A stretch of DNA of 64,000 nucleotides from Lachnospiraceae bacterium (GTDB lineage: Bacteria > Bacillota > Clostridia > Lachnospirales > Lachnospiraceae), in contig SVDN01000002.1 of NCBI GenBank assembly GCA_015057825.1, positions 16,044 to 80,043 of the forward strand, written 5' to 3'. Made by a program: the position numbers and the translations under genes. Shown here in pieces: positions 1 to 64,000 of this stretch. The notes under the pieces were generated by a model. The model made no database searches. It was not told where the DNA came from and saw nothing but the letters and a program-made list of their open reading frames with translations. Within the stretch, counting starts at the first letter, position 1, and the number at the start of each line of letters is the position of its first letter.

Positions 1-915
1 CTTCAGTTACTTATCCAGTTACCTGTACTCTGGGCAGTATATTTGATTATCAGAAATATACCTTCATATGTAACAAAATTACAGGATTTATATCTCATTA
101 TTTATAATGGATTAACAACAAAAAATATAGATTTTATCTTAAGCAGAACCGTTAAAGCAGATAAAATAGCAGATTTATCGGATACAGACAGAATGCATAC
201 AGCTATTAATAATATGGCTGTTTTAAATGACAATCAATGGGAAGTTGTTGGAAAAGCTTTTGAAAACAACGGCGGCAGTCACGAAGTATTTACCGATACT
301 TTGAATCAGATTCATTCAGCAAATACATTCCTTGGAATGGATATGTCTCAATCAGCATGGTCTCTTATGAAAGCCGGAGTTATTTTTGCGGTAGCTCTTC
401 CTATTATTTCAGCTGTGGTTCAGTTCTTGAGTATGAGACTTTCAATGGCAAGAACACAGAAGCTTAAATCCGTTACACAGCAGGTTACCGCAAACCAGGC
501 AGATCCAATGCAGTCGTCAATGAAATCAATGAATTTCATTATGCCTATCTTCTCACTTTGGATTGGTTTTACTCTTCCATCCGGTGTTGCGCTTTATTGG
601 GCAATAGGTAGTGTGGTTCAGGTTATAATCCAGATTCTTGTTAACAGACATATGGATAAAATCGGACTTGATGCTATTATTAAGAAGAATCAGGAAAAAG
701 CTGAAAAGAAGAGAAAGAAAAAGAAAAATTACATTTCAGCGCAAACAGTTGCTCAAAATGCTCAGTTTAATACCAAAAAGCTTTCAAACGCAAATGCTCA
801 GGTTAAAAAAGCAAATGAAGCAGCAGATTCACGCGCCGGCAAAAAATTCAAAGAAGGCAGCCTTGCAGCTAAGGCAAATCTTGTAAATGAATTTAATGAA
901 AAGGGTAAAAAATAA
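1..915 (+). CDS. yidC: Membrane protein insertase YidC/SpoIIIJ family, 5' end outside window
   Basis: Frame 1 is open from base 1 (LQLLIQLPVLWAVY precedes tracked ORF 43..915). Hydrophobic segments (PIFSLWIGFTLPSGVALYWAIGSVV) and a lysine-rich tail. Lies upstream of jag-mnmE-mnmG. Confidence 0.8.
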   Translation, partial: LQLLIQLPVLWAVYLIIRNIPSYVTKLQDLYLIIYNGLTTKNIDFILSRTVKADKIADLSDTDRMHTAINNMAVLNDNQWEVVGKAFENNGGSHEVFTDTLNQIHSANTFLGMDMSQSAWSLMKAGVIFAVALPIISAVVQFLSMRLSMARTQKLKSVTQQVTANQADPMQSSMKSMNFIMPIFSLWIGFTLPSGVALYWAIGSVVQVIIQILVNRHMDKIGLDAIIKKNQEKAEKKRKKKKNYISAQTVAQNAQFNTKKLSNANAQVKKANEAADSRAGKKFKEGSLAAKANLVNEFNEKGKK

Positions 916-921
916 AAGGAG

Positions 922-1557
922 ATGAAAAGCATGGAGTTTAAAGAATTTACAGGTAAAACTGTAGATGATGCTATTACCGAAGCACTCATCAATTTAGAAA
1001 CAACCAGCGATAAAATAGAATACGAAGTCATTGAAAAAGGTAGTTCGGGTCTTTTGGGTATGTTTAACAAACCTGCAAAAATCAGAGCAAGAAAGAAAGC
1101 TTCAATGACAGACAATGTAAGAAAATTTATTGAAGATGTACTTTCATCTATGGGAATCAGCGCAGAGCTTGATATTAAATTTGATGAAATAGAAAAGTCT
1201 CTTGAAATAAACATGGAAGGTCCGGAAATGGGACTTCTCATCGGTAAAAGAGGACAAACACTTGATTCTTTACAGTATCTTGTAAGCTTGGTAGCAAACA
1301 AAGAATCCGAAGATTATATCAGAGTTAAGCTTGATACCGAAAATTACAGAGAAAGAAGAAAGAAAACTCTTGAAAACCTCGCTAAGAACATTGCATTCAA
1401 GGTTAAGAGAACAAAGAGATATGTTGCTTTAGAGCCAATGAATCCATATGAAAGAAGAATTATTCATTCATATCTTCAGAATGACAAATATGTTACAACA
1501 AGAAGCGAAGGTGAAGAACCTTACAGAAAAGTTATCATCAGCTTAAAGAAAAACTAG
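922..1557 (+). CDS. jag: Jag/KhpB RNA-binding protein (KH + R3H domains)
   Basis: C-terminal R3H-like LEPMNPYERRIIHSYLQ. Conserved position after yidC. The ATG at 931 has better AGGAG spacing and may be the true start. Confidence 0.85.
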   Translation: MKSMEFKEFTGKTVDDAITEALINLETTSDKIEYEVIEKGSSGLLGMFNKPAKIRARKKASMTDNVRKFIEDVLSSMGISAELDIKFDEIEKSLEINMEGPEMGLLIGKRGQTLDSLQYLVSLVANKESEDYIRVKLDTENYRERRKKTLENLAKNIAFKVKRTKRYVALEPMNPYERRIIHSYLQNDKYVTTRSEGEEPYRKVIISLKKN

Positions 1558-1564
1558 TTTTAAG

Positions 1565-1594
1565 ATACCTTGGACATTTGTTCAAGGTATTTTA
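1565..1594 (+). terminator. Hairpin after jag (ATACCTTG...CAAGGTAT + short T run)
   Basis: 8-bp perfect stem read directly, followed by TTT. Confidence 0.45.
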
Positions 1595-1671
1595 ATTAAC
1601 TTGACTTTGTAATAAATGGTTGTTAAAGTGTATGAGATATAAGTTGATTATTATGGTTAATGGTGATTTAA

Positions 1672-3051
1672 ATGGATAATACATCTACAATTGCAGCTAT
1701 ATCCACGGCTCTTAGCAATTCCGGTATAGGAATTGTAAGAATCAGCGGTGAAGATGCATTTGAAATTGCAAATAAAATATTCAAACCTTTTAATGAGACT
1801 CAAAAATTCACGGATTTTAAAAGTCATACCGTTCATTATGGCTTTGTTCATGATGGTGATAAAACAATTGATGAGTGCCTGGCCCTTTTTATGAGAGGAC
1901 CTCATACTTATACGAGAGAAGACGTAGTGGAAATAGACTGCCACGGCGGCGTTTTGGTTGTTAAAAAAATACTTGAAACGGTTTTAAAAGCGGGAGCAAG
2001 ACCGGCAGAACCGGGAGAATTCACAAAAAGAGCCTTTTTAAACGGACGAATTGATTTGTCTCAAGCGGAAGCGGTAATGGATATTATAAATGCCGAAAAT
2101 TCCTATGCCCTTGATTCTTCCGTAAAACAACTAAAAGGAGCGGTTTCCGATTCAATAAAAGAAATAAGAGCTATTTTGATTAACAGAATTGCTTATATTG
2201 AATCTGCCTTGGACGATCCGGAACATTACAGTTTGGAAGGATTTCCAAAGGAGTTGGCAGCGGATGTTAAATCCTCAAAAGAAAAAATAAGCGGACTGCT
2301 TTCAACGGCAGATAACGGAAGAATCATAAAAGAAGGAATAAAAACCGTTATTCTTGGCAAACCAAATGTGGGTAAGTCTTCTTTACTTAACAATCTCTTG
2401 GGAGAAGAAAGAGCTATAGTTACGGATATTGCCGGTACAACCAGAGATGCTTTGGAGGAGACCCTTAAACTTAATGATGTTTTGTTAAACATTATTGATA
2501 CAGCCGGAATCAGAAATACGGATGATTTGGTAGAAAAAATCGGTGTCGAAAAAGCCAAAGCTTATGCAGATGAAGCTGATTTGATTATTTTTGTCGTGGA
2601 TTCATCCAAACCTCTGGATGAAAACGATGCGGACATAATCAACATTGTAAAAGATAAAAAAGTAATAAGTCTTCTAAATAAGAGCGATCTTGAAAGTGTT
2701 GTTAACAAAGAAGACTTGGAAAGATTGCTTGATGGCCCGGTTATTAATATTTCAGCCTTGGAAAATACGGGTATTGAGGAATTAAGCAATGAAATTAAAA
2801 AGATGTTTTATGAGAATAAAATATCTTACAATAATCAAATATATATTACGAATGCAAGACATAAAGCCTTGTTATCCGATTCTTTGGAAAGTTTGAGATT
2901 GGTTGAAAAAAGTATTGAAGATAATATGCCGGAAGACTTCTTTTCAATCGACCTTATGAATGCATATGAATCTTTGGGTCTTATTATAGGTGAGGCCGTT
3001 GAAGACGATTTGGTTGAAGAAATATTCAGTAAGTTTTGTATGGGAAAATAA
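1672..3051 (+). CDS. mnmE: tRNA modification GTPase MnmE
   Basis: G-domain motifs GKPNVGKSS, DTAGIR, NKSD. C-terminal FCMGK (CxGK) tail. 459 aa, typical length. Confidence 0.95.
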   Translation: MDNTSTIAAISTALSNSGIGIVRISGEDAFEIANKIFKPFNETQKFTDFKSHTVHYGFVHDGDKTIDECLALFMRGPHTYTREDVVEIDCHGGVLVVKKILETVLKAGARPAEPGEFTKRAFLNGRIDLSQAEAVMDIINAENSYALDSSVKQLKGAVSDSIKEIRAILINRIAYIESALDDPEHYSLEGFPKELAADVKSSKEKISGLLSTADNGRIIKEGIKTVILGKPNVGKSSLLNNLLGEERAIVTDIAGTTRDALEETLKLNDVLLNIIDTAGIRNTDDLVEKIGVEKAKAYADEADLIIFVVDSSKPLDENDADIINIVKDKKVISLLNKSDLESVVNKEDLERLLDGPVINISALENTGIEELSNEIKKMFYENKISYNNQIYITNARHKALLSDSLESLRLVEKSIEDNMPEDFFSIDLMNAYESLGLIIGEAVEDDLVEEIFSKFCMGK

Positions 3052-3070
3052 TTTCCCGAAAGGATAGAAA

Positions 3071-4954
3071 ATGCCATATTTAGAAGAAAATTACGATATA
3101 GTGGTTGTTGGTGCCGGACATGCCGGATGTGAGGCTGCTTTGGCCTGTGCCAGAATGGGTCTTAATACGATAATGTTTACTGTCAGCATTGACAGTGTTG
3201 CTTTGATGCCTTGTAATCCGAATATAGGTGGAAGTTCAAAAGGTCATTTGGTAAGGGAAATCGATGCACTTGGCGGCGAAATGGCAAAAAACATCGATAA
3301 AACCTTTATTCAGTCAAAGATGCTTAATCTTTCAAAAGGCCCTGCGGTACATTCTCTACGTGCGCAAGCCGACAAACAAGATTACAGTCGAGAAATGAGA
3401 AAGACTTTGGAAAATACCGAAAATCTTACCCTCAGACAGGGAGAGGTTTCCGAACTTATTATTGAAAATAATATTGTTAAAGGAGTTAAAACTTTCTCAG
3501 GTGCCAGATATTTTGCAAAGGCTGTCGTTTTATGCACCGGAACATATCTTAAAGCAAGATGTATTTACGGTGATGTAAGCAATCCGACGGGACCGAACGG
3601 ATTACAGGCGGCAAATCATCTTACAGATTCCTTGATAAATAATGATGTTGAGATGTTTAGGTTTAAAACCGGAACTCCGGCCCGTGTAGATAAAAGGTCT
3701 ATTGATTTTTCAAAAATGGAAGAGCAAAAAGGTGATGAAAGAATCGTACCTTTCTCGTTTACAACAAATCCGAATGATATCCAAAAAGAACAGGTTTCAT
3801 GTTGGCTTACTTATACAAATGAAGAAACTCACAAAATAATAAGAGAAAATATTAACAGATCACCTTTATTTTCCGGAATGATAGAAGGAACCGGTCCGAG
3901 ATATTGTCCTTCAATCGAAGATAAAGTTGTAAAATTCGCAGAGAAGAACAGACATCATGTTTTTATCGAGCCTGAAGGAAATTATACAAATGAAATGTAT
4001 CTTGGGGGTATGTCATCATCTCTTCCTGAAGATGTTCAATATGCAATGTATAAAACCGTTCCGGGACTTGAAAATGTTAAAATAGTAAGAAACGCATATG
4101 CCATTGAATATGATTGCATTAATCCGAGACAGTTAAAGGCTACGCTGGAGTTTAAAAATATTGAAGGCTTATTCAGTGCGGGCCAATTTAACGGCAGTTC
4201 GGGTTATGAGGAAGCGGCGGCGCAAGGTATCATAGCCGGCATTAATGCATCAAGATTTGTTCAGGGAAAGGATCAAATAATAATAGACAGATCACAAGGA
4301 TATATCGGTGTGTTAATAGATGACTTGGTAACAAAAGAAAACAAAGAACCATATCGAATGATGACAAGTCGTGCCGAATACAGACTTTTGCTCAGACAGG
4401 ATAATGCGGATTTGAGATTAAGCGCAATCGGTCACGAAGTGGGTCTCATTGATGATGACAGATATAATTATGTTGTCGAAAAAGAACGCCTTATAAACGA
4501 AGAAATCGAAAGATTGGAAAGTATAAGCGTCGGCGCATCAAAAGAAGTTCAGGATATTTTGAAAAAATGTGGAAGTGCTCCTCTGGGAACAGCCGTAACA
4601 TTGGCAGAACTGATAAGACGTCCGGAATTAAATTATGACTTGATATCCGAGCTTGATCCGGACAGAAAAGAACTTCCGGCAGACGTTATCGAACAGGTAA
4701 ATATAAATATCAAATACGAAGGATATATCAAGAGACAGAAAAAACAGGTAGAATCCTTTAAAAAAATCGAGAGTAAAAAACTTCCTCTTGATATCGATTA
4801 TAATACTATTTCGGGTCTTCGTCTCGAAGCGCAGCAAAAACTTAATTTGTTTAAGCCTGCATCCATTGGCCAAGCATCCCGTATAAGCGGTGTCACACCT
4901 GCTGATGTATCGGTACTTTTAATCTATTTGGAGTCAAGAAAGGAAAAAGCATAG
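3071..4954 (+). CDS. mnmG: tRNA uridine 5-carboxymethylaminomethyl modification enzyme MnmG (GidA)
   Basis: N-terminal FAD motif [15 protein letters not shown]. 627 aa. Follows mnmE. Confidence 0.95.
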
Positions 4955-4956
4955 AA

Positions 4957-5673
4957 TTGAAATACAATTTGGATAGTTTTAAAAAAGGATGCGAAGCTCT
5001 TGATTTAAAATTAACGGATAAGCAATATGAAAATTTTATAAGATACTATGAAATGCTTATAGAAAAAAATAAAGTAATGAACCTTACTGCCATTACCGAT
5101 TTTGATGAAGTGTTCAATAAACACTTTTTGGACAGCCTTGCTATCAATAAGGTATATGATATAAGTAAAGTTCAAAGCTTGATTGATATCGGAAGCGGGG
5201 CAGGATTTCCGGGTCTTCCCATTAAGATTGCTTTTCCTCATATAAGAGTTGTGTTACTTGATTCTTTAAATAAAAGAATTGATTTTCTTAAAACTGTTAT
5301 TGATGAACTTGGCCTTACAAATATAGAATGTGTTCATGGAAGGGCAGAAGATTTTGCTCGTGATGAATCATTCAGAGAAAAATTTGATTTGTCTCTATCA
5401 AGGGCTGTTGCCAACTTAAGAGTTTTACTTGAATATGATGTTCCTTTTGTAAAAGTCGGAGGGAATTTTGTTTCATATAAGGCAGCGGATGTGCAAGCGG
5501 AAATCGAAGAGAGTAAAAACGCCATGAATGAAATGGGCGTATCTTTGATTGAAAAAGAATTGTTGATTCCCGGAACGGAGTTAAAGAGGAAATTCTTGAT
5601 ATTTAATAAGACTAAGAACACAAATGAAAAGTATCCCAGAAAAGCGGGTGTACCACAGAAAAAACCTTTGTAA
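4957..5673 (+). CDS. rsmG: 16S rRNA (guanine527-N7)-methyltransferase RsmG
   Basis: SAM-binding DIGSGAGFPGLPIKI. TTG start. Conserved order mnmG-rsmG. Confidence 0.9.
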   Translation: MKYNLDSFKKGCEALDLKLTDKQYENFIRYYEMLIEKNKVMNLTAITDFDEVFNKHFLDSLAINKVYDISKVQSLIDIGSGAGFPGLPIKIAFPHIRVVLLDSLNKRIDFLKTVIDELGLTNIECVHGRAEDFARDESFREKFDLSLSRAVANLRVLLEYDVPFVKVGGNFVSYKAADVQAEIEESKNAMNEMGVSLIEKELLIPGTELKRKFLIFNKTKNTNEKYPRKAGVPQKKPL

Positions 5674-5706
5674 TTTAAATCTAAAATTCTGAGTATAAAA
5701 AAAGAA

Positions 5707-5722
5707 TGTTTCACGTGAAACA
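5707..5722. promoter_or_regulatory. parS: parS site (ParB/Spo0J binding), embedded in a bidirectional terminator-like hairpin
   Basis: Exact TGTTTCACGTGAAACA, matching the Firmicute parS consensus TGTTNCACGTGAAACA. Flanked by A and T runs (aaaaaagaa...ttcttttttt). Confidence 0.8.
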
Positions 5723-5744
5723 TTCTTTTTTTGCTTTTGATATT

Positions 5745-6515
5745 TTATAATAAATCTTTAATTTCCTCGGCAAGATGATACATACTTTCGTAATCATCGA
5801 TGGTAGCTGTATCAACCGTTAATTCGCTGATGGTTTTGGTTGTTGTTGTGTTTAAAAATCCTGCAATCTTGCTTGCGAGAAAATATTTACCATCTTTGGC
5901 AAAAGGTAATCCGGTAAGGAGACAATACATGTTGTAAGCAAAAGTTCCGTATACCGGAATGAATATTGCTTTTCTTAATATATCTCTGAGCCTTGAAATG
6001 TTTTTAACGCCGATTTCTTTTTTATAATCAGGCTCAACCAAAACAAGTTTTTTAAAGTTAGCTTCTTCCAATGTAGATGCCATCATAGTAATGGCTGCGG
6101 AAGTTTTTAAAGAAACAACAACACAAGATTCTTTAATAACATCTTTAATAAAGTCGTTAATCAATTGAACATAAAGATAATTGGTATATATAATAGGAGG
6201 TCTTTCGGAAACTCCGCAACCTATTAAATCTATATTGTAGACTGTATAATTTTTTTCCAACTCATCTTGTAAGTCTTTAAGTGAATCGGATGATTGATCG
6301 TGAAGCAAATCATGTATCAATAAAATAGGCATGCCGGAACCGGACTTGGAATATGATATATCACCATGTTTCCATTTGTAAGTTTTTTCCGGCAATTTTA
6401 ACTTGCTTTTAAACCTGTATTCCAGAAAAAGATTAATACCACCAAATAAAACGATTGTAAATATAAAGAATTTAATTAATTTTTTTAATGCTCTCATTGC
6501 TCTTCTCCTTAGCAA
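5745..6515 (-). CDS. Membrane-anchored protein, weak alpha/beta-hydrolase-fold resemblance
   Basis: N-terminal TM helix (FIFTIVLFGGINLF), then PILLIHDLLHD. No clean GxSxG nucleophile elbow seen. Confidence 0.45.
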   Translation of the reverse strand: MLRRRAMRALKKLIKFFIFTIVLFGGINLFLEYRFKSKLKLPEKTYKWKHGDISYSKSGSGMPILLIHDLLHDQSSDSLKDLQDELEKNYTVYNIDLIGCGVSERPPIIYTNYLYVQLINDFIKDVIKESCVVVSLKTSAAITMMASTLEEANFKKLVLVEPDYKKEIGVKNISRLRDILRKAIFIPVYGTFAYNMYCLLTGLPFAKDGKYFLASKIAGFLNTTTTKTISELTVDTATIDDYESMYHLAEEIKDLL

Positions 6516-6651
6516 ATTCTTTAATTAATTATATATCATAGGAAAAAAATAGTAAAGTGAACTTTAAAATGTTCATTATATAAATTCCAATTTTAAATTT
6601 TTCGTGGTATAATCTTTTCTAGACATGAACGAGAAAGTTTTGGAGGTTTAA

Positions 6652-7293
6652 ATGAAAGTCAATTTGGCAACAGCCTTTGTTCAGCCAATCACTCTATTCG
6701 GCTTGGAATGTATGTTTTCCGACATGCCGAATTATCAGCTCGTCAAGGAAGTATATCGTTTTGAGGAACTTGTAGATTTGTCAAAATCCACGGAAGTAGA
6801 TGTCATTATCGTTGATGTGGACGGTATGGATGTTGAAATGGTGGAAGCGGCTCGCAAACTTAAGAGTGATGCAAGAAAGGCCAGGATTCTTTTCTTTGCT
6901 TCAAATAAAAGTATAGATCAGCTTACCTGGATTTTGGACTATGGTATTGAAGGTTATTTATTAAAGGCATCAGAATTAATACAGATAAAGAAAGCAATCG
7001 ATACGCTTTATAATAACGGAAATCACATCGAGCCGTCACTTATACCGGCGTTAAACAAAGCTTTACTTGATCGCTCGAAACAGCAAAGCGCAGTCAGAAA
7101 TCTCACCAGAAGAGAAATGGAAGTGCTTAAGCTTGTTGCGCTCGGAAGCTTCAATAAAGAAATTGCGGATCGTTTAAATATCAGCGAGAGAACAGTTAAA
7201 AATCACGTCTCAAACATATTTAAAAAGATAAAAGTATCCGATAGAACGCAGGCAGCTGTTTTTGCAATCAAAAATGGAATAATAAACATATAA
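6652..7293 (+). CDS. LuxR/FixJ-family response-regulator-like transcription factor
   Basis: Receiver-like N-terminus (VDVIIVDVDGMD). C-terminal LuxR HTH LTRREMEVLKLVALGSFNKEIADRLNISERTVKNHVSNIFKKI. Confidence 0.8.
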   Translation: MKVNLATAFVQPITLFGLECMFSDMPNYQLVKEVYRFEELVDLSKSTEVDVIIVDVDGMDVEMVEAARKLKSDARKARILFFASNKSIDQLTWILDYGIEGYLLKASELIQIKKAIDTLYNNGNHIEPSLIPALNKALLDRSKQQSAVRNLTRREMEVLKLVALGSFNKEIADRLNISERTVKNHVSNIFKKIKVSDRTQAAVFAIKNGIINI

Positions 7294-7309
7294 TGTTTCA
7301 CGTGAAACA
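7294..7309. promoter_or_regulatory. parS: parS site immediately upstream of parA
   Basis: Second exact TGTTTCACGTGAAACA, 17 bp before the parA start. Confidence 0.8.
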
Positions 7310-7326
7310 TTTCAGAAAGGGAATAG

Positions 7327-8130
7327 ATGAGTAGAATAATAGCAGTGGCCAATCAGAAAGGCGGGGTTGGCAAAACGACAACAGCAATCAATTTAGCAGC
7401 GTGCCTGGGTGAAAAAGGCAGATCTGTTCTTATGATAGATGCCGATCCACAGGGAAATGCAACAAGCGGATTGGGACTTAACAAAAACGACTTGGAAAAT
7501 ACAGTTTACGATTTATTCATCAGCGACAAATCCGCGGAAGAATGTATCGTGAAGGACGTAATTAAAAATGTAGACGTATTGGCCTCCAACGTAAATCTTG
7601 CGGGAGCGGAGTTGGAGCTCATCGGATATGAAAAAAGAGAGTTTATATTAAAAGAAAAAATAGAAGAAATAAAAGACAACTACGAATATATTATTATTGA
7701 CTGCCCACCGTCCTTAAACGTATTAACGGTTAACGCCATGGTGGCGGCAACTTCGGTGCTGGTACCTATTCAATGCGAGTATTACGCGCTTGAGGGACTC
7801 AGTCAGTTGGTACACACAATCAATTTGGTAAAACAAAGAATCAATCCGAAGTTGGATATCGAAGGCGTTGTTTTTACAATGTACGATGCAAGAACAAATC
7901 TTTCCTTGGAAGTGGTTGAAAACGTAAAAAACAATCTTAAGCAAAATATTTACAAAACAATCATTCCGAGAAATGTAAAACTTGCGGAAGCGCCAAGTCA
8001 CGGATTACCTATATGCAGTTACGATCCGAAATCGGCGGGGGCGGAGAGTTACAGATTACTTGCCGAAGAAGTTATTAACAAGGCAGAACTTATAGAAGTA
8101 AAAGAAATCAAGGAAAGGAAAAGAAAATAA
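7327..8130 (+). CDS. parA: Chromosome partitioning ATPase ParA/Soj
   Basis: Deviant Walker A NQKGGVGKTTTAINLA. DCPPSL. 267 aa. Overlaps the parB start. Confidence 0.95.
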   Translation: MSRIIAVANQKGGVGKTTTAINLAACLGEKGRSVLMIDADPQGNATSGLGLNKNDLENTVYDLFISDKSAEECIVKDVIKNVDVLASNVNLAGAELELIGYEKREFILKEKIEEIKDNYEYIIIDCPPSLNVLTVNAMVAATSVLVPIQCEYYALEGLSQLVHTINLVKQRINPKLDIEGVVFTMYDARTNLSLEVVENVKNNLKQNIYKTIIPRNVKLAEAPSHGLPICSYDPKSAGAESYRLLAEEVINKAELIEVKEIKERKRK

Positions 8131-9017
8131 TGGCAAAAGCGAAAAAAAGCGGTCTCGGAAAAGGTCTTGATTCTCTTATCCCTGACTCTTTGGGAATAGA
8201 ACACAGTGCGGAAGTTAAACATGAGCCAATCATGATTAAAATAATAGAAATAGAACCAAATAAAAGCCAGCCAAGAAGAGAGTTCGATGAAGAAGAACTC
8301 GAAAAACTTGCGGACTCCATCACACAGCATGGAATCATTCAACCGATTCTGGTTCAAAAAAGAGATGACTATTATGAAATAATTGCCGGCGAGCGCAGAT
8401 GGCGTGCGGCTAAAAAAATCGGACTCAAAGAAGTCCCTGCATTAGTCAGAGAATATTCGGAACAAGAGCTTTATGAAATTGCTCTCATTGAAAATCTTCA
8501 AAGAAAGGATCTTAATCCGATTGAAGAAGCCCAGGCATACAAGCATCTTATTGATGAATACAATTTAACGCAGGAAGAAGTTGCAAAGCGTGTTTCAAAA
8601 AGTCGTGCAAATATTACAAACATGCTCAGACTTTTAAAACTCAGCGATGAAGTGCAAGAACTTGTTTCCGGTGGAAAAATCTCCTACGGACATGCAAGAG
8701 CTTTGCTTGGTATTTCGGATAAGAAAACACAGGCAGATCTTGCAAAAAGAATTGTGGATAAGCAATTAAGCGTTAGAGAAACAGAGCAACTTGCAAAGAA
8801 AGTTGTGGATGAAAAGAAAAAGAACAAGCCTAAGAAAAAAGCGGAAAAAAGTTTTGTATATAAAGATATTGAAGAGAAAATCACGGAACGCATGGGTACC
8901 AAGGTTGTTATTAACGAAAAAGAACCGGGCAAAGGCAAACTTGAGATTGAATATTATTCAGCCGAGGAACTTGAACGTATTTATGATTTACTCATGAGCG
9001 TATCACAAACTTTATAA
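8130..9017 (+). CDS. parB: Chromosome partitioning protein ParB/Spo0J
   Basis: ParB box IIAGERRWRAA. HTH region LTQEEVAKRVSKSRANITN. IENLQRKDLNPIEEA. Confidence 0.95.
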   Translation: MAKAKKSGLGKGLDSLIPDSLGIEHSAEVKHEPIMIKIIEIEPNKSQPRREFDEEELEKLADSITQHGIIQPILVQKRDDYYEIIAGERRWRAAKKIGLKEVPALVREYSEQELYEIALIENLQRKDLNPIEEAQAYKHLIDEYNLTQEEVAKRVSKSRANITNMLRLLKLSDEVQELVSGGKISYGHARALLGISDKKTQADLAKRIVDKQLSVRETEQLAKKVVDEKKKNKPKKKAEKSFVYKDIEEKITERMGTKVVINEKEPGKGKLEIEYYSAEELERIYDLLMSVSQTL

Positions 9018-9028
9018 GGAGATTTTAA

Positions 9029-9538
9029 ATGGAAAGTCAGATTTTATCAGCTATCGGATTGGATTCAATCGATCCGGCAATATGGATTATAGGTCTTCTT
9101 GCTCTTGTAATCGTTTTGCTTATAGTTATTATAGTTGCATTCGGAAAAATCAAAAAAGTCAATGCAAGATGCGATAATCTTTTGAGAGGTAAGACCGGGG
9201 AAAGTTTAGAGGGAATATTAACAAAACGTTTTGATATAATCGATAAACTTGAAGAAGAAGATGCCGTTAAAACATCTTCCATAGATACAATCAACAAAAA
9301 GCTTATCGGATCATTTCAGAAATACGGAATCAGAAAATATGATGCATTCAGTGAAATGGGCGGAAAATTAAGCTTTGCCCTTTGTCTTTTAAATGAAAAA
9401 GATTGTGGTTTTATAATCAATGCAATGCATAGCAGGGAAGGAAGCTATACCTATATTAAAGAAATAAAAAACGGAGTGTCACAAATTGCACTCAGTGAGG
9501 AAGAGGAAAAGGCATTAAGCAGAGCTCTTTCAATGTAA
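9029..9538 (+). CDS. Small membrane-anchored protein, DUF4446-like (from memory of the gene usually following parB in Clostridia)
   Basis: N-terminal TM helix, 169 aa, conserved position after parB. Family assignment not verified. Confidence 0.5.
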   Translation: MESQILSAIGLDSIDPAIWIIGLLALVIVLLIVIIVAFGKIKKVNARCDNLLRGKTGESLEGILTKRFDIIDKLEEEDAVKTSSIDTINKKLIGSFQKYGIRKYDAFSEMGGKLSFALCLLNEKDCGFIINAMHSREGSYTYIKEIKNGVSQIALSEEEEKALSRALSM

Positions 9539-9559
9539 AATAAATAATGAGGAAGAAGT

Positions 9560-10615
9560 ATGAATTGTAAGAAAACAACAGAACTTCAAGGCAATGAATA
9601 TTTAACAAAACAAGTAATAAGCAGCAGTGGGGAACTGCTTATGTCAGAAGGTACGGTTCTAAAACCCGAGTATATTAAGAAACTTATACAACACGGCATA
9701 GAATATGTAATTGTTGAAGAAAACTATGAAAAGAAGCGCAAAGCGAAGGAGATGCGTATACATTTTGAGAAGGATATCAAGGCAAATGTGCAGGATATCT
9801 TGGAACAGCATGTGTACGGAAATGCAAAAGAATTGTCACAGCTTTGCAATGTTGCGCAAGAATTAATGGATGATGTCATTCAAGATGATAATTTGGCCGC
9901 GGAAATAGCTGAGATTAAAGAGCATTCCGCCGACATATATTCACATTCCTTAAATGTTAGTTTTTTAGCTACGCTTCTTGCTTCAAAAGCGGGATACGAT
10001 AAACAGACCGTTAAGGAAGTTGCAACGGGAGCTCTTTTGCACGATGTTGGACTTCGTTACGTAACGGCGGATTATACAAGTGTGGAATTAACCGATGAAA
10101 AATCAAAGGATGCCGCAGAAATTCGTCAGCACGTAATATTCGGTTATGAAGTACTTGAAAAAGAAAAATGGCTTTCGGATCTTGCAAAAGAAATTGTTCT
10201 TTGCCATCACGAAAGGTTGGACGGTAAAGGATTTCCGTTTAAATATGAAGGAGCCCAAGTAAGAAAAACAACACAAATAGTTGTGGTTTGCGATTTATTT
10301 GATAGATTGATATGCGGTATGGGTTGCAAGAAAAGGTCCAAAGGTCAGGCGGCAAAGGAAATAGAAGAAGGAATCGGAACAATTTGCGAAGAAGATATAA
10401 TCAATCTTTTCTTTAATTTTATTGCCATTTATCCTGTGGGTTGCGAAGTTAAGTTAAGCAGCGGCGAAAGAGCGGTTGTTCAAAGGCAAAACCCGGGCGA
10501 AGCAAAATATCCGGTTTTGATGGTAAGAACAGACAATAAAGGAAAAGCTGTTAATCCATACAGCATGGATTTAAGAGATAATAAAAATATTAAAATAGAA
10601 GAACTTATAGGTTAG
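9560..10615 (+). CDS. HD-GYP domain protein (putative c-di-GMP phosphodiesterase)
   Basis: HD motif LLHDVG and HHERLDGKGFP (HD-GYP signature). Confidence 0.8.
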   Translation: MNCKKTTELQGNEYLTKQVISSSGELLMSEGTVLKPEYIKKLIQHGIEYVIVEENYEKKRKAKEMRIHFEKDIKANVQDILEQHVYGNAKELSQLCNVAQELMDDVIQDDNLAAEIAEIKEHSADIYSHSLNVSFLATLLASKAGYDKQTVKEVATGALLHDVGLRYVTADYTSVELTDEKSKDAAEIRQHVIFGYEVLEKEKWLSDLAKEIVLCHHERLDGKGFPFKYEGAQVRKTTQIVVVCDLFDRLICGMGCKKRSKGQAAKEIEEGIGTICEEDIINLFFNFIAIYPVGCEVKLSSGERAVVQRQNPGEAKYPVLMVRTDNKGKAVNPYSMDLRDNKNIKIEELIG

Positions 10616-10629
10616 CGGAGGAATAAAAA

Positions 10630-11919
10630 ATGTTAGACATCAAGCTTTTAAGAAACAATTTTGAGGAGGTTGAGAAAGCCCTTTCCACAAGAAACGAGGA
10701 CTTTGATCTTTCAAAATTTAAAGATTTAGATGAGAAAAGAAGAAACTTGCTTGGAGAAGTCGAAAAACTTAAAAGTGAGCAGAATGCAGCATCAAAGCAG
10801 ATTCCTGTAATGAAAAAAGAAGGAAAAGACACAAGCGCTTTGATGGAAGAAATGAAAGTTTTAGCCGGAAAAATCAAGGAACTTGACGCAAAAGTTTCGG
10901 AAGCGGATGAAGAATTAAATGCTTATATGCTTACAATTCCAAACATTCCTCATCCATCTGTTCCTGAAGGAAAAACAGACGAAGACAATGTTGAAATCCG
11001 TAAATGGTCAGAGCCTACAAAATTTGACTTTGAACCAAAGGCGCATTGGGATTTGGGTGCGGAACTCGGCATATTGGATCCTGAAACAGCAGCAAAAATA
11101 AGCGGTTCAAGATTTACCGTATACAGAGGTTTGGGCGCAAGACTCGAGCGTGCAATCGGAAACTTTTTCCTTGATTTGCACACATCAAAACATGGATATA
11201 CAGAAGTTTTCCCACCTTTCATGGTTACAAGAGAAAGTATGACGGGTACGGGTCAGCTTCCTAAATTCGAAGAAGATGCATACAAAGTTTACGGCGACGG
11301 AAAAGAATATTTCCTTGTTCCGACAGCGGAAGTTCCTGTTACAAATATGTACAGAGATCAGATTTTGGATGGATCGAAGCTTCCTATAAAACATTGCGCA
11401 TACACAGCATGTTTCCGTGCGGAAGCAGGTTCGGCAGGACGTGATACCAGAGGCCTTATTCGTCAGCATCAGTTCAACAAGGTTGAGCTTGTTAAGTTTA
11501 CAAAACCTGAAGATTCTTATGAAGAACTTGAAAAGCTTACAAAAGATGCGGAAGAAGTGCTTCAATATTTGGGCCTTCCGTACAGAGTTGTAAAAATCTG
11601 CATCGGCGATCTTGGATTTACGGCTGCAATGAAATACGATATCGAAGTTTGGATGCCAAGCTACGGCAGATATGTTGAGATATCAAGCTGCAGTAACTTT
11701 GAAAGTTTCCAGGCACGTCGTGCTAATATTAAATACAAAGATAATGCAAGTGATAAAGCACAGTTTGTTCATACACTTAACGGAAGCGGTGTTGCTATCG
11801 GCAGAACCACAGCCGCTATTATGGAAAATTATCAGCAGGCTGACGGAAGCATTCTTATTCCGGAAGTTCTTCATAAGTATATGAATGGTGTTACAAAGAT
11901 TGAAAAACAGGAGATCTAA
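10630..11919 (+). CDS. serS: Seryl-tRNA synthetase
   Basis: N-terminal coiled coil [14 protein letters not shown]. Class II motifs [21 protein letters not shown] and [18 protein letters not shown]. Confidence 0.95.
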
Positions 11920-12818
11920 TGCATAACTATTTAAGAGCCATTGGTTTTAGTGAATATTTAACTAAATCAAGAGTTGATACTTTGCTGAATATGGTTATTG
12001 AAAGCCCATATGTTACCCAAAGAATCAACAGCGTTGGTGAGGAATCACTTATCGAAATCAGAAGAGAGTTCGGTGAGGGTTTTGGCCTTATGGTACACGG
12101 AGTGGCAAAAAAAGACCAGAAAATCGAGGTTGAATACTACTTCCCATACATAACGGGCAAAAGTTCTCAGGAAAATAAAGAGATTTTGATTGAAAAACAT
12201 ATATCAAAAACCTCTTTTGCCGGAGCATGTGATGATTATCGTGTAGGCGTTTCTTTGGTTTTTTATTTGCAAAATGCCATGGAGTATATAGACTCTTTGG
12301 TACATGAAAGGTTTAAAAAAGGCCCTTATGATGTTAAGTTTTCGGCACTGTCCACTTCGGGAACCATTCTTTTCCCGATTCAAAAGACTCAGGTGCAGAT
12401 AAACAATGCAAAGAAAGACCTTCGTAATCGTCAAAATCTTATGGCCGCCGCAAAAGAAGGAGATACGGAAGCTATAGAAACTCTTACTTTGGACGAGCTT
12501 GATACGGTATCAAAAATATCAAGGCGAATATTAAAAGAGGACGTATTTACCATTGTGGAATCCACATTTATGCCTTATGGAGTGGAATGTGATTTATACA
12601 GTGTTATAGGAGAAATCGTAAACATTTCCAAGCAAAAGAACGATTTAACCGATGAAGAAGTCTATATTCTGACATTGGACTGCAATTCTTTAATTTTCGA
12701 TGTTGGAATAAATGCCAAAGATTTGCTTGGAGAACCGAGAATCGGCAGACGATTTAAGGGTCCGATTTGGCTTCAGGGATACGTTGATTTCGAGAAACGA
12801 AGGAATAAAAACAAGTAG
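11919..12818 (+). CDS. Conserved hypothetical protein
   Basis: 299-aa ORF, start overlaps the serS stop (TAATG). No motif recognised. Confidence 0.5.
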   Translation: MHNYLRAIGFSEYLTKSRVDTLLNMVIESPYVTQRINSVGEESLIEIRREFGEGFGLMVHGVAKKDQKIEVEYYFPYITGKSSQENKEILIEKHISKTSFAGACDDYRVGVSLVFYLQNAMEYIDSLVHERFKKGPYDVKFSALSTSGTILFPIQKTQVQINNAKKDLRNRQNLMAAAKEGDTEAIETLTLDELDTVSKISRRILKEDVFTIVESTFMPYGVECDLYSVIGEIVNISKQKNDLTDEEVYILTLDCNSLIFDVGINAKDLLGEPRIGRRFKGPIWLQGYVDFEKRRNKNK

Positions 12819-12821
12819 GAA

Positions 12822-12855
12822 AAAGCACAGTTATATGATATAATAGCTGTGCTTT
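12822..12855 (+). terminator. Intrinsic terminator-like hairpin
   Basis: 9-bp stem AAAGCACAG...CTGTGCTTT followed by a T-rich tail. Confidence 0.55.
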
Positions 12856-12858
12856 ATT

Positions 12859-12930
12859 GTTCCCTTAGTTTAACGGATAAAACAAATGCCTCCTAAGCAT
12901 TAGCTGTGGGTTCGATTCCCGCAGGGAACG
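12859..12930 (+). tRNA. tRNA-Arg (anticodon CCT)
   Basis: Hand-folded cloverleaf. Acceptor GTTCCCT/AGGGAAC, anticodon arm AATGC-CTCCTAA-GCATT, T arm GTGGG-TTCGATT-CCCGC. 72 nt, no encoded CCA. Confidence 0.85.
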
Positions 12931-12953
12931 TATATATCGCATTTATGCGAAAA

Positions 12954-12982
12954 AGAAAGAGCTCCGACGGAGTTCTTTCTTT
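12954..12982 (+). terminator. Terminator-like hairpin after tRNA-Arg
   Basis: AGAAAGAGCTCCG...CGGAGTTCTTTCT (one G-T pair) then TT. Confidence 0.55.
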
Positions 12983-13001
12983 GATTAATTAATATTTAGG
13001 C

Positions 13002-13053
13002 ATAAAAAATGCGCCTCCAGGGGCTCGAACCCTGCACACCCTGATTAAGAGTC
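13002..13053. repeat. attL: att direct repeat (left): duplicated 3' 44 nt of tRNA-Lys plus 8 nt
   Basis: ataaaaaatgcgcctccaggggctcgaaccctgcacaccctgattaagagtc is identical to 57412..57463. The tRNA 5' half is absent here. Confidence 0.85.
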
Positions 13054-13101
13054 GTTTTGATAGGCTCTATAAACCCCATAAATAAAACGTTTTTTGAAAA
13101 A

Positions 13102-13122
13102 TTGACGAGTATCTGACGAAAT
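13102..13122. repeat. TTGACGA-type repeats (candidate integrase/Xis arm-type sites), left end
   Basis: ttgacgagtatctgacgaaat. Near-identical 21-mer at 57259..57279. Confidence 0.5.
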
Positions 13123-13144
13123 AATTATATAATAATAGTGACTA

Positions 13145-14254
13145 TTACAGCTGATTTACACTTTGTTTTTCAGCATTGAAAATTTGATTTAATTTACTTT
13201 GTGTCTGCTCACGTTCTTCGTCTAAATGGCTATATACTTCTAAAACCATTTTTGTATCTGCGTGTCCCAAGAGCTTGGCTGTTTCCTTAATACTTACACC
13301 GCCGTAGTAAAGTAAGCAACAATAGTTGTGACGTAATATATGAGGTGTGATATCAGTTAAAATAAGATGTTCATTTCCGCCCATTGCAGCATTAACCTTT
13401 TTTATAATATTAGTCTGAAGAACTCTAAAAGCACTTTTTGTTATAATACTGCCGTCAGCGCAGGTAAATAGATACAATCCCTTATTCTTTTTTAAATATA
13501 GCTTTAAGACTTCTTGTAAAGCTTCCGGCATTGGAACACTTCTATTACCGGCTTTACTTTTTGGATCTTTTAAAATTGCATCATTTCCAACATAAGTTAT
13601 TGCTTTGTTAACAGTTAAAAGTCCGGTTTTAAAATTAATATCCTTACGTGTAAGAGCTAACGCTTCTCCTCTTCTTAATCCGCAGTAATAAAGTATCAAA
13701 ATAAAGGCTTTTTCTCTTTCTGTAAAATCTGCAGACAGTATAGCAGCTGTTTCTTCTTTGGTTAATGCGCGCTTTTTTGATTCTTTTTTCTTTGGCTTAT
13801 CGATACCTTTACAAACGTTTCGTGATAAGATTTCTTCTTCGCAGCCAAATTCTAAAATTTGCTTTATCGTTAAAACAATGATTTCGCAGGTTCGTTGTTT
13901 CGCATAGTTTTCATTAACCAGGTTTTGAATATCTGACTTTTGAACATCTTTTAATTTTAGCATTCCCAGGCTTGGAAGTAGATAATTGTTAACGGCAGAT
14001 TGGTACATATCATATGTTTTTGGTGACTTATTAGCCTTAAACAACTTCAGCCATCGATTTGCATAGTCTCCAAATAAAACATCTGAGCTTCTGAGATAAG
14101 ATGTTTTATTTAAAAGAACCTCGGCTTTTTTTCGTTCAAGCTCATTTTTGGATTTAGCATAAAGATGCTTATATATTTTTTTGCCTTTTTTATCATAGCC
14201 GATAAAAACAGCTGTTTCATACCTTCCGTCTTTTCGTTTAGAATAATGCGGCAT
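13145..14254 (-). CDS. int: Tyrosine-type site-specific integrase
   Basis: C-terminal catalytic region HILRHNYCCLLYYGG...LLGHADTKMVLEVYSH (HxxR, H, Y). LRRGEALAL arginine box. Adjacent to the att repeat. Confidence 0.9.
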   Translation of the reverse strand: MPHYSKRKDGRYETAVFIGYDKKGKKIYKHLYAKSKNELERKKAEVLLNKTSYLRSSDVLFGDYANRWLKLFKANKSPKTYDMYQSAVNNYLLPSLGMLKLKDVQKSDIQNLVNENYAKQRTCEIIVLTIKQILEFGCEEEILSRNVCKGIDKPKKKESKKRALTKEETAAILSADFTEREKAFILILYYCGLRRGEALALTRKDINFKTGLLTVNKAITYVGNDAILKDPKSKAGNRSVPMPEALQEVLKLYLKKNKGLYLFTCADGSIITKSAFRVLQTNIIKKVNAAMGGNEHLILTDITPHILRHNYCCLLYYGGVSIKETAKLLGHADTKMVLEVYSHLDEEREQTQSKLNQIFNAEKQSVNQL

Positions 14255-14265
14255 TTTTAATTCCT

Positions 14266-15708
14266 CTACAGTGTTTTATGTTTTTTTTTAAGAGTTTTTA
14301 CAGTTGATAGTTTTTCTATATGCTTGTCTGCCTTAAAATAATCATATAAGATGTCATCTTGATTTGTAACAATGACCGGATTATTGGCACTATCACGTTG
14401 TAAAGAAGTTTCACCGGGATGAATAATGTATTTAGATTTTATTTCAGCATCCGGATATATTTCATTAATAGCTTTCTCGACTTTCCCGTTTAAAATAGAC
14501 CAATTTTTGTTATATGTGCTTACATTAGGATCCAGCTTACATTCAAACAGATATATTTGTTTTTTCAAAGAATCATCATTCTGAACAATTGCAATATCAA
14601 TCTCAAAGTTTTCGGCAAGGCTGGATTCAATAAAATAAATGTTGTCTATTGGAAGCTTTGAATAATACATATCAACCATACAATTTGCTTCGTAGAGCAG
14701 TCCTTTAAGGGACGAATCCTCGAAATCTGCAAAAATAGTTTTTAAAAATTGATATGTAATTGCCGGATTAACAATGTAAGTTTTATAATCTTGCTCCAGG
14801 GAATAATCGGCTAACTTATTTTCTCTTTGAAAGAAGTTCGGTACTTTGATTATAACACCGGCTTGATTTAAAATGTTTGCAACCAAATCCACTTCTGAGG
14901 GATTAACAAATGTATAATCAGGATCTATATTTAGACGATCAAGAGCAGCTATTGATTCCTGCGATAAATTGTAAAATTTTATCTTTGTGTCAACAATACT
15001 GCGAATTGCTCGGTAGAAAACAGTGTAAATTAAAGTGCCAATTTTATTTTCATCAACCAAAGAAGATGAACTTTTTACATAGGCACGCAAATTATTTACA
15101 ATTGAGTTGTCAATATAGCTTTTCATGCTGTCAGCATTGTTTACAACATAATCTTCAAAAATACCACCTTCAGTGAGGAATTTCTCACAGTTGTTTTTGT
15201 TTGGTTCTTTGTTAAAGATCCTGCAATATTCCGAAAATGACATATGATTGGTTTGAATGGTTGTTGTACGGTGGATGAGCTCGCCGCCTTTTAACGCTTC
15301 AATACATAAAGATTCTGTGCCGGTAATAATAACTTTTTTACCTTGTTTTGTAAGTGTATCTAAATATGCGTCAAGGATGTTTCGACCTTCGTTATCTATC
15401 CAACTGTATTCATCAATACAAATTATATGCTCTTTTACTCGATTCAAAAGATTTATTATTTCTTCCGGGTTAACCGCAAGGTTTGATTTTTCAATAATAA
15501 TATATACAGCATCTCTATCTTTTATTGATTGAAGGATACCTACACTTTTCCCGGTTCCTCTAAGGCCACTAATTAAAAGAACTTTTTGAAGAGGTGATTC
15601 AATGTATTTTTCTACATCAAAAACAAAATCGCGCTTTATCCATTGGTTGGATATGCCCTGAGATATCAAATATTCATTGTAATTATCTTTGTTAACAATC
15701 GTATACAT
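14266..15708 (-). CDS. AAA_14/DUF4143-type ATPase (COG1373-like) with C-terminal nuclease-like fold
   Basis: Walker A GLRGTGKS. Walker B IICIDEYSWI. MSFSEY motif typical of the family. C-terminal EIDIAIV...LFECK resembles a PD-(D/E)xK element. Confidence 0.7.
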   Translation of the reverse strand: MYTIVNKDNYNEYLISQGISNQWIKRDFVFDVEKYIESPLQKVLLISGLRGTGKSVGILQSIKDRDAVYIIIEKSNLAVNPEEIINLLNRVKEHIICIDEYSWIDNEGRNILDAYLDTLTKQGKKVIITGTESLCIEALKGGELIHRTTTIQTNHMSFSEYCRIFNKEPNKNNCEKFLTEGGIFEDYVVNNADSMKSYIDNSIVNNLRAYVKSSSSLVDENKIGTLIYTVFYRAIRSIVDTKIKFYNLSQESIAALDRLNIDPDYTFVNPSEVDLVANILNQAGVIIKVPNFFQRENKLADYSLEQDYKTYIVNPAITYQFLKTIFADFEDSSLKGLLYEANCMVDMYYSKLPIDNIYFIESSLAENFEIDIAIVQNDDSLKKQIYLFECKLDPNVSTYNKNWSILNGKVEKAINEIYPDAEIKSKYIIHPGETSLQRDSANNPVIVTNQDDILYDYFKADKHIEKLSTVKTLKKKHKTL

Positions 15709-15725
15709 TATAATCCCCCACTTCT

Positions 15726-16421
15726 TTAAAGAGATTTATTCTTCTTTAGGTTATTCGCTTTTGTTGTTCCTTCAAGGCAATTTTCAAAACACCAACTTGT
15801 AAGAAGATCTAAATCGTCGTCTTCGTAGTATTTTACAAGTAGTTCTTTAAAGATTCCGTCCTTTTCTACAGCTACATTAAATAAACCTTTGCCGTTTTCT
15901 ATTAGAATTTTATTAATAGCAAATGAACCAATTCGTTTATTTCCGTCTTTAAAAGGTTGTGTTTTCATAAGCCAAAGTCCGGTTTTAATAGCACGCTCTG
16001 TAATGCAAGGAATATTTGCCTTGTTTAACAGTTCAGAATGTATTAAATCTGCATTTGGCAAAGTTGGGCGCCATGAAGTACCGCTTATAATTACATCTTC
16101 TGTCCTTAGTTTTCCAAGATAAGAGTAAGGAACATCAAATCTGGCTACTATTTCATGTAATTCTTCTAAAAAGACTAAATCAAGTGGCTTGTTAAGATTA
16201 TTTAAAAGGTATTCCCAGCCGTCCTTAAGGCAACACACTTTATTAATTTCTGTTGGAGTCAAAGAAGCAACATTTATATTGTTAATAATATCTGTAGTTT
16301 GTGCAAATGTAACGGCAATTCCTTCAAGGTTAGCGGCCTTATAAACCGCATCAACAAGAGTTCTTTTTGCACAAAAAATGTTTTCTTCTTGTGTCATATC
16401 ATATATGTCGTTAAAAACCAT
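15726..16421 (-). CDS. Fic/Doc-fold protein with degenerate active-site motif
   Basis: QPFKDGNKRIGSFAIN aligns to Doc HxFxDxNKR / Fic HPFxxGNGR, but the catalytic His is Gln. Confidence 0.65.
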   Translation of the reverse strand: MVFNDIYDMTQEENIFCAKRTLVDAVYKAANLEGIAVTFAQTTDIINNINVASLTPTEINKVCCLKDGWEYLLNNLNKPLDLVFLEELHEIVARFDVPYSYLGKLRTEDVIISGTSWRPTLPNADLIHSELLNKANIPCITERAIKTGLWLMKTQPFKDGNKRIGSFAINKILIENGKGLFNVAVEKDGIFKELLVKYYEDDDLDLLTSWCFENCLEGTTKANNLKKNKSL

Positions 16422-16521
16422 TTAAATCACCTTTATTCTAAAGCTTTTTTATCTATTCCTTTATCTCCCATATTTATTATGTAGGCATTGCCTAAAAATA
16501 AAGTGTAAGGAAGTGAAAAAT

Positions 16522-16620
16522 ATGAATTATAAGGAATTGATAATTGAGTTAATCAATTCAGTAGAGCTTTCTGAAGAAGTTCTTAAAATGATATATCGTT
16601 TTATAGTTAAGTTGATATAG
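16522..16620 (+). CDS. Possible 32-aa small ORF (MNYKELIIELINSVELSEEVLKMIYRFIVKLI)
   Basis: Good RBS AAGGAAGTGA 6 nt upstream. Convergent with the XRE gene. No homology recognised. Confidence 0.2.
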   Translation: MNYKELIIELINSVELSEEVLKMIYRFIVKLI

Positions 16621-16651
16621 CATTTATATTATTAGAAAATGCAGCAGTAGT

Positions 16652-17080
16652 TTATTCTTCTGTTGCATTTTCTTTTTCTAATCGTTTTTTTCTTTCAGCA
16701 AGGGCTTTTTGAATTGATGGCAGTGCTGCAACCTTTGTAGAGAATTCAAACATGACAGCCCACTCTTCCATTGTTGTACACGCAAGCAATTCAATTATTT
16801 CTTGTTTGTATTTGAACTCCTGGTCTTTTAAGAGCTCAGTCATGAAGTCTGTAATTATTTCGCTTCTGTCACGCGTGATAAACATTTCGCCCTCGCCGGT
16901 TCGAAGCCAATCTTCATTTACATTAAATTTGGTGCAAATGAGAGAAATTGCTGTGTTGATAGGAACGCGTCTTCCTTTTTCGTAGTTAGCAATTGTAGCT
17001 CTTTGAGCCCCAATTGCGTTTGCAAATTCTTCTTGTGTTAACTTAAGTGTTTTTCTTAATATTTTAATTCGTTCATTCAT
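16652..17080 (-). CDS. XRE-family HTH repressor (ImmR/CI-like)
   Basis: HTH LKLTQEEFANAIGAQRATIANYEKGRRVP at the N-terminus. Location in the int-proximal regulatory module. Confidence 0.8.
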   Translation of the reverse strand: MNERIKILRKTLKLTQEEFANAIGAQRATIANYEKGRRVPINTAISLICTKFNVNEDWLRTGEGEMFITRDRSEIITDFMTELLKDQEFKYKQEIIELLACTTMEEWAVMFEFSTKVAALPSIQKALAERKKRLEKENATEE

Positions 17081-17097
17081 TACTAAAAATTCACATT

Positions 17098-17386
17098 CTA
17101 TCTTTTTCTATGATTGGTTTTGGTAATAGTAGTTTGGATGTTTTTCTTGTTGTCATATTTATGTACAGACTTATAACTATCTATTTTTTTATATTTTTCA
17201 GGATTAAGATTTTTTTGTAAATCTCGCATTTCTTCAAGATAACGTTGTTTATCTTTTATTACGAACCTATTCAGATAACGCATTATATAAACAACAGCTT
17301 TTGGTGTAATTGTTGTCTCCAATCATACTTGAAATAATTACATTAGTATCAATTACAGCAAATGCCTGAACAATTAAATCACTCAT
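17098..17386 (-). pseudogene. PIN-domain toxin gene, apparently frameshifted
   Basis: MSDLIVQAFAVIDTNVIISSMIG (PIN N-terminal D-T-N motif) starts at 17386 and stops after 39 codons. The remainder continues in another frame as tracked ORF 17098..17322. Confidence 0.35.
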
Positions 17387-17573
17387 TGTTAATCCTCATT
17401 TCTGCACGTACTTCTTCAATTGTTTGGTCTATCTCTTTTATAGATAACAATCGCTCGTGTGTTTTTAAAAAATCTTTTCTGGCTGCGTCATCTAATGCAC
17501 GTATATCACATTTTTGATTTGTTTGGTGTATTCTTCTAACTTCTTCAAATAGCTCCCTAATGTTTTCTTCCAT
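17379..17573 (-). CDS. Small antitoxin-like protein upstream of the PIN remnant
   Basis: 64 aa. Stop overlaps the PIN start (ATGAGTGA). First gene after the leftward promoter. Confidence 0.4.
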   Translation of the reverse strand: MEENIRELFEEVRRIHQTNQKCDIRALDDAARKDFLKTHERLLSIKEIDQTIEEVRAEMRINNE

Positions 17574-17633
17574 GGTACCAACTCCTTAGGCTTGGTGTTA
17601 TATACGCGTAGTTTTAATATAGCTTTTACTTTG

Positions 17634-17662
17634 ATTTTAAACATTGAAACAGAGGATGTCAA
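17634..17662 (-). promoter_or_regulatory. Leftward sigma-A-type promoter (TTGACA-17-TAAAAT)
   Basis: On the minus strand, TTGACA at 17662-17657, 17-bp spacer, TAAAAT at 17639-17634. Confidence 0.55.
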
Positions 17663-17668
17663 TAAAAA

Positions 17669-17731
17669 GTTTCTTTGAAACATAAACGCTTGACAAAAGG
17701 TTTCGACGAATATTATAATTGTTTCAAAGAA
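17669..17731. promoter_or_regulatory. Operator-like GTTTC-N3-GAA(AC) repeats in the divergent promoter region
   Basis: gtttctttgaaac (17669-17681, palindrome), gtttcgacgaa (17700-17710), gtttcaaagaa (17721-17731). Confidence 0.45.
17690..17719 (+). promoter_or_regulatory. Rightward sigma-A-type promoter (TTGACA-18-TATAAT)
   Basis: TTGACA 17690-17695, TATAAT 17714-17719. Confidence 0.6.
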
Positions 17732-17748
17732 TACAAGGAGTGTTGTTT

Positions 17749-17940
17749 ATGAATCATATAGTACATGGAATTGATCTAAGCGAAGAAAGCGTATTAAGAA
17801 CAATTGCAGAAGTTCTACCGGAAACAACGCTGGTAGAAAGAGCGCTAATTAAAGGTTTGGGAGACGGAATGCGAATTGCTAAAAGAACACCACTGCCGAA
17901 AGAAAGTCCTCAAACCAAAGAAGAATCAACGGAAAACTAG
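17749..17940 (+). CDS. Hypothetical small protein (63 aa)
   Basis: ATG 17749 preceded by AGGAG at 9 nt. First gene of the rightward operon. Confidence 0.4.
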   Translation: MNHIVHGIDLSEESVLRTIAEVLPETTLVERALIKGLGDGMRIAKRTPLPKESPQTKEESTEN

Positions 17941-18041
17941 CGCGCTACGCGCGCGATGTTATTCTACGAATAACATAACGTTGTAATTCTTGACAGAATT
18001 ACAACTATATAAAAAAAGTATTAGGAAAGGAGAGCGAAGCG

Positions 18042-18230
18042 ATGCAGCAAGAAGTATATAGCCTCGCCGAAATGGCTAAATTAGGCTACTCAAAACCACT
18101 ATTATTAGAGCTTATTAAAGAAGATAAAGACAGAGAGTTTTCGTGGAGAGCATCACCTGCAAAAACGTCAAAATGGCTTATTCACCGCGAAAAATTTGAA
18201 AGTTACCTAAAACGAGTATCTAATCATTAA
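18042..18230 (+). CDS. Excisionase/MerR-like small HTH protein (Xis candidate 1)
   Basis: 62 aa. YSLAEMAKLGYSKPLLLELIK...KWLIHREKFESYL fits the excisionase-family HTH pattern. Confidence 0.5.
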   Translation: MQQEVYSLAEMAKLGYSKPLLLELIKEDKDREFSWRASPAKTSKWLIHREKFESYLKRVSNH

Positions 18231-18252
18231 TAATTTAGAGAGGGGGATATTA

Positions 18253-18447
18253 ATGACATATCCAAAGCCTGTAATGTCTGTCAGCGAAATGGCTAAACTT
18301 GGGTTTTCAAAGGATTTTTTGTATCAGGCGATTAACTCACGTTGGGGATCCACATTCTCAAGAAAAACCAGCTCAGCTAAGAATGCAAAAATCTATATAG
18401 ATACCGAAAAATTTAACAAATTGTATGAAAGAGGCGTCTTTGAATAA
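18253..18447 (+). CDS. Excisionase/MerR-like small HTH protein (Xis candidate 2, paralog)
   Basis: 64 aa. MSVSEMAKLGFSKDFLYQAI...IYIDTEKFNKLY parallels the preceding ORF. Confidence 0.5.
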   Translation: MTYPKPVMSVSEMAKLGFSKDFLYQAINSRWGSTFSRKTSSAKNAKIYIDTEKFNKLYERGVFE

Positions 18448-18480
18448 GGCGCAAAATCTTAGAGAAAGAAGGTAAATAAC

Positions 18481-19410
18481 ATGGAAAACAAAACACCTAG
18501 AATCATTGTGGGAGTCGATCACGGATTTAAAAACATCAAAACCGCGCATACACTTTTCCCTGCGGCAATCTCAGAAATAAAAACAAAACCGGAAAATCTT
18601 GAAGACATTTTGGAATACGATGGTAAGTTATATTCGCTTAACGGAGAACAAGTTTATTTTGTTGATACGCAAGACAAGACACAAACAGAGGATTATTATC
18701 TTTTAACGCTTGCGGCAATTGCAAAAGAAATGAAAGCAAGAAACCTTACCAAAGCAAATATACTTCTTGCAGTTGGTTTGCCTTTTAAATGGTTTGATAA
18801 ACAGAAAGATAACTTTAAAAACTATCTTATGAAAAATTCGGAAGTTGTTTTTAAGTTCGAGGGAAAACGATATGTAATTAGCCTTGAAGCATGCAAAGTT
18901 TTCGTACAAGGTCATTCTGCTATCGCGCCGAATATTAGCAAATACGCAGAGGGTCATTGTGTATTGGTAGATATTGGCGGCGGAACAATGGTTGTTCTCC
19001 CGATGTTTAAAGGAAAACCGCTTATTGAAGAATGCATGATTGATACCAAAGCATCTCTCCATCTTTATACAATGATTAAGCAACGCATAGAATCTGAATT
19101 TTACAACGAAATCAGCGATTACGACATTACAGAAGCTATCAATAGCGGTAAGCAATCAACAAATGACGAATACTTAAACATTATCCAGGAAGAGCTTGAA
19201 AAGTACTCAGAATACGTTTTCCGTCGCCTTAAAGAATTTCGTATTAACCTCGAAAGAACACCGGTTGTTTTTATGGGTGGCGGTTCAATGATTATTAAGA
19301 ATTTCGGTAGTTATAATGCCAACAAGACAAGCTTTGTTCTTGATCTTAATGCGAATGCAAAAGGATATGAATATATTATGCAGCAGATGCTGAAAAGAAA
19401 GAGGGGATAA
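18481..19410 (+). CDS. parM: ParM/StbA-type actin-like segregation ATPase
   Basis: Actin-fold phosphate motifs IVGVDHGFKNIK, VLVDIGGGTM, VVFMGGGS. 309 aa. Confidence 0.75.
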   Translation: MENKTPRIIVGVDHGFKNIKTAHTLFPAAISEIKTKPENLEDILEYDGKLYSLNGEQVYFVDTQDKTQTEDYYLLTLAAIAKEMKARNLTKANILLAVGLPFKWFDKQKDNFKNYLMKNSEVVFKFEGKRYVISLEACKVFVQGHSAIAPNISKYAEGHCVLVDIGGGTMVVLPMFKGKPLIEECMIDTKASLHLYTMIKQRIESEFYNEISDYDITEAINSGKQSTNDEYLNIIQEELEKYSEYVFRRLKEFRINLERTPVVFMGGGSMIIKNFGSYNANKTSFVLDLNANAKGYEYIMQQMLKRKRG

Positions 19411-19413
19411 TCT

Positions 19414-19737
19414 ATGAACGTAATATTCAGAGTTAACGAGGAAAAACATCCATTAATAGCGCAAATGCTTTCAAATCCTCAAACAGTTGGTTTTGATAGG
19501 AAAACGGATTTGATTATGGCAGCGCTCTATAAACTAGCTGATAAAGATAGGCTGGTTGAAAAACCCGAAGAAAAAATGCCAAAAGAAAAGGACAAAGCTC
19601 CAAAACCCTCAGTAAATAAAAAGCAAAAAAAGATAATTGAAGAAACAATTGAAGATGAAGAAAACTCAGTTCTTGAAGATCCGCTTGATGAAGAAGTAGA
19701 AAACATAAGTCTCTTTGATGAAATATATGGAAGTTAA
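19414..19737 (+). CDS. Possible ParR-like adaptor (RHH-like N-terminus, acidic tail)
   Basis: Position immediately after parM. N-terminal beta-strand-like VIFRVNEEKHPLIAQML. Acidic C-terminus. Confidence 0.35.
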   Translation: MNVIFRVNEEKHPLIAQMLSNPQTVGFDRKTDLIMAALYKLADKDRLVEKPEEKMPKEKDKAPKPSVNKKQKKIIEETIEDEENSVLEDPLDEEVENISLFDEIYGS

Positions 19738-19750
19738 TAACTGTAACCTT

Positions 19751-19879
19751 ATATCTCGGTGGCGGAATAGGTAGACGCAGGACCCCCTTACCTTTGCCGT
19801 AAGGGTCACGCAAAGAACGGCATGTAAGGTGCAAATCCTTACCCGAGATATTTAAAGGGTTCGATTCCCTTAGGCTTCT
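19751..19879 (+). ncRNA. tRNA-like structured element (98-nt tRNA-like unit plus a separate T-arm/acceptor fragment)
   Basis: ATCTCGG/CCGAGAT closing helix, Leu-type D arm TGGCGGAATAGGTAGACGC and two 6-7-bp hairpins with 7-nt loops. A perfect T arm follows: AAGGG-TTCGATT-CCCTT. Confidence 0.35.
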
Positions 19880-19910
19880 TTAAACACAATGAAAGGATGG
19901 ATTTATCAGC

Positions 19911-20855
19911 ATGGAAAACGTAAAAATTAGAGTTACTGATGAAGAAATAGCCTTTGCAAAATCTATTTCCTTAACCGGTCTTGCGCGTTCTTATGGTCTT
20001 ACGCCTGTAAGAGTAGGGCATTACTACTCGCTTAAAGAATTCGATTCAATAAGAATATATGAAGATAAAACATATTCTCGCTTTTCTGACCATACGGGTG
20101 GCTCACAGATAGATTTTGTTATGAAAATTTTGGAACCGGGACTTTCATTTACAGAAGCAGTAAAAAAGATTTGTGATTTAAATTTTCACGAACCACTTCA
20201 ACAAACAACTCTTGAAAAATCAGAACATATAAAGCAAACAATAAACTTTGTTCCGCCACAGCCGGCCGATGATTATAAACGGCTGTATGGATACTTGATA
20301 AAAAAAAGACACTTATCTAAGCGTGTAGTAGATAAATTTGTTTATTCCGGAAAAATTTATGAGACAGCAGAATACCACAATATAGCGTTTTGTTCTAAAG
20401 CATCGGATGGTAGTGTAAAGCACATAGCCTTAAAGGGTACGTCATCTTATAACGGCAAGAGTTTTAGAGGAGATGCTGAAGGTTCAGATAAAAGCTATGG
20501 TTTTTCTGATGTTAATAAAAGCAGCAAAAAGCTTATTGTTTTTGAGGCGGCGATTGATCTTATGAGCTATATAGATATTTCAAACGATTATACTTCCAAC
20601 AAGCTTGCAATGAATGGCTGTGCAGATAATCCGCTTGAAACGTTTTTAAGGGATTATGACGGCATTGAGGAAATTGTATTTGCTCTTGATATGGATAAGC
20701 CGGGAATTACGGCAGCAAACGAGCTTTCAGAAAAATATTCAGCCCTTGGATATAAAGCTTCTATTTTAGAGGTTCCGGGTGGCGCAAAAGACTGGAATGA
20801 ATATTTGACACTTATTGACAATAACAAGCAACTGAAGAAAGGTAAGTCGCTTTAG
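19911..20855 (+). CDS. DUF3991 + Toprim domain protein (conjugative primase-like)
   Basis: Toprim Glu LIVFEAAIDLMSY and DxD FALDMDKPG. N-terminal pattern typical of DUF3991 proteins of Gram-positive conjugative elements. Confidence 0.7.
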   Translation: MENVKIRVTDEEIAFAKSISLTGLARSYGLTPVRVGHYYSLKEFDSIRIYEDKTYSRFSDHTGGSQIDFVMKILEPGLSFTEAVKKICDLNFHEPLQQTTLEKSEHIKQTINFVPPQPADDYKRLYGYLIKKRHLSKRVVDKFVYSGKIYETAEYHNIAFCSKASDGSVKHIALKGTSSYNGKSFRGDAEGSDKSYGFSDVNKSSKKLIVFEAAIDLMSYIDISNDYTSNKLAMNGCADNPLETFLRDYDGIEEIVFALDMDKPGITAANELSEKYSALGYKASILEVPGGAKDWNEYLTLIDNNKQLKKGKSL

Positions 20856-20870
20856 GGCGAGTGATGGCAA

Positions 20871-21134
20871 TTGAGAGAACACAGCAATGATTTAGTATTA
20901 ATTGCGCGCAATATAAATTCAGCAAGATTACAGCAAGATATTACACCGGTTGTTCTAGAAGAAAAATGTGGTGTAACAATGAGCACCATATATCGAATAG
21001 AAAGAAACGAACAAGAAATAAGCTTAAAAACTTTATTAAGTCTTGCGGTTGCTCTTAATATGACACCTGAAGAAGTGTTTAAGGGGACTTCCTTGGATGT
21101 TAATAATCAAGACATAAGCATTTTTAAGAAGTAG
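20871..21134 (+). CDS. XRE-family HTH protein
   Basis: VLEEKCGVTMSTIYRIERNEQEISLKTLLSLAVAL. TTG start, start uncertain. Confidence 0.55.
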   Translation: MREHSNDLVLIARNINSARLQQDITPVVLEEKCGVTMSTIYRIERNEQEISLKTLLSLAVALNMTPEEVFKGTSLDVNNQDISIFKK

Positions 21135-21145
21135 GAGAGACATCA

Positions 21146-21367
21146 ATGATACAAAGTAAAACAGTGCCAAAGGAAAGAGCAGCACAGGAGAACTACTGCC
21201 ACATAAAATGCAATGAGTTAAATGTAGAAATATGTGACTTAAATAATCCATTAATAACAGATATATTAAATGAATTTGCGGATTTAAATAATCCATTAGG
21301 ATATAGTGATGAAGTATATTACCAGGGCATTAGCGATGCAATGGCTGTGGTTAAAAAATATTTATAA
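21146..21367 (+). CDS. Hypothetical protein (73 aa)
   Basis: ORF with AGGAGAGA RBS region. No motif recognised. Confidence 0.35.
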   Translation: MIQSKTVPKERAAQENYCHIKCNELNVEICDLNNPLITDILNEFADLNNPLGYSDEVYYQGISDAMAVVKKYL

Positions 21368-21394
21368 CTAAATTTAAACCGGGGGAAAATCAAC

Positions 21395-22525
21395 ATGAAT
21401 TTTGAATACTATTACAGCGAAGAATCGTCCCAATTTAAGCATTTATGCATACCTATGGATTTGTTTGATTCGCCTTATTTTGAGCATTTATCAAACGATG
21501 CAAGACTACTGTATAGCATTATGTTAGATAGAGTTAGCTTATCTAGAAAGAATGGGTGGGTCGATGATCAGGGAAGAGTATTTATCTACCTAACACTTGA
21601 AGAGGCATGCAAGAAAATAAAAGTAGGTTCTACTAAATGCGTAAAGATATTTGCCGAGCTTGATTCCGAAAAAGGAGTAGGATTGATAGAAAGAAAAAAA
21701 CAAGGTCAAGGAAGACCAACAAAATTATATGTTAAAAACTTCTGCAAAGTACTTTCTAAACTTGACGATAATTCTTCTGATTGCGAAAGTCTAAAAGGTG
21801 ACAAACCGGATGATGAATCTACTTTTGATACTGTAGAAGGCAGTAATAATCATAGATATTCCAGACTTACAAAAAATGAAAGTCTAAACTTTCAGAAAAA
21901 AAATCCCCCTAAATGCGAAAGTCTAGACTTACAAGAGAATCTCAGACTTTCGGAAAATGAAAGTCTAAACTTTCAATATGCGAAAGCAAACCATACTGAT
22001 ATTAACCATACTGAGTTATATAATTCAATCAATCAATCAAGTAATAATAATATATATATAAGCGAGCAGGAAGATGATCAATTGATTGACGAAAGGCAGG
22101 TTGATGAAACGCAAAGAATAATAAAAGCCAACATTGAGTATGACGATTATATGTCTGTTGCAACAATTAAAAACAAAGAGCTTTTCGATGATTTATATCG
22201 CATTATGGTTGATATTGTTTGTTTTAACCGGAAAAGCTTTACAGCAAGTGGTTGCGAAATACCGGCCAAACTTCTTCGTGCAAAATTTTTAAAGCTTAAA
22301 CGCCAAAATCTCGAATATGTAATTGAGAACTTGAACAGCGTAACTACAAAAATAACAAATATTTACTCATACCTGGTGGCGGCGTTATATTCCAGCGACA
22401 CAGCGATAAATGCTTATTGGCATCAAATGGTCCAGCATGATCTTTATGGCGATAAAACACAGTCTTTAAGCAGCAGCTTAAGCGGCACAGAAGAGCCGTA
22501 TATTGAATATAATAAGCTTGAGTAA
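21395..22525 (+). CDS. repA: Replication initiator, RepA_N family
   Basis: N-terminal FKHLCIPMDLFDSPYFEHLSNDARLLYSIMLDRVSLS...GLIERKKQGQGRPTKLYV matches the RepA_N winged-helix region. Repeat-rich central region. Confidence 0.8.
   Translation: MNFEYYYSEESSQFKHLCIPMDLFDSPYFEHLSNDARLLYSIMLDRVSLSRKNGWVDDQGRVFIYLTLEEACKKIKVGSTKCVKIFAELDSEKGVGLIERKKQGQGRPTKLYVKNFCKVLSKLDDNSSDCESLKGDKPDDESTFDTVEGSNNHRYSRLTKNESLNFQKKNPPKCESLDLQENLRLSENESLNFQYAKANHTDINHTELYNSINQSSNNNIYISEQEDDQLIDERQVDETQRIIKANIEYDDYMSVATIKNKELFDDLYRIMVDIVCFNRKSFTASGCEIPAKLLRAKFLKLKRQNLEYVIENLNSVTTKITNIYSYLVAALYSSDTAINAYWHQMVQHDLYGDKTQSLSSSLSGTEEPYIEYNKLE
21783..21990. repeat. Direct/inverted GAAAGTCTA(A/G)AC repeats inside repA (candidate oriV iterons)
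   Basis: 22-bp perfect repeat aaaatgaaagtctaaactttca at 21873-21894 and 21954-21975. Further gcgaaagtcta copies at about 21783 and 21915. Confidence 0.5.
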
Positions 22526-22536
22526 GGGGTGTAACA

Positions 22537-22878
22537 ATGCGAAAAAAAATATACCCTGAAGTATTTAAGCTGCGCCTTAAGGAATCAGACCGTCAAAAGT
22601 TAAAAAAAGCCGCTGCTGAAATAGGGATTACTGAAAGTCAGTACATAAGGCTTTTGATAAATCAGCCGCATATTAAACGCCTGGATCAGCAAAGTTATGT
22701 TGCTATTAAACGTTTGGTAAATGAAATTAACAAGATAGGTGTTAATATCAACCAGATCGCCAAAAACAACAACTCTCAGCTTTATTCGGAAATCGATAAG
22801 CGCGAGTTGTTCAAATATTTGAAAAGGCAAGATGAGTATGTGTATGAGTTTTTAAGCAAACTAAGAATGGAAAAATAG
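22537..22878 (+). CDS. mobC: MobC-family relaxosome accessory protein
   Basis: RHH-like N-terminus and GVNINQIAKNNN (MobC NxNQiA motif). Confidence 0.75.
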   Translation: MRKKIYPEVFKLRLKESDRQKLKKAAAEIGITESQYIRLLINQPHIKRLDQQSYVAIKRLVNEINKIGVNINQIAKNNNSQLYSEIDKRELFKYLKRQDEYVYEFLSKLRMEK

Positions 22879-22894
22879 AAAGCGAGGAGTAATT

Positions 22895-23461
22895 ATGAAG
22901 AAAATATTAGATGCCTGCTGTGGGAGCAGGATGTTCTGGTTTGATAAGAACAATCCCGATGTTATCTTTGCTGACAACAGAGAATTAGAAACTACTCTAT
23001 GTGATGGCAGAAAACTCGTTATTAAGCCAGATGAAAAGATTGATTTTAGGAATATGCCTTACCCGGATAATAGTTTCAAACTCGTGGTTTTTGATCCACC
23101 ACATCTTATCCGTGCAGGAGAAACTAGTTGGCTGCGTGCAAAATATGGAGTGCTTCCTAAAGATTGGTCAACATATATAAATCAAGGAATGCATGAATGT
23201 ATGAGGGTTCTCGAACGCGATGGGATTCTCATTTTTAAGTGGAACGAAGACCAGATTAAAACAAGTGAGATTTTGGCCAACATTGATTTTAAGCCGCTTT
23301 TCGGAGACAAGCGCTCCAAAACTCATTGGATGTGCTTCATGAAAAGTGCATCGGAATGTAATTTGACCACACCCAAAAAAGTAAATGTATTATGTGAGGA
23401 AGTCAAGGAAAGGAGTAATAAGGGGCATGAAACAAAGGCTCGGTATAAAAATAAAATTTAA
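22895..23461 (+). CDS. Orphan DNA methyltransferase-like protein (SAM-dependent, DPPH motif)
   Basis: Motif I-like ILDACCGSRMF and motif IV-like VVFDPPH. No adjacent restriction endonuclease. Confidence 0.6.
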   Translation: MKKILDACCGSRMFWFDKNNPDVIFADNRELETTLCDGRKLVIKPDEKIDFRNMPYPDNSFKLVVFDPPHLIRAGETSWLRAKYGVLPKDWSTYINQGMHECMRVLERDGILIFKWNEDQIKTSEILANIDFKPLFGDKRSKTHWMCFMKSASECNLTTPKKVNVLCEEVKERSNKGHETKARYKNKI

Positions 23462-23681
23462 CCCTAAAAATATATACGGCGAAGAGCCTTGTTGTTGTCA
23501 GAAGGGATATCTAACAAAGTTTACCTGGAGCACAGTTTATTGTTTTATATGCAATCTATTTTGTTTAAGAAAAAGATTAAAAGTAAACTCCTTTTGTAAA
23601 GAGCACGGATGGGCAAAAACTTGTACGACTTGTAATCAGTATGGAACATATAATAATCCGAGAAACGGGAAAATTAGGTAG
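23427..23681 (+). CDS. Possible Cys-rich small protein (84 aa)
   Basis: ORF overlapping the methyltransferase 3' end. 10 Cys including CCC and CxxC-like pairs. Weak RBS. Confidence 0.25.
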   Translation: MKQRLGIKIKFNPKNIYGEEPCCCQKGYLTKFTWSTVYCFICNLFCLRKRLKVNSFCKEHGWAKTCTTCNQYGTYNNPRNGKIR

Positions 23682-23744
23682 TTTTAATATTTGTAAATAT
23701 CTAATATAATATTTAATAACAAGTAATTAACGGAAGGGAAAAAA

Positions 23745-24524
23745 ATGTTAAGTTCAAAAGAAATAAGTTTAAGCATTAAGCAACAGCTTTTAGAAGATTT
23801 CAGAATTAACAACAGAAAAGGACTTTATGCAATAACTCAAAAAATAATGGCATATAATTCAAACAAAATTGAAGGAAGTACACTAACATCCGAGCAGACA
23901 GCGTCCTTATTCGATACAGGAACACTTGTATCTAATGGTGTTGAGGTATATAAAGCAAAAGACATTGAAGAAATGAATGGACACTTTAAGATGTTTAACG
24001 AAATGCTAAAAAAAATTGATGATCCTTTAACAGAAGAATTAATTATGTCGTTTCATTATCAGCTTAAAAATGGTGTTTTTGAAGATATGGCCAACGGATA
24101 CCCGATTGGAGCATATAAAAACAAGGCAAATATCGTATCTGATATTATAACGGTACCACCTGAAGATGTGCCTATGCAAATGAAGAAATTAATTGATAAT
24201 TATAATAATTCAGAGAAGAAACTAATAGACATTATAGAATTTCATGCAAAATATGAGAGTATTCATCCGTTTCAAGATGGCAATGGCAGGACCGGAAGAA
24301 TGATTATGTTTAAACAATGTATCAACAGTGGAGAAATACCAATTATTATTCAAGATGAAACGAAGAGTGTTTATTATAATGCTCTTCATCGGGCACAGGT
24401 TGATAAAGACTATAGTCTGTTATTAGATTATTGTAAAGAGTGTCAAGATTTGTATTTGGAAAGAATAAAAGTATTTGTTGATAATAGTATAATCAATAAT
24501 AAACCAAAACTAAAAAAAAAATAA
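23745..24524 (+). CDS. fic: Fic-domain protein (AMPylase-type), class with N-terminal inhibitory motif
   Basis: Canonical HPFQDGNGRTGR. N-terminal SNKIEG fits the (S/T)xxxE(G/N) inhibitory helix. Confidence 0.9.
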   Translation: MLSSKEISLSIKQQLLEDFRINNRKGLYAITQKIMAYNSNKIEGSTLTSEQTASLFDTGTLVSNGVEVYKAKDIEEMNGHFKMFNEMLKKIDDPLTEELIMSFHYQLKNGVFEDMANGYPIGAYKNKANIVSDIITVPPEDVPMQMKKLIDNYNNSEKKLIDIIEFHAKYESIHPFQDGNGRTGRMIMFKQCINSGEIPIIIQDETKSVYYNALHRAQVDKDYSLLLDYCKECQDLYLERIKVFVDNSIINNKPKLKKK

Positions 24525-24561
24525 GCCCAAGAGAATGTAGTTTAGAATAAAGGTAAATATT

Positions 24562-25698
24562 ATGAGCAGTATATATTTATTGATGAATAAAGACAATCCG
24601 ATAATTGAGTTTTCGCTGGAAAGCGGAATGTTGGATTATGTTTGCAAAGAAACAAACCGTTATAAAGATAATCTTCCGTGCTGGTTAAATGATATTGATG
24701 CATGGGTAGAATCAAGAAATTATGCAAAGCACAAAGAGCATTTCAAAAAATGGCTTAAAGAGTGGGGAATAGATAATAAGAAGGGCTTTATTGAAATAAC
24801 ACATGCATTGGGCTTAAATGATACATTATGGATAAAAGGAAAATCATCAAAGCTTACATGGGAAGAAGTAAATTTATATAATAATGAGTTTACTGACGTA
24901 GCTGAAAAAACGGCTTTTGAAACAGGACTTGCAGGCCTTAAACTTTCTTCATCTTCTCCGGAGATAACAGCGGAAGGAAGCTTTGAGAAGTGTTGGAAAA
25001 AACAACAAGATAACATTTATATATACAAAAAAGGATCTAGCGGATTTGCCAACGCCGGCTTAGAACCTTATTCTGAATTTTATGCATCTCAAATTGCAAA
25101 GACTTTTGATAAGAAAGCAGTTCAATATGATTTAGAAATGTATAAGGGCAGCCTGTGTACAAGGTGTGGAATGTTCACGTCTGAAGATGTAGGGTTTGTT
25201 CCTTTTTATAAGTATCATATTGGTGAAAATACTACAATGCAAAAAGTGTTTGAAGCATGTAAAGAGTTAGGATATGAAGCAGAATTTAGAAAAATGATAG
25301 TATTTGATTCTATTATTTTTAATCCGGATCGCCACACCGGAAACTTCGGATATCTAATTGATAATGAGACGTTCGAAATAAAAGCGTTCTCGCCACTATT
25401 TGATTATAACTACAGCCTTTTATGCAGAGCTATGTCAGATGATTTTGAAAATATCGAAGCTTATTTAGACACACAGGGGCATAAACTTGGCGGTTCTTAT
25501 GAATATGTGGCAAAAGCCTTTATGAGTGCTGAGTGTGAAGATATAATTGAAAGCCTGGGAACAATAAGATTTCAAAGACACAATAAATACAATCTTGAGG
25601 AAAAAAGGTTGGAGACGCTTGAAAGAATTTTAAACAAGCAAGCCAAAAGCCTTATAAAAAGAAATAATTATAGTAATAAAAAAGGAAAAAGATTATAA
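24562..25698 (+). CDS. HipA-like Ser/Thr kinase family protein
   Basis: Catalytic-loop-like IIFNPDRHTGNFGYL and downstream PLFDYNYSL (HipA_C pattern). Confidence 0.7.
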   Translation: MSSIYLLMNKDNPIIEFSLESGMLDYVCKETNRYKDNLPCWLNDIDAWVESRNYAKHKEHFKKWLKEWGIDNKKGFIEITHALGLNDTLWIKGKSSKLTWEEVNLYNNEFTDVAEKTAFETGLAGLKLSSSSPEITAEGSFEKCWKKQQDNIYIYKKGSSGFANAGLEPYSEFYASQIAKTFDKKAVQYDLEMYKGSLCTRCGMFTSEDVGFVPFYKYHIGENTTMQKVFEACKELGYEAEFRKMIVFDSIIFNPDRHTGNFGYLIDNETFEIKAFSPLFDYNYSLLCRAMSDDFENIEAYLDTQGHKLGGSYEYVAKAFMSAECEDIIESLGTIRFQRHNKYNLEEKRLETLERILNKQAKSLIKRNNYSNKKGKRL

Positions 25699-25747
25699 AA
25701 ATATTGTCGCGCGCGCAATTTACCTTTATGTTGTAATACTTTAAAAT
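25697..25747 (+). promoter_or_regulatory. Conserved ICE promoter module copy 1
   Basis: aaaaatATTGTCGCGCGCGCAATTTACC. TTGTCG at 25704. -35-like TTTACC. -10 TAAAAT at 25742, 32 bp after TTGTCG. Confidence 0.55.
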
Positions 25748-25752
25748 ATTAT

Positions 25753-25882
25753 TATCAATATAAACAGCACGAAAACAAAACTCACAATTTTAGTTGCTTA
25801 AACAATATGTAACTTGTAGGAGTTTATATTGATACTTTTTTCTCTAAGAGGAAGGCGGGTTTTTCCACCGCCTTCTTTTTTT
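25753..25882 (+). ncRNA. ORF-less transcription unit: long hairpin + intrinsic terminator (candidate sRNA or oriT)
   Basis: 13-bp inverted repeat TATCAATATAAAC (25753-65) / GTTTATATTGATA (25822-34) then T6. Second hairpin GAAGGCGG...CCGCCTTC + T7 (25851-25882). No RBS-preceded ORF. Confidence 0.4.
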
Positions 25883-25890
25883 GATTGCAG

Positions 25891-25945
25891 AAATAAAAAT
25901 ACTGTCGCGCACGCAATCCTTAAGAATGCTGATAATTGGTATAAT
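25891..25945 (+). promoter_or_regulatory. Conserved ICE promoter module copy 2 (relaxase promoter)
   Basis: aaataaaaataCTGTCGCGCACGCAATCC. Extended -10 TGgTATAAT (25937-25945), hexamer 32 bp after CTGTCG. Confidence 0.6.
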
Positions 25946-25971
25946 TATAGTTGGGAAAGGCTGGTGTTTAT

Positions 25972-27342
25972 ATGGCAATAACAAAGATTTCATACTGTAA
26001 AATGTCAAAGAATGGTTTTCATGATCATCTTAACAAATTAATAGAATATATTAAAAATCCCGGCAAAACAGAAGAATGCAAATATGTGAATAGCTTTAAC
26101 TGTACCACGACAAATACGTTAAGAGAAATGGTTGCAACACAAAAATCATATGATAAGGAATTTGGAAGAGATGGCTATCAAATTATTATTTCGTTTTCTG
26201 AAGAAGAGAATGTCACGCCGGAAACAGCATTTGAAATAATAAACGAATTTGCGGAAAAGTACTTAGCAGAGAACCACGAAATAATAACAGCTTGTCACGT
26301 TGATAAAAAACATGTTCATGGGCATATAGTCTTTAATTCTGTACGCTTCACAGATGGCTTGAAATTCAGATACAACAATGGAGATTGGGAAAAGTATATG
26401 CAACCTTTAGTTGATAAACTTTGTTTGGAGCACGGCTTAGAGCCTCTTAAATATAAAAAGTTTAACAAAGATAAGTTAACCAATTATAAAGAATATATTA
26501 GAGAAATAGTAGATGCAGCTATTGAACAGTCAAATAGCTTTGAGAGCTTTTTAGAGGCATTAACAGCAGCCGGGTTTAGAATCAAATATGGTAAACACCT
26601 TGCGGTTAAATGTGATGGGATGGAGCGTTATAGAAGGCTATATTCATTAGGTGTGGGATATTCGGAAGCAGCTATAAAGGAAAGAATTGCTATGAAGTTT
26701 AGAGGAGTTGATAAAACACGGCTTAAAGCACCGGGAAAGAGCATAGTAAGCATTTCGTTTGGTGAAAGGAATTATAAAAGATATAAGCAGATGACATATT
26801 ATGAAAAAATACATTTTAGAAGGATGTTAAGTCTCCATGTTATTAAAAGAAGGACGCCTTCCTGGATCCAAAGCGAAGAACAAAAAGAACTAAAAAAAGA
26901 AATGATCGAGCTGGACGTAATAAGAAAGTATGGGATATCAAATTTAGCTTCTTTAATTGCGGCCAAAGCAAGATTGGAAGAAGAAATATTTAAACACCCG
27001 GTAACAGATCCGATGTTTGAAGAAAATATTAAACCGTATGTTCCGGCAATTAATGATTATAAAAAAATGATTAAGGCTGAAACTAAGGCGCTTCTTTTCT
27101 TAAACGGAGATAAAAACTATGAAAAAGAATATCTTTTATATTTAGATCTAAAAAACAAATTTGAGTCACACGGAATATCCGATTCTGAAGTAAAGCAACT
27201 TAAATCGATGAACGATGATTATTATAAACTGAAAAGAAAAAATAGCTATCAGAAGAAATTAGAGTTGTCTGCGGTAAACAGGTTAATAAAAAAGGAAATC
27301 ATTAGAAGCAAAATGAAGAAAGATTTAACTTTAAGGTTGTAA
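25972..27342 (+). CDS. Relaxase, MobA/VirD2 (relaxase/mobilisation nuclease domain) family
   Basis: Histidine triad region HVDKKHVHGHIVFNSV. N-terminal KISYCK...YIKNPGKT typical of this family. ATG 25972 after GGAAAGG. Confidence 0.85.
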   Translation: MAITKISYCKMSKNGFHDHLNKLIEYIKNPGKTEECKYVNSFNCTTTNTLREMVATQKSYDKEFGRDGYQIIISFSEEENVTPETAFEIINEFAEKYLAENHEIITACHVDKKHVHGHIVFNSVRFTDGLKFRYNNGDWEKYMQPLVDKLCLEHGLEPLKYKKFNKDKLTNYKEYIREIVDAAIEQSNSFESFLEALTAAGFRIKYGKHLAVKCDGMERYRRLYSLGVGYSEAAIKERIAMKFRGVDKTRLKAPGKSIVSISFGERNYKRYKQMTYYEKIHFRRMLSLHVIKRRTPSWIQSEEQKELKKEMIELDVIRKYGISNLASLIAAKARLEEEIFKHPVTDPMFEENIKPYVPAINDYKKMIKAETKALLFLNGDKNYEKEYLLYLDLKNKFESHGISDSEVKQLKSMNDDYYKLKRKNSYQKKLELSAVNRLIKKEIIRSKMKKDLTLRL

Positions 27343-27345
27343 ATT

Positions 27346-28089
27346 TGTATATACAAAGCAAAAAAGACTTGTATATACAGAAAAATGCAGTAATAGTGCG
27401 TCGTTCAAGAGTTGTATATACGAAAGTGTATATACAAATGCGCCGGAAACAGGCTTTGTATATACAAAAACGTATATACAAAAATCGGGATTAAGCTTTG
27501 TATATACAAAAATGTATATACAAACTATAAAGCAAAAATTTGTATATACAAATGTGTATATACAAGAAAAGGCAGTGAAATTGCGCCTTGTAGCGGTCTG
27601 TATATACAGTTGGAAAATAATGGTGTATATACAAATTGAATTTGTATATACATAGGTTTAACAAAGTGTATATACAAAAAAACGCAGTAAAAATGCAAAG
27701 TACAGCAGTTTGTATATACAAAACCAGCTGAAATGTATATACGTTTTAGCGAAACAGGGGTCTTAGGGGAATTTTCCCCTAACAAGATGTATCTGTGGGT
27801 ACAGATGCGTATCTTGCAATACGAATAAAAAAGAAAAAAGCTGACAGCTATGGGAAAAAATAATTTGTATATACAAATATGTATATACAAAAGTGTATAT
27901 ACAAGCGAAAAACGTATATACAAATGTGCATATACGAACACTTGTTGTATATACAAAATGCATTTGTTAAAAATGTATATACAGGCTCAAAGCCTGTTAT
28001 TTCAAGGAATAGGGCACTTGTATATACAAATCTAAAAACAAAAAAATGTATATACAAAAACGTATATACAACATATGTTTGTATATACA
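27346..28089. repeat. Array of 27 TGTATATACA palindromes in two blocks (16 + 11) flanking a 120-bp core
   Basis: Counted by eye: 21 exact, 6 near copies. Eight pairs have exact 14-bp start-to-start spacing. No credible ORF. Confidence 0.9.
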
Positions 28090-28244
28090 ATAAAAATAAT
28101 CCAGGCTGTTTAAGCCCGGAGAAACCCCAGTCCGTAGACACAATCAATATCGAACGAGATTTATAGAAAACCGAACGATATATTGACAAAACCATACGAT
28201 TATAATATTATGAAATTAGAAGAATACAGAAAGGAGAAATGAGT

Positions 28245-28460
28245 ATGTCTATTACGGCCACAGAATTAAAGAGTAATTTAGGTAAGTATTTGCTGCTTGC
28301 AGAAACAGAAGATATTTATATCACAAAAAATGGAAAAGTCGTCGCAAAATTATCAAATCCTCACCAGGATCGTGTCGATATTGCAAAATCTCTTTTCGGG
28401 GTAATACCAAATGATATAACGCTGGATGAGGCGCGGGAAGAGAGGTTGAATAAAATTTGA
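28245..28460 (+). CDS. Phd/YefM-family antitoxin
   Basis: SITATELKSNLGKYLLLAETEDIYITKNGKVVAKL. Overlaps the PIN gene start. Confidence 0.8.
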   Translation: MSITATELKSNLGKYLLLAETEDIYITKNGKVVAKLSNPHQDRVDIAKSLFGVIPNDITLDEAREERLNKI

Positions 28461-28867
28461 GAGCTTTGCTTGATACTTGTATTATAATTGATGCTTTGCA
28501 ATCACGCGATCCGTTTTCAAATGATGCACAGGCGATATTTATGAGCGCTGCGAACAAGCAATTTGAAGGATATATAGCAGCAAAGTCAGTGGCAGACATT
28601 TATTATATTACGCATCGGAACACACACAACGATGAGGAAACCAGGAAGATATTAAATAAAATTTTCGCACTGTTTGGCATATTAGATACAACATCGCTTG
28701 ATTGTCGAAAAGCAGTTTCTTCGGAAATGAAAGATTATGAAGATGCAATCATGGCAGAAACCGCAATGCGCACTGAAATGGATTGTATTGTTACAAGAAA
28801 TATAAAAGATTTTAAAAATGCATCAATAAAAATTTTAAGTCCTACAGAGTTTATAAAGATGATATAG
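28457..28867 (+). CDS. vapC: PIN-domain toxin (VapC-like)
   Basis: N-terminal LLDTCIIIDAL (PIN Asp) and later acidic residues (DYEDAIMAETA). TTG start overlapping the antitoxin stop. Confidence 0.8.
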   Translation: MRALLDTCIIIDALQSRDPFSNDAQAIFMSAANKQFEGYIAAKSVADIYYITHRNTHNDEETRKILNKIFALFGILDTTSLDCRKAVSSEMKDYEDAIMAETAMRTEMDCIVTRNIKDFKNASIKILSPTEFIKMI

Positions 28868-28876
28868 AACAAATTT

Positions 28877-28901
28877 AAGCAGCTGACAAGGCTGCTTTTT
28901 C
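28877..28901 (+). terminator. Intrinsic terminator after vapC
   Basis: AAGCAGC-tgacaag-GCTGCTT followed by TTT. Confidence 0.6.
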
Positions 28902-28907
28902 TATGCC

Positions 28908-28964
28908 AAAAATAAAAATATTGTCGCGCGCGCACACCTTAGAAAATACAGCCTGCTTTATAAT
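28908..28964 (+). promoter_or_regulatory. Conserved ICE promoter module copy 3
   Basis: aaaaataaaaataTTGTCGCGCGCGCACACCTTAG. TATAAT at 28959, 32 bp after TTGTCG (28921). Confidence 0.6.
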
Positions 28965-29025
28965 TAATATATCGAAGGTACCACGATATATATCACTCAA
29001 ATTTATAAAGAAAGAAGGATGATTA

Positions 29026-30006
29026 ATGACAGCAAAACAGTTGGCAGAAATGATAAAGGAAGAAATTGGAAATTATATTGATTTAGGAGCTTACGGAGTT
29101 GGAGAAGTAACAATCCATGAGGTGATGAAAAACAACGAAAAACTTACAGGAATAGCCTTCAAGCCGAAAACAAATGATATAGCGCCTTCTATTTACGCAG
29201 ATTATTTTGTTGATTCTTTTGAAAACAGTGAAAAAGGTAAGCAAGAATTATTTGAAAAAATTCAAAATATTCTTAAGGATAGTTTCAACATAAAAGAAAA
29301 TCAAGTTTTGTTCTCCGGTATTTCAAATGTAGCAGAAGAGTGTTTTACACAGGAATACTTTGAAAAAAATTTAAGATTATGTGTTATGAGCACTGAAACG
29401 AACAAAGAGTATCTTTCAGAAATTCCACATAAGAATTTTTCGGATATGAGCTTATATTACAAGATTATGGTTGGAAAAGAAGCATCTATCACGGTAAGAA
29501 ACGAGCACCTTAAATATGTGGGAATAGACGAAAGACAGCTTCATGCTCTTGCCGTAAAGTCACAAAAGGAAAATGTTTCATATGAAGTAAGAGATATGAA
29601 AGAGATAATTAAAGGAATTTTTGAGAAAAAGGGTTTTGAGGTTGATGAATACTTTATTGAAACAATACCTTCCAACCTTAAAGTTATATCAAACAAGGAA
29701 ATGCTCTTCGGCGCAGCTTGTATATATGATGATGATCTTATGTCAAAAGCAGTAAAAGACATGGGTGAAAACCAGGCATTTGTGCTTCCTTCAAGTGTTC
29801 ACGAGATTATTCTTGCTCCTTATAATGAAGCAGAAATTGAACGTTTTCATCAGATGGTTTGCGATGTCAATGCTACAGAAGTAGCTCCGATGGATAGGCT
29901 TACTGATAACGTTTATATGTATGATGCAAACAGAAAAGAACTTATTCAGTTAACAGGTCTTAATAACAGCAATACGCTTAAAAACAAAAATTCACATAGT
30001 ATGTAA
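29026..30006 (+). CDS. Conserved ICE protein, DUF5688-like (from memory)
   Basis: 326 aa. VLPSSVHEIILAP and DRLTDNVYMYD resemble a family common in Firmicute ICEs. Not verified. Confidence 0.45.
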   Translation: MTAKQLAEMIKEEIGNYIDLGAYGVGEVTIHEVMKNNEKLTGIAFKPKTNDIAPSIYADYFVDSFENSEKGKQELFEKIQNILKDSFNIKENQVLFSGISNVAEECFTQEYFEKNLRLCVMSTETNKEYLSEIPHKNFSDMSLYYKIMVGKEASITVRNEHLKYVGIDERQLHALAVKSQKENVSYEVRDMKEIIKGIFEKKGFEVDEYFIETIPSNLKVISNKEMLFGAACIYDDDLMSKAVKDMGENQAFVLPSSVHEIILAPYNEAEIERFHQMVCDVNATEVAPMDRLTDNVYMYDANRKELIQLTGLNNSNTLKNKNSHSM

Positions 30007-30021
30007 GAATTAACACAGGTT

Positions 30022-30046
30022 AAGGGCAGCCTTACAGGTTGCCCTT
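30022..30046 (+). terminator. Terminator-like hairpin
   Basis: AAGGGCA...TGCCCTT stem after the stop at 30006. Confidence 0.5.
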
Positions 30047-30058
30047 CTTGTATTTAGT

Positions 30059-30116
30059 AAAAAAATAAAATATTGTCGCGCGCGCAATTTACTTTTGCAA
30101 AATGCGCTAATACAAT
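30059..30116 (+). promoter_or_regulatory. Conserved ICE promoter module copy 4 (T4SS operon)
   Basis: aaaaaaataaaataTTGTCGCGCGCGCAATTTACT. TACAAT at 30111, 32 bp after TTGTCG (30073). Confidence 0.6.
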
Positions 30117-30147
30117 TTTATAAGAATAACAAAAGGAGAGTGATTTT

Positions 30148-31095
30148 TTGGGAAGTAGCAAGACAGAAGTAACACTGGAACAAGTAAAAAAATATATTGT
30201 TGCAAAAGAGTTTTCAGAAGAAGAAGCCAGGGCTGTAAATGACTTAGAAGCCGGCCCTGTACAAAAATATATATACGCAATAGCTATTCGACAATTTGGA
30301 TTAGAGTCTGAAAAGACATACTTAATAAAAAACAATCTTTATTTGGAAGACAAGGTTGTTAATGAAATTTTTTTAGCATTTCAAAAGAAAGTTGATGCAG
30401 AAGATGTTGAAAAAGTAATAAACGAATTTGGAGCAGATATTAAGCCGCATTATATTACTAAGCTTTATAATCCCAAAGTGAATGAAAAGCCGGAAGACAA
30501 ATTCTTTAATCAAGTTATGGATGAAGCTGAGAAACAAAATGAAACAGATACAGAAACTCAAAGCAATGATTTGTTAACCAAAGAAGATACTTTATATGAA
30601 GCAGAGACTAAACCGGATTTATCAGAAGAACAGGCGGAAAAAGGCAAAGAAACACAACCGGAAGATGTAAAAACAGAAGAATCTTCAATCAAGGAAGATG
30701 AGAAAGAGAAGACGAATCAGAATCTTTCTCTTTATGAAAAAGAAGAAATGAATCCGGTTGATCAAAAACTAAAGAGGCTGCTGGAATCAAACGAAGAAAT
30801 AAAAAAGAAAATAGATAGTATTAATCTTGAAATAAGGCAGCTTCAAACACAATTGTCTAATGTAGCTAATAATAAGAGAAGAAAGATATCGGTATTTACA
30901 AAAGAAGAGTCGATTTCTAAAGAATCTCTTTTATCTTATGTAATTAGAAGGCATTACAACCCAAAAGTCTTAGATCTTCTAAATAAGCAGTTTAATTCCG
31001 GAGCGAAACCGGAGCAATTAAAAGAAATACTTGATAATGAAGAAGATGAAGAAAAGTTGTTAGCTCTATTAAAAATGACATTATCCCAAAAATAA
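30148..31095 (+). CDS. Acidic coiled-coil hypothetical protein
   Basis: TTG start 8 nt after AGGAGAG. Glu/Lys-rich low-complexity centre. Confidence 0.4.
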   Translation: MGSSKTEVTLEQVKKYIVAKEFSEEEARAVNDLEAGPVQKYIYAIAIRQFGLESEKTYLIKNNLYLEDKVVNEIFLAFQKKVDAEDVEKVINEFGADIKPHYITKLYNPKVNEKPEDKFFNQVMDEAEKQNETDTETQSNDLLTKEDTLYEAETKPDLSEEQAEKGKETQPEDVKTEESSIKEDEKEKTNQNLSLYEKEEMNPVDQKLKRLLESNEEIKKKIDSINLEIRQLQTQLSNVANNKRRKISVFTKEESISKESLLSYVIRRHYNPKVLDLLNKQFNSGAKPEQLKEILDNEEDEEKLLALLKMTLSQK

Positions 31096-31110
31096 AAGGA
31101 GAGTGAAAAC

Positions 31111-32655
31111 ATGCAGGAAGTAGTGGAAATAGTGAGAGTAATGATGGATGGAATTGCGATGCCATTTAAACTTGTAGGTGGAATAACAACTCATTCTATA
31201 GAGATTATCCAGGCTTTTATGAAACAGTTAAAATTCATGGACGAAAGAAGAGAAGCAAACCTTACAAATCAGACAAAAGGAATAACTTCTTTTTATAACC
31301 TAAAAACAAGAAGTAATGGGCAAATTACAATACTAAATATTCCAAAGGAAATGGTAGAAGATGGCAAGCCGGATTTAACAGGAAGCACGCTTGATAGATA
31401 TGCTAAAAATAATGGTGTGCTTTGTTCGGTGTTATATGATTTTAATACAGACGATGATTTTAAACAGATTGCCATAGATTCAAACGATGCAGGAATGTGG
31501 AGACCTTTTATTGCAGAATGTACAAATAGGTTTCATGAAAAAAACCGTGCCGTATCTGAACAAACAAAAATAAAAGCAGATCAATTATATAAAAAGGCTG
31601 CGGAAAGTAAGGAGCGCGCAGCGTTTTATTATGAAAGAGGTGATAAAGAAAAAGCTGTAGCATTTGATAAAGAAGCAAGTGAATACACAGCTGCAGCCGA
31701 TGAATTAAATGCTTTAAGCAAAGCCCAAGCTGATCAGGAGACAAAAGTTGAAATAGATATTGAAGACTATTATAAAAACTCTGAAGGCGGAGCTGTAAAT
31801 ATAGATAATAACTTGAAAGAAGTAGAAGCCGGATTACCGCAACATGGGGAAATATCCATAGAAGAGGCAATGAAACTTGACACAGTTGAAAGTAATAATC
31901 CGGGAGATGTTGTTTATATTTATGATCCATTAAATCCAAATAACTATATCAAGGGTACATGTTCCGAAGCTAAAAATCCGATAACGGATAGAACATATAA
32001 CAAAATGGATTATGAGTCGGTTGAAAAATCTTTTTCACCGGATGGATCCGTAAACGTAAAATCAAAAGGATTTGTATCTGATGAAAGAGATTCCTTTGAT
32101 TGGGAAGCAAAAAGAGAAGCTTTTTTACATACAGCAGGATTTAAGCCGGAAGAAAAAGTGGTAGTTGAAAAATCCGAAGATGTTTTATCAAAGAAGCAGG
32201 AAATCTTTGAAGAAACAAAAAAAAACAAAATGAATGAATCATTAAGAGATATTATGCCGAAGGATAATGTTATTGACTTTGCAAAAGCAGCCCATAAAAA
32301 CGACATGGACAACATAACAACTAAAATAGAGTTCGATAATGCGTGTGTCGTAGGACAAGATGCTTTGAGCATTGAGGTAGTTACAGATATAAATAAAGAT
32401 TCATACGAAACAATGAAGTTGCCACGCAGTTCGATTAATGAGCCGGGTGTCTATAGAATGTTTGGAAATGAGTTTTTGGAAAAAACAAAATATGATGCAG
32501 AAGGTAAAGTGATGCAAGTTGAACAAAAGAATTTTTCAATCGAAGAATCTAAACAGCAACTTGAAAGAACACGTAGCCTATTAAAAGAACAAATAGAACG
32601 AGTTGCAGCAAAGATGAAGGAGAAAAATAATATTGGAAAAACAAAGAAATTATAA
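31111..32655 (+). CDS. PcfB/DUF3801-like protein preceding the coupling protein
   Basis: N-terminal region and position immediately upstream of VirD4, as for pCF10 PcfB (from memory). Long extra C-terminal region. Confidence 0.4.
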   Translation: MQEVVEIVRVMMDGIAMPFKLVGGITTHSIEIIQAFMKQLKFMDERREANLTNQTKGITSFYNLKTRSNGQITILNIPKEMVEDGKPDLTGSTLDRYAKNNGVLCSVLYDFNTDDDFKQIAIDSNDAGMWRPFIAECTNRFHEKNRAVSEQTKIKADQLYKKAAESKERAAFYYERGDKEKAVAFDKEASEYTAAADELNALSKAQADQETKVEIDIEDYYKNSEGGAVNIDNNLKEVEAGLPQHGEISIEEAMKLDTVESNNPGDVVYIYDPLNPNNYIKGTCSEAKNPITDRTYNKMDYESVEKSFSPDGSVNVKSKGFVSDERDSFDWEAKREAFLHTAGFKPEEKVVVEKSEDVLSKKQEIFEETKKNKMNESLRDIMPKDNVIDFAKAAHKNDMDNITTKIEFDNACVVGQDALSIEVVTDINKDSYETMKLPRSSINEPGVYRMFGNEFLEKTKYDAEGKVMQVEQKNFSIEESKQQLERTRSLLKEQIERVAAKMKEKNNIGKTKKL

Positions 32656-34837
32656 AAGGTATTTAATTATATGGCTTGTTTTCTTAGGCTTTTTTCTTTT
32701 AATCGGATGGAAATTGGGAGCTTCAATGCACGAGGGATTAGGTTTAAGGAGTTGGGGTGACTCGGTGACAGCCTGGGCAAAGACATTACCGGCAGGGTTG
32801 ATACCTCATGCCGATGAGTTTAATGGAAGGTACACTGCTCTTGGATTAATACTTATGTTTATGGTCTGGGCATTTATGGTTGCTGTTGGAATGTGGAATT
32901 GGGGAAACTATATGCCCGGTAAGGAGTATGGTTCGGCAAAATGGGAAGATCCTAAGAATTTAACAAAAAAATATGCAGATAAAAAGGCAGAAAATATATT
33001 AAAAGGGATTAAACATCCTTTTAATACGCATAATAGGATAGTATCTCAAAACTTAAGAGTTTCATTGGAATCGGCGTTATCAAACAATCATACACTAGTT
33101 ATTGGTGGATCCGGAAGAAGAAAATCAACCGGATATGTTCTTGCAAATCTTTTGTCGCTATTGGATTGTTCATCAATTACTACGGATCCAAAAGGTGAAT
33201 GTTTAAGAATGGCCGGACCTGTACAAAGAGCATTTGGTCATACTGTTAAAGCTTTAATGCTAAGAAATGCAAAAGACCTTAAAAAAAGTGCTCATTATAA
33301 TCCTTTTATTTACATAGAATCTGAAGAAGATTGCGTTGAGCTTGCAGAGATTTTTATGAAATCAACAGAATCACAAAAACAGTCATCTGCAGACCCTTAT
33401 TGGGTAGAAGCCGCCGGCTATTTACTTCAGTCCTTCTTTTTATATGTATGGAAGTATTCGGAAAAGAAGACAATGCGTTCGGTTTGCGATCTATTAAACG
33501 ATTTAAAGATTGAGGATGATCCAAACACCGGTGGCAGAAAAATAAGTCCAACAGAGAAGAAGTTTCATGAGCTGCCGGATCAAAAAGATAGTTGCGTGAC
33601 TGCATTTGACAAGGCGGTGCAAGGTCCGACGGATACTATTAACTCTGTTGTGGCGGTACTTAATTCTCGAATGAAGTATTTAAATATGGATTCAACATTA
33701 GAGATATTTGACGATGATGATATTGCTATTCATGAGTTGGGTTGCGGCGTTGACTTTGATGGTAAAACAATAACGGACTTGTATCTTGTTATTAACGATC
33801 AAATCACTGTTAATCCATACAAATTTATTGTAAGTATGCTATATATGCAGCTGACAAAAGTTTTATATCGATATGCGGATACCTATTATGGCGGTAAATT
33901 ACCGATATCGGTTCAATATATGATGGACGAATGGGCAAACGTTGAGACAGGTGCAGGTTTTGTAAACGACCTTACAACAATGCGCTCAAGAGGAATGTTT
34001 GTATCGGTTATTTTGCAGTCTTTAACTCAGGCAAAGACAAAGCTTAAAGATGAATGGGAAACGCTTATGGGTAACTGTGCAACAATAATTTATTTGGGCG
34101 GAAATGAACCGACAACCAACAAATATTTTTCAGAGGATATCTTGGGTGAACAAACAATAGACAAAAAATCAAGCGGTGAAAGTCTAGGGTCTCATGGCTC
34201 TACATCTCACAATTATGACAGGCTTGGCAGGAAACTCAGAACTCCGGCTGAAGTACGAAAACTTTCAAAAAAGAAATGTCTGGTAATCCTTGAAGGCGAA
34301 GATCCGGTTATTGATTATAAGTACAATTTATTTTCTCATCCTTTAATTGGATATTCCGGATATAAACAAAAACCTTATGATTATGATGCCTCCAAGGAAA
34401 GGAATTTGGAAATGTCAAATTTTAAACTTCTAAATGACGCCTCTTTGAAGGCATATAGTGGTATAGCTACAGAGCAGGGAAAAGATATCGTCTATACAAT
34501 TGATGTTAATGATCTTTTGGCATTAACGCCGGAACAGGTAAGTAAATTTAATAAAGAATTACCAAATCTATATGATGATGAGATACTCCAGGAAAACAGG
34601 GAAAGAATTCAGACCCTTATAAAAAAGAAAAAGGAAACAACGGTTGATATTTCATCGTTAACCAAAGAACAAACCATTACAATTATTAAGCTCAAACACG
34701 ATGATTATTCGCCAAAACTGATTAATGCACTCTTCCCGCTTGTTGAAAACAATTGGTCTTTTGAAAAGATTTCGGAATTATTTAATTCATCATTTGATGC
34801 GGATGAGGCTACAGAATATGTAGCAAATTTAGTTTAA
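32633..34837 (+). CDS. virD4: Type IV coupling protein (VirD4/TraG/PcfC family)
   Basis: Two N-terminal TM helices. Walker A-like VIGGSGRRKSTG. Walker B-like YMMDEWANV. 734 aa. Confidence 0.85.
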   Translation: MEKQRNYKRYLIIWLVFLGFFLLIGWKLGASMHEGLGLRSWGDSVTAWAKTLPAGLIPHADEFNGRYTALGLILMFMVWAFMVAVGMWNWGNYMPGKEYGSAKWEDPKNLTKKYADKKAENILKGIKHPFNTHNRIVSQNLRVSLESALSNNHTLVIGGSGRRKSTGYVLANLLSLLDCSSITTDPKGECLRMAGPVQRAFGHTVKALMLRNAKDLKKSAHYNPFIYIESEEDCVELAEIFMKSTESQKQSSADPYWVEAAGYLLQSFFLYVWKYSEKKTMRSVCDLLNDLKIEDDPNTGGRKISPTEKKFHELPDQKDSCVTAFDKAVQGPTDTINSVVAVLNSRMKYLNMDSTLEIFDDDDIAIHELGCGVDFDGKTITDLYLVINDQITVNPYKFIVSMLYMQLTKVLYRYADTYYGGKLPISVQYMMDEWANVETGAGFVNDLTTMRSRGMFVSVILQSLTQAKTKLKDEWETLMGNCATIIYLGGNEPTTNKYFSEDILGEQTIDKKSSGESLGSHGSTSHNYDRLGRKLRTPAEVRKLSKKKCLVILEGEDPVIDYKYNLFSHPLIGYSGYKQKPYDYDASKERNLEMSNFKLLNDASLKAYSGIATEQGKDIVYTIDVNDLLALTPEQVSKFNKELPNLYDDEILQENRERIQTLIKKKKETTVDISSLTKEQTITIIKLKHDDYSPKLINALFPLVENNWSFEKISELFNSSFDADEATEYVANLV

Positions 34838-34857
34838 CAAAAAGGAGATATAACAAA

Positions 34858-35175
34858 ATGAAAAATGAAAAGAAGAAACTAATGATAACAACAGCTGTAA
34901 CGGCAATGACAGCGCTGGCAAATACTTCTCAGGTTTTTGCAGCAGATAACGGGTTAATTAATCAAGTATTAGAACCTCTTGTTTTATTAAAAACGTTAAT
35001 CTTTGCGGGGTTAGCTGTAGTTGGCGGTATTATTTTTGCGTGGAATGCTTTCCATTTCGCCGGAGCGCTAAAAGAGAAGGATCAAATAGGTATTTCATCT
35101 AATCTTTTAGGCATGCTTGGAGGCGGAATAATGGCCGGCATTGGAGCGGTCGTATCGTTTTTAGGCATTGGTTAA
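34858..35175 (+). CDS. Small membrane protein, VirB2/TrbC-like or Maff2-family
   Basis: Signal peptide ...TSQVFA/AD and two hydrophobic helices. Position between VirD4 and a VirB6-like gene. Confidence 0.5.
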   Translation: MKNEKKKLMITTAVTAMTALANTSQVFAADNGLINQVLEPLVLLKTLIFAGLAVVGGIIFAWNAFHFAGALKEKDQIGISSNLLGMLGGGIMAGIGAVVSFLGIG

Positions 35176-35189
35176 AGAGGTGAAGATTT

Positions 35190-36134
35190 ATGTTGTTAGG
35201 TGGATTAGGAAATATGGGACAGTCGATAATGGAAGCATTTGGCTTTTCTGGAGATTGGCAAAGAGTTACGTGGATATCTAATGTTATAAACGGAAATAAT
35301 ATTTTTAATCAGCTGGTTAAATATGCTAAAGATCTTTTAACTACAAATCCTGCAAACTGGAAGACGGATGCATGGAACTTTGTCAGTGGTCTAAATGCTG
35401 CGATGGTAGCGGTTGGGTCCGGGTTAGTTGTTTTTTTCTTTTTATATGGCTTTTTTACCTCTAGTATTGATGCAAAGAATGAGCTAAAGATTCAAAATAT
35501 GATAAAAATGCTTATTAAGCTTGTATTAGTTAATGGAGTTGTCGTTTTTAATATGTACATAATAACGGCAATAATGAAGTCAATAATGGCTATTATTGAG
35601 TTTATACCAACGCAGTTGACCGGGACTACAAGTGATGCTCTAATATCAAATTCTACAGTAATATATGACGACTTGTTTGTCCGAGCAATTGAATCAGACA
35701 GTAATTTTTTTGACACAATACTGGGTAGCATAATTACTTTTCTATATCTAATTGTTATGGCGGCAGCCGGGGTTATTATATTGTATTACGCTTTCACAAG
35801 GTTTCTAAAACTTTATAGCATAATTCCTTTTGGAGCAATTGCGCTTGCTACGTTAGCAAGTGATAACAAGGATATATCAATAACCGGAGTCTCATATTTC
35901 AAATATGTTATAGCAACGTGCTTAGAGGGTGGCGTGATGTTAATAGCCATATGCTTGTTTCCTTATATCATGGCGGCAGGGGATTCAGATCCATTCCTTT
36001 CCGTTGTTGAAGGAACAACAGCAACGACACCTCTTATTTTAGTATTTACGTTAAAATATATCATTTTAGCTGTTTTATGTATTGGAGCTGTTAAAGGAGC
36101 TATGACATTGATTAACAAGGCTTTTGGAATCTAG
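35190..36134 (+). CDS. Polytopic membrane protein, VirB6-like (CD1112-type)
   Basis: At least 6 hydrophobic helices. Position in the T4SS operon. Confidence 0.55.
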   Translation: MLLGGLGNMGQSIMEAFGFSGDWQRVTWISNVINGNNIFNQLVKYAKDLLTTNPANWKTDAWNFVSGLNAAMVAVGSGLVVFFFLYGFFTSSIDAKNELKIQNMIKMLIKLVLVNGVVVFNMYIITAIMKSIMAIIEFIPTQLTGTTSDALISNSTVIYDDLFVRAIESDSNFFDTILGSIITFLYLIVMAAAGVIILYYAFTRFLKLYSIIPFGAIALATLASDNKDISITGVSYFKYVIATCLEGGVMLIAICLFPYIMAAGDSDPFLSVVEGTTATTPLILVFTLKYIILAVLCIGAVKGAMTLINKAFGI

Positions 36135-36147
36135 GGGGGGTGATTAT

Positions 36148-36597
36148 ATGTCATTGAGGTTTGATATATCAAAAAATGTTGATGATTATAAAAGTGCAAT
36201 TGCGCTGGGATTGGGTGCGGCAGAAATCGCTGCGGGTATAATTTCAGTTTCAATAGGCGTATTTATAATTTTGCTTTTGTATTTCTTAATTGGTATCCAT
36301 ATTGTTGTAGCAGTATATATGGGAATGCCGGTGATAATAGCGCTGTGTTTTTTAACAATTAGAAAAAAACATGGAAAAACTTTTTTTCAAAGGCTAATTG
36401 CCGGAGAATTAATCGGGCATAAAAGAACAACATGCAAGTATGCATCTAGCGAATCTTTGGATGCAATAAAGGCTGTTCGGGAAAATAGATTAAAAAAGGA
36501 AAAGGAACTTGCAAATGTATTACCGGAAGATGCAACAAATATCCAAATAATAAAAGCTGCGCTCAAAGAAACATTTAGGATAAAGAGAAAGGATTAG
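36148..36597 (+). CDS. PrgI-family protein (VirB3-like)
   Basis: Two adjacent TM helices. Immediately upstream of VirB4. ATG 36148 after GGGGGGTGA. Confidence 0.55.
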   Translation: MSLRFDISKNVDDYKSAIALGLGAAEIAAGIISVSIGVFIILLLYFLIGIHIVVAVYMGMPVIIALCFLTIRKKHGKTFFQRLIAGELIGHKRTTCKYASSESLDAIKAVRENRLKKEKELANVLPEDATNIQIIKAALKETFRIKRKD

Positions 36598-36603
36598 AAT
36601 AAA

Positions 36604-38958
36604 ATGGGAATCATTAAAAATAACGTAAAAGAGCAAATTAAACCAAATGATTTTTTGGTGTCTATGCCAAAAAGTGCGCAACAAACTCTTGAAATTAAGA
36701 GAGTGGGTCCGGGTGGAATTTTTGAACATAATGCCGGTATATATTCAAAAACATATCTATTTAAAGATATTAACTATGAAATGTTTTCGGATGAAGAAAA
36801 AGGAGATGTTTTAAGTCCATACATAAGTTTTTTGTCGTCTTTAACAGCACGCACGAAAATTACTATCGTTAATAGGAAGTTAAACAGCCAAGAAGTTGAC
36901 GAGCACACATTATATCCACTTAAAAATGATGGATATGATGAAATTAGAAATATGTGTAATCAACATATTCGAACCAAACAAGCAGAGGGGAATGAAGGGC
37001 TTGAGCAAAAAAAGTATATTACGTTTACTACAGAACGTCCGGATTATAACGCTGCAAAGAGTCACCTTAATACAATAGAAGCGGGGTTAAGGCGTGATTT
37101 TATGGCGCTGGAAGCAGAGGTAAGAGCTCTTTCAAGTGACGAAAGACTTGAGCTTCTTTATGATTTTTATAATCCTGATGAAGAAAAGAGATATCTATTA
37201 AGTATTGATGAATACATTAAGAATAATCGCGACTTTAAAAACGATATTGTTCCTGTAAAAGGAATAGAATTTAATGATGAATATGTGAAAATTGGTGACA
37301 ACTATAAAAAAGCTGCGTTTATATCCTTTTTTCCAAGCTCGCTAACAGATTTGTTTTTTCAAGAATTATGCAACTATAGAGCAAACGCTATTATAACTGT
37401 CGATATAATACCAATTGATAAGCATGATGCACTTGATTTATTGGAAGATAAATATTTAGAGGTCGAAAAAAAAATAGAAAAACAGCAGGAAACAAGGAAT
37501 CGAAGAAAAAATTTTACGAGTGATATTTCAAAAAAGGTTCAGGATGAAAAAAAGGCCATCTTGGATGAAATCGATCAGATAAATATTAAGAATCAAAATT
37601 TCTTTTATGGGGGAATAACAATAGTTATAAGCGCCACCGGAAAAGAAGAAATGGAGCATACTTTTAAAGAACTGAGAGATTTATGTGATAGGCATCGATG
37701 CAAACTTAGCTGCTATTACGGTGCACAGGAACAGCGCGCGGCTATGAATACAGCGTTACCTCTAGGAGTAATGCAGGTCGATTATTTAAGAAGCTTTTTA
37801 ACCAGTGATATTGCAGCGTTTCAACCTTTTCATGCTCAAGATATAAAAGAAAAAAAAGAATTTTGTGTTGTTGGTATAAACCAAATCAGCAAAAGAATTA
37901 TTTCTATCAACCAAAAGGTGTTAGTAAATGGTAATGGTTTTGTTTTTGGTGTTTCCGGTGCCGGAAAGTCGTCTTTTATAAAATGGTATATAACATCGTT
38001 ATTAGTAAATACTGATGATGATATCATCATTTTCGATCCCAAAAATGAGTACCATGTAATTACAGATATGTTTGATGGAACAAATATCATTTTTTCAAAT
38101 AGAAAAGACAATCGTCTTAATCCTTGGGAAGTTGATTTAGAGGAGCTTAGAAACGGCAACACTTCCAAGATAATTACGGATAAGTATGAGCTTATGATGG
38201 CAATAGCAGAGAATGCATACAGAGGGTCGATTGATCAGATTCAGGATTCGATCCTGTCACGTTGCATAAAGAAGGTGTATGAGGATTTGGCAAATTCCGA
38301 CGATGATAGGCAGATTATTTGGAATGATATATACGAAGAGCTGAAAATGCAGCCTGAGCCTGAAGCAGAAAAATTGGTTTCTTCTTTTGAGCTTTTTGTA
38401 ACCGGTATTTTAAATAAATTTAATGCTGAAACAAACGTTGATATGACTAACCGCTTAATTGTTTATGGCATCGATGATTTAGGTGAACGTCTTGAAAATA
38501 TTACAATGGTAATAATTTTGGAGCATATGTCACAACAAGTTATGAAAAATTTTAAGGCGGGTAAGGCAACAAGGTTAGTGGTTGACGAATTTCAAGAATT
38601 TTTAAATAAGCCATTTACGGCAGATTACATGGAAAAATGTTATGCTAAATTTAGATCTTATGGTGGGTTTGTTTTGGGAATCACTCAAAACATTGTCAAT
38701 TTGCTAAAAATGTACTCGTTTAGTACCATGCTTTCAAATTCTGAATTTGAAATTATTCTTAAACAATCTGAGATGGATGCCGGAGAAATATGTAATTACA
38801 TACACGGATTTACGCCGGCAATGATGAAATATTGTTTTAATTGTCCACCTGGAACAGGAATAATAAGATACGGAAATTATATAGCGCCATTTGACAATGT
38901 AATGTCGGAATCAAACCCATTATATAATGTATTCGACACAAATATGTGGCATAAATAA
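36604..38958 (+). CDS. virB4: VirB4-family conjugal transfer ATPase
   Basis: Walker A FGVSGAGKSSF, Walker B RLVVDEFQEF. 784 aa. Confidence 0.9.
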   Translation: MGIIKNNVKEQIKPNDFLVSMPKSAQQTLEIKRVGPGGIFEHNAGIYSKTYLFKDINYEMFSDEEKGDVLSPYISFLSSLTARTKITIVNRKLNSQEVDEHTLYPLKNDGYDEIRNMCNQHIRTKQAEGNEGLEQKKYITFTTERPDYNAAKSHLNTIEAGLRRDFMALEAEVRALSSDERLELLYDFYNPDEEKRYLLSIDEYIKNNRDFKNDIVPVKGIEFNDEYVKIGDNYKKAAFISFFPSSLTDLFFQELCNYRANAIITVDIIPIDKHDALDLLEDKYLEVEKKIEKQQETRNRRKNFTSDISKKVQDEKKAILDEIDQINIKNQNFFYGGITIVISATGKEEMEHTFKELRDLCDRHRCKLSCYYGAQEQRAAMNTALPLGVMQVDYLRSFLTSDIAAFQPFHAQDIKEKKEFCVVGINQISKRIISINQKVLVNGNGFVFGVSGAGKSSFIKWYITSLLVNTDDDIIIFDPKNEYHVITDMFDGTNIIFSNRKDNRLNPWEVDLEELRNGNTSKIITDKYELMMAIAENAYRGSIDQIQDSILSRCIKKVYEDLANSDDDRQIIWNDIYEELKMQPEPEAEKLVSSFELFVTGILNKFNAETNVDMTNRLIVYGIDDLGERLENITMVIILEHMSQQVMKNFKAGKATRLVVDEFQEFLNKPFTADYMEKCYAKFRSYGGFVLGITQNIVNLLKMYSFSTMLSNSEFEIILKQSEMDAGEICNYIHGFTPAMMKYCFNCPPGTGIIRYGNYIAPFDNVMSESNPLYNVFDTNMWHK

Positions 38959-38969
38959 TAGGGGTAAAT

Positions 38970-40835
38970 ATGCAGGAAGCAAGAGGAAAATACAGCGGTT
39001 TTCTAAGTGATAAGATATATTCTGATAGTGATGAAAATATTGTAAAAAACAAAGATAAAGACCTATTTGAAAAGATTAAGGAAGCACGTGAAGAAACACG
39101 TTTTAAAGGGAGTCGTGAAAATAAGAAGACAAAAGAGTTAGATGTATTTGAAACAGGTAGAGATGCAGCCTATAAAAATGCTATTAATTCCGAAAAAATA
39201 AGGATGTCAAAAGATGCAGCGAAAAAAACTTTTGATAAGATTAAATCGGAAACCAAAGAGGCTGTAAATAATGTTAAGTCAAGTGCCAAAGTGCCGATAA
39301 TGCAAACTTTTGGAACGATTAAGACAGATGCCCAGGCGGCGACAAAAGATGCAAAAAATAGTTTTTCACAAGCCAGTAATAGTCAAAAGGATTCATTTAT
39401 TAAAAATGAAAACATGGAAAAGCTAGCCGGCAGCGCCACCGGAAAAGTTGTTACTAAGTCTATTAAGGCAGTAAAGCGAATGGCAGATGTTGCAAAGTCT
39501 TTGGTTAAAGGGATATTAATAGCGATTTTCCCACCAATTGCAATAGTGTTTTTAATAATAGGGTTAATATTCTTGACGGTAATTATTATCGTTATTTCTA
39601 TCATTGGATATGAAATGTCAAACTTATTCATTCAAAGTCCGATTAATCAGGCGCTTATTTGGGAATATATGTCAGTTGAGTATAAGTATTTTAACAAACA
39701 TGGCTATTTGGACATAGAACTTGATGAAGGGGAGTATATCTTTAACGATAATATAGGCGATGCGCTGTTAATATATTTAAGTAAGTTCCCGGAAATGAAA
39801 GATGCTGAGGAAATATCCGAGTCGGCAAGACAAACTATGAATGATATTATTGAGCAGATGATAGTTGTTAGCAATAATGATATTGAAGGGAAAAGCATCT
39901 CTTTTCACACTATGTCGGCAGAAGAGTATATAGAAACATATGGGTTGTCGCCTGTAGAAATGGACAATTACAATGCATTTAAGGGAGAGAACTTTAGAGG
40001 TTCTTTAATTAACAATCCGGAAGCAGTAGGACAGGCTGTCGCAAATTATGCAATTGCCTGCGTTGGTAAACCATATAGCGGTGAAAAAAGAATGATGACC
40101 GGTTACTATGATTGTTCATCCTTGGTATTTAAAGCGTATGGTTCCCAAGGTTATGTTATTCCTTCGTTGGAATGCCAGCAAGCAAAATATTGCGAAAAGT
40201 ATGGTGAAGTTGTAACAAGCGCGTCTGATATGATGCCGGGAGACCTTATTTTTTATAAGGATCCCGATAATACAGAGTGTTATGAAGGGATAGGGCATGT
40301 TGGAATATACATAGGTAACGGTGAAATGGTGGAAGCAGCCGGAGAAAAACAAGGGGTAATAAGACATGGCATTTATTATGGAAATGCAGTAATGGTAGCA
40401 AGACCCTATAAAACAGCGATGCTTTCAATGCCATTGGATAACTACAATTATATTTCTACATATTATGGTTGGCGAGAATGGGATCAAAGTTTTCATGCCG
40501 GAATGGATTTTGCGGTAGCGGAAGGAACTCCAATAAGAGCAGCGGCTTCGGGAACGGTTTTATATTCTCTTTATACGTCTGATGCCGGAAATTTTATTGT
40601 AATAGATCATGGAAATGGATATTATAGTGAATATATGCACGCATCCGAACGCTATGTGAAACGTGGAGATTATGTTGGTCGAGGTGATGTAATTGCTACG
40701 GTTGGATCCACCGGATATTCAACAGGACCGCACTTACATTTCGGACTTGTAAAAAGTAACACAGGATATACCACAGATGCACGAATTGATCCGGCGCCAT
40801 ATTTAGGCATAAAAAATCCGAATAATGATAGTTAA
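38970..40835 (+). CDS. Bifunctional cell-wall hydrolase (NlpC/P60 + M23 peptidase), VirB1-like
   Basis: TM anchor. NlpC/P60 catalytic YYDCSSLVFKAY and IGHVGIYIG. M23 motifs FHAGMDFA and GPHLHF. Confidence 0.85.
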   Translation: MQEARGKYSGFLSDKIYSDSDENIVKNKDKDLFEKIKEAREETRFKGSRENKKTKELDVFETGRDAAYKNAINSEKIRMSKDAAKKTFDKIKSETKEAVNNVKSSAKVPIMQTFGTIKTDAQAATKDAKNSFSQASNSQKDSFIKNENMEKLAGSATGKVVTKSIKAVKRMADVAKSLVKGILIAIFPPIAIVFLIIGLIFLTVIIIVISIIGYEMSNLFIQSPINQALIWEYMSVEYKYFNKHGYLDIELDEGEYIFNDNIGDALLIYLSKFPEMKDAEEISESARQTMNDIIEQMIVVSNNDIEGKSISFHTMSAEEYIETYGLSPVEMDNYNAFKGENFRGSLINNPEAVGQAVANYAIACVGKPYSGEKRMMTGYYDCSSLVFKAYGSQGYVIPSLECQQAKYCEKYGEVVTSASDMMPGDLIFYKDPDNTECYEGIGHVGIYIGNGEMVEAAGEKQGVIRHGIYYGNAVMVARPYKTAMLSMPLDNYNYISTYYGWREWDQSFHAGMDFAVAEGTPIRAAASGTVLYSLYTSDAGNFIVIDHGNGYYSEYMHASERYVKRGDYVGRGDVIATVGSTGYSTGPHLHFGLVKSNTGYTTDARIDPAPYLGIKNPNNDS

Positions 40836-40848
40836 AACCAAACTTGTG

Positions 40849-40857
40849 TGATAGAAT
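40849..40857 (+). promoter_or_regulatory. Extended -10 (TGaTAGAAT) upstream of the small toxin-like ORF
   Basis: Read directly. Would place the TSS near 40864, at the start of the 5' fold-back repeat. Confidence 0.35.
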
Positions 40858-40918
40858 ACATAAGAGTTACCAAAAAGTGGTAAGTGGTTAGCCTTTCATT
40901 CGAAAGGTGGTGATGCTT

Positions 40919-41008
40919 ATGGAAATAGAAAGTCTTCTAACAGTTTTGGGTTATACCATTACTGTTTTTGCCTTTGGTATTGCCATAGGTAAACACATAA
41001 AAAAATAA
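40919..41008 (+). CDS. Type I toxin-like hydrophobic peptide (29 aa, MEIESLLTVLGYTITVFAFGIAIGKHIKK)
   Basis: Strong RBS AGGTGGTGA partly sequestered in hairpin CCTTTC-attc-GAAAGG. Single TM helix plus a basic tail. Flanked by long-range complementary segments. Confidence 0.45.
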   Translation: MEIESLLTVLGYTITVFAFGIAIGKHIKK

Positions 41009-41260
41009 CCACGCACCGACCAAAGTTTGTGATTATTTTTATTAATTAACATTTACTTTGAAAGGCTACCACTTACTAGGTAACTCTTTTTATATTTATA
41101 TGATAAATCATTATTATTTGATTGTCAATTTTTAACACAAAAAAGCCCGAGGCTTATTGGCATTGCTCGGGTCAAAAATCATGATATAAATACAAAAACA
41201 TATATTTGCTTTACAAATTTAAAAAAATGCTTTACAAATACAAAATAATGTGTTAAAGTT

Positions 41261-41270
41261 TGTATATACA
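41261..41270. promoter_or_regulatory. Solitary TGTATATACA (TTTGTATATACAAAA) site upstream of the orf-dinJ-like operon
   Basis: The only copy of the array motif seen outside 27346-28089. Lies 18 bp before the ATG at 41288. Confidence 0.5.
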
Positions 41271-41287
41271 AAAGGAGAGTGATATAT

Positions 41288-41545
41288 ATGGTACAAGTTA
41301 TTTATCGTTACAAAAAATTGAGATTTGCAGATGAATTTGCAATCATGTACAAAGCTGTCAGAGGAATAAGATTGGAAGATGACATTGCAAATGTTATTGA
41401 CAGATCTTATTCAAGCAAAGCAGAATATGTCAGATCAACATCGGAAGAAATTGTAAAAAGAATTTCTGACGAGTTGTTTTTGCCGGCCGTAATTTTTAAG
41501 AAAAAATATGGCTTGGAAGAAAGCTTTTTACAGAAAGCAGTATAA
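41288..41545 (+). CDS. Hypothetical protein (85 aa)
   Basis: ATG 8 nt after AGGAGAG. No motif recognised. Confidence 0.4.
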   Translation: MVQVIYRYKKLRFADEFAIMYKAVRGIRLEDDIANVIDRSYSSKAEYVRSTSEEIVKRISDELFLPAVIFKKKYGLEESFLQKAV

Positions 41546-41562
41546 AGAAAGGATGTGATTAT

Positions 41563-41802
41563 ATGGCATCGATTAATGTAAGAGTTGATGACAAGATAAA
41601 AGAAAAGGCGGAAGCAGCGCTTAATGAAATGGGGCTTAACATTTCTTCCGCTATTACAATGTATCTTGCAAAAATTGGAAATGAAGGAAGAATTCCTTTT
41701 GAAATCGAAACGATTGATGCAAAAAGAAACCGCGAGGAGCAGGCCCGGCGTTTCAACGCTTATGCGGAAGCGATTGGTAAGTTACAAAAACCGAATGAAT
41801 AA
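41563..41802 (+). CDS. RelB/DinJ-family RHH protein (orphan antitoxin-like)
   Basis: MASINVRVDDKIKEKAEAALNEMGLNISSAITMYL matches the DinJ/RelB N-terminal RHH. No RelE/YafQ-like gene follows. Confidence 0.7.
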   Translation: MASINVRVDDKIKEKAEAALNEMGLNISSAITMYLAKIGNEGRIPFEIETIDAKRNREEQARRFNAYAEAIGKLQKPNE

Positions 41803-41810
41803 GATAAATT

Positions 41811-41841
41811 AGTCACACTCTTTTTTGGGTGTGACTTTTTG
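41811..41841 (+). terminator. Intrinsic terminator
   Basis: AGTCACAC...GTGTGACT + TTTT. Confidence 0.65.
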
Positions 41842-41850
41842 CTTTTTGGA

Positions 41851-41908
41851 AAAAAATAAAAATATTGTCGCGCGCGCAATTTACTTTTGTATATTGTGCA
41901 AATAAAAT
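41851..41908 (+). promoter_or_regulatory. Conserved ICE promoter module copy 5
   Basis: aaaaaataaaaataTTGTCGCGCGCGCAATTTACT. TAAAAT at 41903, 32 bp after TTGTCG (41865). Confidence 0.6.
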
Positions 41909-41936
41909 GATAACAGATGCAAAGGAGAAAAAAGTT

Positions 41937-42170
41937 ATGATAATCAATTATAAAGGAAGGCAATTAGACTTTGATGAAGAGTTTTTAAAGATTTATAAAG
42001 AATTTACATTTAAAAACTTGGAAGAAGATATCAATTATGCGTTAAAGAATATGGAAATTGATAATCTTTCAGAAAAAGAAATAGTAAACGCATTGAAAAA
42101 AGAAGTTATCGGACAGATTGAACTACTAGATTGTCCGATACAGGAGTTTATTAAAAAGAGAGAAATATAA
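41937..42170 (+). CDS. Hypothetical protein (77 aa)
   Basis: ATG 7 nt after AAAGGAGA. The tracked longer ORF start lies inside the promoter module. Confidence 0.4.
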   Translation: MIINYKGRQLDFDEEFLKIYKEFTFKNLEEDINYALKNMEIDNLSEKEIVNALKKEVIGQIELLDCPIQEFIKKREI

Positions 42171-42171
42171 A

Positions 42172-42606
42172 GTGGAAAAATTTCAACAATATGGAATTAC
42201 AGTAAGCTTTGATATTCCGAACAAAGATATTTACAAAGATATAGAAGCAGGCTTAAAACTTATAAACGATAGTATAAAAGGGAAAATACCCGACGGTGAG
42301 ATTTTTGTTTATGCGGTGTCATGTAAAGAAAATATATTAGCTTGTTATGCAACATCCAGCGAAGTAGAATTTGCGATTATTGAAAAAGGGGTTGTAACAC
42401 AGAACTGTTCAATGTTACAGTTTGAAAACATAACACTGGAAGATTACGAAACACTAGCATATAGGTTTGAAAATATAATAAATCGCTTTAATAAAACCGG
42501 AAAAAATGAGTCTTTGCAAAACCTAAAAAAGGCGTTTATAGAATACAAAGGGATAAAAGCACAAAAAATATCACAACCGGTAAAAAAGAGGCCCAAAAGA
42601 TTATAA
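42172..42606 (+). CDS. Hypothetical protein (144 aa)
   Basis: GTG start adjacent to the preceding stop. No motif recognised. Confidence 0.35.
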   Translation: MEKFQQYGITVSFDIPNKDIYKDIEAGLKLINDSIKGKIPDGEIFVYAVSCKENILACYATSSEVEFAIIEKGVVTQNCSMLQFENITLEDYETLAYRFENIINRFNKTGKNESLQNLKKAFIEYKGIKAQKISQPVKKRPKRL

Positions 42607-42619
42607 GGAGAAAAAAGTT

Positions 42620-43648
42620 ATGAAAAAAGATAATTTAAACGAACAAAAGGACAACATGAAAGAAAAATCTACATTAAGACAAAAGCTGGATAAGATAGAC
42701 GAGTTTTTCTTTAAAAAGCATTTTAAATTGACATCAGTAATAATTGCTGCCATGTTTGCTGCGGTAATTATTGTGCTTGCTTACGGAAAATATGTTAACA
42801 ACAATATTCTTGAGGAAGAAAAAGTCCAGGGAATAATCGATGCGCGTGTACCACAGGAAGAAGGAGATCGTACCAGCAAACAGATAGTACACGGAACAAT
42901 TGAAGATACAGAAACCGGGCAGAAGATCACAACAAAAGACGGTCGTGTTTATTTAATTGAAAACGGCGCATTTTATCAGCTTGAAGCGGATGGCAGCAAA
43001 ACAAAGCTCACAAACGATTTAAGCCTGGTAACTGTATATGATGATAAAGGAGATAAAAACACCGTAGTTGACGGAAGACTTGTTGCAGAAGTAAAGGCTG
43101 AAGAAGAAACCACTACACCGGCTGCAGTACCTGCAGAACAAACAGTTGGTGAGGCAGTAGTTGCTCCGGAAGAACAGCAGGTAGATATCGGGGAAGATGT
43201 CGGAGTAACACAGCCGCCACAAACAGATCTTCCGTGGATCTATCCTTATCCGACACAGACTGGATATTATAAAAATGATGAAGTTGGATGGGCAAAAAAC
43301 GTGCCGCATGGAAACAATGTTGGATTTACAGCAGAGCAAATTGCAAGAATGGATGAGCTGGCATGGGCAGTAGCAACAAATGCAATTGATGAAGATGAGT
43401 TTGATGCACAAGTTGCAGCGCTTTTTGGTAAGGGCGAGCTAGCACCGGGCTTATGGGATGTTCAAACGAGTATATGGAGACCTGTCAAATTAACAGTAAC
43501 GGAAGTTCAAGAAAAAATTGCAACACAAGGATATTATTATGATTATGGGTATAACGAGGAGCAACCGGGATACGTGAAAGCAATAGTTTATTATGATGCT
43601 GGTACAGATACGGCATACCTTACGTTAGTTTCAGATTGGGGAGAATAA
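42620..43648 (+). CDS. Membrane-anchored extracellular protein
   Basis: Single TM (LTSVIIAAMFAAVIIVLAY), acidic/Pro-Thr linker, aromatic-rich C-terminal domain. Confidence 0.45.
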   Translation: MKKDNLNEQKDNMKEKSTLRQKLDKIDEFFFKKHFKLTSVIIAAMFAAVIIVLAYGKYVNNNILEEEKVQGIIDARVPQEEGDRTSKQIVHGTIEDTETGQKITTKDGRVYLIENGAFYQLEADGSKTKLTNDLSLVTVYDDKGDKNTVVDGRLVAEVKAEEETTTPAAVPAEQTVGEAVVAPEEQQVDIGEDVGVTQPPQTDLPWIYPYPTQTGYYKNDEVGWAKNVPHGNNVGFTAEQIARMDELAWAVATNAIDEDEFDAQVAALFGKGELAPGLWDVQTSIWRPVKLTVTEVQEKIATQGYYYDYGYNEEQPGYVKAIVYYDAGTDTAYLTLVSDWGE

Positions 43649-43652
43649 AACA

Positions 43653-45626
43653 ATGCTTATGGTTATAAAAGAATTGTCAAAATTTAAGGCTTTGATTGTT
43701 ATAGTTATGTTTTTTGCTGTCATTTTTGCCTTGCCGAGTGTAAAAACATATGCAGCACCGGGGTGGTATGCGGAAAATGCCTATGCCTATGATACAAAAG
43801 GAAATATAGCTATTCCGTCAAGTGCAAGTAAAGGTGGAACAGCTGCCACAAGGTTTGCAACTGTAGGATATAGAATTACTTTTGGAAGTTATAACCAGTA
43901 TTATGTGGATTTAGCAAAAAATAAGTATTATACAATGTATGGTGGATTACAAACACCTGAAATAACGGTAGCTGCAAGCCGCCAAGGAGTAACAGAAATT
44001 GCATATGCAGAAGAAGGAAATACTGCATTTAGCTTGTTCCTCGTTGATTATAGTACATTTCTTCGTGCCGTTGTCGGCAAATATGGTGCCGGATCTGATG
44101 CATATAATTATATTTCTGCACCTACAAGTGGAACAAGAACAGTAAGACTTTATCTTGATCCGATAATGACAAGTGCTCATATATCTGATTACGGCCAAAG
44201 TGTATGGCTTGCAAGTGGTCAAGCTCATGTTGATAGCAGATATCAGATTGCCTGGGATACCGGTAATTATTATGGCACAAGAGATGGAATGCTTTATTAT
44301 TGGGGAACATTAACAGGTAATTACAGTAATCAAGATATTTATTATTCATATGGCAAATACGTTGATATTTATATAGACTCAGGGACTCAGAAGTATACGC
44401 AAACAACTTATCATCAGAAAAAAAGTGCACAGACAGGTAAATATCTAAGCGCGTTTAAAACCGTCAAGGAAGATATTCAATATGGAGCAAGATACACTCC
44501 GGCATATACAACAGTTCCAACCGGCTATGTAAAAGGTGGCATAACCGCTGCATATGATGTAACAGGTGCACATACAAACTATGCTTACTACAACCCTATA
44601 AGCTATACGGTTAATTATCAGCCAAATGGTGCAACCGGTGGCTCCATGAACTATTCAACCTATTGGTATGACTGGTCTCAGCCTTTGAGTAAAAACCAAT
44701 ATGAAAGAAAGTATACGGTAAACTTTGATGGATCACTTGGAGAAGTTGAAACCGATAGTTTGACTGCTGTATATGATTTTAATGGTTGGAATCTAAGAAC
44801 AGACGGAAAAGGTCAAAGCTTTACGGACGGACAAAATATATTAAATTTGACTTCAACCAATAATGCAAAGATAGATATGTATGCACAGTGGACGCCAAAC
44901 GGAATAACACTTCCTAAGGCAGCAAGGGAAGGTGGTTATGAATTTCTTGGATGGTCAACTTCAAACGAAAAAACTGTTATCTATGACAAGGAAACAGAAG
45001 AGCTGCCAACATTAAAAGAAGGCGATTACTACATTCCAACAAAGAATGAAACATTGTACGCCGTATACTATGCTATACCGCCAACGGTATGGGCTCCGGA
45101 GAAAGAGCTTGATTATGGCGATGAAATGACAGAGTATTGGCTTTTATACGATTCAACCGCTGAAGACGCAACCGGAAAGGATATATCGGAAGATGTATTT
45201 ATTTCTGATTTAGGCGGCTTGCAGCTTAATATATATAATCCTTACAAATATTATGATGTAGAATATTGTGCCGTTGCTCCAAACGGTGCAAAAGGCTATT
45301 ATACGGCGAAAATAAGGGTGACATACAGATATGTACGCTACATATCGGCAGAATATATAGATACCCTGGAGCCGGATAGTAAATGGTTGACTGATCCTAA
45401 GCTTTATGCAGAACTTGTTGACTGCTTAAATACGGAAAGAGATCCGGTGCAGATTTGGGAGTTTTCAAATGAAGATAGGTTAAACATACAAAGATACATG
45501 ACAACACACGCACCTTCGAGAGAAGCCATTGATTGGTTTTTGGAAAACTACTCAGACAGAAAAGTTTATGAAGATTTAGGACAGGCTTATTTTAACGGAG
45601 TGAAAGGAAGTGAACTTGGATATTGA
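43653..45626 (+). CDS. Secreted surface protein with Listeria-Bacteroides-type repeat (adhesin candidate)
   Basis: Signal peptide ending VKTYA/AP. YTVNYQPNGATGG...FNGWN...MYAQW and GYEFLGWSTS...LYAVY fit the InlB-B/Flg_new repeat pattern. Confidence 0.55.
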   Translation: MLMVIKELSKFKALIVIVMFFAVIFALPSVKTYAAPGWYAENAYAYDTKGNIAIPSSASKGGTAATRFATVGYRITFGSYNQYYVDLAKNKYYTMYGGLQTPEITVAASRQGVTEIAYAEEGNTAFSLFLVDYSTFLRAVVGKYGAGSDAYNYISAPTSGTRTVRLYLDPIMTSAHISDYGQSVWLASGQAHVDSRYQIAWDTGNYYGTRDGMLYYWGTLTGNYSNQDIYYSYGKYVDIYIDSGTQKYTQTTYHQKKSAQTGKYLSAFKTVKEDIQYGARYTPAYTTVPTGYVKGGITAAYDVTGAHTNYAYYNPISYTVNYQPNGATGGSMNYSTYWYDWSQPLSKNQYERKYTVNFDGSLGEVETDSLTAVYDFNGWNLRTDGKGQSFTDGQNILNLTSTNNAKIDMYAQWTPNGITLPKAAREGGYEFLGWSTSNEKTVIYDKETEELPTLKEGDYYIPTKNETLYAVYYAIPPTVWAPEKELDYGDEMTEYWLLYDSTAEDATGKDISEDVFISDLGGLQLNIYNPYKYYDVEYCAVAPNGAKGYYTAKIRVTYRYVRYISAEYIDTLEPDSKWLTDPKLYAELVDCLNTERDPVQIWEFSNEDRLNIQRYMTTHAPSREAIDWFLENYSDRKVYEDLGQAYFNGVKGSELGY

Positions 45627-46057
45627 TGAACAAAGTTATACTGATAGGAAGACTTACGAGAGATCCTGATGTTAGATATACATCAGGGGAAGACGGTGTA
45701 TGCGTAGCACGTTTTTCTTTAGCTGTAGATCGCAGATATAAAAAAGATGGAGATGCACAGACAGCAGATTTTCCGTCTTGTGTTGCATTTAGAAAGACCG
45801 GCGAATTTATCGAAAAATACGCGAAAAAGGGAACAAAGCTCTGCATTGAAGGTCGTCTGCAGACCGGTTCTTATACGAATAAGGACGGTGTTAAAGTATA
45901 CACAACAGATGTTGTGGTTGAAAACTGCGAGTTTGCGGAAAGTAAAGTTGCAGCAGGTGGTAGCAGTGAGGAAGGTGCGCCGGAGCCAACTGTAGATTCG
46001 GATGGTTTTATGAATATACCGGATGGATTAGACGACGAAGGCTTGCCTTTTAACTAA
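45623..46057 (+). CDS. ssb: Single-stranded DNA-binding protein
   Basis: MNKVILIGRLTRDPDVRYT OB-fold N-terminus. Acidic tail DDEGLPFN. Confidence 0.9.
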   Translation: MMNKVILIGRLTRDPDVRYTSGEDGVCVARFSLAVDRRYKKDGDAQTADFPSCVAFRKTGEFIEKYAKKGTKLCIEGRLQTGSYTNKDGVKVYTTDVVVENCEFAESKVAAGGSSEEGAPEPTVDSDGFMNIPDGLDDEGLPFN

Positions 46058-46068
46058 GAGGTGAAAAA

Positions 46069-46443
46069 ATGCGTGCAGCACTAATGGGAATATGTTTTAT
46101 ATTTATCTTTGGCTTTAGCACCATAACACAGTGCGTAATAACGGATGTGGCTACCAGGTGTGATGAAGTTAAAATGACTTTTGACGATTCCGTAAGAGAC
46201 ACGATGCAAGCCATGCTTTGCACAAAAGCTTACTCTATAGACGAAATCGATGATTTCATGGCGGATTTTATCGAAACATTTATGTTTGAAAATAGTGCAA
46301 ACAGTAAGTTTAAAATTGAAGTTAGCAGCATCGATGCCGAGGCCGGCATTGCCAATGTACAGGTATCATCTTATTTTAAAGTAGCAAGTGGCAAATGGAA
46401 ACAAATTACTGTTGAAAATGCGGTTGTATTTAACCAATGGTAA
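46069..46443 (+). CDS. Small protein with N-terminal hydrophobic segment (pseudopilin-like?)
   Basis: MRAALMGICFIFIFGFSTI then a soluble domain. Located just upstream of the Tad-type ATPase. Confidence 0.35.
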   Translation: MRAALMGICFIFIFGFSTITQCVITDVATRCDEVKMTFDDSVRDTMQAMLCTKAYSIDEIDDFMADFIETFMFENSANSKFKIEVSSIDAEAGIANVQVSSYFKVASGKWKQITVENAVVFNQW

Positions 46444-46462
46444 ACAGAAAGGAAGTGAAAAA

Positions 46463-46651
46463 ATGGGACACTTATTTCATCAGTTCAGAGGTGTGTTTAT
46501 CGCTGTAATAATTGCAATTATCATTTTGGTCATGGCGTTAGCAGTTGGTGCTTGGTTCAAGAGTAATACCACAAAGCAGCTTAACAGCTTTGATGCTATT
46601 ATTGATGAGCAAATGCAAGAAGTTAATGCGTACAAAGAAACAGGAGAATAG
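46463..46651 (+). CDS. Small single-TM protein (62 aa)
   Basis: ATG after AAAGGAAGTGA. FRGVFIAVIIAIIILVMALAVGAWF. Confidence 0.35.
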   Translation: MGHLFHQFRGVFIAVIIAIIILVMALAVGAWFKSNTTKQLNSFDAIIDEQMQEVNAYKETGE

Positions 46652-46654
46652 GAA

Positions 46655-47689
46655 ATGACAAATATATTGGAAAATTTAGATCTATCCGAAATCGAAGAGT
46701 TTCTTGAAGACGAAAACGTAACAGACATTGATTGGAATGGCGAAGATCTGTGGACAGACAACATTGTGCTTGGCCGGGTAAAACAAGAAAAGAAGTTAAG
46801 CGCTGAGTTTGTTGAAGGGCTTACAACCAAAATAGGCAATTCGCAGAATAAAACCTTAAATAAGCATAATCCGGTTCTGGAAGCAGAATCGGATACTTTA
46901 AGGTTTTCCATACTTCATGAAGAAATTACAGGCGGCCTTAGAAGCGTTTCAATAAGAAAAACGCCGGCAACAATGAGACTTTCAAAAGAAATGCTTATTG
47001 AAACAGGGTATATAACAGAGCCGCTTTTTAATTTTTTTGAAAATGCAATAAAAGCGCATTGCACTATTGTTATATGTGGTCTTCCGGCAGTTGGAAAAAC
47101 AGAATTTTTAAAGCTTCTTACCAATACTATACCGCCTTATGAGAGGGTAATAACAATAGAAGATAGGAAGGAAATCCATTACAAGCAGATTAATCCGGGA
47201 AAGGATTGTGTAGAGGTAAAGATAAGTCCAACACTTGATTTTCCTTCTGCTATATCGTTTGCATTGAGCCATAATGCCAAGTGGACTATTCTTTCCGAAG
47301 CAAGAGGTGCTGAGGTAGAATATCTTATGAATAATCTTTCTTCCGGTACATTTTGCCTTACAACGCTACATACAAACGATGTAAGGAAGATCCCGGATAG
47401 GTTGGCTAATATGTTGCCGGGCGGTGAGGAACATACACGTTTTATAAATGACGTTTATGATTTTATTGATATTGGTGTTTTGATTACTTCAAAAATTCAA
47501 AACGGTAAAAGTATTACAAGACGTATCGAACAAGTCGGACTCTTTTCAAGAGAACACGGTCAAAACCAGGTTTCGATGATTTATGATGACAACAAATTTA
47601 TCGCGGAGAATTTATCGCCGGAGATCGTAAGAAAGTTTATGAAAGCCGGCATAAAAAACCCTTATGTTGCATCCAAAGGAGAAGATTAA
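46655..47689 (+). CDS. T2SS/T4P/T4SS-family secretion ATPase (CpaF/TadA/VirB11-like)
   Basis: Walker A ICGLPAVGKTEF. Walker B/Asp box TILSEARGAE. His box TTLHTN. 344 aa. Confidence 0.8.
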   Translation: MTNILENLDLSEIEEFLEDENVTDIDWNGEDLWTDNIVLGRVKQEKKLSAEFVEGLTTKIGNSQNKTLNKHNPVLEAESDTLRFSILHEEITGGLRSVSIRKTPATMRLSKEMLIETGYITEPLFNFFENAIKAHCTIVICGLPAVGKTEFLKLLTNTIPPYERVITIEDRKEIHYKQINPGKDCVEVKISPTLDFPSAISFALSHNAKWTILSEARGAEVEYLMNNLSSGTFCLTTLHTNDVRKIPDRLANMLPGGEEHTRFINDVYDFIDIGVLITSKIQNGKSITRRIEQVGLFSREHGQNQVSMIYDDNKFIAENLSPEIVRKFMKAGIKNPYVASKGED

Positions 47690-49164
47690 TGAATAAATTT
47701 ATTGCGAAGATTGAAAGTTTGGGTTATACGTTTTCGCCTGGAACACTTATATTAATTGCCGTAATAGTTGAGGCTTTTACAGTGGGAGTGTCTTTTCTTT
47801 ATTTGTTACACTTGCCATTTGCAATAGCTCTTATGGTTTTGGGAATATTGGTTGTTCCTTCGGTATATTACTCAAGAACCAGGTATAAATACGAAGAAAA
47901 TCGCTTTTCTGCGTTATGCACATATATGGAACAGATGTGTTATTCATTTCAGACTATGCCAAAAATTTACAATGCGTTAAAAGAAACATATACTATTTTA
48001 CCTTCCGGTGAAATGAAAGCAGCTGTTAGCGCCGCTATAAAGTATTTTGAAGTGGAAAACGGCACGTATGCTGATGCCTTGAACATCATTGAGTCACGTT
48101 TTTTGTGCAAAAAACTGGCTAAATTACATAGATTTTTTATAAAAATCGAAGAAGAGGGCGGCGATTATAAATACGCATTAGGACTACTGTTAACAGATAT
48201 ATTAAAGTGGCGTGAGCGTGTACAGCTTTACCAGCAGGAAAAGAAGACATTAAAGGTAGCTTATGTGCTTGCGATAATCTTTTCATCTATCGCATGCGCA
48301 TTTGCAACACTTCTTGCAGTTGTAGGAAAAAAAGAAGGAGATCTTCTTACGACATTCTTAGATATAACCGGTGTTCCGGTATATCAGATGATAGCCTTTG
48401 TATTTATAGCAGCGTGTATTATATCATTTTATTTTATAGAAAAACGATATACAAACAGTTGGATAGAGGATAAGAAATATACAAAGTATGAGCTTATTGA
48501 CTACGACATAAGTATTAATTATGACTATATATCCGATACACGGAAAATGCTAATTCCGGCGGTTGTAATAGCCGGCGGCTCAGTGATTTTATCATTACTT
48601 TTTACGCCACTATGTTTAATTGGTTTGATTCTGGCTATTCTATTAATTGCAACGCCAAGGATAAAATACCAGGGCGCAAGACAAAGAACTGTTTCGGAGC
48701 TTAAGGCGGCTTTTTCGGAGTGGCTTGTGGATCTTGAATTAAACTTACAATTTTATAATAACCACAAAGCAATTGAAAAGTCTTTGGATTCAGCCCCGGA
48801 AATTTTGAAAAAACCGATAAAACAACTAATATTGGATATTAATGATAACTTATCGGGAATAGAACCGTTTAATAACTTTCTTGGAGAGTTTGACATCGAA
48901 GAGGTTCGCTCATCGATGCGCATGGTCTATTCCATGAAAGATTTAAATTCGGAAAACACATCAGAACTTCTTTCAACGATTGTTGATAGGAACTATGTGC
49001 TTATGGATCAGACGGAAGCGGAAAAAAATAAAACGAAAATAAGCAATCTTAAAATGCTTATTTTAACGCCTGCAGGTTTTGGAATTTTTAAACTTTCCGC
49101 AGATTTAATGATCTTTGCTGCAACTTTCTTTAATGGAATGTCAGACGTTTCACAGTTTATGTAG
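47689..49164 (+). CDS. Polytopic membrane protein, possible TadB/TadC (GspF-type) platform
   Basis: Translationally coupled to the ATPase (TAATG). Alternating TM pairs and cytoplasmic helical regions. Family not verified. Confidence 0.4.
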   Translation: MNKFIAKIESLGYTFSPGTLILIAVIVEAFTVGVSFLYLLHLPFAIALMVLGILVVPSVYYSRTRYKYEENRFSALCTYMEQMCYSFQTMPKIYNALKETYTILPSGEMKAAVSAAIKYFEVENGTYADALNIIESRFLCKKLAKLHRFFIKIEEEGGDYKYALGLLLTDILKWRERVQLYQQEKKTLKVAYVLAIIFSSIACAFATLLAVVGKKEGDLLTTFLDITGVPVYQMIAFVFIAACIISFYFIEKRYTNSWIEDKKYTKYELIDYDISINYDYISDTRKMLIPAVVIAGGSVILSLLFTPLCLIGLILAILLIATPRIKYQGARQRTVSELKAAFSEWLVDLELNLQFYNNHKAIEKSLDSAPEILKKPIKQLILDINDNLSGIEPFNNFLGEFDIEEVRSSMRMVYSMKDLNSENTSELLSTIVDRNYVLMDQTEAEKNKTKISNLKMLILTPAGFGIFKLSADLMIFAATFFNGMSDVSQFM

Positions 49165-49173
49165 GGGGTTATT

Positions 49174-49269
49174 ATGCACAATTTATTTGAAGAGTTATCT
49201 GCGTTTATGTTTGTCCCGGTCATTGTTGCGGCAATCATTGTCTTTGCGAGAATAATGATGTCGGTATAG
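49174..49269 (+). CDS. 31-aa hydrophobic peptide (pilin-like candidate)
   Basis: MHNLFEELSAFMFVPVIVAAIIVFARIMMSV. RBS GGGGG 6 nt upstream. Confidence 0.3.
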   Translation: MHNLFEELSAFMFVPVIVAAIIVFARIMMSV

Positions 49270-49280
49270 AGAGGTAGTTT

Positions 49281-49418
49281 ATGTCATATTTATATGAACA
49301 CTTTAGCAAGTTTATAGTAACCATAATTGGCGCTGTAGGTGTAATAATCGGAGCCATAATAATTTATTTGAATTTGGATTCGATTTTAAGCTTCTTTACG
49401 AAAGGATTTTTAGGATAA
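49281..49418 (+). CDS. 45-aa hydrophobic peptide
   Basis: MSYLYEHFSKFIVTIIGAVGVIIGAIIIYL... RBS GAGAGG. Stop overlaps the next start (TAATG). Confidence 0.3.
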   Translation: MSYLYEHFSKFIVTIIGAVGVIIGAIIIYLNLDSILSFFTKGFLG

Positions 49419-49756
49419 TGAGAAACATAATTGAAGGATTTATTATTATTCTTTTTATTGGTTTTATTGCGTATGCATCTCTAGGTTTCATCAATATGAA
49501 TAACCAAACAGCAGATGCAAGGGGCTTTTTAGAGTCTGCAGTAACGGATATAGAAAGAAGCGGGTTTTCTGATACGGTAATAGGCGCCTGGCAAGATAAA
49601 GCACAAGATTGCGGATATGAGCTTGTAGCGTCTGATGCATCAACGACAATTATTGATAAAAAGAAACATTGTATTGAAATACAGCTTAAATATACAGCAA
49701 ACAATCCATTCTTTAGAATTAAGGAACAAAGCACGATTAAGGAATATGCGAGGTAG
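49418..49756 (+). CDS. N-terminally anchored small protein (pseudopilin-like)
   Basis: MRNIIEGFIIILFIGFIAYASLGF then a soluble domain. In the Tad-like cluster. Confidence 0.4.
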   Translation: MRNIIEGFIIILFIGFIAYASLGFINMNNQTADARGFLESAVTDIERSGFSDTVIGAWQDKAQDCGYELVASDASTTIIDKKKHCIEIQLKYTANNPFFRIKEQSTIKEYAR

Positions 49757-49759
49757 AAT

Positions 49760-50551
49760 ATGGGCAAGTTTATAAAAGAGTATAGTGCCGTTGCAGTCGC
49801 AGTTATTGTTTCAATATTTATATTGATAGCGGCAACCAACGCATCAAAGTCTGTTAGCAACGTATCTGAAAAACAGACGGCTGCGCTTGAAAACAATGCT
49901 GCGGCTTGGCAGGTTGGTGATTCTGCAGATTTTGAAACTGTAGGAGAACTTACAGACGTAGAACAAACACAGTTAGATGCAATGCAAGCCAAGTTGGATG
50001 CAATGCAAGAGCAAATAGATAACTTTGAAGGATTTGACTTGGATAAAGCTTATCCTATTGGTTCAATTTACATTACTATGTCTTCAGCAGATCCCGCAGA
50101 TCTTATGGGTGGAACCTGGGAAAGAATGGAAGACAGAGAGTTAATTGGAGCCGGTAATCTATATACTGTTGGAAGCGAGCAAGGTAGCAGCTCCGTTAAG
50201 TTGGCAGCTACGCAGATTCCTTCTTTATCGGTAAGTGGCAGTACCAATAGTGCCGGAGCACATACTCATGTTATTGGTATGGGACCTGCCAAATGGAATT
50301 ATGGCAGTCAAGCCTGGTATTCTGATACTGTAGGGCCACCAAACCAACTTTTTGCGCCATATGGATATGGTATGGGAAGTGGTGGTCCAACAACACACGC
50401 AGGTTATTATAACCAATCAAATGGTACAAGTACATATTCTTCCGGGACTCATACACACACAGTAACAGCAAAATATACAAACAACAATCAAACATCGGTC
50501 AGTGTAATGGATCCAACCATAGCAGTTTACATGTGGAAGCGTGTTGCCTAG
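49760..50551 (+). CDS. Membrane/pilin-anchored protein with phage tail-collar-like receptor-binding domain, copy 1
   Basis: N-terminus MGKFIKEYSAVAVAVIV (G-x4-EY + hydrophobic helix). C-terminal YPIGSIYITMSSADPADLMGGTWERMEDRELIG and HxH motifs (AHTHV, THTHT), as in Gram-positive phage tail fibre/collar proteins. Confidence 0.6.
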   Translation: MGKFIKEYSAVAVAVIVSIFILIAATNASKSVSNVSEKQTAALENNAAAWQVGDSADFETVGELTDVEQTQLDAMQAKLDAMQEQIDNFEGFDLDKAYPIGSIYITMSSADPADLMGGTWERMEDRELIGAGNLYTVGSEQGSSSVKLAATQIPSLSVSGSTNSAGAHTHVIGMGPAKWNYGSQAWYSDTVGPPNQLFAPYGYGMGSGGPTTHAGYYNQSNGTSTYSSGTHTHTVTAKYTNNNQTSVSVMDPTIAVYMWKRVA

Positions 50552-50635
50552 ATTATATAGTCGCTAGTTAAAAAAGAATGTAGTATTCTTGTTGATTCTT
50601 TAATATAATAAAAGAAAAAATATATTTTCGAAAGG
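49760..50635. repeat. Duplicated segment, copy 1 (gene + downstream 65 bp)
   Basis: Near-identical to 51098..51975. The first ~130 bp are more diverged, then only a few substitutions. The ~20 bp after each stop codon differ. Confidence 0.85.
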
Positions 50636-50649
50636 AACAAGATACAAAT

Positions 50650-50826
50650 ATGCTCGTAGAAAATACAAAAGAAAATAGGGAATTACAGGAAGCGGTAGCA
50701 ACGCTAGCAATTGAAGATATGTTTGTAGAGGAAGCATTTTTGAATGAATTAATGCAAGTTTCAGAAGGAAAAAAAACGACGGAAGAGCTTAGGAGAGAGG
50801 TTATTAAAAAGTATGCAAGACGTTAA
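50650..50826 (+). CDS. VbhA-like antitoxin of a class I Fic module (58 aa)
   Basis: MLVENTKENRELQEAVATLAIEDMF... has TLAIED, resembling the (S/T)xxxE(G/N) inhibitory motif. Overlaps the fic start by 14 nt. Confidence 0.5.
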   Translation: MLVENTKENRELQEAVATLAIEDMFVEEAFLNELMQVSEGKKTTEELRREVIKKYARR

Positions 50827-51097
50827 ATACTGTTATCCTAACTCAGATGTTTTAAAAAACAAGTTAAACATTAGAAACTCAGAAGATTTATATGAGGCAG
50901 AAAAAGAACTGACATTAATTCGAATAAAGGAGCTTCAAGCGCGTCCGCTGATGGGAAAATTTGACTTTCAGCATTTAAAAAATATCCATAAATATATATT
51001 TCAAGATTTATATGAATGGGCTGGTGAGGTCAGAACTGTTGAAATTGGAAAAGGCAATCTTTTTTGTACAACAGCATGTATAAACGAATACGCTAAA
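50813..51097 (+). pseudogene. 5' fragment of a class I fic (FicT/VbhT-like) gene, fused in frame to tail-collar copy 2
   Basis: YCYPNSDVLKNKLNIRN...IHKYIFQDLYEWAGEVRTVEIGKG is the Fic N-terminal region. The ORF never reaches an HPFxxGNGR motif. Confidence 0.6.
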
Positions 51098-51889
51098 ATG
51101 GGCAAGTTTATTAAAGAGTACAGTGCTGTTGCAGTCGCAGTTATTGTGGCAATAATAATATTGATAGCGGCAGGTAACGCATCAAACTCTGTTCGTAACT
51201 TATCTGAGAAGCAGACAGCAGCACTTGAAAAAAATGCTGCGGCTTGGCAGGTTGGGGATTCTGCAGATTTTGAAACTGTAGGAGAACTTACAGACGTAGA
51301 ACAAACACAGTTAGATGCAATGCAAGCCAAGTTGGATGCAATGCAAGAGCAAATAGATAACTTTGAAGGATTTGACTTGGATAAAGCTTATCCTATTGGT
51401 TCAATTTACATTACTATGTCTTCAGCAGATCCCGCAGATCTTATGGGTGGAACCTGGGAAAGAATGGAAGACAGAGAGTTAATTGGAGCCGGTAATCTAT
51501 ATACTGTTGGAAGCGAGCAAGGTAGCAGCTCCGTTAAGTTGGCAGCTACGCAGATTCCTTCTTTATCGGTAAGTGGCAGTACCAATAGTGCCGGAGCACA
51601 TACTCATGTTATTGGTATGGGACCTGCCAAATGGAATTATGGCAGTCAAGCCTGGTATTCTGATACTGTAGGGCCACCAAACCAACTTTTTGCGCCATAT
51701 GGATATGGTATGGGAAGTGGTGGTCCAACAACACACGCAGGTTATTATAACCAATCAAATGGTACAAGTACATATTCTTCCGGGACTCATACACATACAG
51801 TAACAGCAAAATATACAAACAACAATCAAACATCGGTCAGTGTTATGGATCCAACCATAGCAGTTTATATGTGGCAGCGTGTTGCCTAG
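51098..51889 (+). CDS. Tail-collar-like protein, copy 2 (may be translated alone or as a Fic-N fusion)
   Basis: Same 263-aa architecture as 49760..50551. The internal ATG 51098 aligns with the copy 1 start. Confidence 0.55.
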   Translation: MGKFIKEYSAVAVAVIVAIIILIAAGNASNSVRNLSEKQTAALEKNAAAWQVGDSADFETVGELTDVEQTQLDAMQAKLDAMQEQIDNFEGFDLDKAYPIGSIYITMSSADPADLMGGTWERMEDRELIGAGNLYTVGSEQGSSSVKLAATQIPSLSVSGSTNSAGAHTHVIGMGPAKWNYGSQAWYSDTVGPPNQLFAPYGYGMGSGGPTTHAGYYNQSNGTSTYSSGTHTHTVTAKYTNNNQTSVSVMDPTIAVYMWQRVA

Positions 51890-51975
51890 AAGTAGTTCAA
51901 CCGACATCTTAAAAAAGAATATAGTATTCTTGTTGATTCTTTAATATAATAAAAGATAAGATATATTTTCGAAAG
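51098..51975. repeat. Duplicated segment, copy 2
   Basis: See copy 1. Confidence 0.85.
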
Positions 51976-52056
51976 AAAGCGTGTCGATGTAATTACGAAA
52001 GAAGAAGCTTTGCGCATAATGCCAAAAACTATAGAAAGGGAAAAAGGTTCTTATAT

Positions 52057-52305
52057 ATGAACGAAAACACTAGAACAAGCAATGTCGAAGAAATGTTGCC
52101 TTCTTTTTTAAAAGAATCTATTGATAAGTTTGTAGAAGGAAAAATGAAAAGCGAAGCCGACAAAAGCTATATGCAGTTTGACTGTGATTATTGCGAGCTG
52201 CAAAGTGATATAAATGTTGCGGAAGTGGAAGGAATTATTTCATCGGAAGAAGCTTGGAATTTGAGAAAAAAATATTTAGGAATTAATAAGGGAACAATAG
52301 ATTGA
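52057..52305 (+). CDS. Hypothetical 82-aa protein coupled to a HipA-like gene
   Basis: Stop overlaps the next start (ATGA). Acidic. Confidence 0.45.
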   Translation: MNENTRTSNVEEMLPSFLKESIDKFVEGKMKSEADKSYMQFDCDYCELQSDINVAEVEGIISSEEAWNLRKKYLGINKGTID

Positions 52306-53216
52306 TGATTGATTTTTCAAAATGTGAACATAAAAATAAAACATATTCGGGTGCAAATGGTAGTAAGATTTCGGTTGTTTATGATAATGGGTTGTATATG
52401 CTTAAGTTTCCGTCAAGGGCACCAAGAAATGATGATATAAGCTATAGTAACAGCTGCTTCTCTGAATATCTAGGTTGCAAGATATTTAAGGAAATTGGTA
52501 TTCCTGTTCAAGACGTAGTTTTGGGAACATATACAACAAATAAAGGTAACGAGAAAATAGTTGTAGCTTGTAAGGATTTTGCCGTAAATGGCAAAGTATT
52601 ACAGGATTTCGGATCTTTAAAAAATCAAATTGTCGATTCTGAAAACAATGGATATGGAACGGAGCTAGAAGATATTAAGGAAACATTTGAGTTACAAACC
52701 ATTGTAGATCCTATAGAATTATCAAAAAGATTTTGGGATATGTTTATTGTTGATGCTTTAATTGGAAATTGGGATAGACATAACGGAAATTGGGGATTTC
52801 TTTACGACTCTATGGCTGACAAAAACGAGTTAGCACCTGTCTTTGATTGCGGAAGTAGTTTATATCCACAGTTGGATGAAGAAAAAATGAAGCATATCCT
52901 TGTGGATGGTAAGGAAATAAAAGCAAGAGTATATAATATCCCTACATCTGCAATAAGAATAAATAGCAAAAGAATTAACTATTATAATTTCATTCTTTCC
53001 GGAGAGGAAATGGGTTGTAATGATGCATTAAAACGTATTGTTCCTAATATTGATACAGACAAGATTTTTGATATTATTGACAATATGCCAATTATAGGTG
53101 ATGTACATAAAGATTTTTATAAGCAGATGTTAATACAAAGATATAATTTGATATTGGTAAAGTCGTATAAGAACTTAAACAAACTTTACAATATTAAGAA
53201 ACCAAAAAGATTATAG
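52302..53216 (+). CDS. HipA-like kinase family protein (short form)
   Basis: IGNWDRHNGNWGFLYD and LAPVFDCGSSL correspond to the HipA_C catalytic and Mg loops. Confidence 0.65.
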   Translation: MMIDFSKCEHKNKTYSGANGSKISVVYDNGLYMLKFPSRAPRNDDISYSNSCFSEYLGCKIFKEIGIPVQDVVLGTYTTNKGNEKIVVACKDFAVNGKVLQDFGSLKNQIVDSENNGYGTELEDIKETFELQTIVDPIELSKRFWDMFIVDALIGNWDRHNGNWGFLYDSMADKNELAPVFDCGSSLYPQLDEEKMKHILVDGKEIKARVYNIPTSAIRINSKRINYYNFILSGEEMGCNDALKRIVPNIDTDKIFDIIDNMPIIGDVHKDFYKQMLIQRYNLILVKSYKNLNKLYNIKKPKRL

Positions 53217-53220
53217 GTAT

Positions 53221-53565
53221 ATGGAAGAAAAGAAATTAAGTAAGAGACAAGAAAAAGTAAACGTTTTACAGCCTATATTATGTCCGTTTTGCGGCGGTTT
53301 GATTAGCATTACAGAATTATCATTTGGTTGTCAAAATTGCAATAGTTTTTTTGACAGATCCAAAAACGATGTTAGCCAGGTTTTAAACCGGGCCTTAACA
53401 GAAGAAGAAATTTCGGATCTATTCAGCATCAGGGGATTAAAGGTTGTAGTTGATAATTCACTTAAATATGAAGCATATAATTTTAAGGCAAATACACGTT
53501 TTGAGAATCCTGAGATAGAAACCATACCGCTAAAAAAACAAAAGCGAAGACACTTTAGATTTTAA
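53221..53565 (+). CDS. Zinc-ribbon protein
   Basis: CPFCGG...CQNC four-Cys ribbon. 114 aa. Confidence 0.45.
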   Translation: MEEKKLSKRQEKVNVLQPILCPFCGGLISITELSFGCQNCNSFFDRSKNDVSQVLNRALTEEEISDLFSIRGLKVVVDNSLKYEAYNFKANTRFENPEIETIPLKKQKRRHFRF

Positions 53566-53615
53566 AAAATATTGTCGCGCGCGCACACCTTAGTGCGTGC
53601 GTTTTTTTGTACAAT
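53564..53615 (+). promoter_or_regulatory. Conserved ICE promoter module copy 6
   Basis: aaaaaatATTGTCGCGCGCGCACACCTTAG. TACAAT at 53610, 32 bp after TTGTCG (53572). Confidence 0.6.
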
Positions 53616-53640
53616 TAAGGAAAAGAAAGGAAGTGAAATA

Positions 53641-54153
53641 ATGCCGGAAAATTTTATTGTATTACAAAACCCGGAAGATTTAGTTGACTGGGCAAACAAA
53701 GGAAGTGCAGCAAGCATATCTTTGGAAGAAGCACAAATCATGTTTGATTACGCAAAGAGTAAAGAATTGGATCTTGCGGTTAATACCTCAAATCAGTCTC
53801 TTTATTTAATCGACCAGGACGAGATTTATGCGACAAACTATGACGAAGTGGTGGATTATATGTGCCAGCTAAATTTTGACACATTAAACACTTTAAAAGA
53901 AAGTATGAGCACTGCTTCTGAAGAAGAAAAGATTCTTAACAACATGTTTTGGAAAACAAAAAATGGTATAACGCTTGCAGCTATTATAGAATCTAAACCG
54001 ATTGTAGTTTTTGAAGGCGAAATGGATGAGAAGATAAAGGAAAGTGCAAAAGAGCAAATAGAAGCATCTTACGTAACACAAAATATGCGCGAAGAGAGAA
54101 AGCGACAAGAAATTGAAAGAGAAGAAAATAAGAAAAGGAGTGCGAAACTATGA
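53641..54153 (+). CDS. Hypothetical protein (170 aa)
   Basis: ATG after AAAGGAAGTGA. The tracked longer start lies in the promoter module. Confidence 0.45.
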   Translation: MPENFIVLQNPEDLVDWANKGSAASISLEEAQIMFDYAKSKELDLAVNTSNQSLYLIDQDEIYATNYDEVVDYMCQLNFDTLNTLKESMSTASEEEKILNNMFWKTKNGITLAAIIESKPIVVFEGEMDEKIKESAKEQIEASYVTQNMREERKRQEIEREENKKRSAKL

Positions 54154-54260
54154 CAGATTTAGAAAGATTTGCGAAAAACCTGGGAGTTGATTTTACGGAG
54201 TGCGACTTGGATGAAGAGCCTGCAGAGGTTTTGGAGTATATTCCGGGCGGTGAAAACGAA
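54150..54260 (+). CDS. Possible 36-aa acidic peptide
   Basis: Overlapping start/stop with both neighbours (ATGA junctions). Confidence 0.25.
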
Positions 54261-54499
54261 TGAAAAATGAATATGAATTTATTTTAGAATCCGGAGAAAA
54301 GGTTGTTTTAACTCTTAAGGATATGGAAGAAATTTCGGAAAAATATAAAATCTGCAATATTGCGGAGTGGCTTAAAACATACAAAGATATTAATTCTCCA
54401 AAGAAAGCAATGGAAATTGCAGAAAAAATGAAGTCAATAATCAATAAATACAAAGTAACTCGTCAAATGGCTTATGAAGCAGCCAAGGCGATTAAATAG
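54260..54499 (+). CDS. Hypothetical protein (79 aa)
   Basis: Translationally coupled ORF. No motif. Confidence 0.4.
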   Translation: MKNEYEFILESGEKVVLTLKDMEEISEKYKICNIAEWLKTYKDINSPKKAMEIAEKMKSIINKYKVTRQMAYEAAKAIK

Positions 54500-54509
54500 G
54501 GGTGATATC

Positions 54510-55481
54510 ATGGCAAAACTTACAAAGACAAGGGAAGAAATTCTGAAATCCTTTAAAAATCTTCTATCGAATGATAACGCTGATCTAAAATGGCAACAGA
54601 CTTTTCGAGGGACAGGTCTTCCTTATAATGCTGTTACCGGAAAATCTTATAGGGGTACAAATCGAATCGTATTAAATATGCGTTGTTTTTTCAGGGGATG
54701 GAGCGACAATCGCTTTGTGACTTTTAACCAGGCAAAAAAAGCGGGATGGAAAATAAAAGCAGAATCTAAAGCAACACCGATAGAGTTTTGGCAGTGGTAT
54801 GACATAAAAGAAAAGAAATACTTGGATTACGAAGTTGTTCACCGCCTTATAAAAGAAGGAAGGGAAGAAAAAGATTTTAGATTATACGGAAATACATATT
54901 ATGTTTTTAATGCGTCACAGGTGGAAGGAATTCCAGAATTAAAGGTTGAAAATGAATTAGACGTTCCGGTAAATGAAGTCATTGACAAGCTTTCATTAAA
55001 TATGCACGTGCCTATTATCTATGATGAAAGAGGGCGTTGTTACTATAGCCCCCAAAAAGATGAAATACATTCGCCAAAAGTAGGCGACTTTATCGGTGAA
55101 CATGAGCTTAATTCAACACTTTTACATGAGCTTGCACATTCAACCGGACACCCAAGCCGCTTGAATAGAGATATTGTAAATGCGTTTGGAACAGCATCAT
55201 ATGCAAAAGAAGAGCTGCGTGCAGAGATTGCATCAGCAATTTTATCTTCTTATTTGCCAATGGAGTTTTCCGAAAAACATATGCAAAATCACAGCGCCTA
55301 TGTGTATAGTTGGATGCAGGCAATCGACAAAGATCCAAATGAGCTTTTTAGGGCTATTAATGATGCGGAAAGTATTTCAGATTATATGCTTGAAAAAGCA
55401 GAAATAAAAGAGCTTAAATTTGAAATTGCAGAAGTTAAAGAAACTACAAACACATTTAAGCCGAAGAAAAAAGCGATGTGA
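54510..55481 (+). CDS. ardC: ArdC-like antirestriction protein (ssDNA-binding N-domain + zincin metalloprotease)
   Basis: SYRGTNRIVL and FNQAKKAGWKIK (DUF1738-type N-domain). HELAHSTGH zinc motif. Confidence 0.8.
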   Translation: MAKLTKTREEILKSFKNLLSNDNADLKWQQTFRGTGLPYNAVTGKSYRGTNRIVLNMRCFFRGWSDNRFVTFNQAKKAGWKIKAESKATPIEFWQWYDIKEKKYLDYEVVHRLIKEGREEKDFRLYGNTYYVFNASQVEGIPELKVENELDVPVNEVIDKLSLNMHVPIIYDERGRCYYSPQKDEIHSPKVGDFIGEHELNSTLLHELAHSTGHPSRLNRDIVNAFGTASYAKEELRAEIASAILSSYLPMEFSEKHMQNHSAYVYSWMQAIDKDPNELFRAINDAESISDYMLEKAEIKELKFEIAEVKETTNTFKPKKKAM

Positions 55482-55494
55482 GGAAGTGATATAT

Positions 55495-56283
55495 ATGAAC
55501 AATGAAACGCGACTTAAGATTAAAAAAGCGATTGAAAATTATTATAATGTTGTTAATTACGATCAATCTTTTTTTAGCGGAGTATGTAAGATAAACACGG
55601 TTGATATTAAGAACATAGAAGAAAAGAATGACAGCTATGTTGTTGATGTTAAACATACTGTTGGACAGATTACTTATGATGCCAGGGGAATCGACATTGG
55701 TGGACCAAATGACTATAAAGAAACTATGGATTCCTATATCAAGCTTGATAAACAGTCTTTAGATATAATTGAAGATTACGAAAAATATGCTATAGAAATG
55801 GCCAAATGGAGACAAGAAAAATTTAAATATGATTTAGAGTATTCGTTAAACGAAAAGATAACACAATCTCCTTTTGATGATTTTACTGGCTGGTTGATTG
55901 TTTCTCCGGGAACATATCCTAGAGTGTGTAAAGATGATATAAATTTCGACAAAATAGAAGAAATACTAGAAGGTAATATTGAAGTTAGACGGTTTTTAAA
56001 GAATGATCCAGGAGTTGTTTTTTTGATGAATGCGGATAGGGAAGAAAAGGATTTTCTTAAAAATCGCGCGATAATTGATGATGATAACAACGTAAAAGAA
56101 GTTATTAAGGGAACCTTTATTATTGCATCAGCCGGAGAAGACGGCATTATTCATCCTCTAAGTAAAGAAAAATGTGAGGAATACAAAACAATGTTTTATT
56201 TCCCGGAAAGATTTTTTAAAGATGAAAAGCACAACATCATTGTTGATCCGTATAAGCCGGCATCAAACAAAAAAAGATTGTAG
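55495..56283 (+). CDS. Hypothetical protein (262 aa)
   Basis: ATG after GAGGAAGTGA. No motif recognised. Confidence 0.45.
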   Translation: MNNETRLKIKKAIENYYNVVNYDQSFFSGVCKINTVDIKNIEEKNDSYVVDVKHTVGQITYDARGIDIGGPNDYKETMDSYIKLDKQSLDIIEDYEKYAIEMAKWRQEKFKYDLEYSLNEKITQSPFDDFTGWLIVSPGTYPRVCKDDINFDKIEEILEGNIEVRRFLKNDPGVVFLMNADREEKDFLKNRAIIDDDNNVKEVIKGTFIIASAGEDGIIHPLSKEKCEEYKTMFYFPERFFKDEKHNIIVDPYKPASNKKRL

Positions 56284-56294
56284 GGGGATATTGA

Positions 56295-57044
56295 ATGGGT
56301 AAAAGATTATTTGTTGATATGGACGGCACGCTCGCAGAGTTTAAGCCTACTTCAAAATTGGAAGATCTTTATGAGAAAGGTTATTTTTTAAACCTGCAGC
56401 CATTGCCAAATGTGATTGATACAATCAAAAAAATCAAAGAAGAAAATCCGGATATTGAAGTATTTATTTTAAGCGCGGTTCTTACGGACAGTAAATATGC
56501 GCTGCAGGAAAAAAACGAATGGCTGGATAAGTATATACCGGAGATCGATGATGAGCATAGAATCTTTCCGCCCTGTGGAGAGGATAAAAGCAAATATATT
56601 GAAGGTGGCGTAACGATGGACGATTATCTTTTAGATGACTACACGTTTAACCTTAATAGCTGGGATCCACCGGGACATGGCATTAAGTTATTAAACGGTA
56701 TTAATTTTACTAAGAAGACTTGGGCTAAAAGCAGGGTGGACTTTGAAAGCGATAAACTAAAAGACAGTATTGTTTCTATTATCCGGGATGATGTTGTTAT
56801 TGTTGACATGGTTGAAAACATAGCCGAAAAACCTTCATTAAAAGAAGTTGTTTTCAGAGCAGAAAAAAGAGCGCAGCAAGAGTTTGCTCATGCGAAAGCT
56901 GTATATGATGGAAGTCAGGAATCAGATCTTAGACTCATGAGATATCAATATGTAGCTAACGCACTTAATGATATAGTCGTAAGCAGCCATTTAACAAATG
57001 AATATAACAGTTGGAAAAAGCAACAAAAAGCCAAAAGGAAGTAA
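56295..57044 (+). CDS. HAD-superfamily 5'(3')-deoxyribonucleotidase-like protein (NT5C type)
   Basis: N-terminal LFVDMDGTLAEF (DxDxT) and overall NT5C-like length. Confidence 0.6.
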   Translation: MGKRLFVDMDGTLAEFKPTSKLEDLYEKGYFLNLQPLPNVIDTIKKIKEENPDIEVFILSAVLTDSKYALQEKNEWLDKYIPEIDDEHRIFPPCGEDKSKYIEGGVTMDDYLLDDYTFNLNSWDPPGHGIKLLNGINFTKKTWAKSRVDFESDKLKDSIVSIIRDDVVIVDMVENIAEKPSLKEVVFRAEKRAQQEFAHAKAVYDGSQESDLRLMRYQYVANALNDIVVSSHLTNEYNSWKKQQKAKRK

Positions 57045-57050
57045 AAATAG

Positions 57051-57083
57051 AGAAACCCAGGCACTCGCAATGCCTGGGTTTCT
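57051..57083 (+). terminator. Terminator-like hairpin at the ICE right end
   Basis: AGAAACCCAGGCA...TGCCTGGGTTTCT, 13-bp stem. Confidence 0.6.
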
Positions 57084-57246
57084 TGTTGCTGTTAACATCT
57101 TATGTTATTATTTCTTTTGCCTAACCACATTATAACAAACAAAATTAATTTATCAAATATAGAATTTGATATAACATGTGAAAAAGTTTTTGGCCAAATA
57201 GCGGTTTTAAAAAGCAACGATTTTATCACGTTTTCAGCCACTGTTT

Positions 57247-57309
57247 TTGACGAATTTTTTGACGAGTATTTGACGAATTTTGAAGATAAATTCGTTTGAA
57301 TTTCGTCAA
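57247..57309. repeat. Cluster of TTGACGA(A/G)T repeats (candidate arm-type sites), right end
   Basis: ttgacgaat 57247, ttgacgagt 57259, ttgacgaat 57270 (direct), and inverted ttcgtcaa at 57302-57309. Confidence 0.5.
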
Positions 57310-57411
57310 ATTACGAACATTAGTTTCTGATACTTTCGGATACTTTCCAATACTTTTTGATAATAAAATATCCACTGTTTATGCGGCTTTGAGACCTGTA
57401 CAACAGTGGAT

Positions 57412-57463
57412 ATAAAAAATGCGCCTCCAGGGGCTCGAACCCTGCACACCCTGATTAAGAGTC
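57412..57463. repeat. attR: att direct repeat (right), overlapping the intact tRNA-Lys 3' part
   Basis: Identical 52-mer to 13002..13053. Confidence 0.85.
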
Positions 57464-57492
57464 AGGTGCTCTACCAAATGAGCTAGAGGCGC
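57420..57492 (-). tRNA. tRNA-Lys (anticodon CTT)
   Basis: Reverse complement folds as GCGCCTC-TA-GCTC..GAGC-A-CCTGA-CTCTTAA-TCAGG-GTGTG-CAGGG-TTCGAGC-CCCTG-GAGGCGC-A. 73 nt. Confidence 0.9.
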
Positions 57493-57635
57493 AAATCAAA
57501 TTAGCAAATGTTATTATATGATAAAGGGTCAAATAATGCAAGCACTTTTTTAGATTTTATGATATATTAATATTGTTAGACTTAATCTTAAAAATAATTC
57601 GGCAAAGGGCCGATTTTTATATTTCGGAGGAGAAA

Positions 57636-58871
57636 ATGTTTAAAAACAAATTGGATAAAAATCCAAAGTATTTTACGGTATGTTTTTATACCGTTATTAC
57701 GGTAATTATATGTGCGGTATTTTTGAAAATCCTATTTAACTGGGGCTCATTCAAATCCGGTGTATCGGCCGTTATTTCGGTTTTGGCTCCATTCTTGATA
57801 GGTATTTTTATTGCATACTTGTTTTATCCTCTGGTTATGCTCTTTAAAAAGAAAGTTTTTATGAGGGTTTTTCATGAAAAAGTTTCGTTGACATTGGGCA
57901 TTATAGTTACTTATGTGTTAATACTCGGTCTTTTGGCAATAATTATTGCATACATTATTCCGCAAATCGGTTCTTCTCTTATGGATTTGTACGGAAAGGT
58001 AACGTCGAATTACGACAGAGTGCCCGAGTTTTTTGATTGGTTGGGCGAGCAGTTCCCTAAGGTTGACTTTACGGGAATCAAAACCTGGATACAGGAAAAC
58101 ATCCCGACTCTTGTTGATAATTTAAGCAATTACATAACCGGCAGTATTTCGGACATTTTATCCGCATCCGTTACGGTTATTAAATGGATATTAAATGTAA
58201 TTATTGCGGTTATAGTATCTATATACTTTATTGTGGATAAAGACAGACTTCTTCGCGGATTCAGAAGACTTGTGTTTGCCATTCTCAAAAAAGAGCGCGG
58301 ATCAAAATTCATGAGCGTGGGCAAAAATTGTAACACAATATTCGGTAACTTTTTGTACGGAAAGATTATCGATTCCATAATAATCGGAATAATTTGCTTC
58401 TTTGCAATGTGGATTTTGGGTCTTCCTTTCTGCTTGCTTGTCAGTGTAATAGTGGGAATAACCAATATTATTCCGTATTTCGGACCTTTTATCGGTGCAA
58501 TACCCGGTGCGATTATTATACTTATGGTAGGTTGGCAGGAAATGCTTATATTTATCATATTGATTCTTTGTATTCAGCTTTTTGACGGCTATATTTTGGG
58601 ACCTAAGATTTTGGGTGACGGAACGGGTCTTCGTCCTCTTTGGGTAATTTTCGGTATTGTGGTCGGAGGCTATATTGCGGGGCCTATCGGTATGTTTCTT
58701 GGTGTACCTACGGTTGCGGTTATTGCATATCTTGTAAACTTAAAGACGGAAGAGTCCTTAAGGAAACAAGAAATCGAAAGTCTTACCAACGATAAAGACA
58801 GTCATAAGGTTGATAAATTCAACGTTAAGGATATGTTTAGAAAAAAGAATACAAAAAAAGAAGATAAATAG
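57636..58871 (+). CDS. AI-2E family transporter (PerM/UPF0118)
   Basis: Polytopic. Hallmark ITNIIPYFGPFIGAIPG. ATG 57636 after GGAGGAG (the tracked TTG 57573 is less likely). Confidence 0.75.
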   Translation: MFKNKLDKNPKYFTVCFYTVITVIICAVFLKILFNWGSFKSGVSAVISVLAPFLIGIFIAYLFYPLVMLFKKKVFMRVFHEKVSLTLGIIVTYVLILGLLAIIIAYIIPQIGSSLMDLYGKVTSNYDRVPEFFDWLGEQFPKVDFTGIKTWIQENIPTLVDNLSNYITGSISDILSASVTVIKWILNVIIAVIVSIYFIVDKDRLLRGFRRLVFAILKKERGSKFMSVGKNCNTIFGNFLYGKIIDSIIIGIICFFAMWILGLPFCLLVSVIVGITNIIPYFGPFIGAIPGAIIILMVGWQEMLIFIILILCIQLFDGYILGPKILGDGTGLRPLWVIFGIVVGGYIAGPIGMFLGVPTVAVIAYLVNLKTEESLRKQEIESLTNDKDSHKVDKFNVKDMFRKKNTKKEDK

Positions 58872-58879
58872 GATAAAGT

Positions 58880-59518
58880 ATGAGACTCAGAAATATAAAG
58901 GGCTCAAGGGAAATGATTGCCGACAGCCCTTACACAATAGATAATCCGGCGCAGTACAAAGGAAAATGGCATGAGTTTTTTGGAAACGATGCGCCAATCA
59001 GGATTGAAGTGGGAATGGGAAAAGGCAAGTTTATTTCAACACTTGCCATGCAAAATCCCGATATAAATTATATAGGAATCGAGAAATATTCCAGTGTTTT
59101 AATCAGAGCAATCGATAAAAGAATAGAAAACAACATCGAAAATCTTTACTTTTTGCGTTTCGATGCCGTAGATATATTGGATATATTTGACGTGGGAGAA
59201 ATAGATAGGATTTATCTTAATTTTTCGGATCCATGGCCAAAAGACAGACATGCCAAAAGAAGACTTACATCGAAGCAATACTTAAAAAAATACGATGTTA
59301 TATTAAAGAAAGACGGCATTGTGGAGTTCAAAACAGACAATGACGACCTTTTTTCTTTTTCTTTGGAAGAAGTGCCTCTTGCCGGTTGGGAGATAGTGGC
59401 TCAAACTTTTGATTTACACAAGACACCGGAGATGATGGAAGGAAACGTTATGACGGAGTACGAGGAAAAGTTCTCCGCCCTGGGAAATCCTATTCACAAA
59501 ATGATTATCAGAAGATAA
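58880..59518 (+). CDS. trmB: tRNA (guanine46-N7)-methyltransferase
   Basis: IEVGMGKGKFI SAM motif and NFSDPWPK. 212 aa. Confidence 0.9.
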   Translation: MRLRNIKGSREMIADSPYTIDNPAQYKGKWHEFFGNDAPIRIEVGMGKGKFISTLAMQNPDINYIGIEKYSSVLIRAIDKRIENNIENLYFLRFDAVDILDIFDVGEIDRIYLNFSDPWPKDRHAKRRLTSKQYLKKYDVILKKDGIVEFKTDNDDLFSFSLEEVPLAGWEIVAQTFDLHKTPEMMEGNVMTEYEEKFSALGNPIHKMIIRR

Positions 59519-59537
59519 TTCGATACGGAGAAATGAG

Positions 59538-60893
59538 ATGAAAAAACTAACGGCATTCTTGCTTTTATGTTTGATAGTATTTGCATCGGTTTTTGTTCCC
59601 GCAAAAGAAACAAAGGCGGAAGGCGCATGGCCTGAATGCGCTGATATTGTAGCGGAAGCGGGGATTTTGATTGATGCGGATTCAGGTGCGATTTTGTATG
59701 ATAAAAATGCGAACCAAAAAATGTATCCGGCCAGCATAACAAAGATAATTACGGCAATGGTGGCAATTGAAAAATGTTCTTTGGACGAAACCGTTACCTT
59801 TTCCGAGAAAGCGGTAACTTTGGAGCCGGGAGATGCAACATTGGGATTTGTTGCGGGAGAGCAAATTAGTTTAAGAGACTGTCTTTACGGCTTACTTTTA
59901 TATTCGGCCAATGAGTGTGCCAATGCCATTGCGGAGCATGTAGCCGGAAGTTACGATGAGTTTGCAAAGCTCATGAATGCCTACGCAAAAGAATGCGGGG
60001 CAATCAATACAAATTTTACAAATCCTTCGGGTTTGTTTGATGCCAACCATTATACAACTTGTTATGATATGGCGCAGATGTCAAATCATGCCCTTAAAAA
60101 TTCCACATATATCTCTATAGACGGCACTACAAGCTATACAATCGGAGCAACGAATAAGTCGTCAACGCCAAGGGAGATTTATCATCGTCATAAAATGCTT
60201 TTTTCAACAAATGAAGTATACTACGAGGGAGCAATCGGCGGAAAAACGGGCTATTTGGATGAAGCGGGCAGAACCCTCGTAACATTTGCAAGTAAAGAGG
60301 GAAAAACCTTAATAAGCGTGGTAATGAAATCCACAACGGAAGCAGTTTATTCAGACACGGCAACACTTTTGGATTACGGATTTAATAATTTCCATTCAAT
60401 AAAAGTAGCCGACAACGAAACCAAATTTTCCACGGAAGCTTCCGTCTTTGCGGGAAGCTTTGATTTGGCAAGGATAGATACCTCATCACTTGTTACGATT
60501 CCTTCAAGCATTGCATTTTCGGATTTAACCCTGGAATACAATATGGTGGAGGATGAGGATTATTTTGCCTTGTTAAAATATTATTACGGCTCCCATTATG
60601 TTGGAAGCGCAAAGCTTTCCATTGCAAAGTCTACCACAGAGTCGCCTTATGCACCGGCTCTTCCGATTGAAGAAAGCAGCATAGCGCTTCAACTTGAAGA
60701 CAATATATTCATAAATGTTAAGATTTTTGTTTTGATAATTGCCATTATTGTAGCCGTAATTGTTGCAATCTCGGTACTGAGGCGATTTGATATCGAATAT
60801 CATTTTATTGATTTCGACACTACAAGACTTAAGAAAAAAGTGAACAGATTTAAAGAAAGAAAATACAGAAACAGAAGTCGAAAAAGATTTTAA
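59538..60893 (+). CDS. D-alanyl-D-alanine carboxypeptidase (PBP5/6 class) with C-terminal TM
   Basis: Signal peptide. SxxK (PASITKIITA), SxN (YSANE), KTG (GGKTGY). Confidence 0.85.
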   Translation: MKKLTAFLLLCLIVFASVFVPAKETKAEGAWPECADIVAEAGILIDADSGAILYDKNANQKMYPASITKIITAMVAIEKCSLDETVTFSEKAVTLEPGDATLGFVAGEQISLRDCLYGLLLYSANECANAIAEHVAGSYDEFAKLMNAYAKECGAINTNFTNPSGLFDANHYTTCYDMAQMSNHALKNSTYISIDGTTSYTIGATNKSSTPREIYHRHKMLFSTNEVYYEGAIGGKTGYLDEAGRTLVTFASKEGKTLISVVMKSTTEAVYSDTATLLDYGFNNFHSIKVADNETKFSTEASVFAGSFDLARIDTSSLVTIPSSIAFSDLTLEYNMVEDEDYFALLKYYYGSHYVGSAKLSIAKSTTESPYAPALPIEESSIALQLEDNIFINVKIFVLIIAIIVAVIVAISVLRRFDIEYHFIDFDTTRLKKKVNRFKERKYRNRSRKRF

Positions 60894-60908
60894 AACAGAG
60901 CAGGGGAA

Positions 60909-61871
60909 TTAAGCCTCTGCTCTGTAATTTTTTGGAGAAGTCCCATATATTTCTTTGAAACTGTTATAAAAATAACTGCTGTTATTGTAGCCGATTTTCT
61001 CCATTATCTCGTCAATGGATAGGCTGCTGTCTTTTAAATAATAGCTTGCTTGTTGAAATTTTCTTGTTTTCAACAAATCCTTAAAATTTTTACCGGTGTA
61101 TTTTTTCAAAATACGGCTTAGCTGATATGTGGGCATTTTAAGCTTATTTGCGATTTCTTCCAATTGACCGTCTTTGTAATTGGTATCAATATATTGAAGA
61201 ACACTGAATATGATGTGTTGATCGAACTGGGCAGGATCGTCTTTTTTTAATGTCTCCGAATATTTGGAAAGATTCATAAACAAAAGGCCCATGGTGGTTT
61301 GGATGGTTGTGTTGATATTTGGGGTTTTGTTAAGAATCATCCAAATCATGTTTTCAATCAAATTACTGATGGGAAGAATGCCTTTCGTTTCAAAAAGAAG
61401 ATAACTTAAGCCCTCTGCCTTATCGGCGATTGAAGCAATCAAAAAATCGCGAAGAACGTTATCGTTTTCAAGCATTGCAATGGATTTGGTAAAAAACTCC
61501 GGCAGTATAATAAAGTTTACCGCAATATCATCCTTAGCGGAGGGAAGGATTTCATGTGAAACATTCTGGCTCAAAAACAAAATATCTCCCTCTTTTAGGG
61601 TAAGATTTATGTTGCCGTTTATAATATGCTTTGTTTTACCGCTGCACATATAAATCATTTCCATATAGTTATGACTGTGGCTTGGAAAGTGCACAAATCG
61701 GGTGTGGGGGCGAAACTGAATAAACTGTCCCTTTTCCAAAAGCTTTTTACTGTCAACGACAAAATCCTTTTCGTTTGTATAAAGACTTTGAGAAACGGAA
61801 GCTTTTCCCTTTAAATATTGTTCTTCTTCTTTTGTAATAGGTTTTAATTTGTCTAAAACTTCTTTGTTCAT
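60909..61871 (-). CDS. AraC-family regulator (cupin + HTH), likely rhamnose regulator
   Basis: N-terminal cupin region, C-terminal AraC HTH (IGYNNSSYFYNSFKEIYGTSPKNYR). Divergent from rhaB. ATG 61871 after GGGGA. Confidence 0.8.
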   Translation of the reverse strand: MNKEVLDKLKPITKEEEQYLKGKASVSQSLYTNEKDFVVDSKKLLEKGQFIQFRPHTRFVHFPSHSHNYMEMIYMCSGKTKHIINGNINLTLKEGDILFLSQNVSHEILPSAKDDIAVNFIILPEFFTKSIAMLENDNVLRDFLIASIADKAEGLSYLLFETKGILPISNLIENMIWMILNKTPNINTTIQTTMGLLFMNLSKYSETLKKDDPAQFDQHIIFSVLQYIDTNYKDGQLEEIANKLKMPTYQLSRILKKYTGKNFKDLLKTRKFQQASYYLKDSSLSIDEIMEKIGYNNSSYFYNSFKEIYGTSPKNYRAEA

Positions 61872-62075
61872 TTTAGTCCCCAATTAATTAATAAATGATT
61901 TTTGCTAATGACAAAACGGGTTAATACTAACTAAAATAATAATAAAACAAAAAACGAATAATTGCAAATAAGGTCCCTAAATTTTGCATATAAAGACCTT
62001 AAATGTCATATAAAAAAGGTTTATCTTTAGTCTAAGGAAAACATCGGACATATTACCACAAAGAAAGGCAAGCAT

Positions 62076-63482
62076 ATGAAAGACTATTATTTGGCCGTAG
62101 ATATCGGCGCATCCAGCGGCAGGCATATCATAGCGGAAGTTGATAACGGAATAATAAAAACAGAAGAAATATATCGTTTTGATAACCGTATGGATGTTGA
62201 AGGTGATGTAAAAACCTGGGATTACAAGTATCTTTTCAGAGAAATATTAAACGGATTGAAAAAATGCAAAGAAAAAGCTTGCGAACCTAAAATGATGGCT
62301 ATTGATACTTGGGGCGTTGACTATGTGCTTTTGGACGAGGCGGACCAAGTAATCGGAAAAAGCTATGCTTACAGAGACTTACGTACAAAGGGCATGGATA
62401 AAAAGCTTTATGAGACAATAAGCGAAAAAGACTTATATGCTCGCACGGGAATTCAAAAGCAGATATTCAACACAATATATCAGTTAATGGCAGATAAAGA
62501 AAAAGAGCCGGAAAGACTAACAAAAGCAAAAAGATTTTTAATGGCGCCGGAATATCTTACATTTTTACTTACGGGTGAAAAGATAAACGAATATACAAAT
62601 GCCACAACCACGCAGCTTGTAAATCCACAAACTTTTGATTGGGATTACGAGCTTATGGAATTGATCGGAATACCGACTGAAATCTTTAAAAAACCGGCAG
62701 AGCCCGGAACCGTTGTGGGAGGCTTTACAAAAACCGTAAAAGAAATAGTGGGATTTGACTGTCTTGTGGTTCTTCCGGCCAGTCATGACACGGCCTCGGC
62801 GGTTGTTGCGGTTCCCAGCATGAGAGAGCATCCGCTTTATATCAGTTCGGGAACATGGTCTTTAATGGGCAGTGAAATAAAAAAAGCGACATTGTCGGAC
62901 AAAGCAAGACTAAAAAATTTTACAAACGAAGGCGGATATGAGCACAGATTCAGATTCTTAAAAAATATAATGGGCCTTTGGATGATACAGCAGTTAAGGC
63001 ACGACTATAATGATGAATTCAGTTTTGCCGAGCTTTGTGAAATGGCGGAAGAAAACAAGGACTTCGAAACAAGAGTCGACGTAAACGACGAAAGCTTTTT
63101 AAGTCCCGCATCAATGGAAAAAGCATTGTTTGATTATTGTGAAAAGCATAATCTTAAAAAACCCGAAACTAAAGGGCAAATGGCGGCAATGGTTTATCAA
63201 AGCCTGGCAAAGTGTTATGGAGAGACGGTAAAAGAAATCGAAGCCGTATCGGAAGTGTTAATCGGAGAAATCAATGTTGTGGGCGGCGGTTCAAAAGCAG
63301 AGTATTTAAATAAGCTGACCGCAAACTACACAAAGAAAAAAGTTGTGGCCGGACCGGGTGAAGCCACCGCAATAGGCAATATAGGCGTGCAAATGATAGC
63401 CGACAAGAAGTTTGAGGATATATACGAATTAAGAAAAGCTATCGCAAAATCCTTTGAAATAAAGGAATATTTACCGGAATAA
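62076..63482 (+). CDS. rhaB: Rhamnulokinase
   Basis: FGGY kinase N-terminus YLAVDIGASSGRHI. 468 aa. Followed by rhaA. Confidence 0.85.
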   Translation: MKDYYLAVDIGASSGRHIIAEVDNGIIKTEEIYRFDNRMDVEGDVKTWDYKYLFREILNGLKKCKEKACEPKMMAIDTWGVDYVLLDEADQVIGKSYAYRDLRTKGMDKKLYETISEKDLYARTGIQKQIFNTIYQLMADKEKEPERLTKAKRFLMAPEYLTFLLTGEKINEYTNATTTQLVNPQTFDWDYELMELIGIPTEIFKKPAEPGTVVGGFTKTVKEIVGFDCLVVLPASHDTASAVVAVPSMREHPLYISSGTWSLMGSEIKKATLSDKARLKNFTNEGGYEHRFRFLKNIMGLWMIQQLRHDYNDEFSFAELCEMAEENKDFETRVDVNDESFLSPASMEKALFDYCEKHNLKKPETKGQMAAMVYQSLAKCYGETVKEIEAVSEVLIGEINVVGGGSKAEYLNKLTANYTKKKVVAGPGEATAIGNIGVQMIADKKFEDIYELRKAIAKSFEIKEYLPE

Positions 63483-63504
63483 AAAAGAAAGAAGAGGAAT
63501 AATA

Positions 63505-64000
63505 TGACTACAAAAGAAAGATATGATTCAGCCAAAGAACTCTATAAAGAAATCGGTGTGGATACCGATAAAGCAATCGAAAGCCTTAAAAACTACAAAA
63601 TTTCCATGCATTGTTGGCAAGGTGATGATGTAATGGGCTTTGACAACGACGGCCCTTTAACAGGCGGCATCCAAACAACGGGTAATTATCCGGGACGTGC
63701 AAGAACACCGGAAGAACTAATGGCGGATATTGATAAGGTATTATCATTGGTAGCCGGAAAACACAAAATTAACCTCCATGCTTGCTATGCAATTTTTGAA
63801 GACGGCAATCGTGCGGACAGGGACGCCATCAAACCGGAACATTTCAAAAAATGGGTGGAATTTGCAAAGGAAAGGGGTCTTGGTCTTGACTTTAATCCAA
63901 CATTCTTTTCACATAAAATGGTAAAAGACAATCTCACTCTTTCATCACCGGATGAGGAAGTGCGCAAATTCTGGATCAGACACGGACAGGCCTGCATAAA
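63505..64000 (+). CDS. rhaA: L-rhamnose isomerase, 3' end outside window
   Basis: MTTKERYDSAKELYKEIGVD...ISMHCWQGDDVMGFD matches the RhaA N-terminus. ORF is open to the window edge, so absent from the ORF track. Confidence 0.85.

Follow-up and report, generated by a model that had tools for sequence, protein, structure and literature searches.

The window, meaning the whole 64,000-nt stretch of DNA analysed here, contains a previously undescribed mobile element of a Lachnospiraceae genome. It is an ICE, with the 3' end of tRNA-Lys(CTT) present at both boundaries as an exact direct repeat of 52 bp (13002-13053 and 57412-57463). Two divergent consensus promoters in its early region (Table 1) flank a palindrome, GTTTCTTTGAAAC (GTTTC-N3-GAAAC), and likely form a lysogeny-type switch between a cI-like HTH gene and an early operon. 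This region has no GC box of the kind described below, and we would place it upstream in the regulatory cascade.

Table 1 Features of the ICE, with positions counted from the first letter of the window
Feature	Position	Strand	Details
ICE holding all six modules	13002-57463		44.4 kb; inserted in tRNA-Lys
Integrase gene	13145-14254	-	
cI-like HTH gene	16652-17080	-	Likely part of lysogeny-type switch
Divergent consensus sigma-A promoters	17634-17719		TTGACA-18-TATAAT (+), TTGACA-17-TAAAAT (-)
Early operon	17749-25698		
Seventh (CG)4 of the window	17940-17955	+	Perfect hairpin GCGCGC-TAC-GCGCGC after first early gene
Two tandem paralogues (62 and 64 aa)	18042-18447	+	Candidate regulators; 39% identical
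87-aa Xre-type HTH protein	20871-21134	+	Candidate regulator; early operon
Module 1	25690-25747	+	A-rich run; TGTCGCGCGCGCA 25705-25717; -35 slot TTTACC 25719-25724; -10 TAAAAT 25742-25747
Predicted non-coding transcript from module 1	25754-25886	+	~130 nt; structured; ends predicted
Module 2	25888-25945	+	Variant box CTGTCGCGCACGCA; -35 slot TCCTTA (2/6); TGn-extended -10 TGGTATAAT (hexamer TATAAT)
Module 3	28907-28964	+	Box, then CACCTTAG (-35 slot ACCTTA, 1/6); -10 TATAAT
Module 4	30059-30116	+	Box; -35 slot TTTACT; -10 TACAAT
Module 5	41851-41908	+	Box; -35 slot TTTACT; -10 TAAAAT
Module 6	53558-53615	+	Box, then CACCTTAG; -10 TACAAT

Each of six promoter modules heads a separate unit of the ICE. 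Module 1 overlaps the 3' end of a HipA-like gene (stop at 25698), has no terminator upstream and precedes a stretch devoid of ORFs, in which a 12-bp stem (AUCAAUAUAAAC/GUUUAUAUUGAU) is followed by an intrinsic terminator at about 25846-25886. This unit is predicted to fold with -35.1 kcal/mol (z = -5.1); comparison with Rfam returned only matches with E of ~1 or more, well below the gathering scores. Possible identities are a small RNA and a segment of an oriT-like region. Module 2 heads the relaxase gene (ATG 25972), module 3 a monocistronic DUF5688 gene (ATG 29026) and module 4 the T4SS operon (30148-40835), which encodes VirD4, a PrgI-like protein, VirB4 and an M23/NlpC hydrolase. The operon behind module 5 starts at 41937 and includes genes for proteins of 77, 144, 342 and 657 aa, an SSB and a T2SSE-type ATPase, among others; module 6 heads the ArdC operon (ATG 53641). 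An earlier note on this DNA had listed the same six units, and its list stands except for two labels: the 'adhesin' corresponds to a weak Listeria-Bacteroides repeat match, and 'Tad' to the T2SSE-type ATPase only. None of the first genes behind the modules matched a DNA-binding family, and the toxin-antitoxin and cargo units of the ICE are without modules.

As the note had also proposed, four modules directly follow terminators: terminator-like hairpins lie immediately upstream of the motif copies at 25902, 28921, 30073 and 41865, the last three at 28877-28897, 30022-30046 and 41811-41836, respectively. In module 6 only, a terminator-like hairpin (GCGCGCGCAC/GTGCGTGCGT plus T7, 53577-53609) closes the 114-aa gene upstream and uses the GC block itself as its 5' arm.

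The modules share a GC-cored box of about 20 bases, always equally far upstream of a standard promoter. Exact matches to YTGTCGCGCRCGCA start at 25704, 25902, 28921, 30073, 41865 and 53572, precisely where they had been reported and all on the + strand, against a chance expectation of 0.01 in shuffled sequences, none of which reached six. Allowing two mismatches yielded no extra site. A 28-nt PWM built from the six copies scored these at 38-45 bits and the next unrelated site at 9 bits, and revealed no weaker or degenerate copies. The box is identical over 20 nt in five of the six copies, module 2 being the variant. The conserved site, AAATA(T/C)TGTCGCGC(G/A)CGCA, is asymmetric and 19-20 nt long; by inspection, self-complementarity is limited to the GCGCGCGC core, and the flanks AAATA(T/C)TGT and CA are not symmetric. 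Its orientation agrees with that of the downstream genes in every copy. The seventh (CG)4 of the window has flanks that do not match the box (PWM score of 4 bits).

Measured from the first T of (T/C)TGTCG, a TAnAAT hexamer begins at offset +38 in 6/6 copies. A recount thus bears out the hexamers and the 32-bp spacing noted earlier, the latter as 32 nt end-to-start, or 38 nt start-to-start. TAnAAT occurs in the ICE at a frequency of 0.0028 per position, and the chance of six occurrences at one offset is ~5e-16. Pairwise identity between modules is 84% in the box and 87% in the -10 hexamer, versus 27-31% in the 24-nt spacer and both flanks (28% expected). Modules 4 and 5 share 79% of the spacer, and the near identity of the boxes could in part stem from recent duplication.

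All six -10 hexamers are close to TATAAT, as expected of sigma-A promoters. The -35 slot falls into two types. In modules 1, 4 and 5 it reads TTTACC/T, a 4/6 match with a 17-nt spacer; in modules 2, 3 and 6 it reads ACCTTA or TCCTTA (1-2/6) and holds no recognisable -35, and among these three weak promoters only module 2 has a TGn-extended -10. The continuations downstream of the box were likewise found as described, with AATTTAC(C/T)TTT in three copies, CACCTTAG in two and AATCCTTAAG in one. Start sites were predicted from the consensus-type -10 hexamers: if transcription begins 7 nt past the hexamer, the GC block would occupy -49 to -37, slightly upstream of the 'about -45 to -35' given before. 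On the same assumption the whole asymmetric site spans about -55 to -37, with the centre of GCGCGCGC at -41.5 and an A-rich run at -63 to -51, and translation signals, a Shine-Dalgarno sequence plus a start codon, follow each predicted start by 19-55 nt. This is not the layout of an UP element, an alpha-CTD site that would be A/T-rich from about -59 to -38 and contiguous with the -35; here -49 to -37 is GC-rich. On the assumed start, the site adjoins the -35 position at a fixed distance and in a fixed orientation in 6/6 copies, a class II-type placement. Two conserved islands at invariant spacing, translation signals downstream and terminators upstream all support the original reading of these segments as promoter modules.

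A long, asymmetric and nearly invariant motif that sits in one orientation at operon heads, behind terminators, also resembles T7-type promoters. The box might be read by a polymerase other than the sigma-A holoenzyme, either with an alternative sigma factor for which the GC block serves as the -35, or a phage-type single-subunit RNA polymerase. We regard this as highly improbable: sigma-70-family factors use 16-19 nt, a range exceeded by the 24 nt between block and -10, the other conserved element is a sigma-A -10 of canonical type, and the ICE yielded neither a sigma-70 region 2/4 domain nor an RNA polymerase gene.

The earlier emphasis on Z-DNA is not supported. It belongs to an explanation that dispenses with a dedicated protein: the GC block would be a structural or supercoiling-sensitive element, or else a methylation-sensitive switch, and would modulate promoter geometry. 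The structural version invokes a B-Z transition in the alternating CGCGCGCGCA tract, which has A-rich flanks. The tract is indeed a 10-bp alternation of pyrimidines and purines, which the one core substitution leaves intact; this G-to-A change is uninformative, however, since transitions always preserve it. Changes of CGCGCGCG to CACACACA or TGTGTGTG are examples that keep the alternation and alter the sequence. Textbook values for Z-DNA are ~5 kcal/mol per B-Z junction and ~0.33 kcal/mol per bp, with an unconstrained in vivo superhelical sigma of ~-0.03. Ten base pairs are short, with an estimated cost of ~13 kcal/mol against ~6-7 kcal/mol relieved, and conservation extends asymmetrically into the non-alternating AAATA(T/C)TGT, for which a purely structural element has no use. 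Among weak fold matches, a Zalpha-(CG)6 complex turned up for an Xis-like protein of the ICE (one of the tandem paralogues), but this match is not significant (E = 0.17, TM 0.46), its topology differs from the model, and excisionase and Cox matches reached a higher TM (0.58-0.60). As for methylation, GCGC, CGCG and GCGCGC are common targets of R-M systems and methyltransferases, and a 188-aa gene of the ICE carries methyltransferase-like DACCGS and FDPPH motifs, but its product had no significant family or PDB match. A protein-free switch therefore seems to us quite improbable in either version.

Comparison with other genomes points to a factor that belongs to the element. The ICE has near-identical copies and then only relatives at 39% identity or less, which lack the box; it was seen in none of four distant relatives, nor in the 19.5 kb of host flank inside the window. 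Apart from chance matches in GC-rich DNA, the exact box was absent from 185,579 species-representative genomes, among which no Firmicutes genome has the 18-mer, and from JGI metagenomes, IMG/VR, plasmids and phages. This distribution argues for an element-specific factor.

It also makes a host regulator less likely as the reader of the box. Such a factor, Spo0A or another Lachnospiraceae protein, would tie ICE transfer to host physiology, and the ICE has no obvious activator gene of its own. The 0A-box consensus is TGTCGAA, and 0A boxes lie upstream of the -35 at sigma-A promoters activated by Spo0A; in the modules TGTCG occupies -49 to -45, and TGTCGCG matches five of the seven bases. All copies have TGTCGCG and not TGTCGAA, however, and the conserved unit runs on through CGCGCGCA and AAATA, which a 0A box leaves unexplained. 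Host regulon sites are, in addition, normally degenerate rather than identical over 20 nt. With the host flank and all Firmicutes representatives lacking a copy, we consider a host factor improbable. The regulon reading of the earlier note fits the confinement of the copies to conjugation units of one ICE, and its option of a host factor has become less likely.

Within the near-identical group, the sole diverged copy (98% identity) differs by eight substitutions in the segment from the terminator to the module 3 -10. The 27-nt AAATATTGTCGCGCGCGCACACCTTAG and TTTATAAT are both free of changes; the substitutions lie in the spacer and in the distal A-tract, which takes four of them. No indel separates box and -10, so the class II-type placement is retained in this variant too. 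By our own calculation the sparing of the box has P ~0.005 when the 72-nt promoter region is considered and ~0.08 when all 158 nt of the intergenic region are, the comparative support coming from one variant contig and its significance depending on the region chosen.

Taken together, the box most likely serves one regulator as a docking site, through which six transfer-related units are switched on or off together. We lean, with modest confidence, towards six sigma-A promoters that possess a common site and are set jointly by one bound protein, itself most likely encoded by the ICE. The modules would then be sigma-A (sigma-70-type) promoters of late, conjugation-related units, and a single sequence-specific protein would occupy the site just upstream of the -35 and set all six at once. 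The factor most likely derives from the early operon, which the consensus promoter of the cI-like switch would drive. Activation appears likelier than repression. With the centre of GCGCGCGC placed as in class II-type activation, the protein may make up for the -35 contact that the relaxase, DUF5688 and ArdC promoters lack, and strengthen the three TTTACY promoters; the A-rich run could serve as an alpha-CTD site upstream of the bound activator. The terminators ahead of four modules prevent read-through, so that expression would depend on the box.

The opposite sign of regulation is unlikely but has a real chance of being correct. The box would then be the operator of an ICE-encoded global repressor acting on intrinsically active promoters, which would owe their activity to a good -10, to TTTACY in the modules that have it and to the UP-like A-rich run. 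Protein occupying -49 to -37 would block contacts of alpha-CTD and sigma region 4 until transfer is induced, much as at KorB class I operators of IncP-1 plasmids and ArtA operators of pSK41. Near-identical operators in multiple copies, here six with five identical over 20 nt, resemble plasmid global-repressor systems (PMC2777438, PMC11790492, PMC2665229), and ICE transfer genes are normally held off. All six promoters have a strong -10, and three combine a workable -35 with the ideal 17-bp spacing and could therefore be active unaided, which fits repression equally. The other three lack a recognisable -35, however, and should be weak on their own, one TGn extension apart. Occlusion, moreover, does not need an invariant distance and orientation relative to the -10; the box lacks the dyad of KorA and KorB operators; no module is followed by a recognisable small DNA-binding gene as an autoregulated first gene; and the four substitutions in the distal A-tract of the variant weaken a strict UP-element role.

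For the preferred reading, a jointly acting ICE-encoded protein, the element offers two sets of candidates. The 87-aa Xre-type protein, whose best relative of solved structure is the controller protein C.AhdI (E = 1.3e-4), may read the box. Xre-type and controller-type HTH dimers usually read dyads, and the present site is asymmetric. The tandem paralogues at the head of the early operon are also candidate readers; they have a predicted excisionase/Cox-like winged-helix fold, a call based on a two-sequence AlphaFold model and non-significant Foldseek matches. The cI-like repressor is probably not the box binder, because the palindrome in its switch differs from the box. Searches of the ICE with Pfam, NCBIfam and PHROGs detected no sigma, AraC, FlhDC-like or other activator family, and no CRP/FNR or LuxR-type protein that might act as a cognate activator.

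Several known systems share parts of this arrangement. KorA, KorB and TrbA of IncP-1 plasmids RK2/RP4 exert global co-regulation through near-identical short operators over transfer, replication and maintenance promoters, some KorA/KorB operators lying just upstream of the -35 (PMC11790492, PMC2665229, PMC4889941). The KorA and KorB operators are palindromic and read by repressing dimers, in contrast to the asymmetric box with its fixed distance and orientation to the -10, and KorB is a ParB-type CTPase, of which the present ICE has none, encoding a ParM-like actin instead. In the Gram-positive conjugative element pSK41 of Staphylococcus aureus, one small plasmid-encoded protein, ArtA, acts on several transfer and segregation promoters via a repeated operator, ACATGACATG (PMC2777438). 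ArtA, however, is an RHH repressor without a recognised homologue in the ICE, and its operator differs in sequence and placement.

The two candidate families have their own precedents. Controller (C) proteins of R-M systems are small Xre-type HTH proteins; bound next to a weak -35 they activate, whereas higher occupancy brings repression (PMC2504287, PMC1885659). Unlike the six-copy box, a C-box is a double site with dyad symmetry, found at one autoregulated promoter; the C.AhdI match of the 87-aa protein is weak, of a kind typical throughout the Xre superfamily, and no R-M system adjoins its gene. Cox of phage P2 is a winged-helix directionality factor that doubles as an activator or repressor of phage promoters. 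Similarly, Xis2c, Xis2d and Exc of CTnDOT are small winged-helix recombination directionality factors doubling as regulators of transfer promoters (PMC3809561), although excisionase-type proteins usually bind repeat arrays and not one 13-20-nt site as here.

Further parallels exist with SetCD of SXT/R391 ICEs and AcaCD of IncA/C plasmids. SetCD recognises a 19-bp sequence that directly precedes the -35 position at many ICE promoters lacking a -35 (PMC4344509). In both systems, as here, a box of ~19 bp is repeated at many transfer-operon promoters; it adjoins or overlaps the -35 in class II-like geometry, and the promoters are without a recognisable -35, as are three of the six here (PMC4344509, PMC4207636). 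SetCD and AcaCD are element-encoded, FlhDC-like activators of Gammaproteobacteria, whereas the present ICE has no FlhC or FlhD homologue, and they are master activators, whereas activation is only proposed here. Their boxes are degenerate and the -10 poorly conserved, in contrast to the almost invariant, GC-cored box and near-consensus -10 of the Lachnospiraceae element, which thus presents a known design, the shared regulator box, in a new sequence.

The motif YTGTCGCGCRCGCA was found as six exact matches in the 64-kb window, all on the plus strand (modules 1–6 in the table below), against 0.01 expected from dinucleotide-preserving shuffles of the window, so the six-copy box proposed in an earlier note was recovered in full. 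Scanning the window with TGTCGCGCGCGCA, the 13-nt GC block of the box, allowing up to two mismatches, revealed no additional site. A 28-nt weight matrix derived from these copies scored its own sites at 38–45 bits and the best unrelated position in the window at 9 bits; this gap and the mismatch scan indicate six sites without a degenerate family around them. The G+C content of the window is 35% and its CpG ratio is unremarkable, with (CG)3 runs at ten places: the six modules, a hairpin (also (CG)4) and single hexamers at four others. That hairpin, a perfect GCGCGC-TAC-GCGCGC located past the first early gene and ahead of the Xis-like genes, carries the window's seventh (CG)4; it is without a T-run and its flanks differ from the box.

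With the six copies printed in register, each has a TAnAAT hexamer starting 38 nt after the first T, so that TTGTCG and the −10 are 32 nt apart; the fixed 32-bp spacing described earlier therefore holds when counted from the end of TTGTCG to the start of the −10. TAnAAT occurs at 0.28% of ICE positions, and six occurrences at one offset would be expected by chance with a probability of ~5e-16. Mean pairwise identity among copies was 84% for the box (−14 to +13, counted from the first T) and 87% for the −10 hexamer, with 27% in the 46 nt upstream, 29% in the 24-nt spacer and 31% in the 40 nt downstream (random expectation 28%), defining two conserved islands at an invariant distance. The spacers of modules 4 and 5 are 79% identical, while no other modules share theirs, and this common spacer points to a probable single recent duplication among the modules. 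The conserved unit is asymmetric, its palindromic part being the CG core only.

Transcription was assumed to start 7 nt after the −10, and all minus positions relative to the start rest on this assumption. The A-rich run then extends from −63 to −51 and TGTCGCGCGCGCA from −49 to −37, with the centre of its self-complementary core GCGCGCGC at −41.5. At the −35 position, a 17-nt spacer away from the −10, modules 1, 4 and 5 have TTTACC or TTTACT (4/6 match), modules 3 and 6 have ACCTTA and module 2 has TCCTTA (1–2/6 match); a TGn-extended −10 is seen in module 2 only, compensating for its poor −35. A Shine-Dalgarno sequence and a start codon lie 19–55 nt past the predicted start site in every coding unit; the six predicted starts fall at about 25754, 25952, 28971, 30123, 41915 and 53622.

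These features most likely represent six sigma-A promoters with one common putative protein-binding site directly upstream of the −35, and the common box would be the regulon signature for late functions of the ICE. On balance, and with modest confidence, we favour activator-type control through this shared site, because half of the promoters are without a −35, the distance and orientation to the −10 are invariant, the box occupies a class II-type activator position, and upstream terminators tie each unit to its own promoter. Terminator-like hairpins do stand directly upstream of modules 2, 3, 4 and 5, in agreement with the earlier note's statement that four copies follow terminators. The main rival, a global repressor of KorA/KorB or ArtA type reading the box, draws on the strong −10s and on the three −35 hexamers that are usable; we regard it as rather unlikely.

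Coordinates of the ICE, its transcription units and associated features (window positions)
Feature	Position	Strand	Content
Direct repeat	13002-13053, 57412-57463		52 bp, exact; 3' end of tRNA-Lys(CTT)
Tyrosine integrase	13145-14254		with the direct repeat bounds the 44.4-kb ICE
Lysogeny-type arm		-	cI-like HTH, Fic, AAA ATPase, integrase
Switch promoters	17662; 17690	-; +	two divergent consensus sigma-A promoters
Switch region	17634-17731		palindrome GTTTCTTTGAAAC at 17669-17681; half-palindrome TGTTTCAAAGAA at 17720
CG hairpin	17940-17955		GCGCGC-TAC-GCGCGC
Early operon	17749-25698	+	orf63 (17749-17940), two Xis-like paralogues (18042-18447), ParM-like actin, Toprim/DUF3991 primase, 87-aa Xre HTH (20871-21134), RepA_N, NikA/MobC, methyltransferase-like 188-aa protein (22895-23461), Fic, HipA-like
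Module 1	25704	+	heads ORF-less unit (predicted RNA 25754-25886)
Module 2	25902	+	heads relaxase gene
Module 3	28921	+	heads DUF5688 gene
Module 4	30073	+	heads T4SS operon (VirD4, PrgI-like, VirB4, M23/NlpC hydrolase)
Module 5	41865	+	heads operon with SSB and T2SSE-type ATPase
Shine-Dalgarno regions GGAGAAAAAAGU	41924-41935, 42607-42618		both within module-5 operon
Module 6	53572	+	heads ArdC operon
Module 6 hairpin	53577-53609		GCGCGCGCAC/GTGCGTGCGT
TTGTATATACAA array	27345-28090		~20 copies; extra copy at 41260-41271
Tandem duplication	49757-50637, 51095-51978		spacing 1338 nt
Toxin-type genes	15726-16421	-	
Toxin-type genes	23745-24524, 24562-25698, 28239-28867, 41563-41802, 50813-51889, 52302-53216		

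The genes flanking the ICE carry names of a Lachnospiraceae MAG. Accessions of the flanking DUF3881 and D-Ala-D-Ala carboxypeptidase genes are 3 apart in a related Parasporobacterium MAG (MCR5083460, MCR5083463) versus 55 in this MAG, a gap suggesting that the former holds an empty integration site. No box copy was found in the toxin-antitoxin units or the remaining intergenic gaps. The toxin load of the ICE is unusual, comprising Fic genes (two clear, one a weak match), two HipA-like kinases, a Phd/PIN pair and a RelB-type antitoxin. The tandem duplication (detected segments of 300 nt and 70 nt, 93–94% identical) spans genes with a phage baseplate Gp10 C-terminal domain and their downstream intergenic regions. 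The 188-aa early-operon protein has the methyltransferase-like motifs ILDACCGS and VVFDPPH and no significant match in Pfam or PDB; an orphan methyltransferase acting on DNA or RNA is one possible identity.

The ORF-poor gap from the relaxase gene to the Phd/PIN module is occupied by an array of the 12-bp palindrome TTGTATATACAA (≤1 mismatch; 0.5 copies expected), with many pairs 14 bp apart, and the extra copy lies just upstream of an 88-aa ORF beside RelB. Similar clustered arrays of other units were seen in two distant relatives of the ICE, TTCATATGAA eight times in L033 (5231–5437) and TGTAGGAATG five times in L026 (8756–8895). The TTGTATATACAA array is a candidate centromere of the ParM-like system, replication iteron set or part of oriT.

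Searches with the DUF5688, relaxase and VirD4 proteins returned 99–100% identical proteins and then relatives at no more than 39% identity (32–39% for the best; 5.8 billion protein clusters), and the closest plasmid relative of VirD4 is 34% identical. Several samples from ENA, JGI and Logan yielded identical or near-identical ICE copies, and the element is present in the ENA ERZ27247004-045 series, SRR7110574/6 and JGI 3300019371/4; contigs L029–L031 and L036–L043 are 99.88–100% identical to the window with modules unchanged. Apart from copies at least 98% identical, the ICE appears on these comparisons to be almost an orphan lineage. BLAST searches with a 16-kb ICE segment against plasmids gave no match, and those with a 68-nt module against plasmids (PLSDB) and phages (INPHARED) no real match; a 43-nt match in Cellulophaga phage phi19:1 was dismissed as AT-rich chance similarity without the GC core. 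Box scans of GTDB species representatives, IMG/VR and JGI metagenomes produced only single chance matches in GC-rich DNA and hence no comparative set, and a literature search for the box sequence itself yielded no relevant paper. Four distant relatives (L026, L028, L032 and L033; 35–39% identical in relaxase or VirD4) have the same backbone as the ICE (ParM-like actin, DUF5688, primase, NikA, relaxase, VirD4, VirB4), with genes packed in long operons, no dispersed promoter box and no weight-matrix match.

The only truly diverged copy, L035 (ENA ERZ1667847), is 98.0% identical over 28476–30162. From terminator to −10, its module 3 carries eight substitutions, split evenly (four each) between the distal A-run and the spacer, with none in the 27-nt AAATATTGTCGCGCGCGCACACCTTAG or in TTTATAAT; its sole indel is in the 5' UTR, leaving the distance from box to −10 intact, and the adjoining DUF5688 gene differs at 4 of 981 positions. 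By our own calculation, the significance of this single comparison varies with the stretch chosen, P being ~0.08 if all of the intergenic region is counted and ~0.005 for the promoter itself. At the sequence level, the pattern is that expected for a putatively constrained box, −35-slot sequence and −10. A 1.1-kb contig, L044 (ENA ERZ27247007 k141_31060), joins window positions 53018–53585 to 41858–42411; in it, the sequence left of module 6 continues, precisely at the common 21-nt core, into the sequence right of module 5. Either the two modules recombined, giving a circle or a tandemly duplicated 11.7-kb segment, or MEGAHIT assembled a chimera; the smallest k of that assembler is likewise 21.

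Two candidates for the box regulator emerged from the early operon: the 87-aa HTH protein and the Xis-like pair. The former, an Xre protein, is the operon's only recognisable HTH, and its best solved relative is the controller protein C.AhdI (E = 1.3e-4), a match that is generic for Xre proteins. Controller proteins activate from a site adjoining a weak −35 (PMC2504287, PMC1885659); their C-boxes, however, are dyads, whereas the box of this ICE is asymmetric. The tandem 62- and 64-aa paralogues are predicted to form a beta-alpha-alpha-beta-beta-alpha winged helix (pLDDT 84), with best fold matches, non-significant, that include a putative excisionase and P2 Cox; in CTnDOT, excisionase-type proteins have a second role as activators of transfer operons (PMC3809561). 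Searching the small ORFs against protein families and PDB revealed no DNA-binding family beyond the known Xre-type HTH, and the predicted two-helix model of the first early gene had no fold match. In the switch region, with its back-to-back promoters, GTTTCTTTGAAAC and the related half-palindrome TGTTTCAAAGAA are probably operators of the cI-like repressor, which was judged unlikely to bind the box since this region carries a different palindrome.

An alternative-sigma or phage-polymerase (T7-like) promoter was rejected, as 24 nt separate the block from the conserved −10 and the ICE contains no such gene; a Spo0A box was rejected too, with 5 of 7 positions matching and conservation running past the heptamer. 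The earlier emphasis on Z-DNA was not borne out: the alternating tract is only 10 bp long and would cost ~13 kcal/mol to convert, compared with ~6–7 relieved at in vivo superhelicity (our own estimate, textbook parameters), and conservation is equally high in the non-alternating AAATA(T/C)TGT and in the CG core. The single G-to-A change seen among the six cores is a transition and carries no information on Z-DNA. As Zalpha domains do with (CG)n, a small winged-helix (Xis/Cox-like) ICE protein might read the (CG)4 core shape-dependently, for example in a left-handed or strongly distorted conformation, which we consider very improbable. If true, regulator concentration alone would not set the six late promoters; they would also answer to the superhelical or replication state of the element once excised or newly transferred, and a non-B DNA switch would gate this bacterial mobile-element regulon.

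A terminator-like hairpin (−18.5 kcal/mol) in module 6 uses the GC block as its 5' arm and has T7 behind it, directly ahead of the −10. The block would thus double as terminator of the upstream 114-aa zinc-ribbon gene (53221–53565), interlocking this terminator with the promoter of the ArdC operon. As a common RNA structure or bidirectional terminator the box was rejected, given that module 6 alone folds well and the others (−1.6 to −11.4 kcal/mol) share no structure; the same comparison ruled out a minus-strand terminator.

The predicted RNA of the ORF-less unit, ~130 nt long, would fold into a 12-bp stem and a terminator (z = −5.1); no Rfam family matched it. Its single-stranded linker ACUUUUUUCUCU is complementary to GGAGAAAAAAGU, with 11 Watson-Crick pairs and one G-U. 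This 11–12-nt anti-Shine-Dalgarno match, the sole result of a small-RNA target search, lacks significance in DNA this rich in A. The inverted repeat that directly precedes the relaxase gene might instead be an oriT component.

If the regulon reading is right, one 20-nt box defines the whole late (transfer) regulon in an ICE lineage of rumen or gut Lachnospiraceae, one 45-bp probe should recover the master regulator, and one mutable site should jointly turn off the relaxase, T4SS, SSB/ATPase and ArdC units and the candidate small RNA. As one probe and one site cover six outputs, the reading is directly testable. It overturns no concept and would not surprise a specialist, repeated regulator boxes at conjugative-element promoters being already well known; what is new here is the box sequence, the isolated Lachnospiraceae ICE lineage and the unusually sharp architecture. 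Gram-negative elements offer well-documented cases of box-dependent units insulated by terminators (SetCD, AcaCD, KorA/B). A literature search directed at named systems returned ArtA of pSK41 as a Gram-positive counterpart and no Gram-positive ICE example, so a worked case would broaden the view of conjugation timing in gut anaerobes. In the SetCD regulon of SXT/R391 ICEs, a 19-bp box lies immediately upstream of the −35 at many transfer operons, and the −35 itself is not recognisable (PMC4344509); by analogy, the ICE described here would follow the same logic and geometry.

Follow-up and report, generated by a model that had tools for sequence, protein, structure and literature searches.

Twenty-seven palindromes around a predicted oriT in a Lachnospiraceae ICE: a probable platform for an ICE-encoded ribbon-helix-helix protein

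F-like TraM (at sbmA-C), TraY and R64 NikA are ribbon-helix-helix proteins that sit on repeats beside nic and shape oriT. The parC sites of R1 and pSK41 consist of 11- or 20-bp direct repeats at the parMR promoter, and the omega protein of pSM19035, a ribbon-helix-helix dimer encoded with a toxin-antitoxin pair, binds 7-10 short repeats in a row at several promoters, acting both as a global repressor and as a centromere-binding protein. To these may be added StbA of R388, of which RP4 TraK is a homologue, and RelB of E. coli. The closest analogue of the locus described here is the StbA/stbDR arrangement of R388, where two sets of five 9-bp repeats adjoining oriT, with extra copies in other promoters, are bound by StbA, which restrains conjugation (its loss raises R388 transfer 50-fold) and also positions the plasmid (PMC3098194). 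E. coli RelB acts at relO, which has half-sites TTGTAATTACAA and TTGTAATGACAT a hexad [A/T]TGT[A/C]A and a centre that matters less, and residues S3, N5, R7, K13, G24 and S28 are reported to contact DNA or to position the contacts (PMC2812701).

The present locus belongs to a 44.4-kb ICE (13002-57463) in a 64-kb window, by which we mean the whole stretch of DNA that was analysed, of a Lachnospiraceae MAG. As in R388, repeat sets stand beside the predicted oriT and the motif turns up again in another promoter. In R388 the 2 x 5 repeats are direct, recur every 11 bp and are confined to one side of oriT, about the stbABC promoter; in the ICE 16 + 11 palindromes follow a 14-bp lattice and flank nic on either side, and the candidate binders are ribbon-helix-helix proteins. 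A Pfam scan of 40 ICE proteins gave no StbA/TraK-type match. With E. coli RelB-relO the ICE shares the protein family and the reported contact residues; its 12-bp palindrome matches relO at 10 of 12 bases, and one copy overlaps the promoter of the RelB-like protein's own operon. In relO, however, two 12-bp sites adjoin directly and repression depends on RelE as co-repressor, whereas the ICE has no RelE-like toxin, a 14-bp spacing and 27 further sites around the predicted oriT, 13 kb away from the gene. Type II centromeres offer many short repeats, two blocks, a ribbon-helix-helix adaptor and an actin-like ATPase, all of which have parallels here, but unlike the parC of R1 or pSK41 the array is palindromic, lies 7.6 kb off and has a core that looks like oriT, not a promoter. 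Omega's 7-bp heptads stand in promoters and not at an oriT, and its partner ATPase is of the ParA type. The F-like and R64 sites number a handful on one side of nic, and we know of no relaxosome system described with anything close to 27 palindromes on both sides; the remark in the first-pass annotation that site number and density exceed the textbook examples is fair.

The array begins 3 bp beyond the stop codon of a MOBP-type relaxase gene (25951-27342, + strand; PF03432, with TraI/MobA(P) as the nearest NCBIfam model). Exact copies of TGTATATACA number 22 in the window against a mean of 0.03 in shuffles, 21 of them within 27346-28089 and one at 41261, and allowing up to one mismatch gives 26 sites in the region and 30 in the window, with 2.73 expected. 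The region totals 27 sites (21 exact, 5 carrying a single mismatch and the last, TGCATATACG at 27927, carrying two), and this recount agrees with the first-pass annotation, which had given 21 exact and six degenerate sites in blocks of 16 and 11. Most of its start positions also stand, but five were each one base too low and are corrected here to 27370, 27413, 27427, 27457 and 27471. The left block (27346-27743, + strand) has its 16 sites on a 14-bp lattice, with four doublets (27413/27427, 27457/27471, 27499/27513 and 27541/27555), and the right block (27866-28089, + strand), a counterpart of which is absent from all relatives examined, has 11 sites 3' of the nic-like motif. The eight neighbour pairs claimed at an exact 14-bp spacing were found again, as was the recurrence of the left-block doublets every 42-44 bp (measured as 44, 42 and 42 bp), but the idea that this reflects about four helical turns does not hold up. 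In the left block period 14 gives a resultant of 0.72, a value that none of 5000 random placements attained, while phasing of the sites at 10.5 bp was not found (resultant 0.15, p about 0.7); since 42 bp is 3 x 14, the helical-turn spacing is a by-product of the 14-bp lattice. The sites are oriented, with A at +1 in 22 of the 27 and A at +2 in 20, and T directly before the site in just 12. The repeat-free gap is also present, at 122 bp (27744-27865) and not the 120 bp first claimed.

Judged by homology, this 122-bp core (27744-27865, + strand) is the oriT of the ICE. It contains IR1 (TTAGGGGAATTTTCCCCTAA, 27763-27782), followed by CAAGAT, IR2 with arms at 27789-27796 and 27801-27808, and the invariant nic-like motif GCGTATCTTGC at 27807-27817, which resembles the RP4-type YATCCTG|Y motif; the nick is predicted to fall between G27816 and C27817 of the + strand. 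Bases 27755-27826 align with the sequence immediately upstream of nikA-relaxase in seven related elements (L002, L271, L272, L273, L275, L276 and L278), and the alignment of these with the window ICE has 28 invariant columns, including TTAGG..C.C.TAAC and TGCGTATCT.GC. The layout common to the eight is TTAGGGG..CCCCTAA, a variable second hairpin and then GCGTATCTTGC. IR1 is conserved; the IR2 sequence differs in every element yet remains self-complementary, as in L276, where CCGGA/TCTGG replaces CAAGA/TCTTG. In pRUMAL01 the DNA upstream of the mobC-relaxase genes matches a 41-bp stretch of the core at 92.7% identity, and the ICE encodes both the cognate relaxase and a NikA/MobC-like ribbon-helix-helix accessory protein of the relaxosome (22537-22878, + strand). 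Three analogies had been drawn for the layout at first, to an extended relaxosome platform, an iteron origin and a type II centromere. The relaxosome platform gains support because the repeat-free core itself would be the oriT, homologous to those of seven relatives. The iteron origin is not borne out: the RepA_N gene (21395-22525) lies 4.8 kb from the array and has its own internal repeats at 21770-21975, so its iterons were rejected as an explanation, and no RepA_N match was seen in the loci retrieved from relatives that carry arrays beside oriT. The type II centromere remains a rival and is taken up below.

Arrays beside oriT are not peculiar to this element. Five of the seven relatives carry them, smaller (about 3-6 units), one-sided and with element-specific motifs: six GTGTAT-N8-ATACAC units at 31-bp spacing in L002, about five GAGTGA-N8-TCACTC units in L272, three TGGCATCA-N12-TGATGCCA units in L275, and motifs of their own in L276 and L278. 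The position of these arrays, 5' of IR1, is that of the left block. Within one element the units are identical, which argues for recognition by a protein; no convincing recurrence of these motifs was found elsewhere within the relatives' 22-kb loci. For ICEs of gut Firmicutes, in which the timing of transfer is poorly understood and oriTs are mostly unmapped, the locus gives a precise predicted oriT for a Lachnospiraceae and Clostridia family, with a conserved IR1-IR2-GCGTATCTTGC signature usable in annotation. In this family oriT is habitually accompanied by element-specific repeat arrays, and the present ICE is the extreme case, with 27 sites on both sides of nic, for which candidate binders can now be named.

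The sole copy of the motif outside the array in the 64 kb, a perfect 14-mer (TTTGTATATACAAA, 41259-41272, + strand), is in operator position. It begins on the last base of the -10 hexamer of a promoter, TTTACA-17-TAAAGT (41231-41259), overlaps +1 and ends 3 bp ahead of the ribosome-binding site. Behind it come an 85-aa ORF (41288-41545, + strand), the first gene of the operon, then the gene of a 79-aa ribbon-helix-helix protein of the RelB/DinJ family (41563-41802, + strand), then a terminator. The ORF has no family match, and a search for its homologues returned only itself; the operon has no recognisable RelE-type toxin, and the ORF is its only partner gene. The RelB-like protein scores 62.2 bits against TIGR02384 RelB_DinJ (curated cut-off 45.65) and is identical to E. 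coli RelB at the six residues listed above. Moreover, the window site TTGTATATACAA differs from the relO half-site TTGTAATTACAA at the central two bases alone (10/12 match), and TTGTAT/ATACAA agrees with the relO hexad at 5 of 6 positions per hexad, the mismatch falling at the position reported to be least critical. A homologue on an E. faecalis plasmid shares the N-x-R strand, and its promoter palindrome contains TGTATAC; in a homologue from Persephonella S replaces N and the repeats are TTGCAA. These features make the RelB-like protein the leading candidate for binder of the array, an assignment that we hold tentatively; the ParR-like protein described below is a doubtful second candidate, and the NikA-like protein an improbable third. 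RelB proteins are known at two to four sites, as against 27 here. Among seven other ribbon-helix-helix proteins associated with TGTATATACA, the residue two before the arginine is S, I or L, whereas the RelB-like protein has N, found in none of the seven. A recognition code based on strand residues fails to separate the RelB-like from the ParR-like protein. A search with the RelB-like protein gave one 99%-identical copy and no other match, scans of viral contigs with it and with ParM gave no matches, and a scan of genome contigs for proteins of close relatives found nothing; these searches yielded no co-varying relative.

The reading that we favour, and regard as probable to a modest degree, is that the 744-bp intergenic region is an origin-of-transfer region flanked by a platform for a ribbon-helix-helix protein encoded by the ICE. 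The adjacent relaxase would cut the conserved nic motif GCGTATCTTG|C, downstream of two hairpins, and each 10-12-bp palindrome would bind one dimer of the small protein, most likely the RelB-like protein, which may repress its own operon through the 41259-41272 site. Cooperative binding on the 14-bp lattice could cover about 400 bp on the left flank of oriT and about 220 bp on its right flank. Such a coat may decide whether the relaxosome can assemble and nick, with an effect on transfer that could be negative or positive, and may keep transcripts of the relaxase operon from running on into the genes for phd-PIN and type IV secretion; from the relaxase stop to the phd promoter, the + strand showed neither a terminator-like nor a promoter-like site. 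The platform would in this way control relaxosome activity and perhaps segregation. A bolder version, which we think unlikely, would have one platform serve two opposed functions of the ICE, with the toxin-less RelB-type antitoxin, ParR or both in competition coating the 27 sites, and occupancy choosing whether the excised element is held and segregated by ParMR or handed to the relaxase and the type IV channel. Were this true, a toxin-antitoxin repressor would have been recruited as a master switch of conjugation, and element-specific arrays beside oriT would be a general and hitherto undescribed layer of specificity or immunity in this family of ICEs of gut Clostridia. Should the orphan RelB-like protein be the binder, the locus would clearly exemplify how a toxin-antitoxin repressor can be co-opted for the control of conjugation; should it be ParR, oriT would also serve as a centromere. 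Either result would tie vertical maintenance to horizontal transfer mechanistically, as StbA does in R388.

The leading alternative, which we consider unlikely, makes the array the parC of the ICE's own ParM/ParR system, built around oriT. Both blocks would be coated with ParR dimers, and the complex would be captured by ParM filaments, either segregating the excised, replicating circle or bringing oriT to the mating channel, and the 41261 site would mark a ParR-regulated promoter. The ICE does encode together a ParM-like actin-type ATPase (18481-19410, + strand; ALP_N and MreB-like_C domains) and, directly 3' of it, a 107-aa ParR-like protein (19414-19737, + strand) with a ribbon-helix-helix N-terminus (strand NVIFRVN and two helices) and a disordered acidic tail, and it has no other repeat array able to serve as parC. 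Two blocks around a core also recall R1 parC. A family search with the ParR-like protein gave no match, however, nor did a comparison with plasmid and viral sequences; the searches turned up no ParR homologue whose site is known, and the single-sequence AlphaFold model is of low confidence (pLDDT 58.6). The strand of the ParR-like protein is close to SILFRVS (L134) and SIILRVP (L081/L225), of proteins encoded beside TGTATATACA arrays, and nearer to them than the RelB-like strand is. In three Clostridia plasmids parM-parR stands immediately 5' of oriT-mobC-relaxase, in Monoglobus seven AAATCA/TGATTT repeats lie 3' of parR, before a small ORF and oriT, and in Subdoligranulum the stretch from parR to oriT contains two direct repeats of 19 bp. 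In R1, moreover, ParM and ParR stimulate the relaxase TraI (PMC4949242). Against all this, parR is 7.6 kb from the array, the parMR promoter has an inverted repeat of another kind and lacks TGTATATACA even when three mismatches are allowed, and the extra site precedes the gene of another DNA-binding protein. Nor was ParM seen in the loci retrieved from relatives that carry arrays beside oriT.

The RelB-like gene was likewise not seen in those loci, and so the relatives' binder may be a family-conserved protein such as the NikA-like one. Extended to the window, this would make the sites an enlarged relaxosome scaffold bound by the NikA/MobC-like protein (22537) or another family-conserved transfer protein, a functional counterpart of the smaller arrays, with the RelB-like promoter site as a secondary target. 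The NikA-like protein is the only sequence-specific DNA-binding protein common to the window and all relatives, the left block shares the relatives' position, and the predicted DNA-facing strand residues of NikA vary between elements, as do the array motifs. The L002 arms, TGTAT and ATACA, are the two halves of the window palindrome, 8 bp apart, but there the arm sequences are alike while the NikA strand residues are not (KLVRMS against FKLRLK). L271 and L273 have a NikA-like protein and no array, no motif site lies near the nikA gene, and characterised NikA is known at a single repeat beside nic rather than at dozens of sites; we hold this reading to be quite improbable. Less credible still, and to our mind barely worth entertaining, is that the array works as single-stranded DNA, supplying the recipient with sites for priming or with single-strand promoters. 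The self-complementary motif would let each 14-bp doublet fold in the transferred strand as a 10-bp hairpin with a 4-nt loop; the units of the relatives are inverted repeats too, and the right block would enter the recipient first if the + strand is nicked. The blocks do fold better as single strands than shuffles (z = -8.4 and -11.9), but repeating any palindrome yields this automatically. Moreover, 12 of the 27 sites have no neighbour at 14 bp, the arm variants of L002 are not compensatory, and a hairpin function has no need of the same 10-mer 27 times and leaves the promoter copy 13 kb off unexplained.

The motif alone cannot name the binder, since the palindrome is used by many operator families: it is a generic operator for AbrB-type VapB, BrnA, MarR and several ribbon-helix-helix families (cf. 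PMC13034048). A motif scan of genome contigs returned mostly unrelated toxin-antitoxin and MarR operators, and a metagenome scan 115 unrelated tandem arrays, 0 of them encoding any protein of the ICE. Elsewhere (L081, L225, L179, L134, L029, L043 and L228) this palindrome, repeated up to 10 times, stands directly 5' of small ribbon-helix-helix genes, in line with the favoured reading. An operator for the adjacent phd-PIN genes is unlikely, because the nearest site ends 94 bp before the -35 hexamer at 28183 and the promoter carries CGAACGA/ACGAT repeats of its own. The Phd-like protein (28239) has no detectable similarity to any solved Phd/YefM. In the E. faecalis 'Phd', which binds TGTATATACA, K8, R10 and N14 are reported as contact residues (PMC13034048), and the Phd-like protein lacks them.

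Several simpler accounts of the region were also rejected. No enrichment of the motif was found in 19.5 kb of flanking chromosome, which disposes of a host regulon. The initial statement that there is no credible ORF between relaxase and phd was borne out: gene callers place ORFs of 47-95 aa there in other assemblies, but these have 0 Pfam matches, fall inside the stretch built of the repeated motif and are motif-derived only, so that a coding region is rejected. An Rfam scan of the window gave two tRNAs and nothing else, which rejects a known RNA at the array. Nor is the array an artefact of assembly, being unchanged across six independent assemblies drawn from Logan, JGI and ENA samples: the 1097 bp that span it are 100% identical in four contigs, the parts covered by two further contigs are likewise 100% identical, and every copy found has the same sequence.

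Exact copies of TGTATATACA number 22 in the 64-kb window, 21 of them within 27346-28089 and one at 41261, against a mean of 0.03 in dinucleotide-preserving shuffles. With one mismatch allowed, the recount proposed in the first-pass annotation, 26 sites are recovered in the array region (30 in the window versus 2.73 expected); the 27th, at 27927 (TGCATATACG), carries two mismatches. The earlier count of 27 sites, 21 exact and 6 degenerate, in a left block of 16 (27346-27743) and a right block of 11 (27866-28089), was right, although 5 of the listed starts are one base too low. The eight 14-bp pairs also stand, and the doublets recur at 44, 42, and 42 bp. What does not stand is the description of this recurrence as four helical turns: the spacing is merely 3 x 14, since the left block is in register with a 14-bp lattice (at a 14-bp period the resultant is 0.72, a value that none of 5000 random placements attained), and 10.5-bp phasing of the sites was tested and not found. 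The perfect 12-mer TTGTATATACAA occurs 10 times in the array and once at 41260. The sites are oriented, with an A 3′ of the palindrome at +1 in 22 of 27 and at +2 in 20, and a T immediately 5′ in just 12. An assembly artefact was rejected because 1097 bp across the array are 100% identical in 4 contigs, as are the covered parts in 2 more, from Logan, JGI, and ENA samples. Also rejected as the identity of the array were coding sequence, RepA_N iterons, a phd operator, and a host regulon; gene callers place ORFs of 47-95 aa inside it, none with a family match.

The array lies in a 44.4-kb integrative conjugative element (ICE) bounded by a 52-bp perfect direct repeat (13002-13053 and 57412-57463), the right copy of which is the 3′ part of tRNA-Lys(ctt) (57419-57493, minus strand). 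From its left end, the ICE encodes a tyrosine integrase, two small excisionase-like proteins, a ParM-like ATPase (18481), a 107-aa ParR-like protein (19414), a DUF3991-Toprim primase, an XRE regulator, RepA_N, a NikA/MobC-like protein (22537), Fic and HipA-like proteins, and a MOBP-type relaxase (25951-27342). Beyond the array follow a Phd-like antitoxin with a PIN toxin, DUF5688, a coupling protein, VirB4 (identical to one recorded from a Lachnospiraceae MAG), a cell-wall hydrolase, and, after the isolated palindrome at 41261, an 85-aa ORF and a RelB-family protein (41563). The 170-bp gap between the parR-like and primase genes holds a tRNA T-arm-like GGTTCGATTCCC (19745-19880), with no ARAGORN or Rfam match and a fold no better than shuffles (z = -0.7).

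The first-pass annotation had likened this layout to centromeres, iteron origins, or relaxosome platforms, and it is partly supported: its “repeat-free core” (27744-27865) is, judged by homology upstream of nikA-relaxase genes, the origin of transfer (oriT). A plasmid search with the relaxase-array region gave one match, 27755-27795 (41 bp), 92.7% identical to a stretch of pRUMAL01 (Ruminococcus albus) directly upstream of mobC-relaxase genes. Moreover, in all loci fetched for relaxase and VirB4 homologues at 30-43% identity, a common plan directly precedes nikA-relaxase, consisting of GGT.TTAGGGG...CCCCTAAC followed by AAGA, then a second inverted repeat whose sequence is element-specific with self-complementarity kept (in relative L276, CCGGA...TCTGG replaces CAAGA...TCTTG), and then an invariant GCGTATCTTGC. 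The alignment of the window with 7 relatives has 28 invariant columns. The window carries IR1 at 27763-27782, IR2 at 27789-27796/27801-27808, and the nic-like GCGTATCTTGC at 27807-27817, and as single-stranded DNA the core gives a good fold (z = -3.5). Because the nearest NCBIfam model of the relaxase is TraI/MobA(P), and because the motif resembles the RP4-type nick sequence YATCCTG|Y, we infer a nick between G27816 and C27817.

The search for similar arrays in related elements, a check named at the outset, was rewarded: in 5 of 7 relatives, repeats with other motifs directly adjoin IR1 on its 5′ side, where the window has its left block. These are inverted repeats of 3-6 units: six GTGTAT-N8-ATACAC at 31-bp spacing in L002 (8740-8940), about five GAGTGA-N8-TCACTC in L272 (9300-9490), three TGGCATCA-N12-TGATGCCA in L275 (1086-1232), TTCTAGTT/AACTAGAA in L276 (700-870), and CTATGAAA/TTTCATAG in L278 (985-1160); L271 and L273 have no oriT-side repeats. 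The motif differs from element to element and is shared among the units of any one element, which points to recognition by an element-specific protein. Joined, the L002 arms TGTAT and ATACA would give the palindrome of the window. The window differs from all these arrays in its compact 10-bp palindrome, its far greater copy number, and its second block 3′ of the nick motif. The second oriT hairpin of L278 (1215-1236) is GCATTTTGTATATACAAAATGC and is thereby centred on the window's palindrome, perhaps by coincidence.

In the best-supported reading, a lattice of predicted dimer sites, which would bind an ICE-encoded ribbon-helix-helix protein, extends to either side of the nick region of oriT. 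Once filled, it would cover about 400 bp on the left side of nic and about 220 bp on the right. Because the + strand from the relaxase stop to the phd promoter (28183) has no promoter-like or terminator-like site, the filled lattice would in addition set the relaxase operon apart from the transfer genes that follow. Arrays of accessory or regulator sites at oriT are of a known kind (StbA/stbDR, TraK, TraM). New here are the nick site embedded between two blocks totalling 27 palindromes, the likely predicted binder, an orphan toxin-antitoxin-type repressor or a ParR, and the recurrence, across the family, of arrays with element-specific motifs next to a conserved oriT. The closest documented system is R388, where two sets of five 9-bp repeats adjoin oriT, more copies lie in other promoters, and StbA binds them (PMC3098194); the window likewise has its array and a promoter copy at 41261. 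Without StbA, R388 transfer rises 50-fold and the plasmid becomes less stable (PMC3098194).

The ICE has three ribbon-helix-helix candidates, and we tentatively favour the RelB-like protein as the putative binder, at a little short of an even chance. The first base of the isolated perfect 14-mer (41259-41272) coincides with the last of the -10 hexamer in the promoter TTTACA-17-TAAAGT, and the 14-mer ends 3 bp 5′ of the ribosome-binding site of the RelB-like protein's operon, apparently a classical autorepressor arrangement. The protein scores above the curated cut-off of the RelB_DinJ model and matches E. coli RelB at S3, N5, R7, K13, G24, and S28, residues that make or position DNA contacts (PMC2812701). 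E. coli relO is made up of TTGTAATGACAT and TTGTAATTACAA, its hexad being [A/T]TGT[A/C]A and its centre less critical (PMC2812701); it differs from the window site TTGTATATACAA in the two central bases and no others. The promoter palindrome of a plasmid homologue that shares the N-x-R strand includes TGTATAC, and another plasmid homologue, with S replacing N, has TTGCAA repeats; both fit the RelB-like protein as the putative binder. This protein has no RelE-like partner, and a terminator follows its gene. The upstream 85-aa ORF (41288-41545) has neither a family match nor a homologue in a set of 1.84 billion representative proteins; if it is a gene at all, it may encode a novel toxin or a partner protein. 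As binder, the NikA-like protein, the only DNA-binding protein common to the window and all relatives, is quite improbable, its strand residues not tracking the array motifs.

A rival reading makes the array the centromere of the ICE's ParM/ParR, and we consider the ParR-like protein an unlikely binder. Its strand NVIFRVN resembles SILFRVS and SIILRVP, from proteins encoded beside TGTATATACA arrays, and the ICE has no other possible centromere array. In three Clostridia plasmids, parM-parR immediately precedes oriT-mobC-relaxase, and two of the three have short repeats after parR; this gene order suggests that actin-type partition may be functionally linked to the transfer origin. The order parM, parR-like, short repeats, oriT, mobC, relaxase is seen in pRUMAL02 (L283), a Monoglobus plasmid (L284), and a Subdoligranulum plasmid (L286). 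R1 ParM and ParR have effects on the relaxosome as well (PMC4949242). Against the ParR-like protein, the promoter of its operon lacks the palindrome and has an inverted repeat of another kind, and no ParM is shown in the fetched loci of array-bearing relatives. The repeat in question, a perfect 26-bp GTTGTAATTCTTGACAGAATTACAAC (17981-18006), overlaps the -35 hexamer of the excisionase-like/parM/parR promoter, and its arms contain RelB-type hexads TTGTAA/TTACAA, though 12 bp apart. The other rival, that the array acts as single-strand hairpins, can point to strong folding of the blocks (z = -8.4 and -11.9), but this is automatic for repeated palindromes, and it does not account for the 12 sites that lack a neighbour 14 bp away, for the strict identity of the sites in sequence, or for the promoter copy.

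Some other binder is slightly less likely still than the ParR-like protein, and the motif by itself cannot name one, because the same palindrome, often as 14-bp doublets, lies in many genomes upstream of several unrelated gene kinds (AbrB-type VapB, BrnT-BrnA, MarR, and several small ribbon-helix-helix genes). It is a widely shared operator, and binding of an E. faecalis antitoxin to exactly TGTATATACA has been demonstrated (PMC13034048). GTATATACA-N5-GTATATACA doublets stand directly upstream of AbrB-type VapB genes (protein motif MxxAKVFxSGNSQAVRLPKEFR) in dozens of Proteobacteria and other genomes (genome contigs, L005-L124). Viral contigs have arrays of 5-17 sites and metagenomic contigs have longer ones, and several of these arrays are directly followed by ribbon-helix-helix genes (L081/L225/L179, L134, L228); these loci encode no relatives of any ICE protein.

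Two further repeat families were noted in the ICE. A 33-bp GC-rich element, ATAAAAATATTGTCGCGCGCGCAATTTAC, has 6 copies (25695, 25893, 28912, 30064, 41856, and 53563), all intergenic and shortly before operon starts (relaxase, DUF5688, 30148, 41865, 53572), the copy at 41856 being followed by a promoter-like TTTACT-17-TAAAAT; it looks like a shared regulator or promoter module. A 300-nt direct repeat of 93% identity (49757-50056 and 51095-51394), together with a 70-nt repeat (50568/51909), marks a segment of the cargo or accessory part as duplicated.

Follow-up and report, generated by a model that had tools for sequence, protein, structure and literature searches.

A candidate type IV filament module inside a Gram-positive integrative and conjugative element of Lachnospiraceae

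How Gram-positive donor and recipient cells make contact, and keep it across two thick cell walls, is an open question. Reviews describe Gram-positive conjugation systems as being without VirB11 homologues (PMC12857230), and a preprint describes Gram-positive type IV secretion system (T4SS) operons as being without type IV-type pili, proposing VirB2-like pilins for Gram-positive conjugation (bioRxiv 10.64898/2025.12.18.695078). The premise of pilus-independent conjugation, on which the preliminary description of the present locus drew, is itself now under revision, and the element studied here has a VirB2-like candidate of its own. The 64,000-nucleotide stretch of Lachnospiraceae DNA that was analyzed (the window) raises the question of whether a group of small genes next to a mating channel encodes a filament machine and what such a machine would do for the element. 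On balance, we consider it somewhat probable from sequence comparisons that the genes at 46069-50551, probably together with the 657-aa gene at 43653-45626, encode a minimal type IV filament machine that belongs to the Tad/archaeal lineage, with a likely role in mating.

Genes for a relaxase and a tyrosine integrase, together with a perfect att repeat of 52 bp at tRNA-Lys (copies at 13002 and 57412, overlapping the tRNA gene), confirmed the assignment of the locus to an integrative and conjugative element (ICE). With the T4CP, VirB4, and cell wall hydrolase, the features expected of a Gram-positive-type ICE are all present. The mating channel at 32633-40835, also described earlier, adjoins the module and includes the following genes.

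32633-34837: VirD4
34858-35175: candidate VirB2-like pilin of the ICE
35190-36134: VirB6-like 314-aa protein of the ICE
36124-36597: PrgI-like protein
36604-38958: VirB4
38970-40835: M23 and NlpC/P60 hydrolase

The filament module lies within the att-bounded ICE on the same strand as the T4SS. No strong terminator follows 41836, and no terminator-like site was found on the + strand between 41836 and the 657-aa gene. Its genes and their neighbors are as follows.

43653-45626, + strand: candidate adhesin of 657 aa, secreted (signal peptide present), with a weak Listeria-Bacteroides (Flg_new) repeat
46069-46443, + strand: 124-aa protein with an N-terminal hydrophobic helix, putative pseudopilin-like accessory subunit, upstream of the pilin and ATPase genes
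46463-46651, + strand: 62-aa pilin-like protein (MGHLFHQFRG, then a hydrophobic helix), in the position of the relatives' multicopy Flp-like pilin
46655-47689, + strand: 344-aa secretion ATPase of the hexameric type (T2SSE superfamily, VirB11/TadA/archaeal GspE branch), proposed motor
47689-49164, + strand: 491-aa polytopic platform protein with two homologous halves, resembling a fused TadB/TadC- or GspF-like pair
49174-49269, + strand: 31-aa pilin-like peptide (MHNLFEELSA, then a hydrophobic helix)
49281-49418, + strand: 45-aa Flp-sized pilin-like protein (MSYLYEHFSK, a hydrophobic helix, and an amphipathic C terminus ending in G)
49418-49756, + strand: accessory protein of 112 aa (N-terminal hydrophobic helix, conserved C terminus ...GYAR)
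49760-50551, + strand: 263-aa candidate pilin-anchored adhesin
51098-51889, + strand: second copy of the 263-aa adhesin, in frame within the open reading frame (ORF) 50813-51889

All eight + strand ORFs reported for 46069-50551 are real and are either tightly packed or overlap by 1 base, as the 45-aa and 112-aa ORFs do. The ATPase stop and platform start also share 1 base (TAATG), in agreement with the translational coupling described for this pair. The gene order is repeated in loci whose ATPase is 40 to 67% identical (L001, L005, and L007), among which the 31-aa and 45-aa ORFs recur with unchanged length; the comparison indicates that this recurring order is more than chance. Of the 93 loci with an ATPase match, a set that includes 80 metagenome loci, 75 had a platform gene adjoining the ATPase (tblastn, E<=1e-5). 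The cluster thus encodes together the core trio of a type IV filament (ATPase, membrane platform, and pilins); the ATPase is certain, and remote homology supports the platform and the pilins at the family level.

The 344-aa ATPase matches Pfam T2SSE (PF00437) with 49.7 bits (cut-off, 24.9) across residues 97-253, and its translation contains Walker A (GLPAVGKT), Asp (ITIEDRKE), Walker B (ILSEARGAE), and His (TTLHTN) boxes, in which the G, K, T, E, D, and H positions do not vary across 34 homologues. In the PDB it is closest to A. fulgidus GspE (2oap), HP0525, CpaF, and FlaI, with the CpaF structures matching at only E~1e-8, and it also weakly matches models of the bindosome ATPase BasE and of ComGA. 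The earlier identification as a CpaF/TadA/VirB11-like ATPase stands at the level of the T2SSE superfamily and its VirB11/TadA/archaeal branch, but no curated model of either type was passed: the VirB11 equivalog (NCBIfam TIGR02788) gave 89.7 bits against a cut-off of 250, covering residues 120-275 only, and the TadA-type model (TIGR03819) gave 67.7 bits against 373. Because TIGR02788 is nonetheless the highest NCBIfam score, and homologues in pLS20 and pAW63 have been termed VirB11 (PMC8557374, PMC1196294), the protein could be read as a true VirB11 that works under VirB4 to energize the T4SS, with the 491-aa protein serving as a channel subunit of the VirB6 type and the small proteins being unrelated membrane peptides. 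We regard this as very improbable, given the low and partial score. The VirB4 association expected of a VirB11 is also missing, since VirB4 was found in none of the related loci compared, including those with 10-kb flanks, and the ATPase-platform pair occurs in many loci lacking it. Moreover, the partner protein consists of duplicated T2SSF-like halves rather than a VirB6 topology, and the ICE already encodes the VirB6-like 314-aa protein.

The 491-aa protein had been likened to a fused TadB/TadC, a resemblance that received support. Its N-terminal and C-terminal halves align with each other (hhalign, 90%, E=1.4e-6). T2SSF is the commonest Pfam match among its relatives (21 of 56 at E<=1), in a shared register (model positions 2-122 of 125, residues ~90-220), with all of these matches under the curated cut-off (best, 20.4 bits versus 25.2); the window's own protein has no T2SSF match in Pfam. 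An AF2 model (pLDDT, 92.9) predicts two repeats of a long helix, four short helices, and a long helix, and its top Foldseek match in the PDB is a chain of a T4aP machine model (3jc8_Ca; probability, 0.97), at a low TM of 0.23/0.31. No hhalign signal was obtained with E. coli HofC. The N-terminal half aligns with gene 38 (68%, E=5e-5) and the C-terminal half with gene 39 (91%, E=9e-7) of the pLS20-family plasmid pBatNRS213, two genes that lie downstream of a "VirB11-like" ATPase in the order of the platform halves. These comparisons support reading the 491-aa protein as two platform domains of the TadB/TadC type fused into one chain.

The small hydrophobic-helix proteins, previously noted as pilin-like, belong to a family with Flp-like N termini, but the motifs of the window members are degenerate (H-Q-F-R, E-E-L-S, and E-H-F-S) and none of them matches Flp_Fap. 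The mechanical start of the 62-aa ORF is a GTG at 46388, while the ATG at 46463, preceded by the Shine-Dalgarno sequence AAAGGAAG, matches the N termini of the homologues. In this protein Q-F-R replaces E-Y-G, yet it aligns with 31 upstream small proteins from related loci. The Pfam models most often matched by this upstream class are Flp1_like (11/32; best, 4e-6), Flp_Fap (10/32), and Arch_flagellin (4/32), with no Flp1_like or Flp_Fap match for the 62-aa protein itself; members of the class frequently stand in 2 to 4 tandem copies, which together with their Flp-like character suggests a structural major subunit. Downstream, the 31-aa peptide has an equally long counterpart in L005 (MKMLFDEYSG...), and its ORF is uncalled in public annotations of the same ICE. 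The 45-aa protein has counterparts of 45 to 47 aa in six loci (L001, L002, L005, L007, L009, and L011), and proteins of similar layout (47 to 50 aa) occur in tandem in pLS20-type and E. faecium plasmids. Homologues of the 112-aa protein were found in 23 loci; it holds the position of DUF4320 in pLS20-type operons, with no signal of DUF4320 homology in the family. The 124-aa protein has tblastn relatives of 122 to 230 aa, some C-terminally extended, in six or seven related loci, and its position in pLS20-type plasmids is held by a 126-aa protein to which pairwise similarity is undetectable. No tie of either accessory protein to TadE/F or DUF4320 was obtained.

Small proteins in >80 related loci have in common the pattern M-x-x-F-L-x-E-Y-G, corresponding to the Flp E5-Y6-G7 register with only two residues ahead of it. 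A relaxed form, x4-E-[YFHLW]-[GSA], is carried by 145 distinct small hydrophobic-helix ORFs from related loci, exactly two residues preceding it in 132, and the 31-aa peptide is a member of this set. With K, E, D, or R at position 2 and A, E, or V at position 3, the N termini offer no conserved G/A cleavage site. The Flp leader and the G/XXXXEY cleavage site are absent, with only M-x before the E-Y-G register and no G at position -1. A prepilin peptidase is ranked as a core type IV filament component (PMC6668835), and the reported lack of one was substantiated: none of the 40 window proteins scanned with Pfam is an A24 peptidase, and GxGD[x][KR] is missing from every polytopic ORF of the window. 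Across the window and the DNA compared from related loci, the sole match to this signature was an unrelated 846-aa protein, with no plausible A24 candidate. The host may encode such a peptidase outside the window. We propose that, with x4-E-Y-G placed directly after M-x, no prepilin peptidase would be needed and that this is why none is encoded. A widespread family with nothing to cleave would alter the core-component picture of type IV filaments; the same feature, along with ORFs of 31 to 45 aa that gene callers skip, would explain why it was overlooked by gene callers and cleavage-motif pilin predictors.

Taken as a Tad-type set, as first described, the locus has an ATPase of the VirB11/TadA/archaeal branch, a putative platform pair, and Flp-like subunits, but it is not a canonical Tad system, and none of its components passes a curated Tad or VirB11 threshold. 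It shares with Tad/Flp systems (type IVc; Caulobacter Cpa and Aggregatibacter Tad) the use of one VirB11-like ATPase, a platform with two seemingly paralogous domains (TadB/TadC), several accessory proteins resembling pseudopilins, and Flp-type pilins of very small size in which the hydrophobic helix follows an E-Y-G register. Unlike them, it has platform halves that are fused in 491 aa and only weakly resemble T2SSF, pilins with a two-residue "leader", and an ATPase without the extra N-terminal domain of CpaF (344 aa versus ~500). TadV is lacking, as are TadZ (ParA/MinD-like) and RcpC, which were absent from the eight cluster proteins in Pfam and NCBIfam searches. Archaeal pili, the archaellum, and the bindosome (FlaI/FlaJ, afGspE, and BasE) offer a second set of likenesses: the best solved structure for the ATPase is an archaeal GspE, the platform, like FlaJ, is a single polytopic chain containing two repeats, and the subunits have very short, positively charged N termini. 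Archaeal subunits, however, are cleaved by PibD, FlaK, or EppA at [KR]-[GAS], and in the module neither the site nor the peptidase was found.

Two larger products may extend the machine to the cell surface. The 657-aa protein matches Pfam Flg_new under the curated cut-off (E=0.002). Its tblastn relatives adjoin the module in L007/L008, L039, L041, and L080, and an 840-aa Flg_new protein lies within the L002-L004 cluster; large secreted Flg_new proteins thus co-occur with the module. The 263-aa protein begins with a leaderless pilin-like N terminus (MGKFIKEYS...), continues through a long helix and a coiled coil, and ends in a domain of the phage T4 gp10 type with HxH motifs and a variable insert (Pfam Gp10_C, 68 bits; cut-off, 27). 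Its AF2 model has helices at 8-50 and 66-89 and a confident beta domain, and Foldseek matches it to the T4 gp10 C-terminal domain (2fkk) and the T4 baseplate (5iv5) with probability 1.00. In three homologues (P0285, P0332, and P0348), the same domain is joined to canonical prepilin N termini.

In the machine that we envisage, a VirB11-sized ATPase hexamer would power a platform of two fused TadB/TadC-like halves, which would extract single-helix Flp-like subunits (62, 45, and 31 aa) from the membrane to build a short pseudopilus or a thin filament. The subunits would begin with M-x directly ahead of the x4-E-Y-G register and polymerize uncleaved, and the proteins of 124 and 112 aa would have accessory or priming functions. 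The 263-aa protein would be built into or onto the filament through its pilin-like helix, showing its gp10-type receptor-binding domain beyond the thick wall. An improbable variant, indistinguishable from this explanation by sequence alone, forms no extended pilus: a short pseudopilus or a surface-display or secretion device (cf. the T2SS endopilus, the Com pseudopilus, and the bindosome) would carry the 263-aa and 657-aa proteins across the peptidoglycan or clear a passage for the T4SS. The weak BasE and ComGA matches of the ATPase, the very short subunits (several of 31 to 45 aa), and the co-occurring Flg_new proteins would fit such a device, against which stand the tandem, Flp-like upstream pilins of the relatives. 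In this ICE, the filament that we envisage would most likely join donor and recipient, in mating-pair formation or stabilization, and would not serve as a DNA conduit.

The link to conjugation implied by the preliminary description is supported by the location of the module inside the ICE but is weaker than it appeared. No VirB4 or VirD4 match was found by tblastn among related loci with 10 kb on both sides, and within the flanks compared just two metagenome loci have a VirD4-like gene. On Eubacterium MAG contigs, the cluster sits between housekeeping genes (biotin ligase, BioY, and HhH-GPD glycosylase), and the L007 module is flanked by polysaccharide genes. With related loci mostly lacking VirB4 and VirD4, and some of them chromosomal, the module is not intrinsically a conjugation device. 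It is a member of a large uncharacterized family in gut Firmicutes (767 platform clusters and >1300 ATPases), most members of which are away from any T4SS. The tad locus is known as a "widespread colonization island", and by this parallel the filament might be cargo of the ICE, an adhesion or colonization pilus for host mucus, food particles, or other cells with no role in DNA transfer. We consider this unlikely, although the neighborhoods of the relatives agree with it, as does the place of the ICE module after the T4SS genes and amid accessory genes (Fic, HipA-like, and ArdC); the module, however, runs in the same direction as the transfer genes, and its gene run includes an SSB gene of the transfer-region type.

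Conjugative plasmids provide further context for a mating filament. Three plasmids, pAW63, a member of the pLS20 family, and one from E. faecium, carry a syntenic module in their conjugation operons: an adhesin gene is followed by genes for a ~126-aa protein, the ATPase, two platform-like proteins, and a ~120-aa protein and then by tandem ~47-aa genes; the pLS20-type operon (genes 36-41, tested on pBatNRS213) keeps the homologous ATPase and two platform-like genes in order. The pLS20-type ATPases are 26 to 33% identical to that of the ICE (tblastn, E down to 2e-36), related ATPases also occur on Listeria plasmids, and 221 of the 366 plasmids with a related ATPase are typed as conjugative. Gene order and residence on a Gram-positive T4SS element are thus common to the ICE, pLS20 genes 36-41, and the pAW63/pXO2 and E. 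faecium counterparts. The plasmids differ in having two platform genes rather than one, small proteins that begin MLDQN-DR-x-[YW]-W rather than with the x4-E-Y-G of the ICE-type family, and a ~120-aa DUF4320 protein to which the ICE 112-aa protein is not detectably related. A VirB11-like ATPase was already reported for pAW63 in 2005 (PMC1196294) and for pLS20 in 2021 (PMC8557374), so that the suggested novelty does not extend to the ATPase; what is new against the literature found, where only the ATPase is named, is the accompanying platform and pilin-like genes. Tentatively, and as a possibility that we rate below the machine itself, these loci may belong to a large undescribed branch of peptidase-free Firmicutes type IV filaments, whose Flp-like subunits (M-K-x-F-L-E-E-Y-G...) would be synthesized in mature form and assembled uncleaved by the VirB11-sized ATPase with its fused platform, a machine recruited as a Gram-positive mating pilus by this ICE and, more distantly, by pLS20, pAW63/pXO2, and pMG1-like plasmids. 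If a peptidase-free mating pilus of this kind exists, two statements would be wrong: that Gram-positive T4SSs lack VirB11 and that their operons contain no type IV-type pili. The ICE locus and its syntenic counterparts on pLS20, pAW63, and E. faecium plasmids, each a putatively complete set of ATPase, platform, pilin, and adhesin inside a transfer region, offer a concrete and genetically testable candidate for contact.

The accessory role proposed here would resemble that of the type IVb thin pilus of the IncI plasmid R64. The R64 (IncI1) thin pilus and the PAPI-1 type IVb pilus are likewise encoded on conjugative elements beside a separate T4SS, serve donor-recipient contact, and carry a pilin-anchored adhesin, PilV, with a varying C terminus. 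They differ from the ICE module in being Gram-negative and type IVb, with the prepilin peptidase PilU and a secretin; the likeness is a functional analogy, with homology demonstrated no further than the superfamily. Adhesin variation arises by shufflon recombination in R64, whereas the ICE has a tandem gene duplicate and a variable insert. A gp10-type domain that is pilin-anchored, duplicated, and variable suggests a route by which recipient or surface specificity could be tuned. The second adhesin copy is preceded by ~95 codons of a Fic (VbhT-like) gene, the N terminus of which matches NCBIfam VbhT (E=2e-20). The direct repeat (49757-50640 versus 51095-51981) is 95% identical, and the two adhesin copies have eight amino acid differences, seven of them at positions 18-45.

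Eight tightly spaced forward-strand ORFs occupy positions 46069 to 50551, exactly as the preliminary description listed them, and encode proteins of 124, 62, 344, 491, 31, 45, 112, and 263 amino acids (aa) in that order. This cluster most likely encodes a minimal filament machine of the Tad/archaeal type, in which Flp-like subunits stay uncleaved and a phage-type adhesin is pilin-anchored. The stop codon of the 344-aa ATPase gene (46655 to 47689) shares one base with the start codon of the gene for the 491-aa polytopic protein (47689 to 49164; the platform), and the 45- and 112-aa ORFs overlap in the same way. The best start for the 62-aa ORF is the ATG at 46463, which has a AAAGGAAG ribosome-binding site and brings the N-terminus into alignment with its homologues. 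A promoter and terminator scan did no better than shuffled sequence, except for a strong terminator at 41811 to 41836. Because this is the only strong forward-strand terminator near the cluster, the genes from 41865 onward, including those for a secreted 657-aa protein (43653 to 45626) and SSB, may form a single transcription unit with the cluster. A RelB-like antitoxin gene (41563 to 41802) lies immediately before this terminator.

The cluster belongs to an integrative and conjugative element (ICE) with the following boundary features:

13002-13053 and 57412-57463, attL and attR, a perfect 52-bp direct repeat
13145-14254, reverse strand, tyrosine integrase gene adjoining the left repeat copy
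57419-57493, reverse strand, tRNA-Lys(CTT) gene, its 3′ end overlapped by the right repeat copy

The perfect repeat therefore delimits an ICE of ∼44.5 kb, with the cluster well within it, and the same ICE was found at the same insertion site in several metagenomes. Genes for VirD4, a PrgI-like protein, VirB4, and an M23+NlpC/P60 hydrolase lie 5′ of the cluster, and farther 5′ are those for a MobA/VirD2-type relaxase, RepA_N, a Toprim primase, an actin-like partition protein, and the tyrosine integrase. HipA-like, ArdC, and DUF3846 genes follow on the 3′ side, and then housekeeping genes. A megablast search of 45600 to 50600 against plasmids and phages returned no match.

The preliminary assignment of the 344-aa protein as a CpaF/TadA/VirB11-like ATPase was borne out by the Pfam T2SSE model, which it matched above threshold (49.7 bits) with all four nucleotide-binding boxes present. 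It is of the same size as VirB11, but a true VirB11 is unlikely, as it scored 89.7 bits with the curated VirB11 model (TIGR02788; cut-off 250). With the TadA-type model (TIGR03819; cut-off 373) it scored 67.7 bits, and its scores with the TrbB, FlaI, and ComGA models were lower. Because T2SSE was passed, no curated subfamily model was, and the closest matches among solved structures are Archaeoglobus GspE, Helicobacter HP0525, CpaF, and FlaI, the ATPase is placed as a deep member of the VirB11/TadA/archaeal branch. More than 1300 relatives were recovered at an E value of ≤1e-10, mostly 45 to 50% identical and largely from gut metagenomes and Eubacterium MAGs; in a scan of genome contigs with the ATPase, the sole match was one distant Bdellovibrionales hit.

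The platform had been likened to a fused TadB/TadC. On its own it found no relevant family match in Pfam or NCBIfam, and a word-index search found only 2 relatives, while an exhaustive profile search collected 767 cluster representatives. Among 56 aligned members of this family, T2SSF was the most frequent Pfam match (21/56; best E = 1.6e-4), with all matches below the curated cut-off; in 6 of 10 members examined, the match was nearly full-length (positions 2 to 122 of 125) and covered residues ∼90 to 220. In the confident AlphaFold model (pLDDT 92.9), four short helices set between two long ones make up a unit that occurs twice, and hhalign finds the two halves of the protein homologous (90%, E = 1.4e-6). 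This two-repeat architecture is shared by GspF, PilC, FlaJ, and the TadB+TadC pair. The best PDB match was 3jc8 chain Ca, from a T4aP machine model (probability 0.97, with a low TM-score); PDB sequences searched with the family profile yielded nothing meaningful, and hhalign gave no signal between the platform profile and Escherichia coli HofC. The likeness to fused TadB/TadC lies in the duplicated halves and the family-level T2SSF matches; the window protein itself does not match T2SSF. Homology of the platform to GspF/PilC/FlaJ/TadB+TadC is likely, short of curated thresholds.

The same small ORFs are retained in related loci whose ATPases are 40 to 67% identical, even at the same lengths of 31 and 45 aa. 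From the window and about 90 related loci, we assembled 348 distinct small ORFs whose products have a hydrophobic helix at the N-terminus. The motif x4-E-[YFHLW]-[GSA] occurs near the start of 145 of these, and exactly two residues precede the register in 132 of the 145; the few longer ones probably begin at an internal M-K. With the consensus M-[KEDR]-x-F-L-E-E-Y-G, these proteins present the register of mature Flp (E5, Y6, G7) with just M-x ahead of it. Position 2 is K, E, D, or R, and position 3 is A, E, or V in the class encoded 5′ of the ATPase and mostly E in the class encoded 3′ of the platform. No conserved small residue is found at the A24 peptidase cutting position in proteins with the motif. 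Archaeal-style [KR]-[GAS] cleavage after residue 3 was rejected as a general rule, given that this residue is E in 25 of 56 downstream proteins; in the window's proteins it is H, N, Y, or K. Upstream proteins are 53 to 66 aa long, often in two to four tandem copies, and their commonest Pfam matches are Flp1_like (11/32; best 4e-6), Flp_Fap (10/32), and Arch_flagellin (4/32). The pilin-like character claimed for the small window proteins applies to a family with the Flp register, of which the window's own members (MGHLFHQFRG, MHNLFEELSA, MSYLYEHFSK, and MGKFIKEYSA) form the degenerate end, none individually matching Flp_Fap.

Loci L065, L041, L066, L009, and L034 have two to four tandem copies of the upstream Flp-like gene (e.g., MKAFLEEYGVIIVAAIV...). 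Such copies are typical for major pilin genes, and the window has one degenerate copy. Many 45- to 47-aa subunits share a conserved C-terminus, ...G-G or ...I-G. The 124- and 112-aa proteins were considered as homologues of the pLS20 gene-36 product and of DUF4320, respectively, and both candidates were rejected as BLASTP, Pfam, and hhalign were negative or marginal, which makes them positional analogues only. Several homologues of the 124-aa protein reach ∼200 to 230 aa through a C-terminal extension with segments such as KKGYIFCGWKM. By eye only, these extensions resemble the Flg_new (Listeria-Bacteroides) repeat of the clusters' large secreted proteins, and they may link pilin-like and adhesin components.

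The preliminary description had recognized no prepilin peptidase in the element, and indeed no polytopic ORF of the window carries the A24 signature GxGD[x][KR]; across the window and the related loci examined, it was found only in one unrelated 846-aa protein. Intramembrane-protease-like ORFs lie within a few kilobases of related modules, including one annotated CPBP (L014, 2368 to 2811) and three judged CPBP-like solely from EE..FRG motifs (L020 from 4590, L040 from 7633, and L093 from 8349), and an S26 signal peptidase is encoded in the L009/L010 cluster (L009, 15165 to 15683). Some other form of subunit processing is conceivable; none of these genes occurs in the window.

The 263-aa protein (49760 to 50551) combines a leaderless N-terminus like that of the small proteins with a long helix (residues 8 to 50), a coiled coil (66 to 89), and a C-terminal Gp10_C domain (Pfam, 68 bits) that Foldseek matched to the C-terminal domain of T4 gp10 and to baseplate chains (probability 1.00). 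A variable, poorly modelled insert lies between two HxH motifs and differs in the 78% identical relative P0273. In three related proteins (P0285, P0332, and P0348), this Gp10_C domain is combined with a textbook prepilin N-terminus (MKKKGFTLIELLAV...), and therefore a phage-type domain on a pilin-like N-terminus has sequence precedent. A phage origin of the region, prompted by Gp10_C, was rejected because phage-like sequence is confined to one protein's C-terminal domain and the element is an ICE bounded by att sites. The gene for the 263-aa protein has a duplicate 1338 bp 3′ (repeats 49757 to 50640 and 51095 to 51981; 95% nucleotide identity, with differences clustered in the first 160 nt), and in an in-frame fusion this second copy follows the first ∼95 codons of a VbhT-like Fic gene (region 50650 to 51889, forward strand). 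A 58-aa ORF (50650 to 50826, forward strand) occupies an antitoxin-like position ahead of the cut Fic gene.

Among 93 loci with an ATPase match, drawn from 80 metagenome loci collected with the ATPase profile and other related loci, 75 have a platform gene beside the ATPase gene (tblastn). Those without it are mostly truncated contigs or belong to a subgroup (L045 to L055) with ATPases ∼43% identical and no platform match by tblastn. In L045, the one member inspected, five short ORFs in different frames follow the ATPase gene, suggesting that the module has decayed. Six of the subgroup's loci have an integrase-like gene ∼5 kb 3′. No VirB4 was found in the related loci examined, and two metagenome loci (L016 and L036) have VirD4-like genes; some loci are clearly chromosomal, and others resemble mobile elements. 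The module is therefore a self-standing machine and not a component of the T4SS.

Relatives of the ATPase are also encoded on plasmids (tblastn, 366 records, 26 to 33% identity; 270 Bacillus, 45 Listeria, and 31 Enterococcus), of which 221 records were typed as conjugative. The pLS20-family plasmid pBatNRS213 encodes, in order, a Tie adhesin, a 126-aa protein, a "VirB11-like ATPase," proteins of 267 and 245 aa, DUF4320, and tandem 47-aa proteins, with VirD4 later; an Enterococcus faecium plasmid and pAW63 share this order. By hhalign, the N-terminal half of the platform matches the first platform-like plasmid gene (68%) and the C-terminal half the second (91%). The small plasmid proteins (MLDQN-DR-x-W...) and DUF4320 have no detectable relation to those of the window's cluster. 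From homology and gene content, we infer that the cluster would assemble a filament. Its place in the ICE and the plasmid parallels point to a possible role in mating-pair formation, a reading weakened by the many relatives that have no T4SS linkage; the main rival is that the cluster is a cargo adhesion pilus.

A VirB11 homologue has been reported in the Gram-positive transfer region of pAW63 (PMC1196294) and in pLS20, where the adjacent genes are listed as unknown (PMC8557374). In the literature searched, no paper was found to describe the leaderless small-protein family or to treat the pLS20-type region as a module for a type IV filament, which is not proof of absence. Public gene calls of the same ICE (L095 to L098) omit the 31- and 45-aa ORFs and begin the 62-aa gene 15 codons early, which helps to account for the pilin-like genes escaping notice. 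Tad-like loci without recognizable pilins are known from some Clostridia (Imam et al. 2011; PMC3244431); we rejected this "no Flp" clade as an earlier description, since its loci have tadV, tadZ, and rcpC. Prepilin peptidase is counted among the core components (Denise et al. 2019; PMC6668835). The cluster has a real chance of wider interest on two counts, as a type IV filament that would need no peptidase and as a pilus module overlooked in conjugative elements of Gram-positive bacteria.

Elsewhere in the ICE, a 105-aa protein (34858 to 35175, forward strand) with a signal peptide and two hydrophobic helices is encoded directly 5′ of a 314-aa VirB6-like polytopic ORF (35190 to 36134). The same arrangement has been proposed for VirB2-like pilins in Gram-positive T4SS, and the ICE may thus carry two different filament systems. 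Besides the truncated Fic gene, the ICE contains, at 23745 to 25698 and 52302 to 53216, two genes for HipA_C-like kinases and a Fic gene that is intact.
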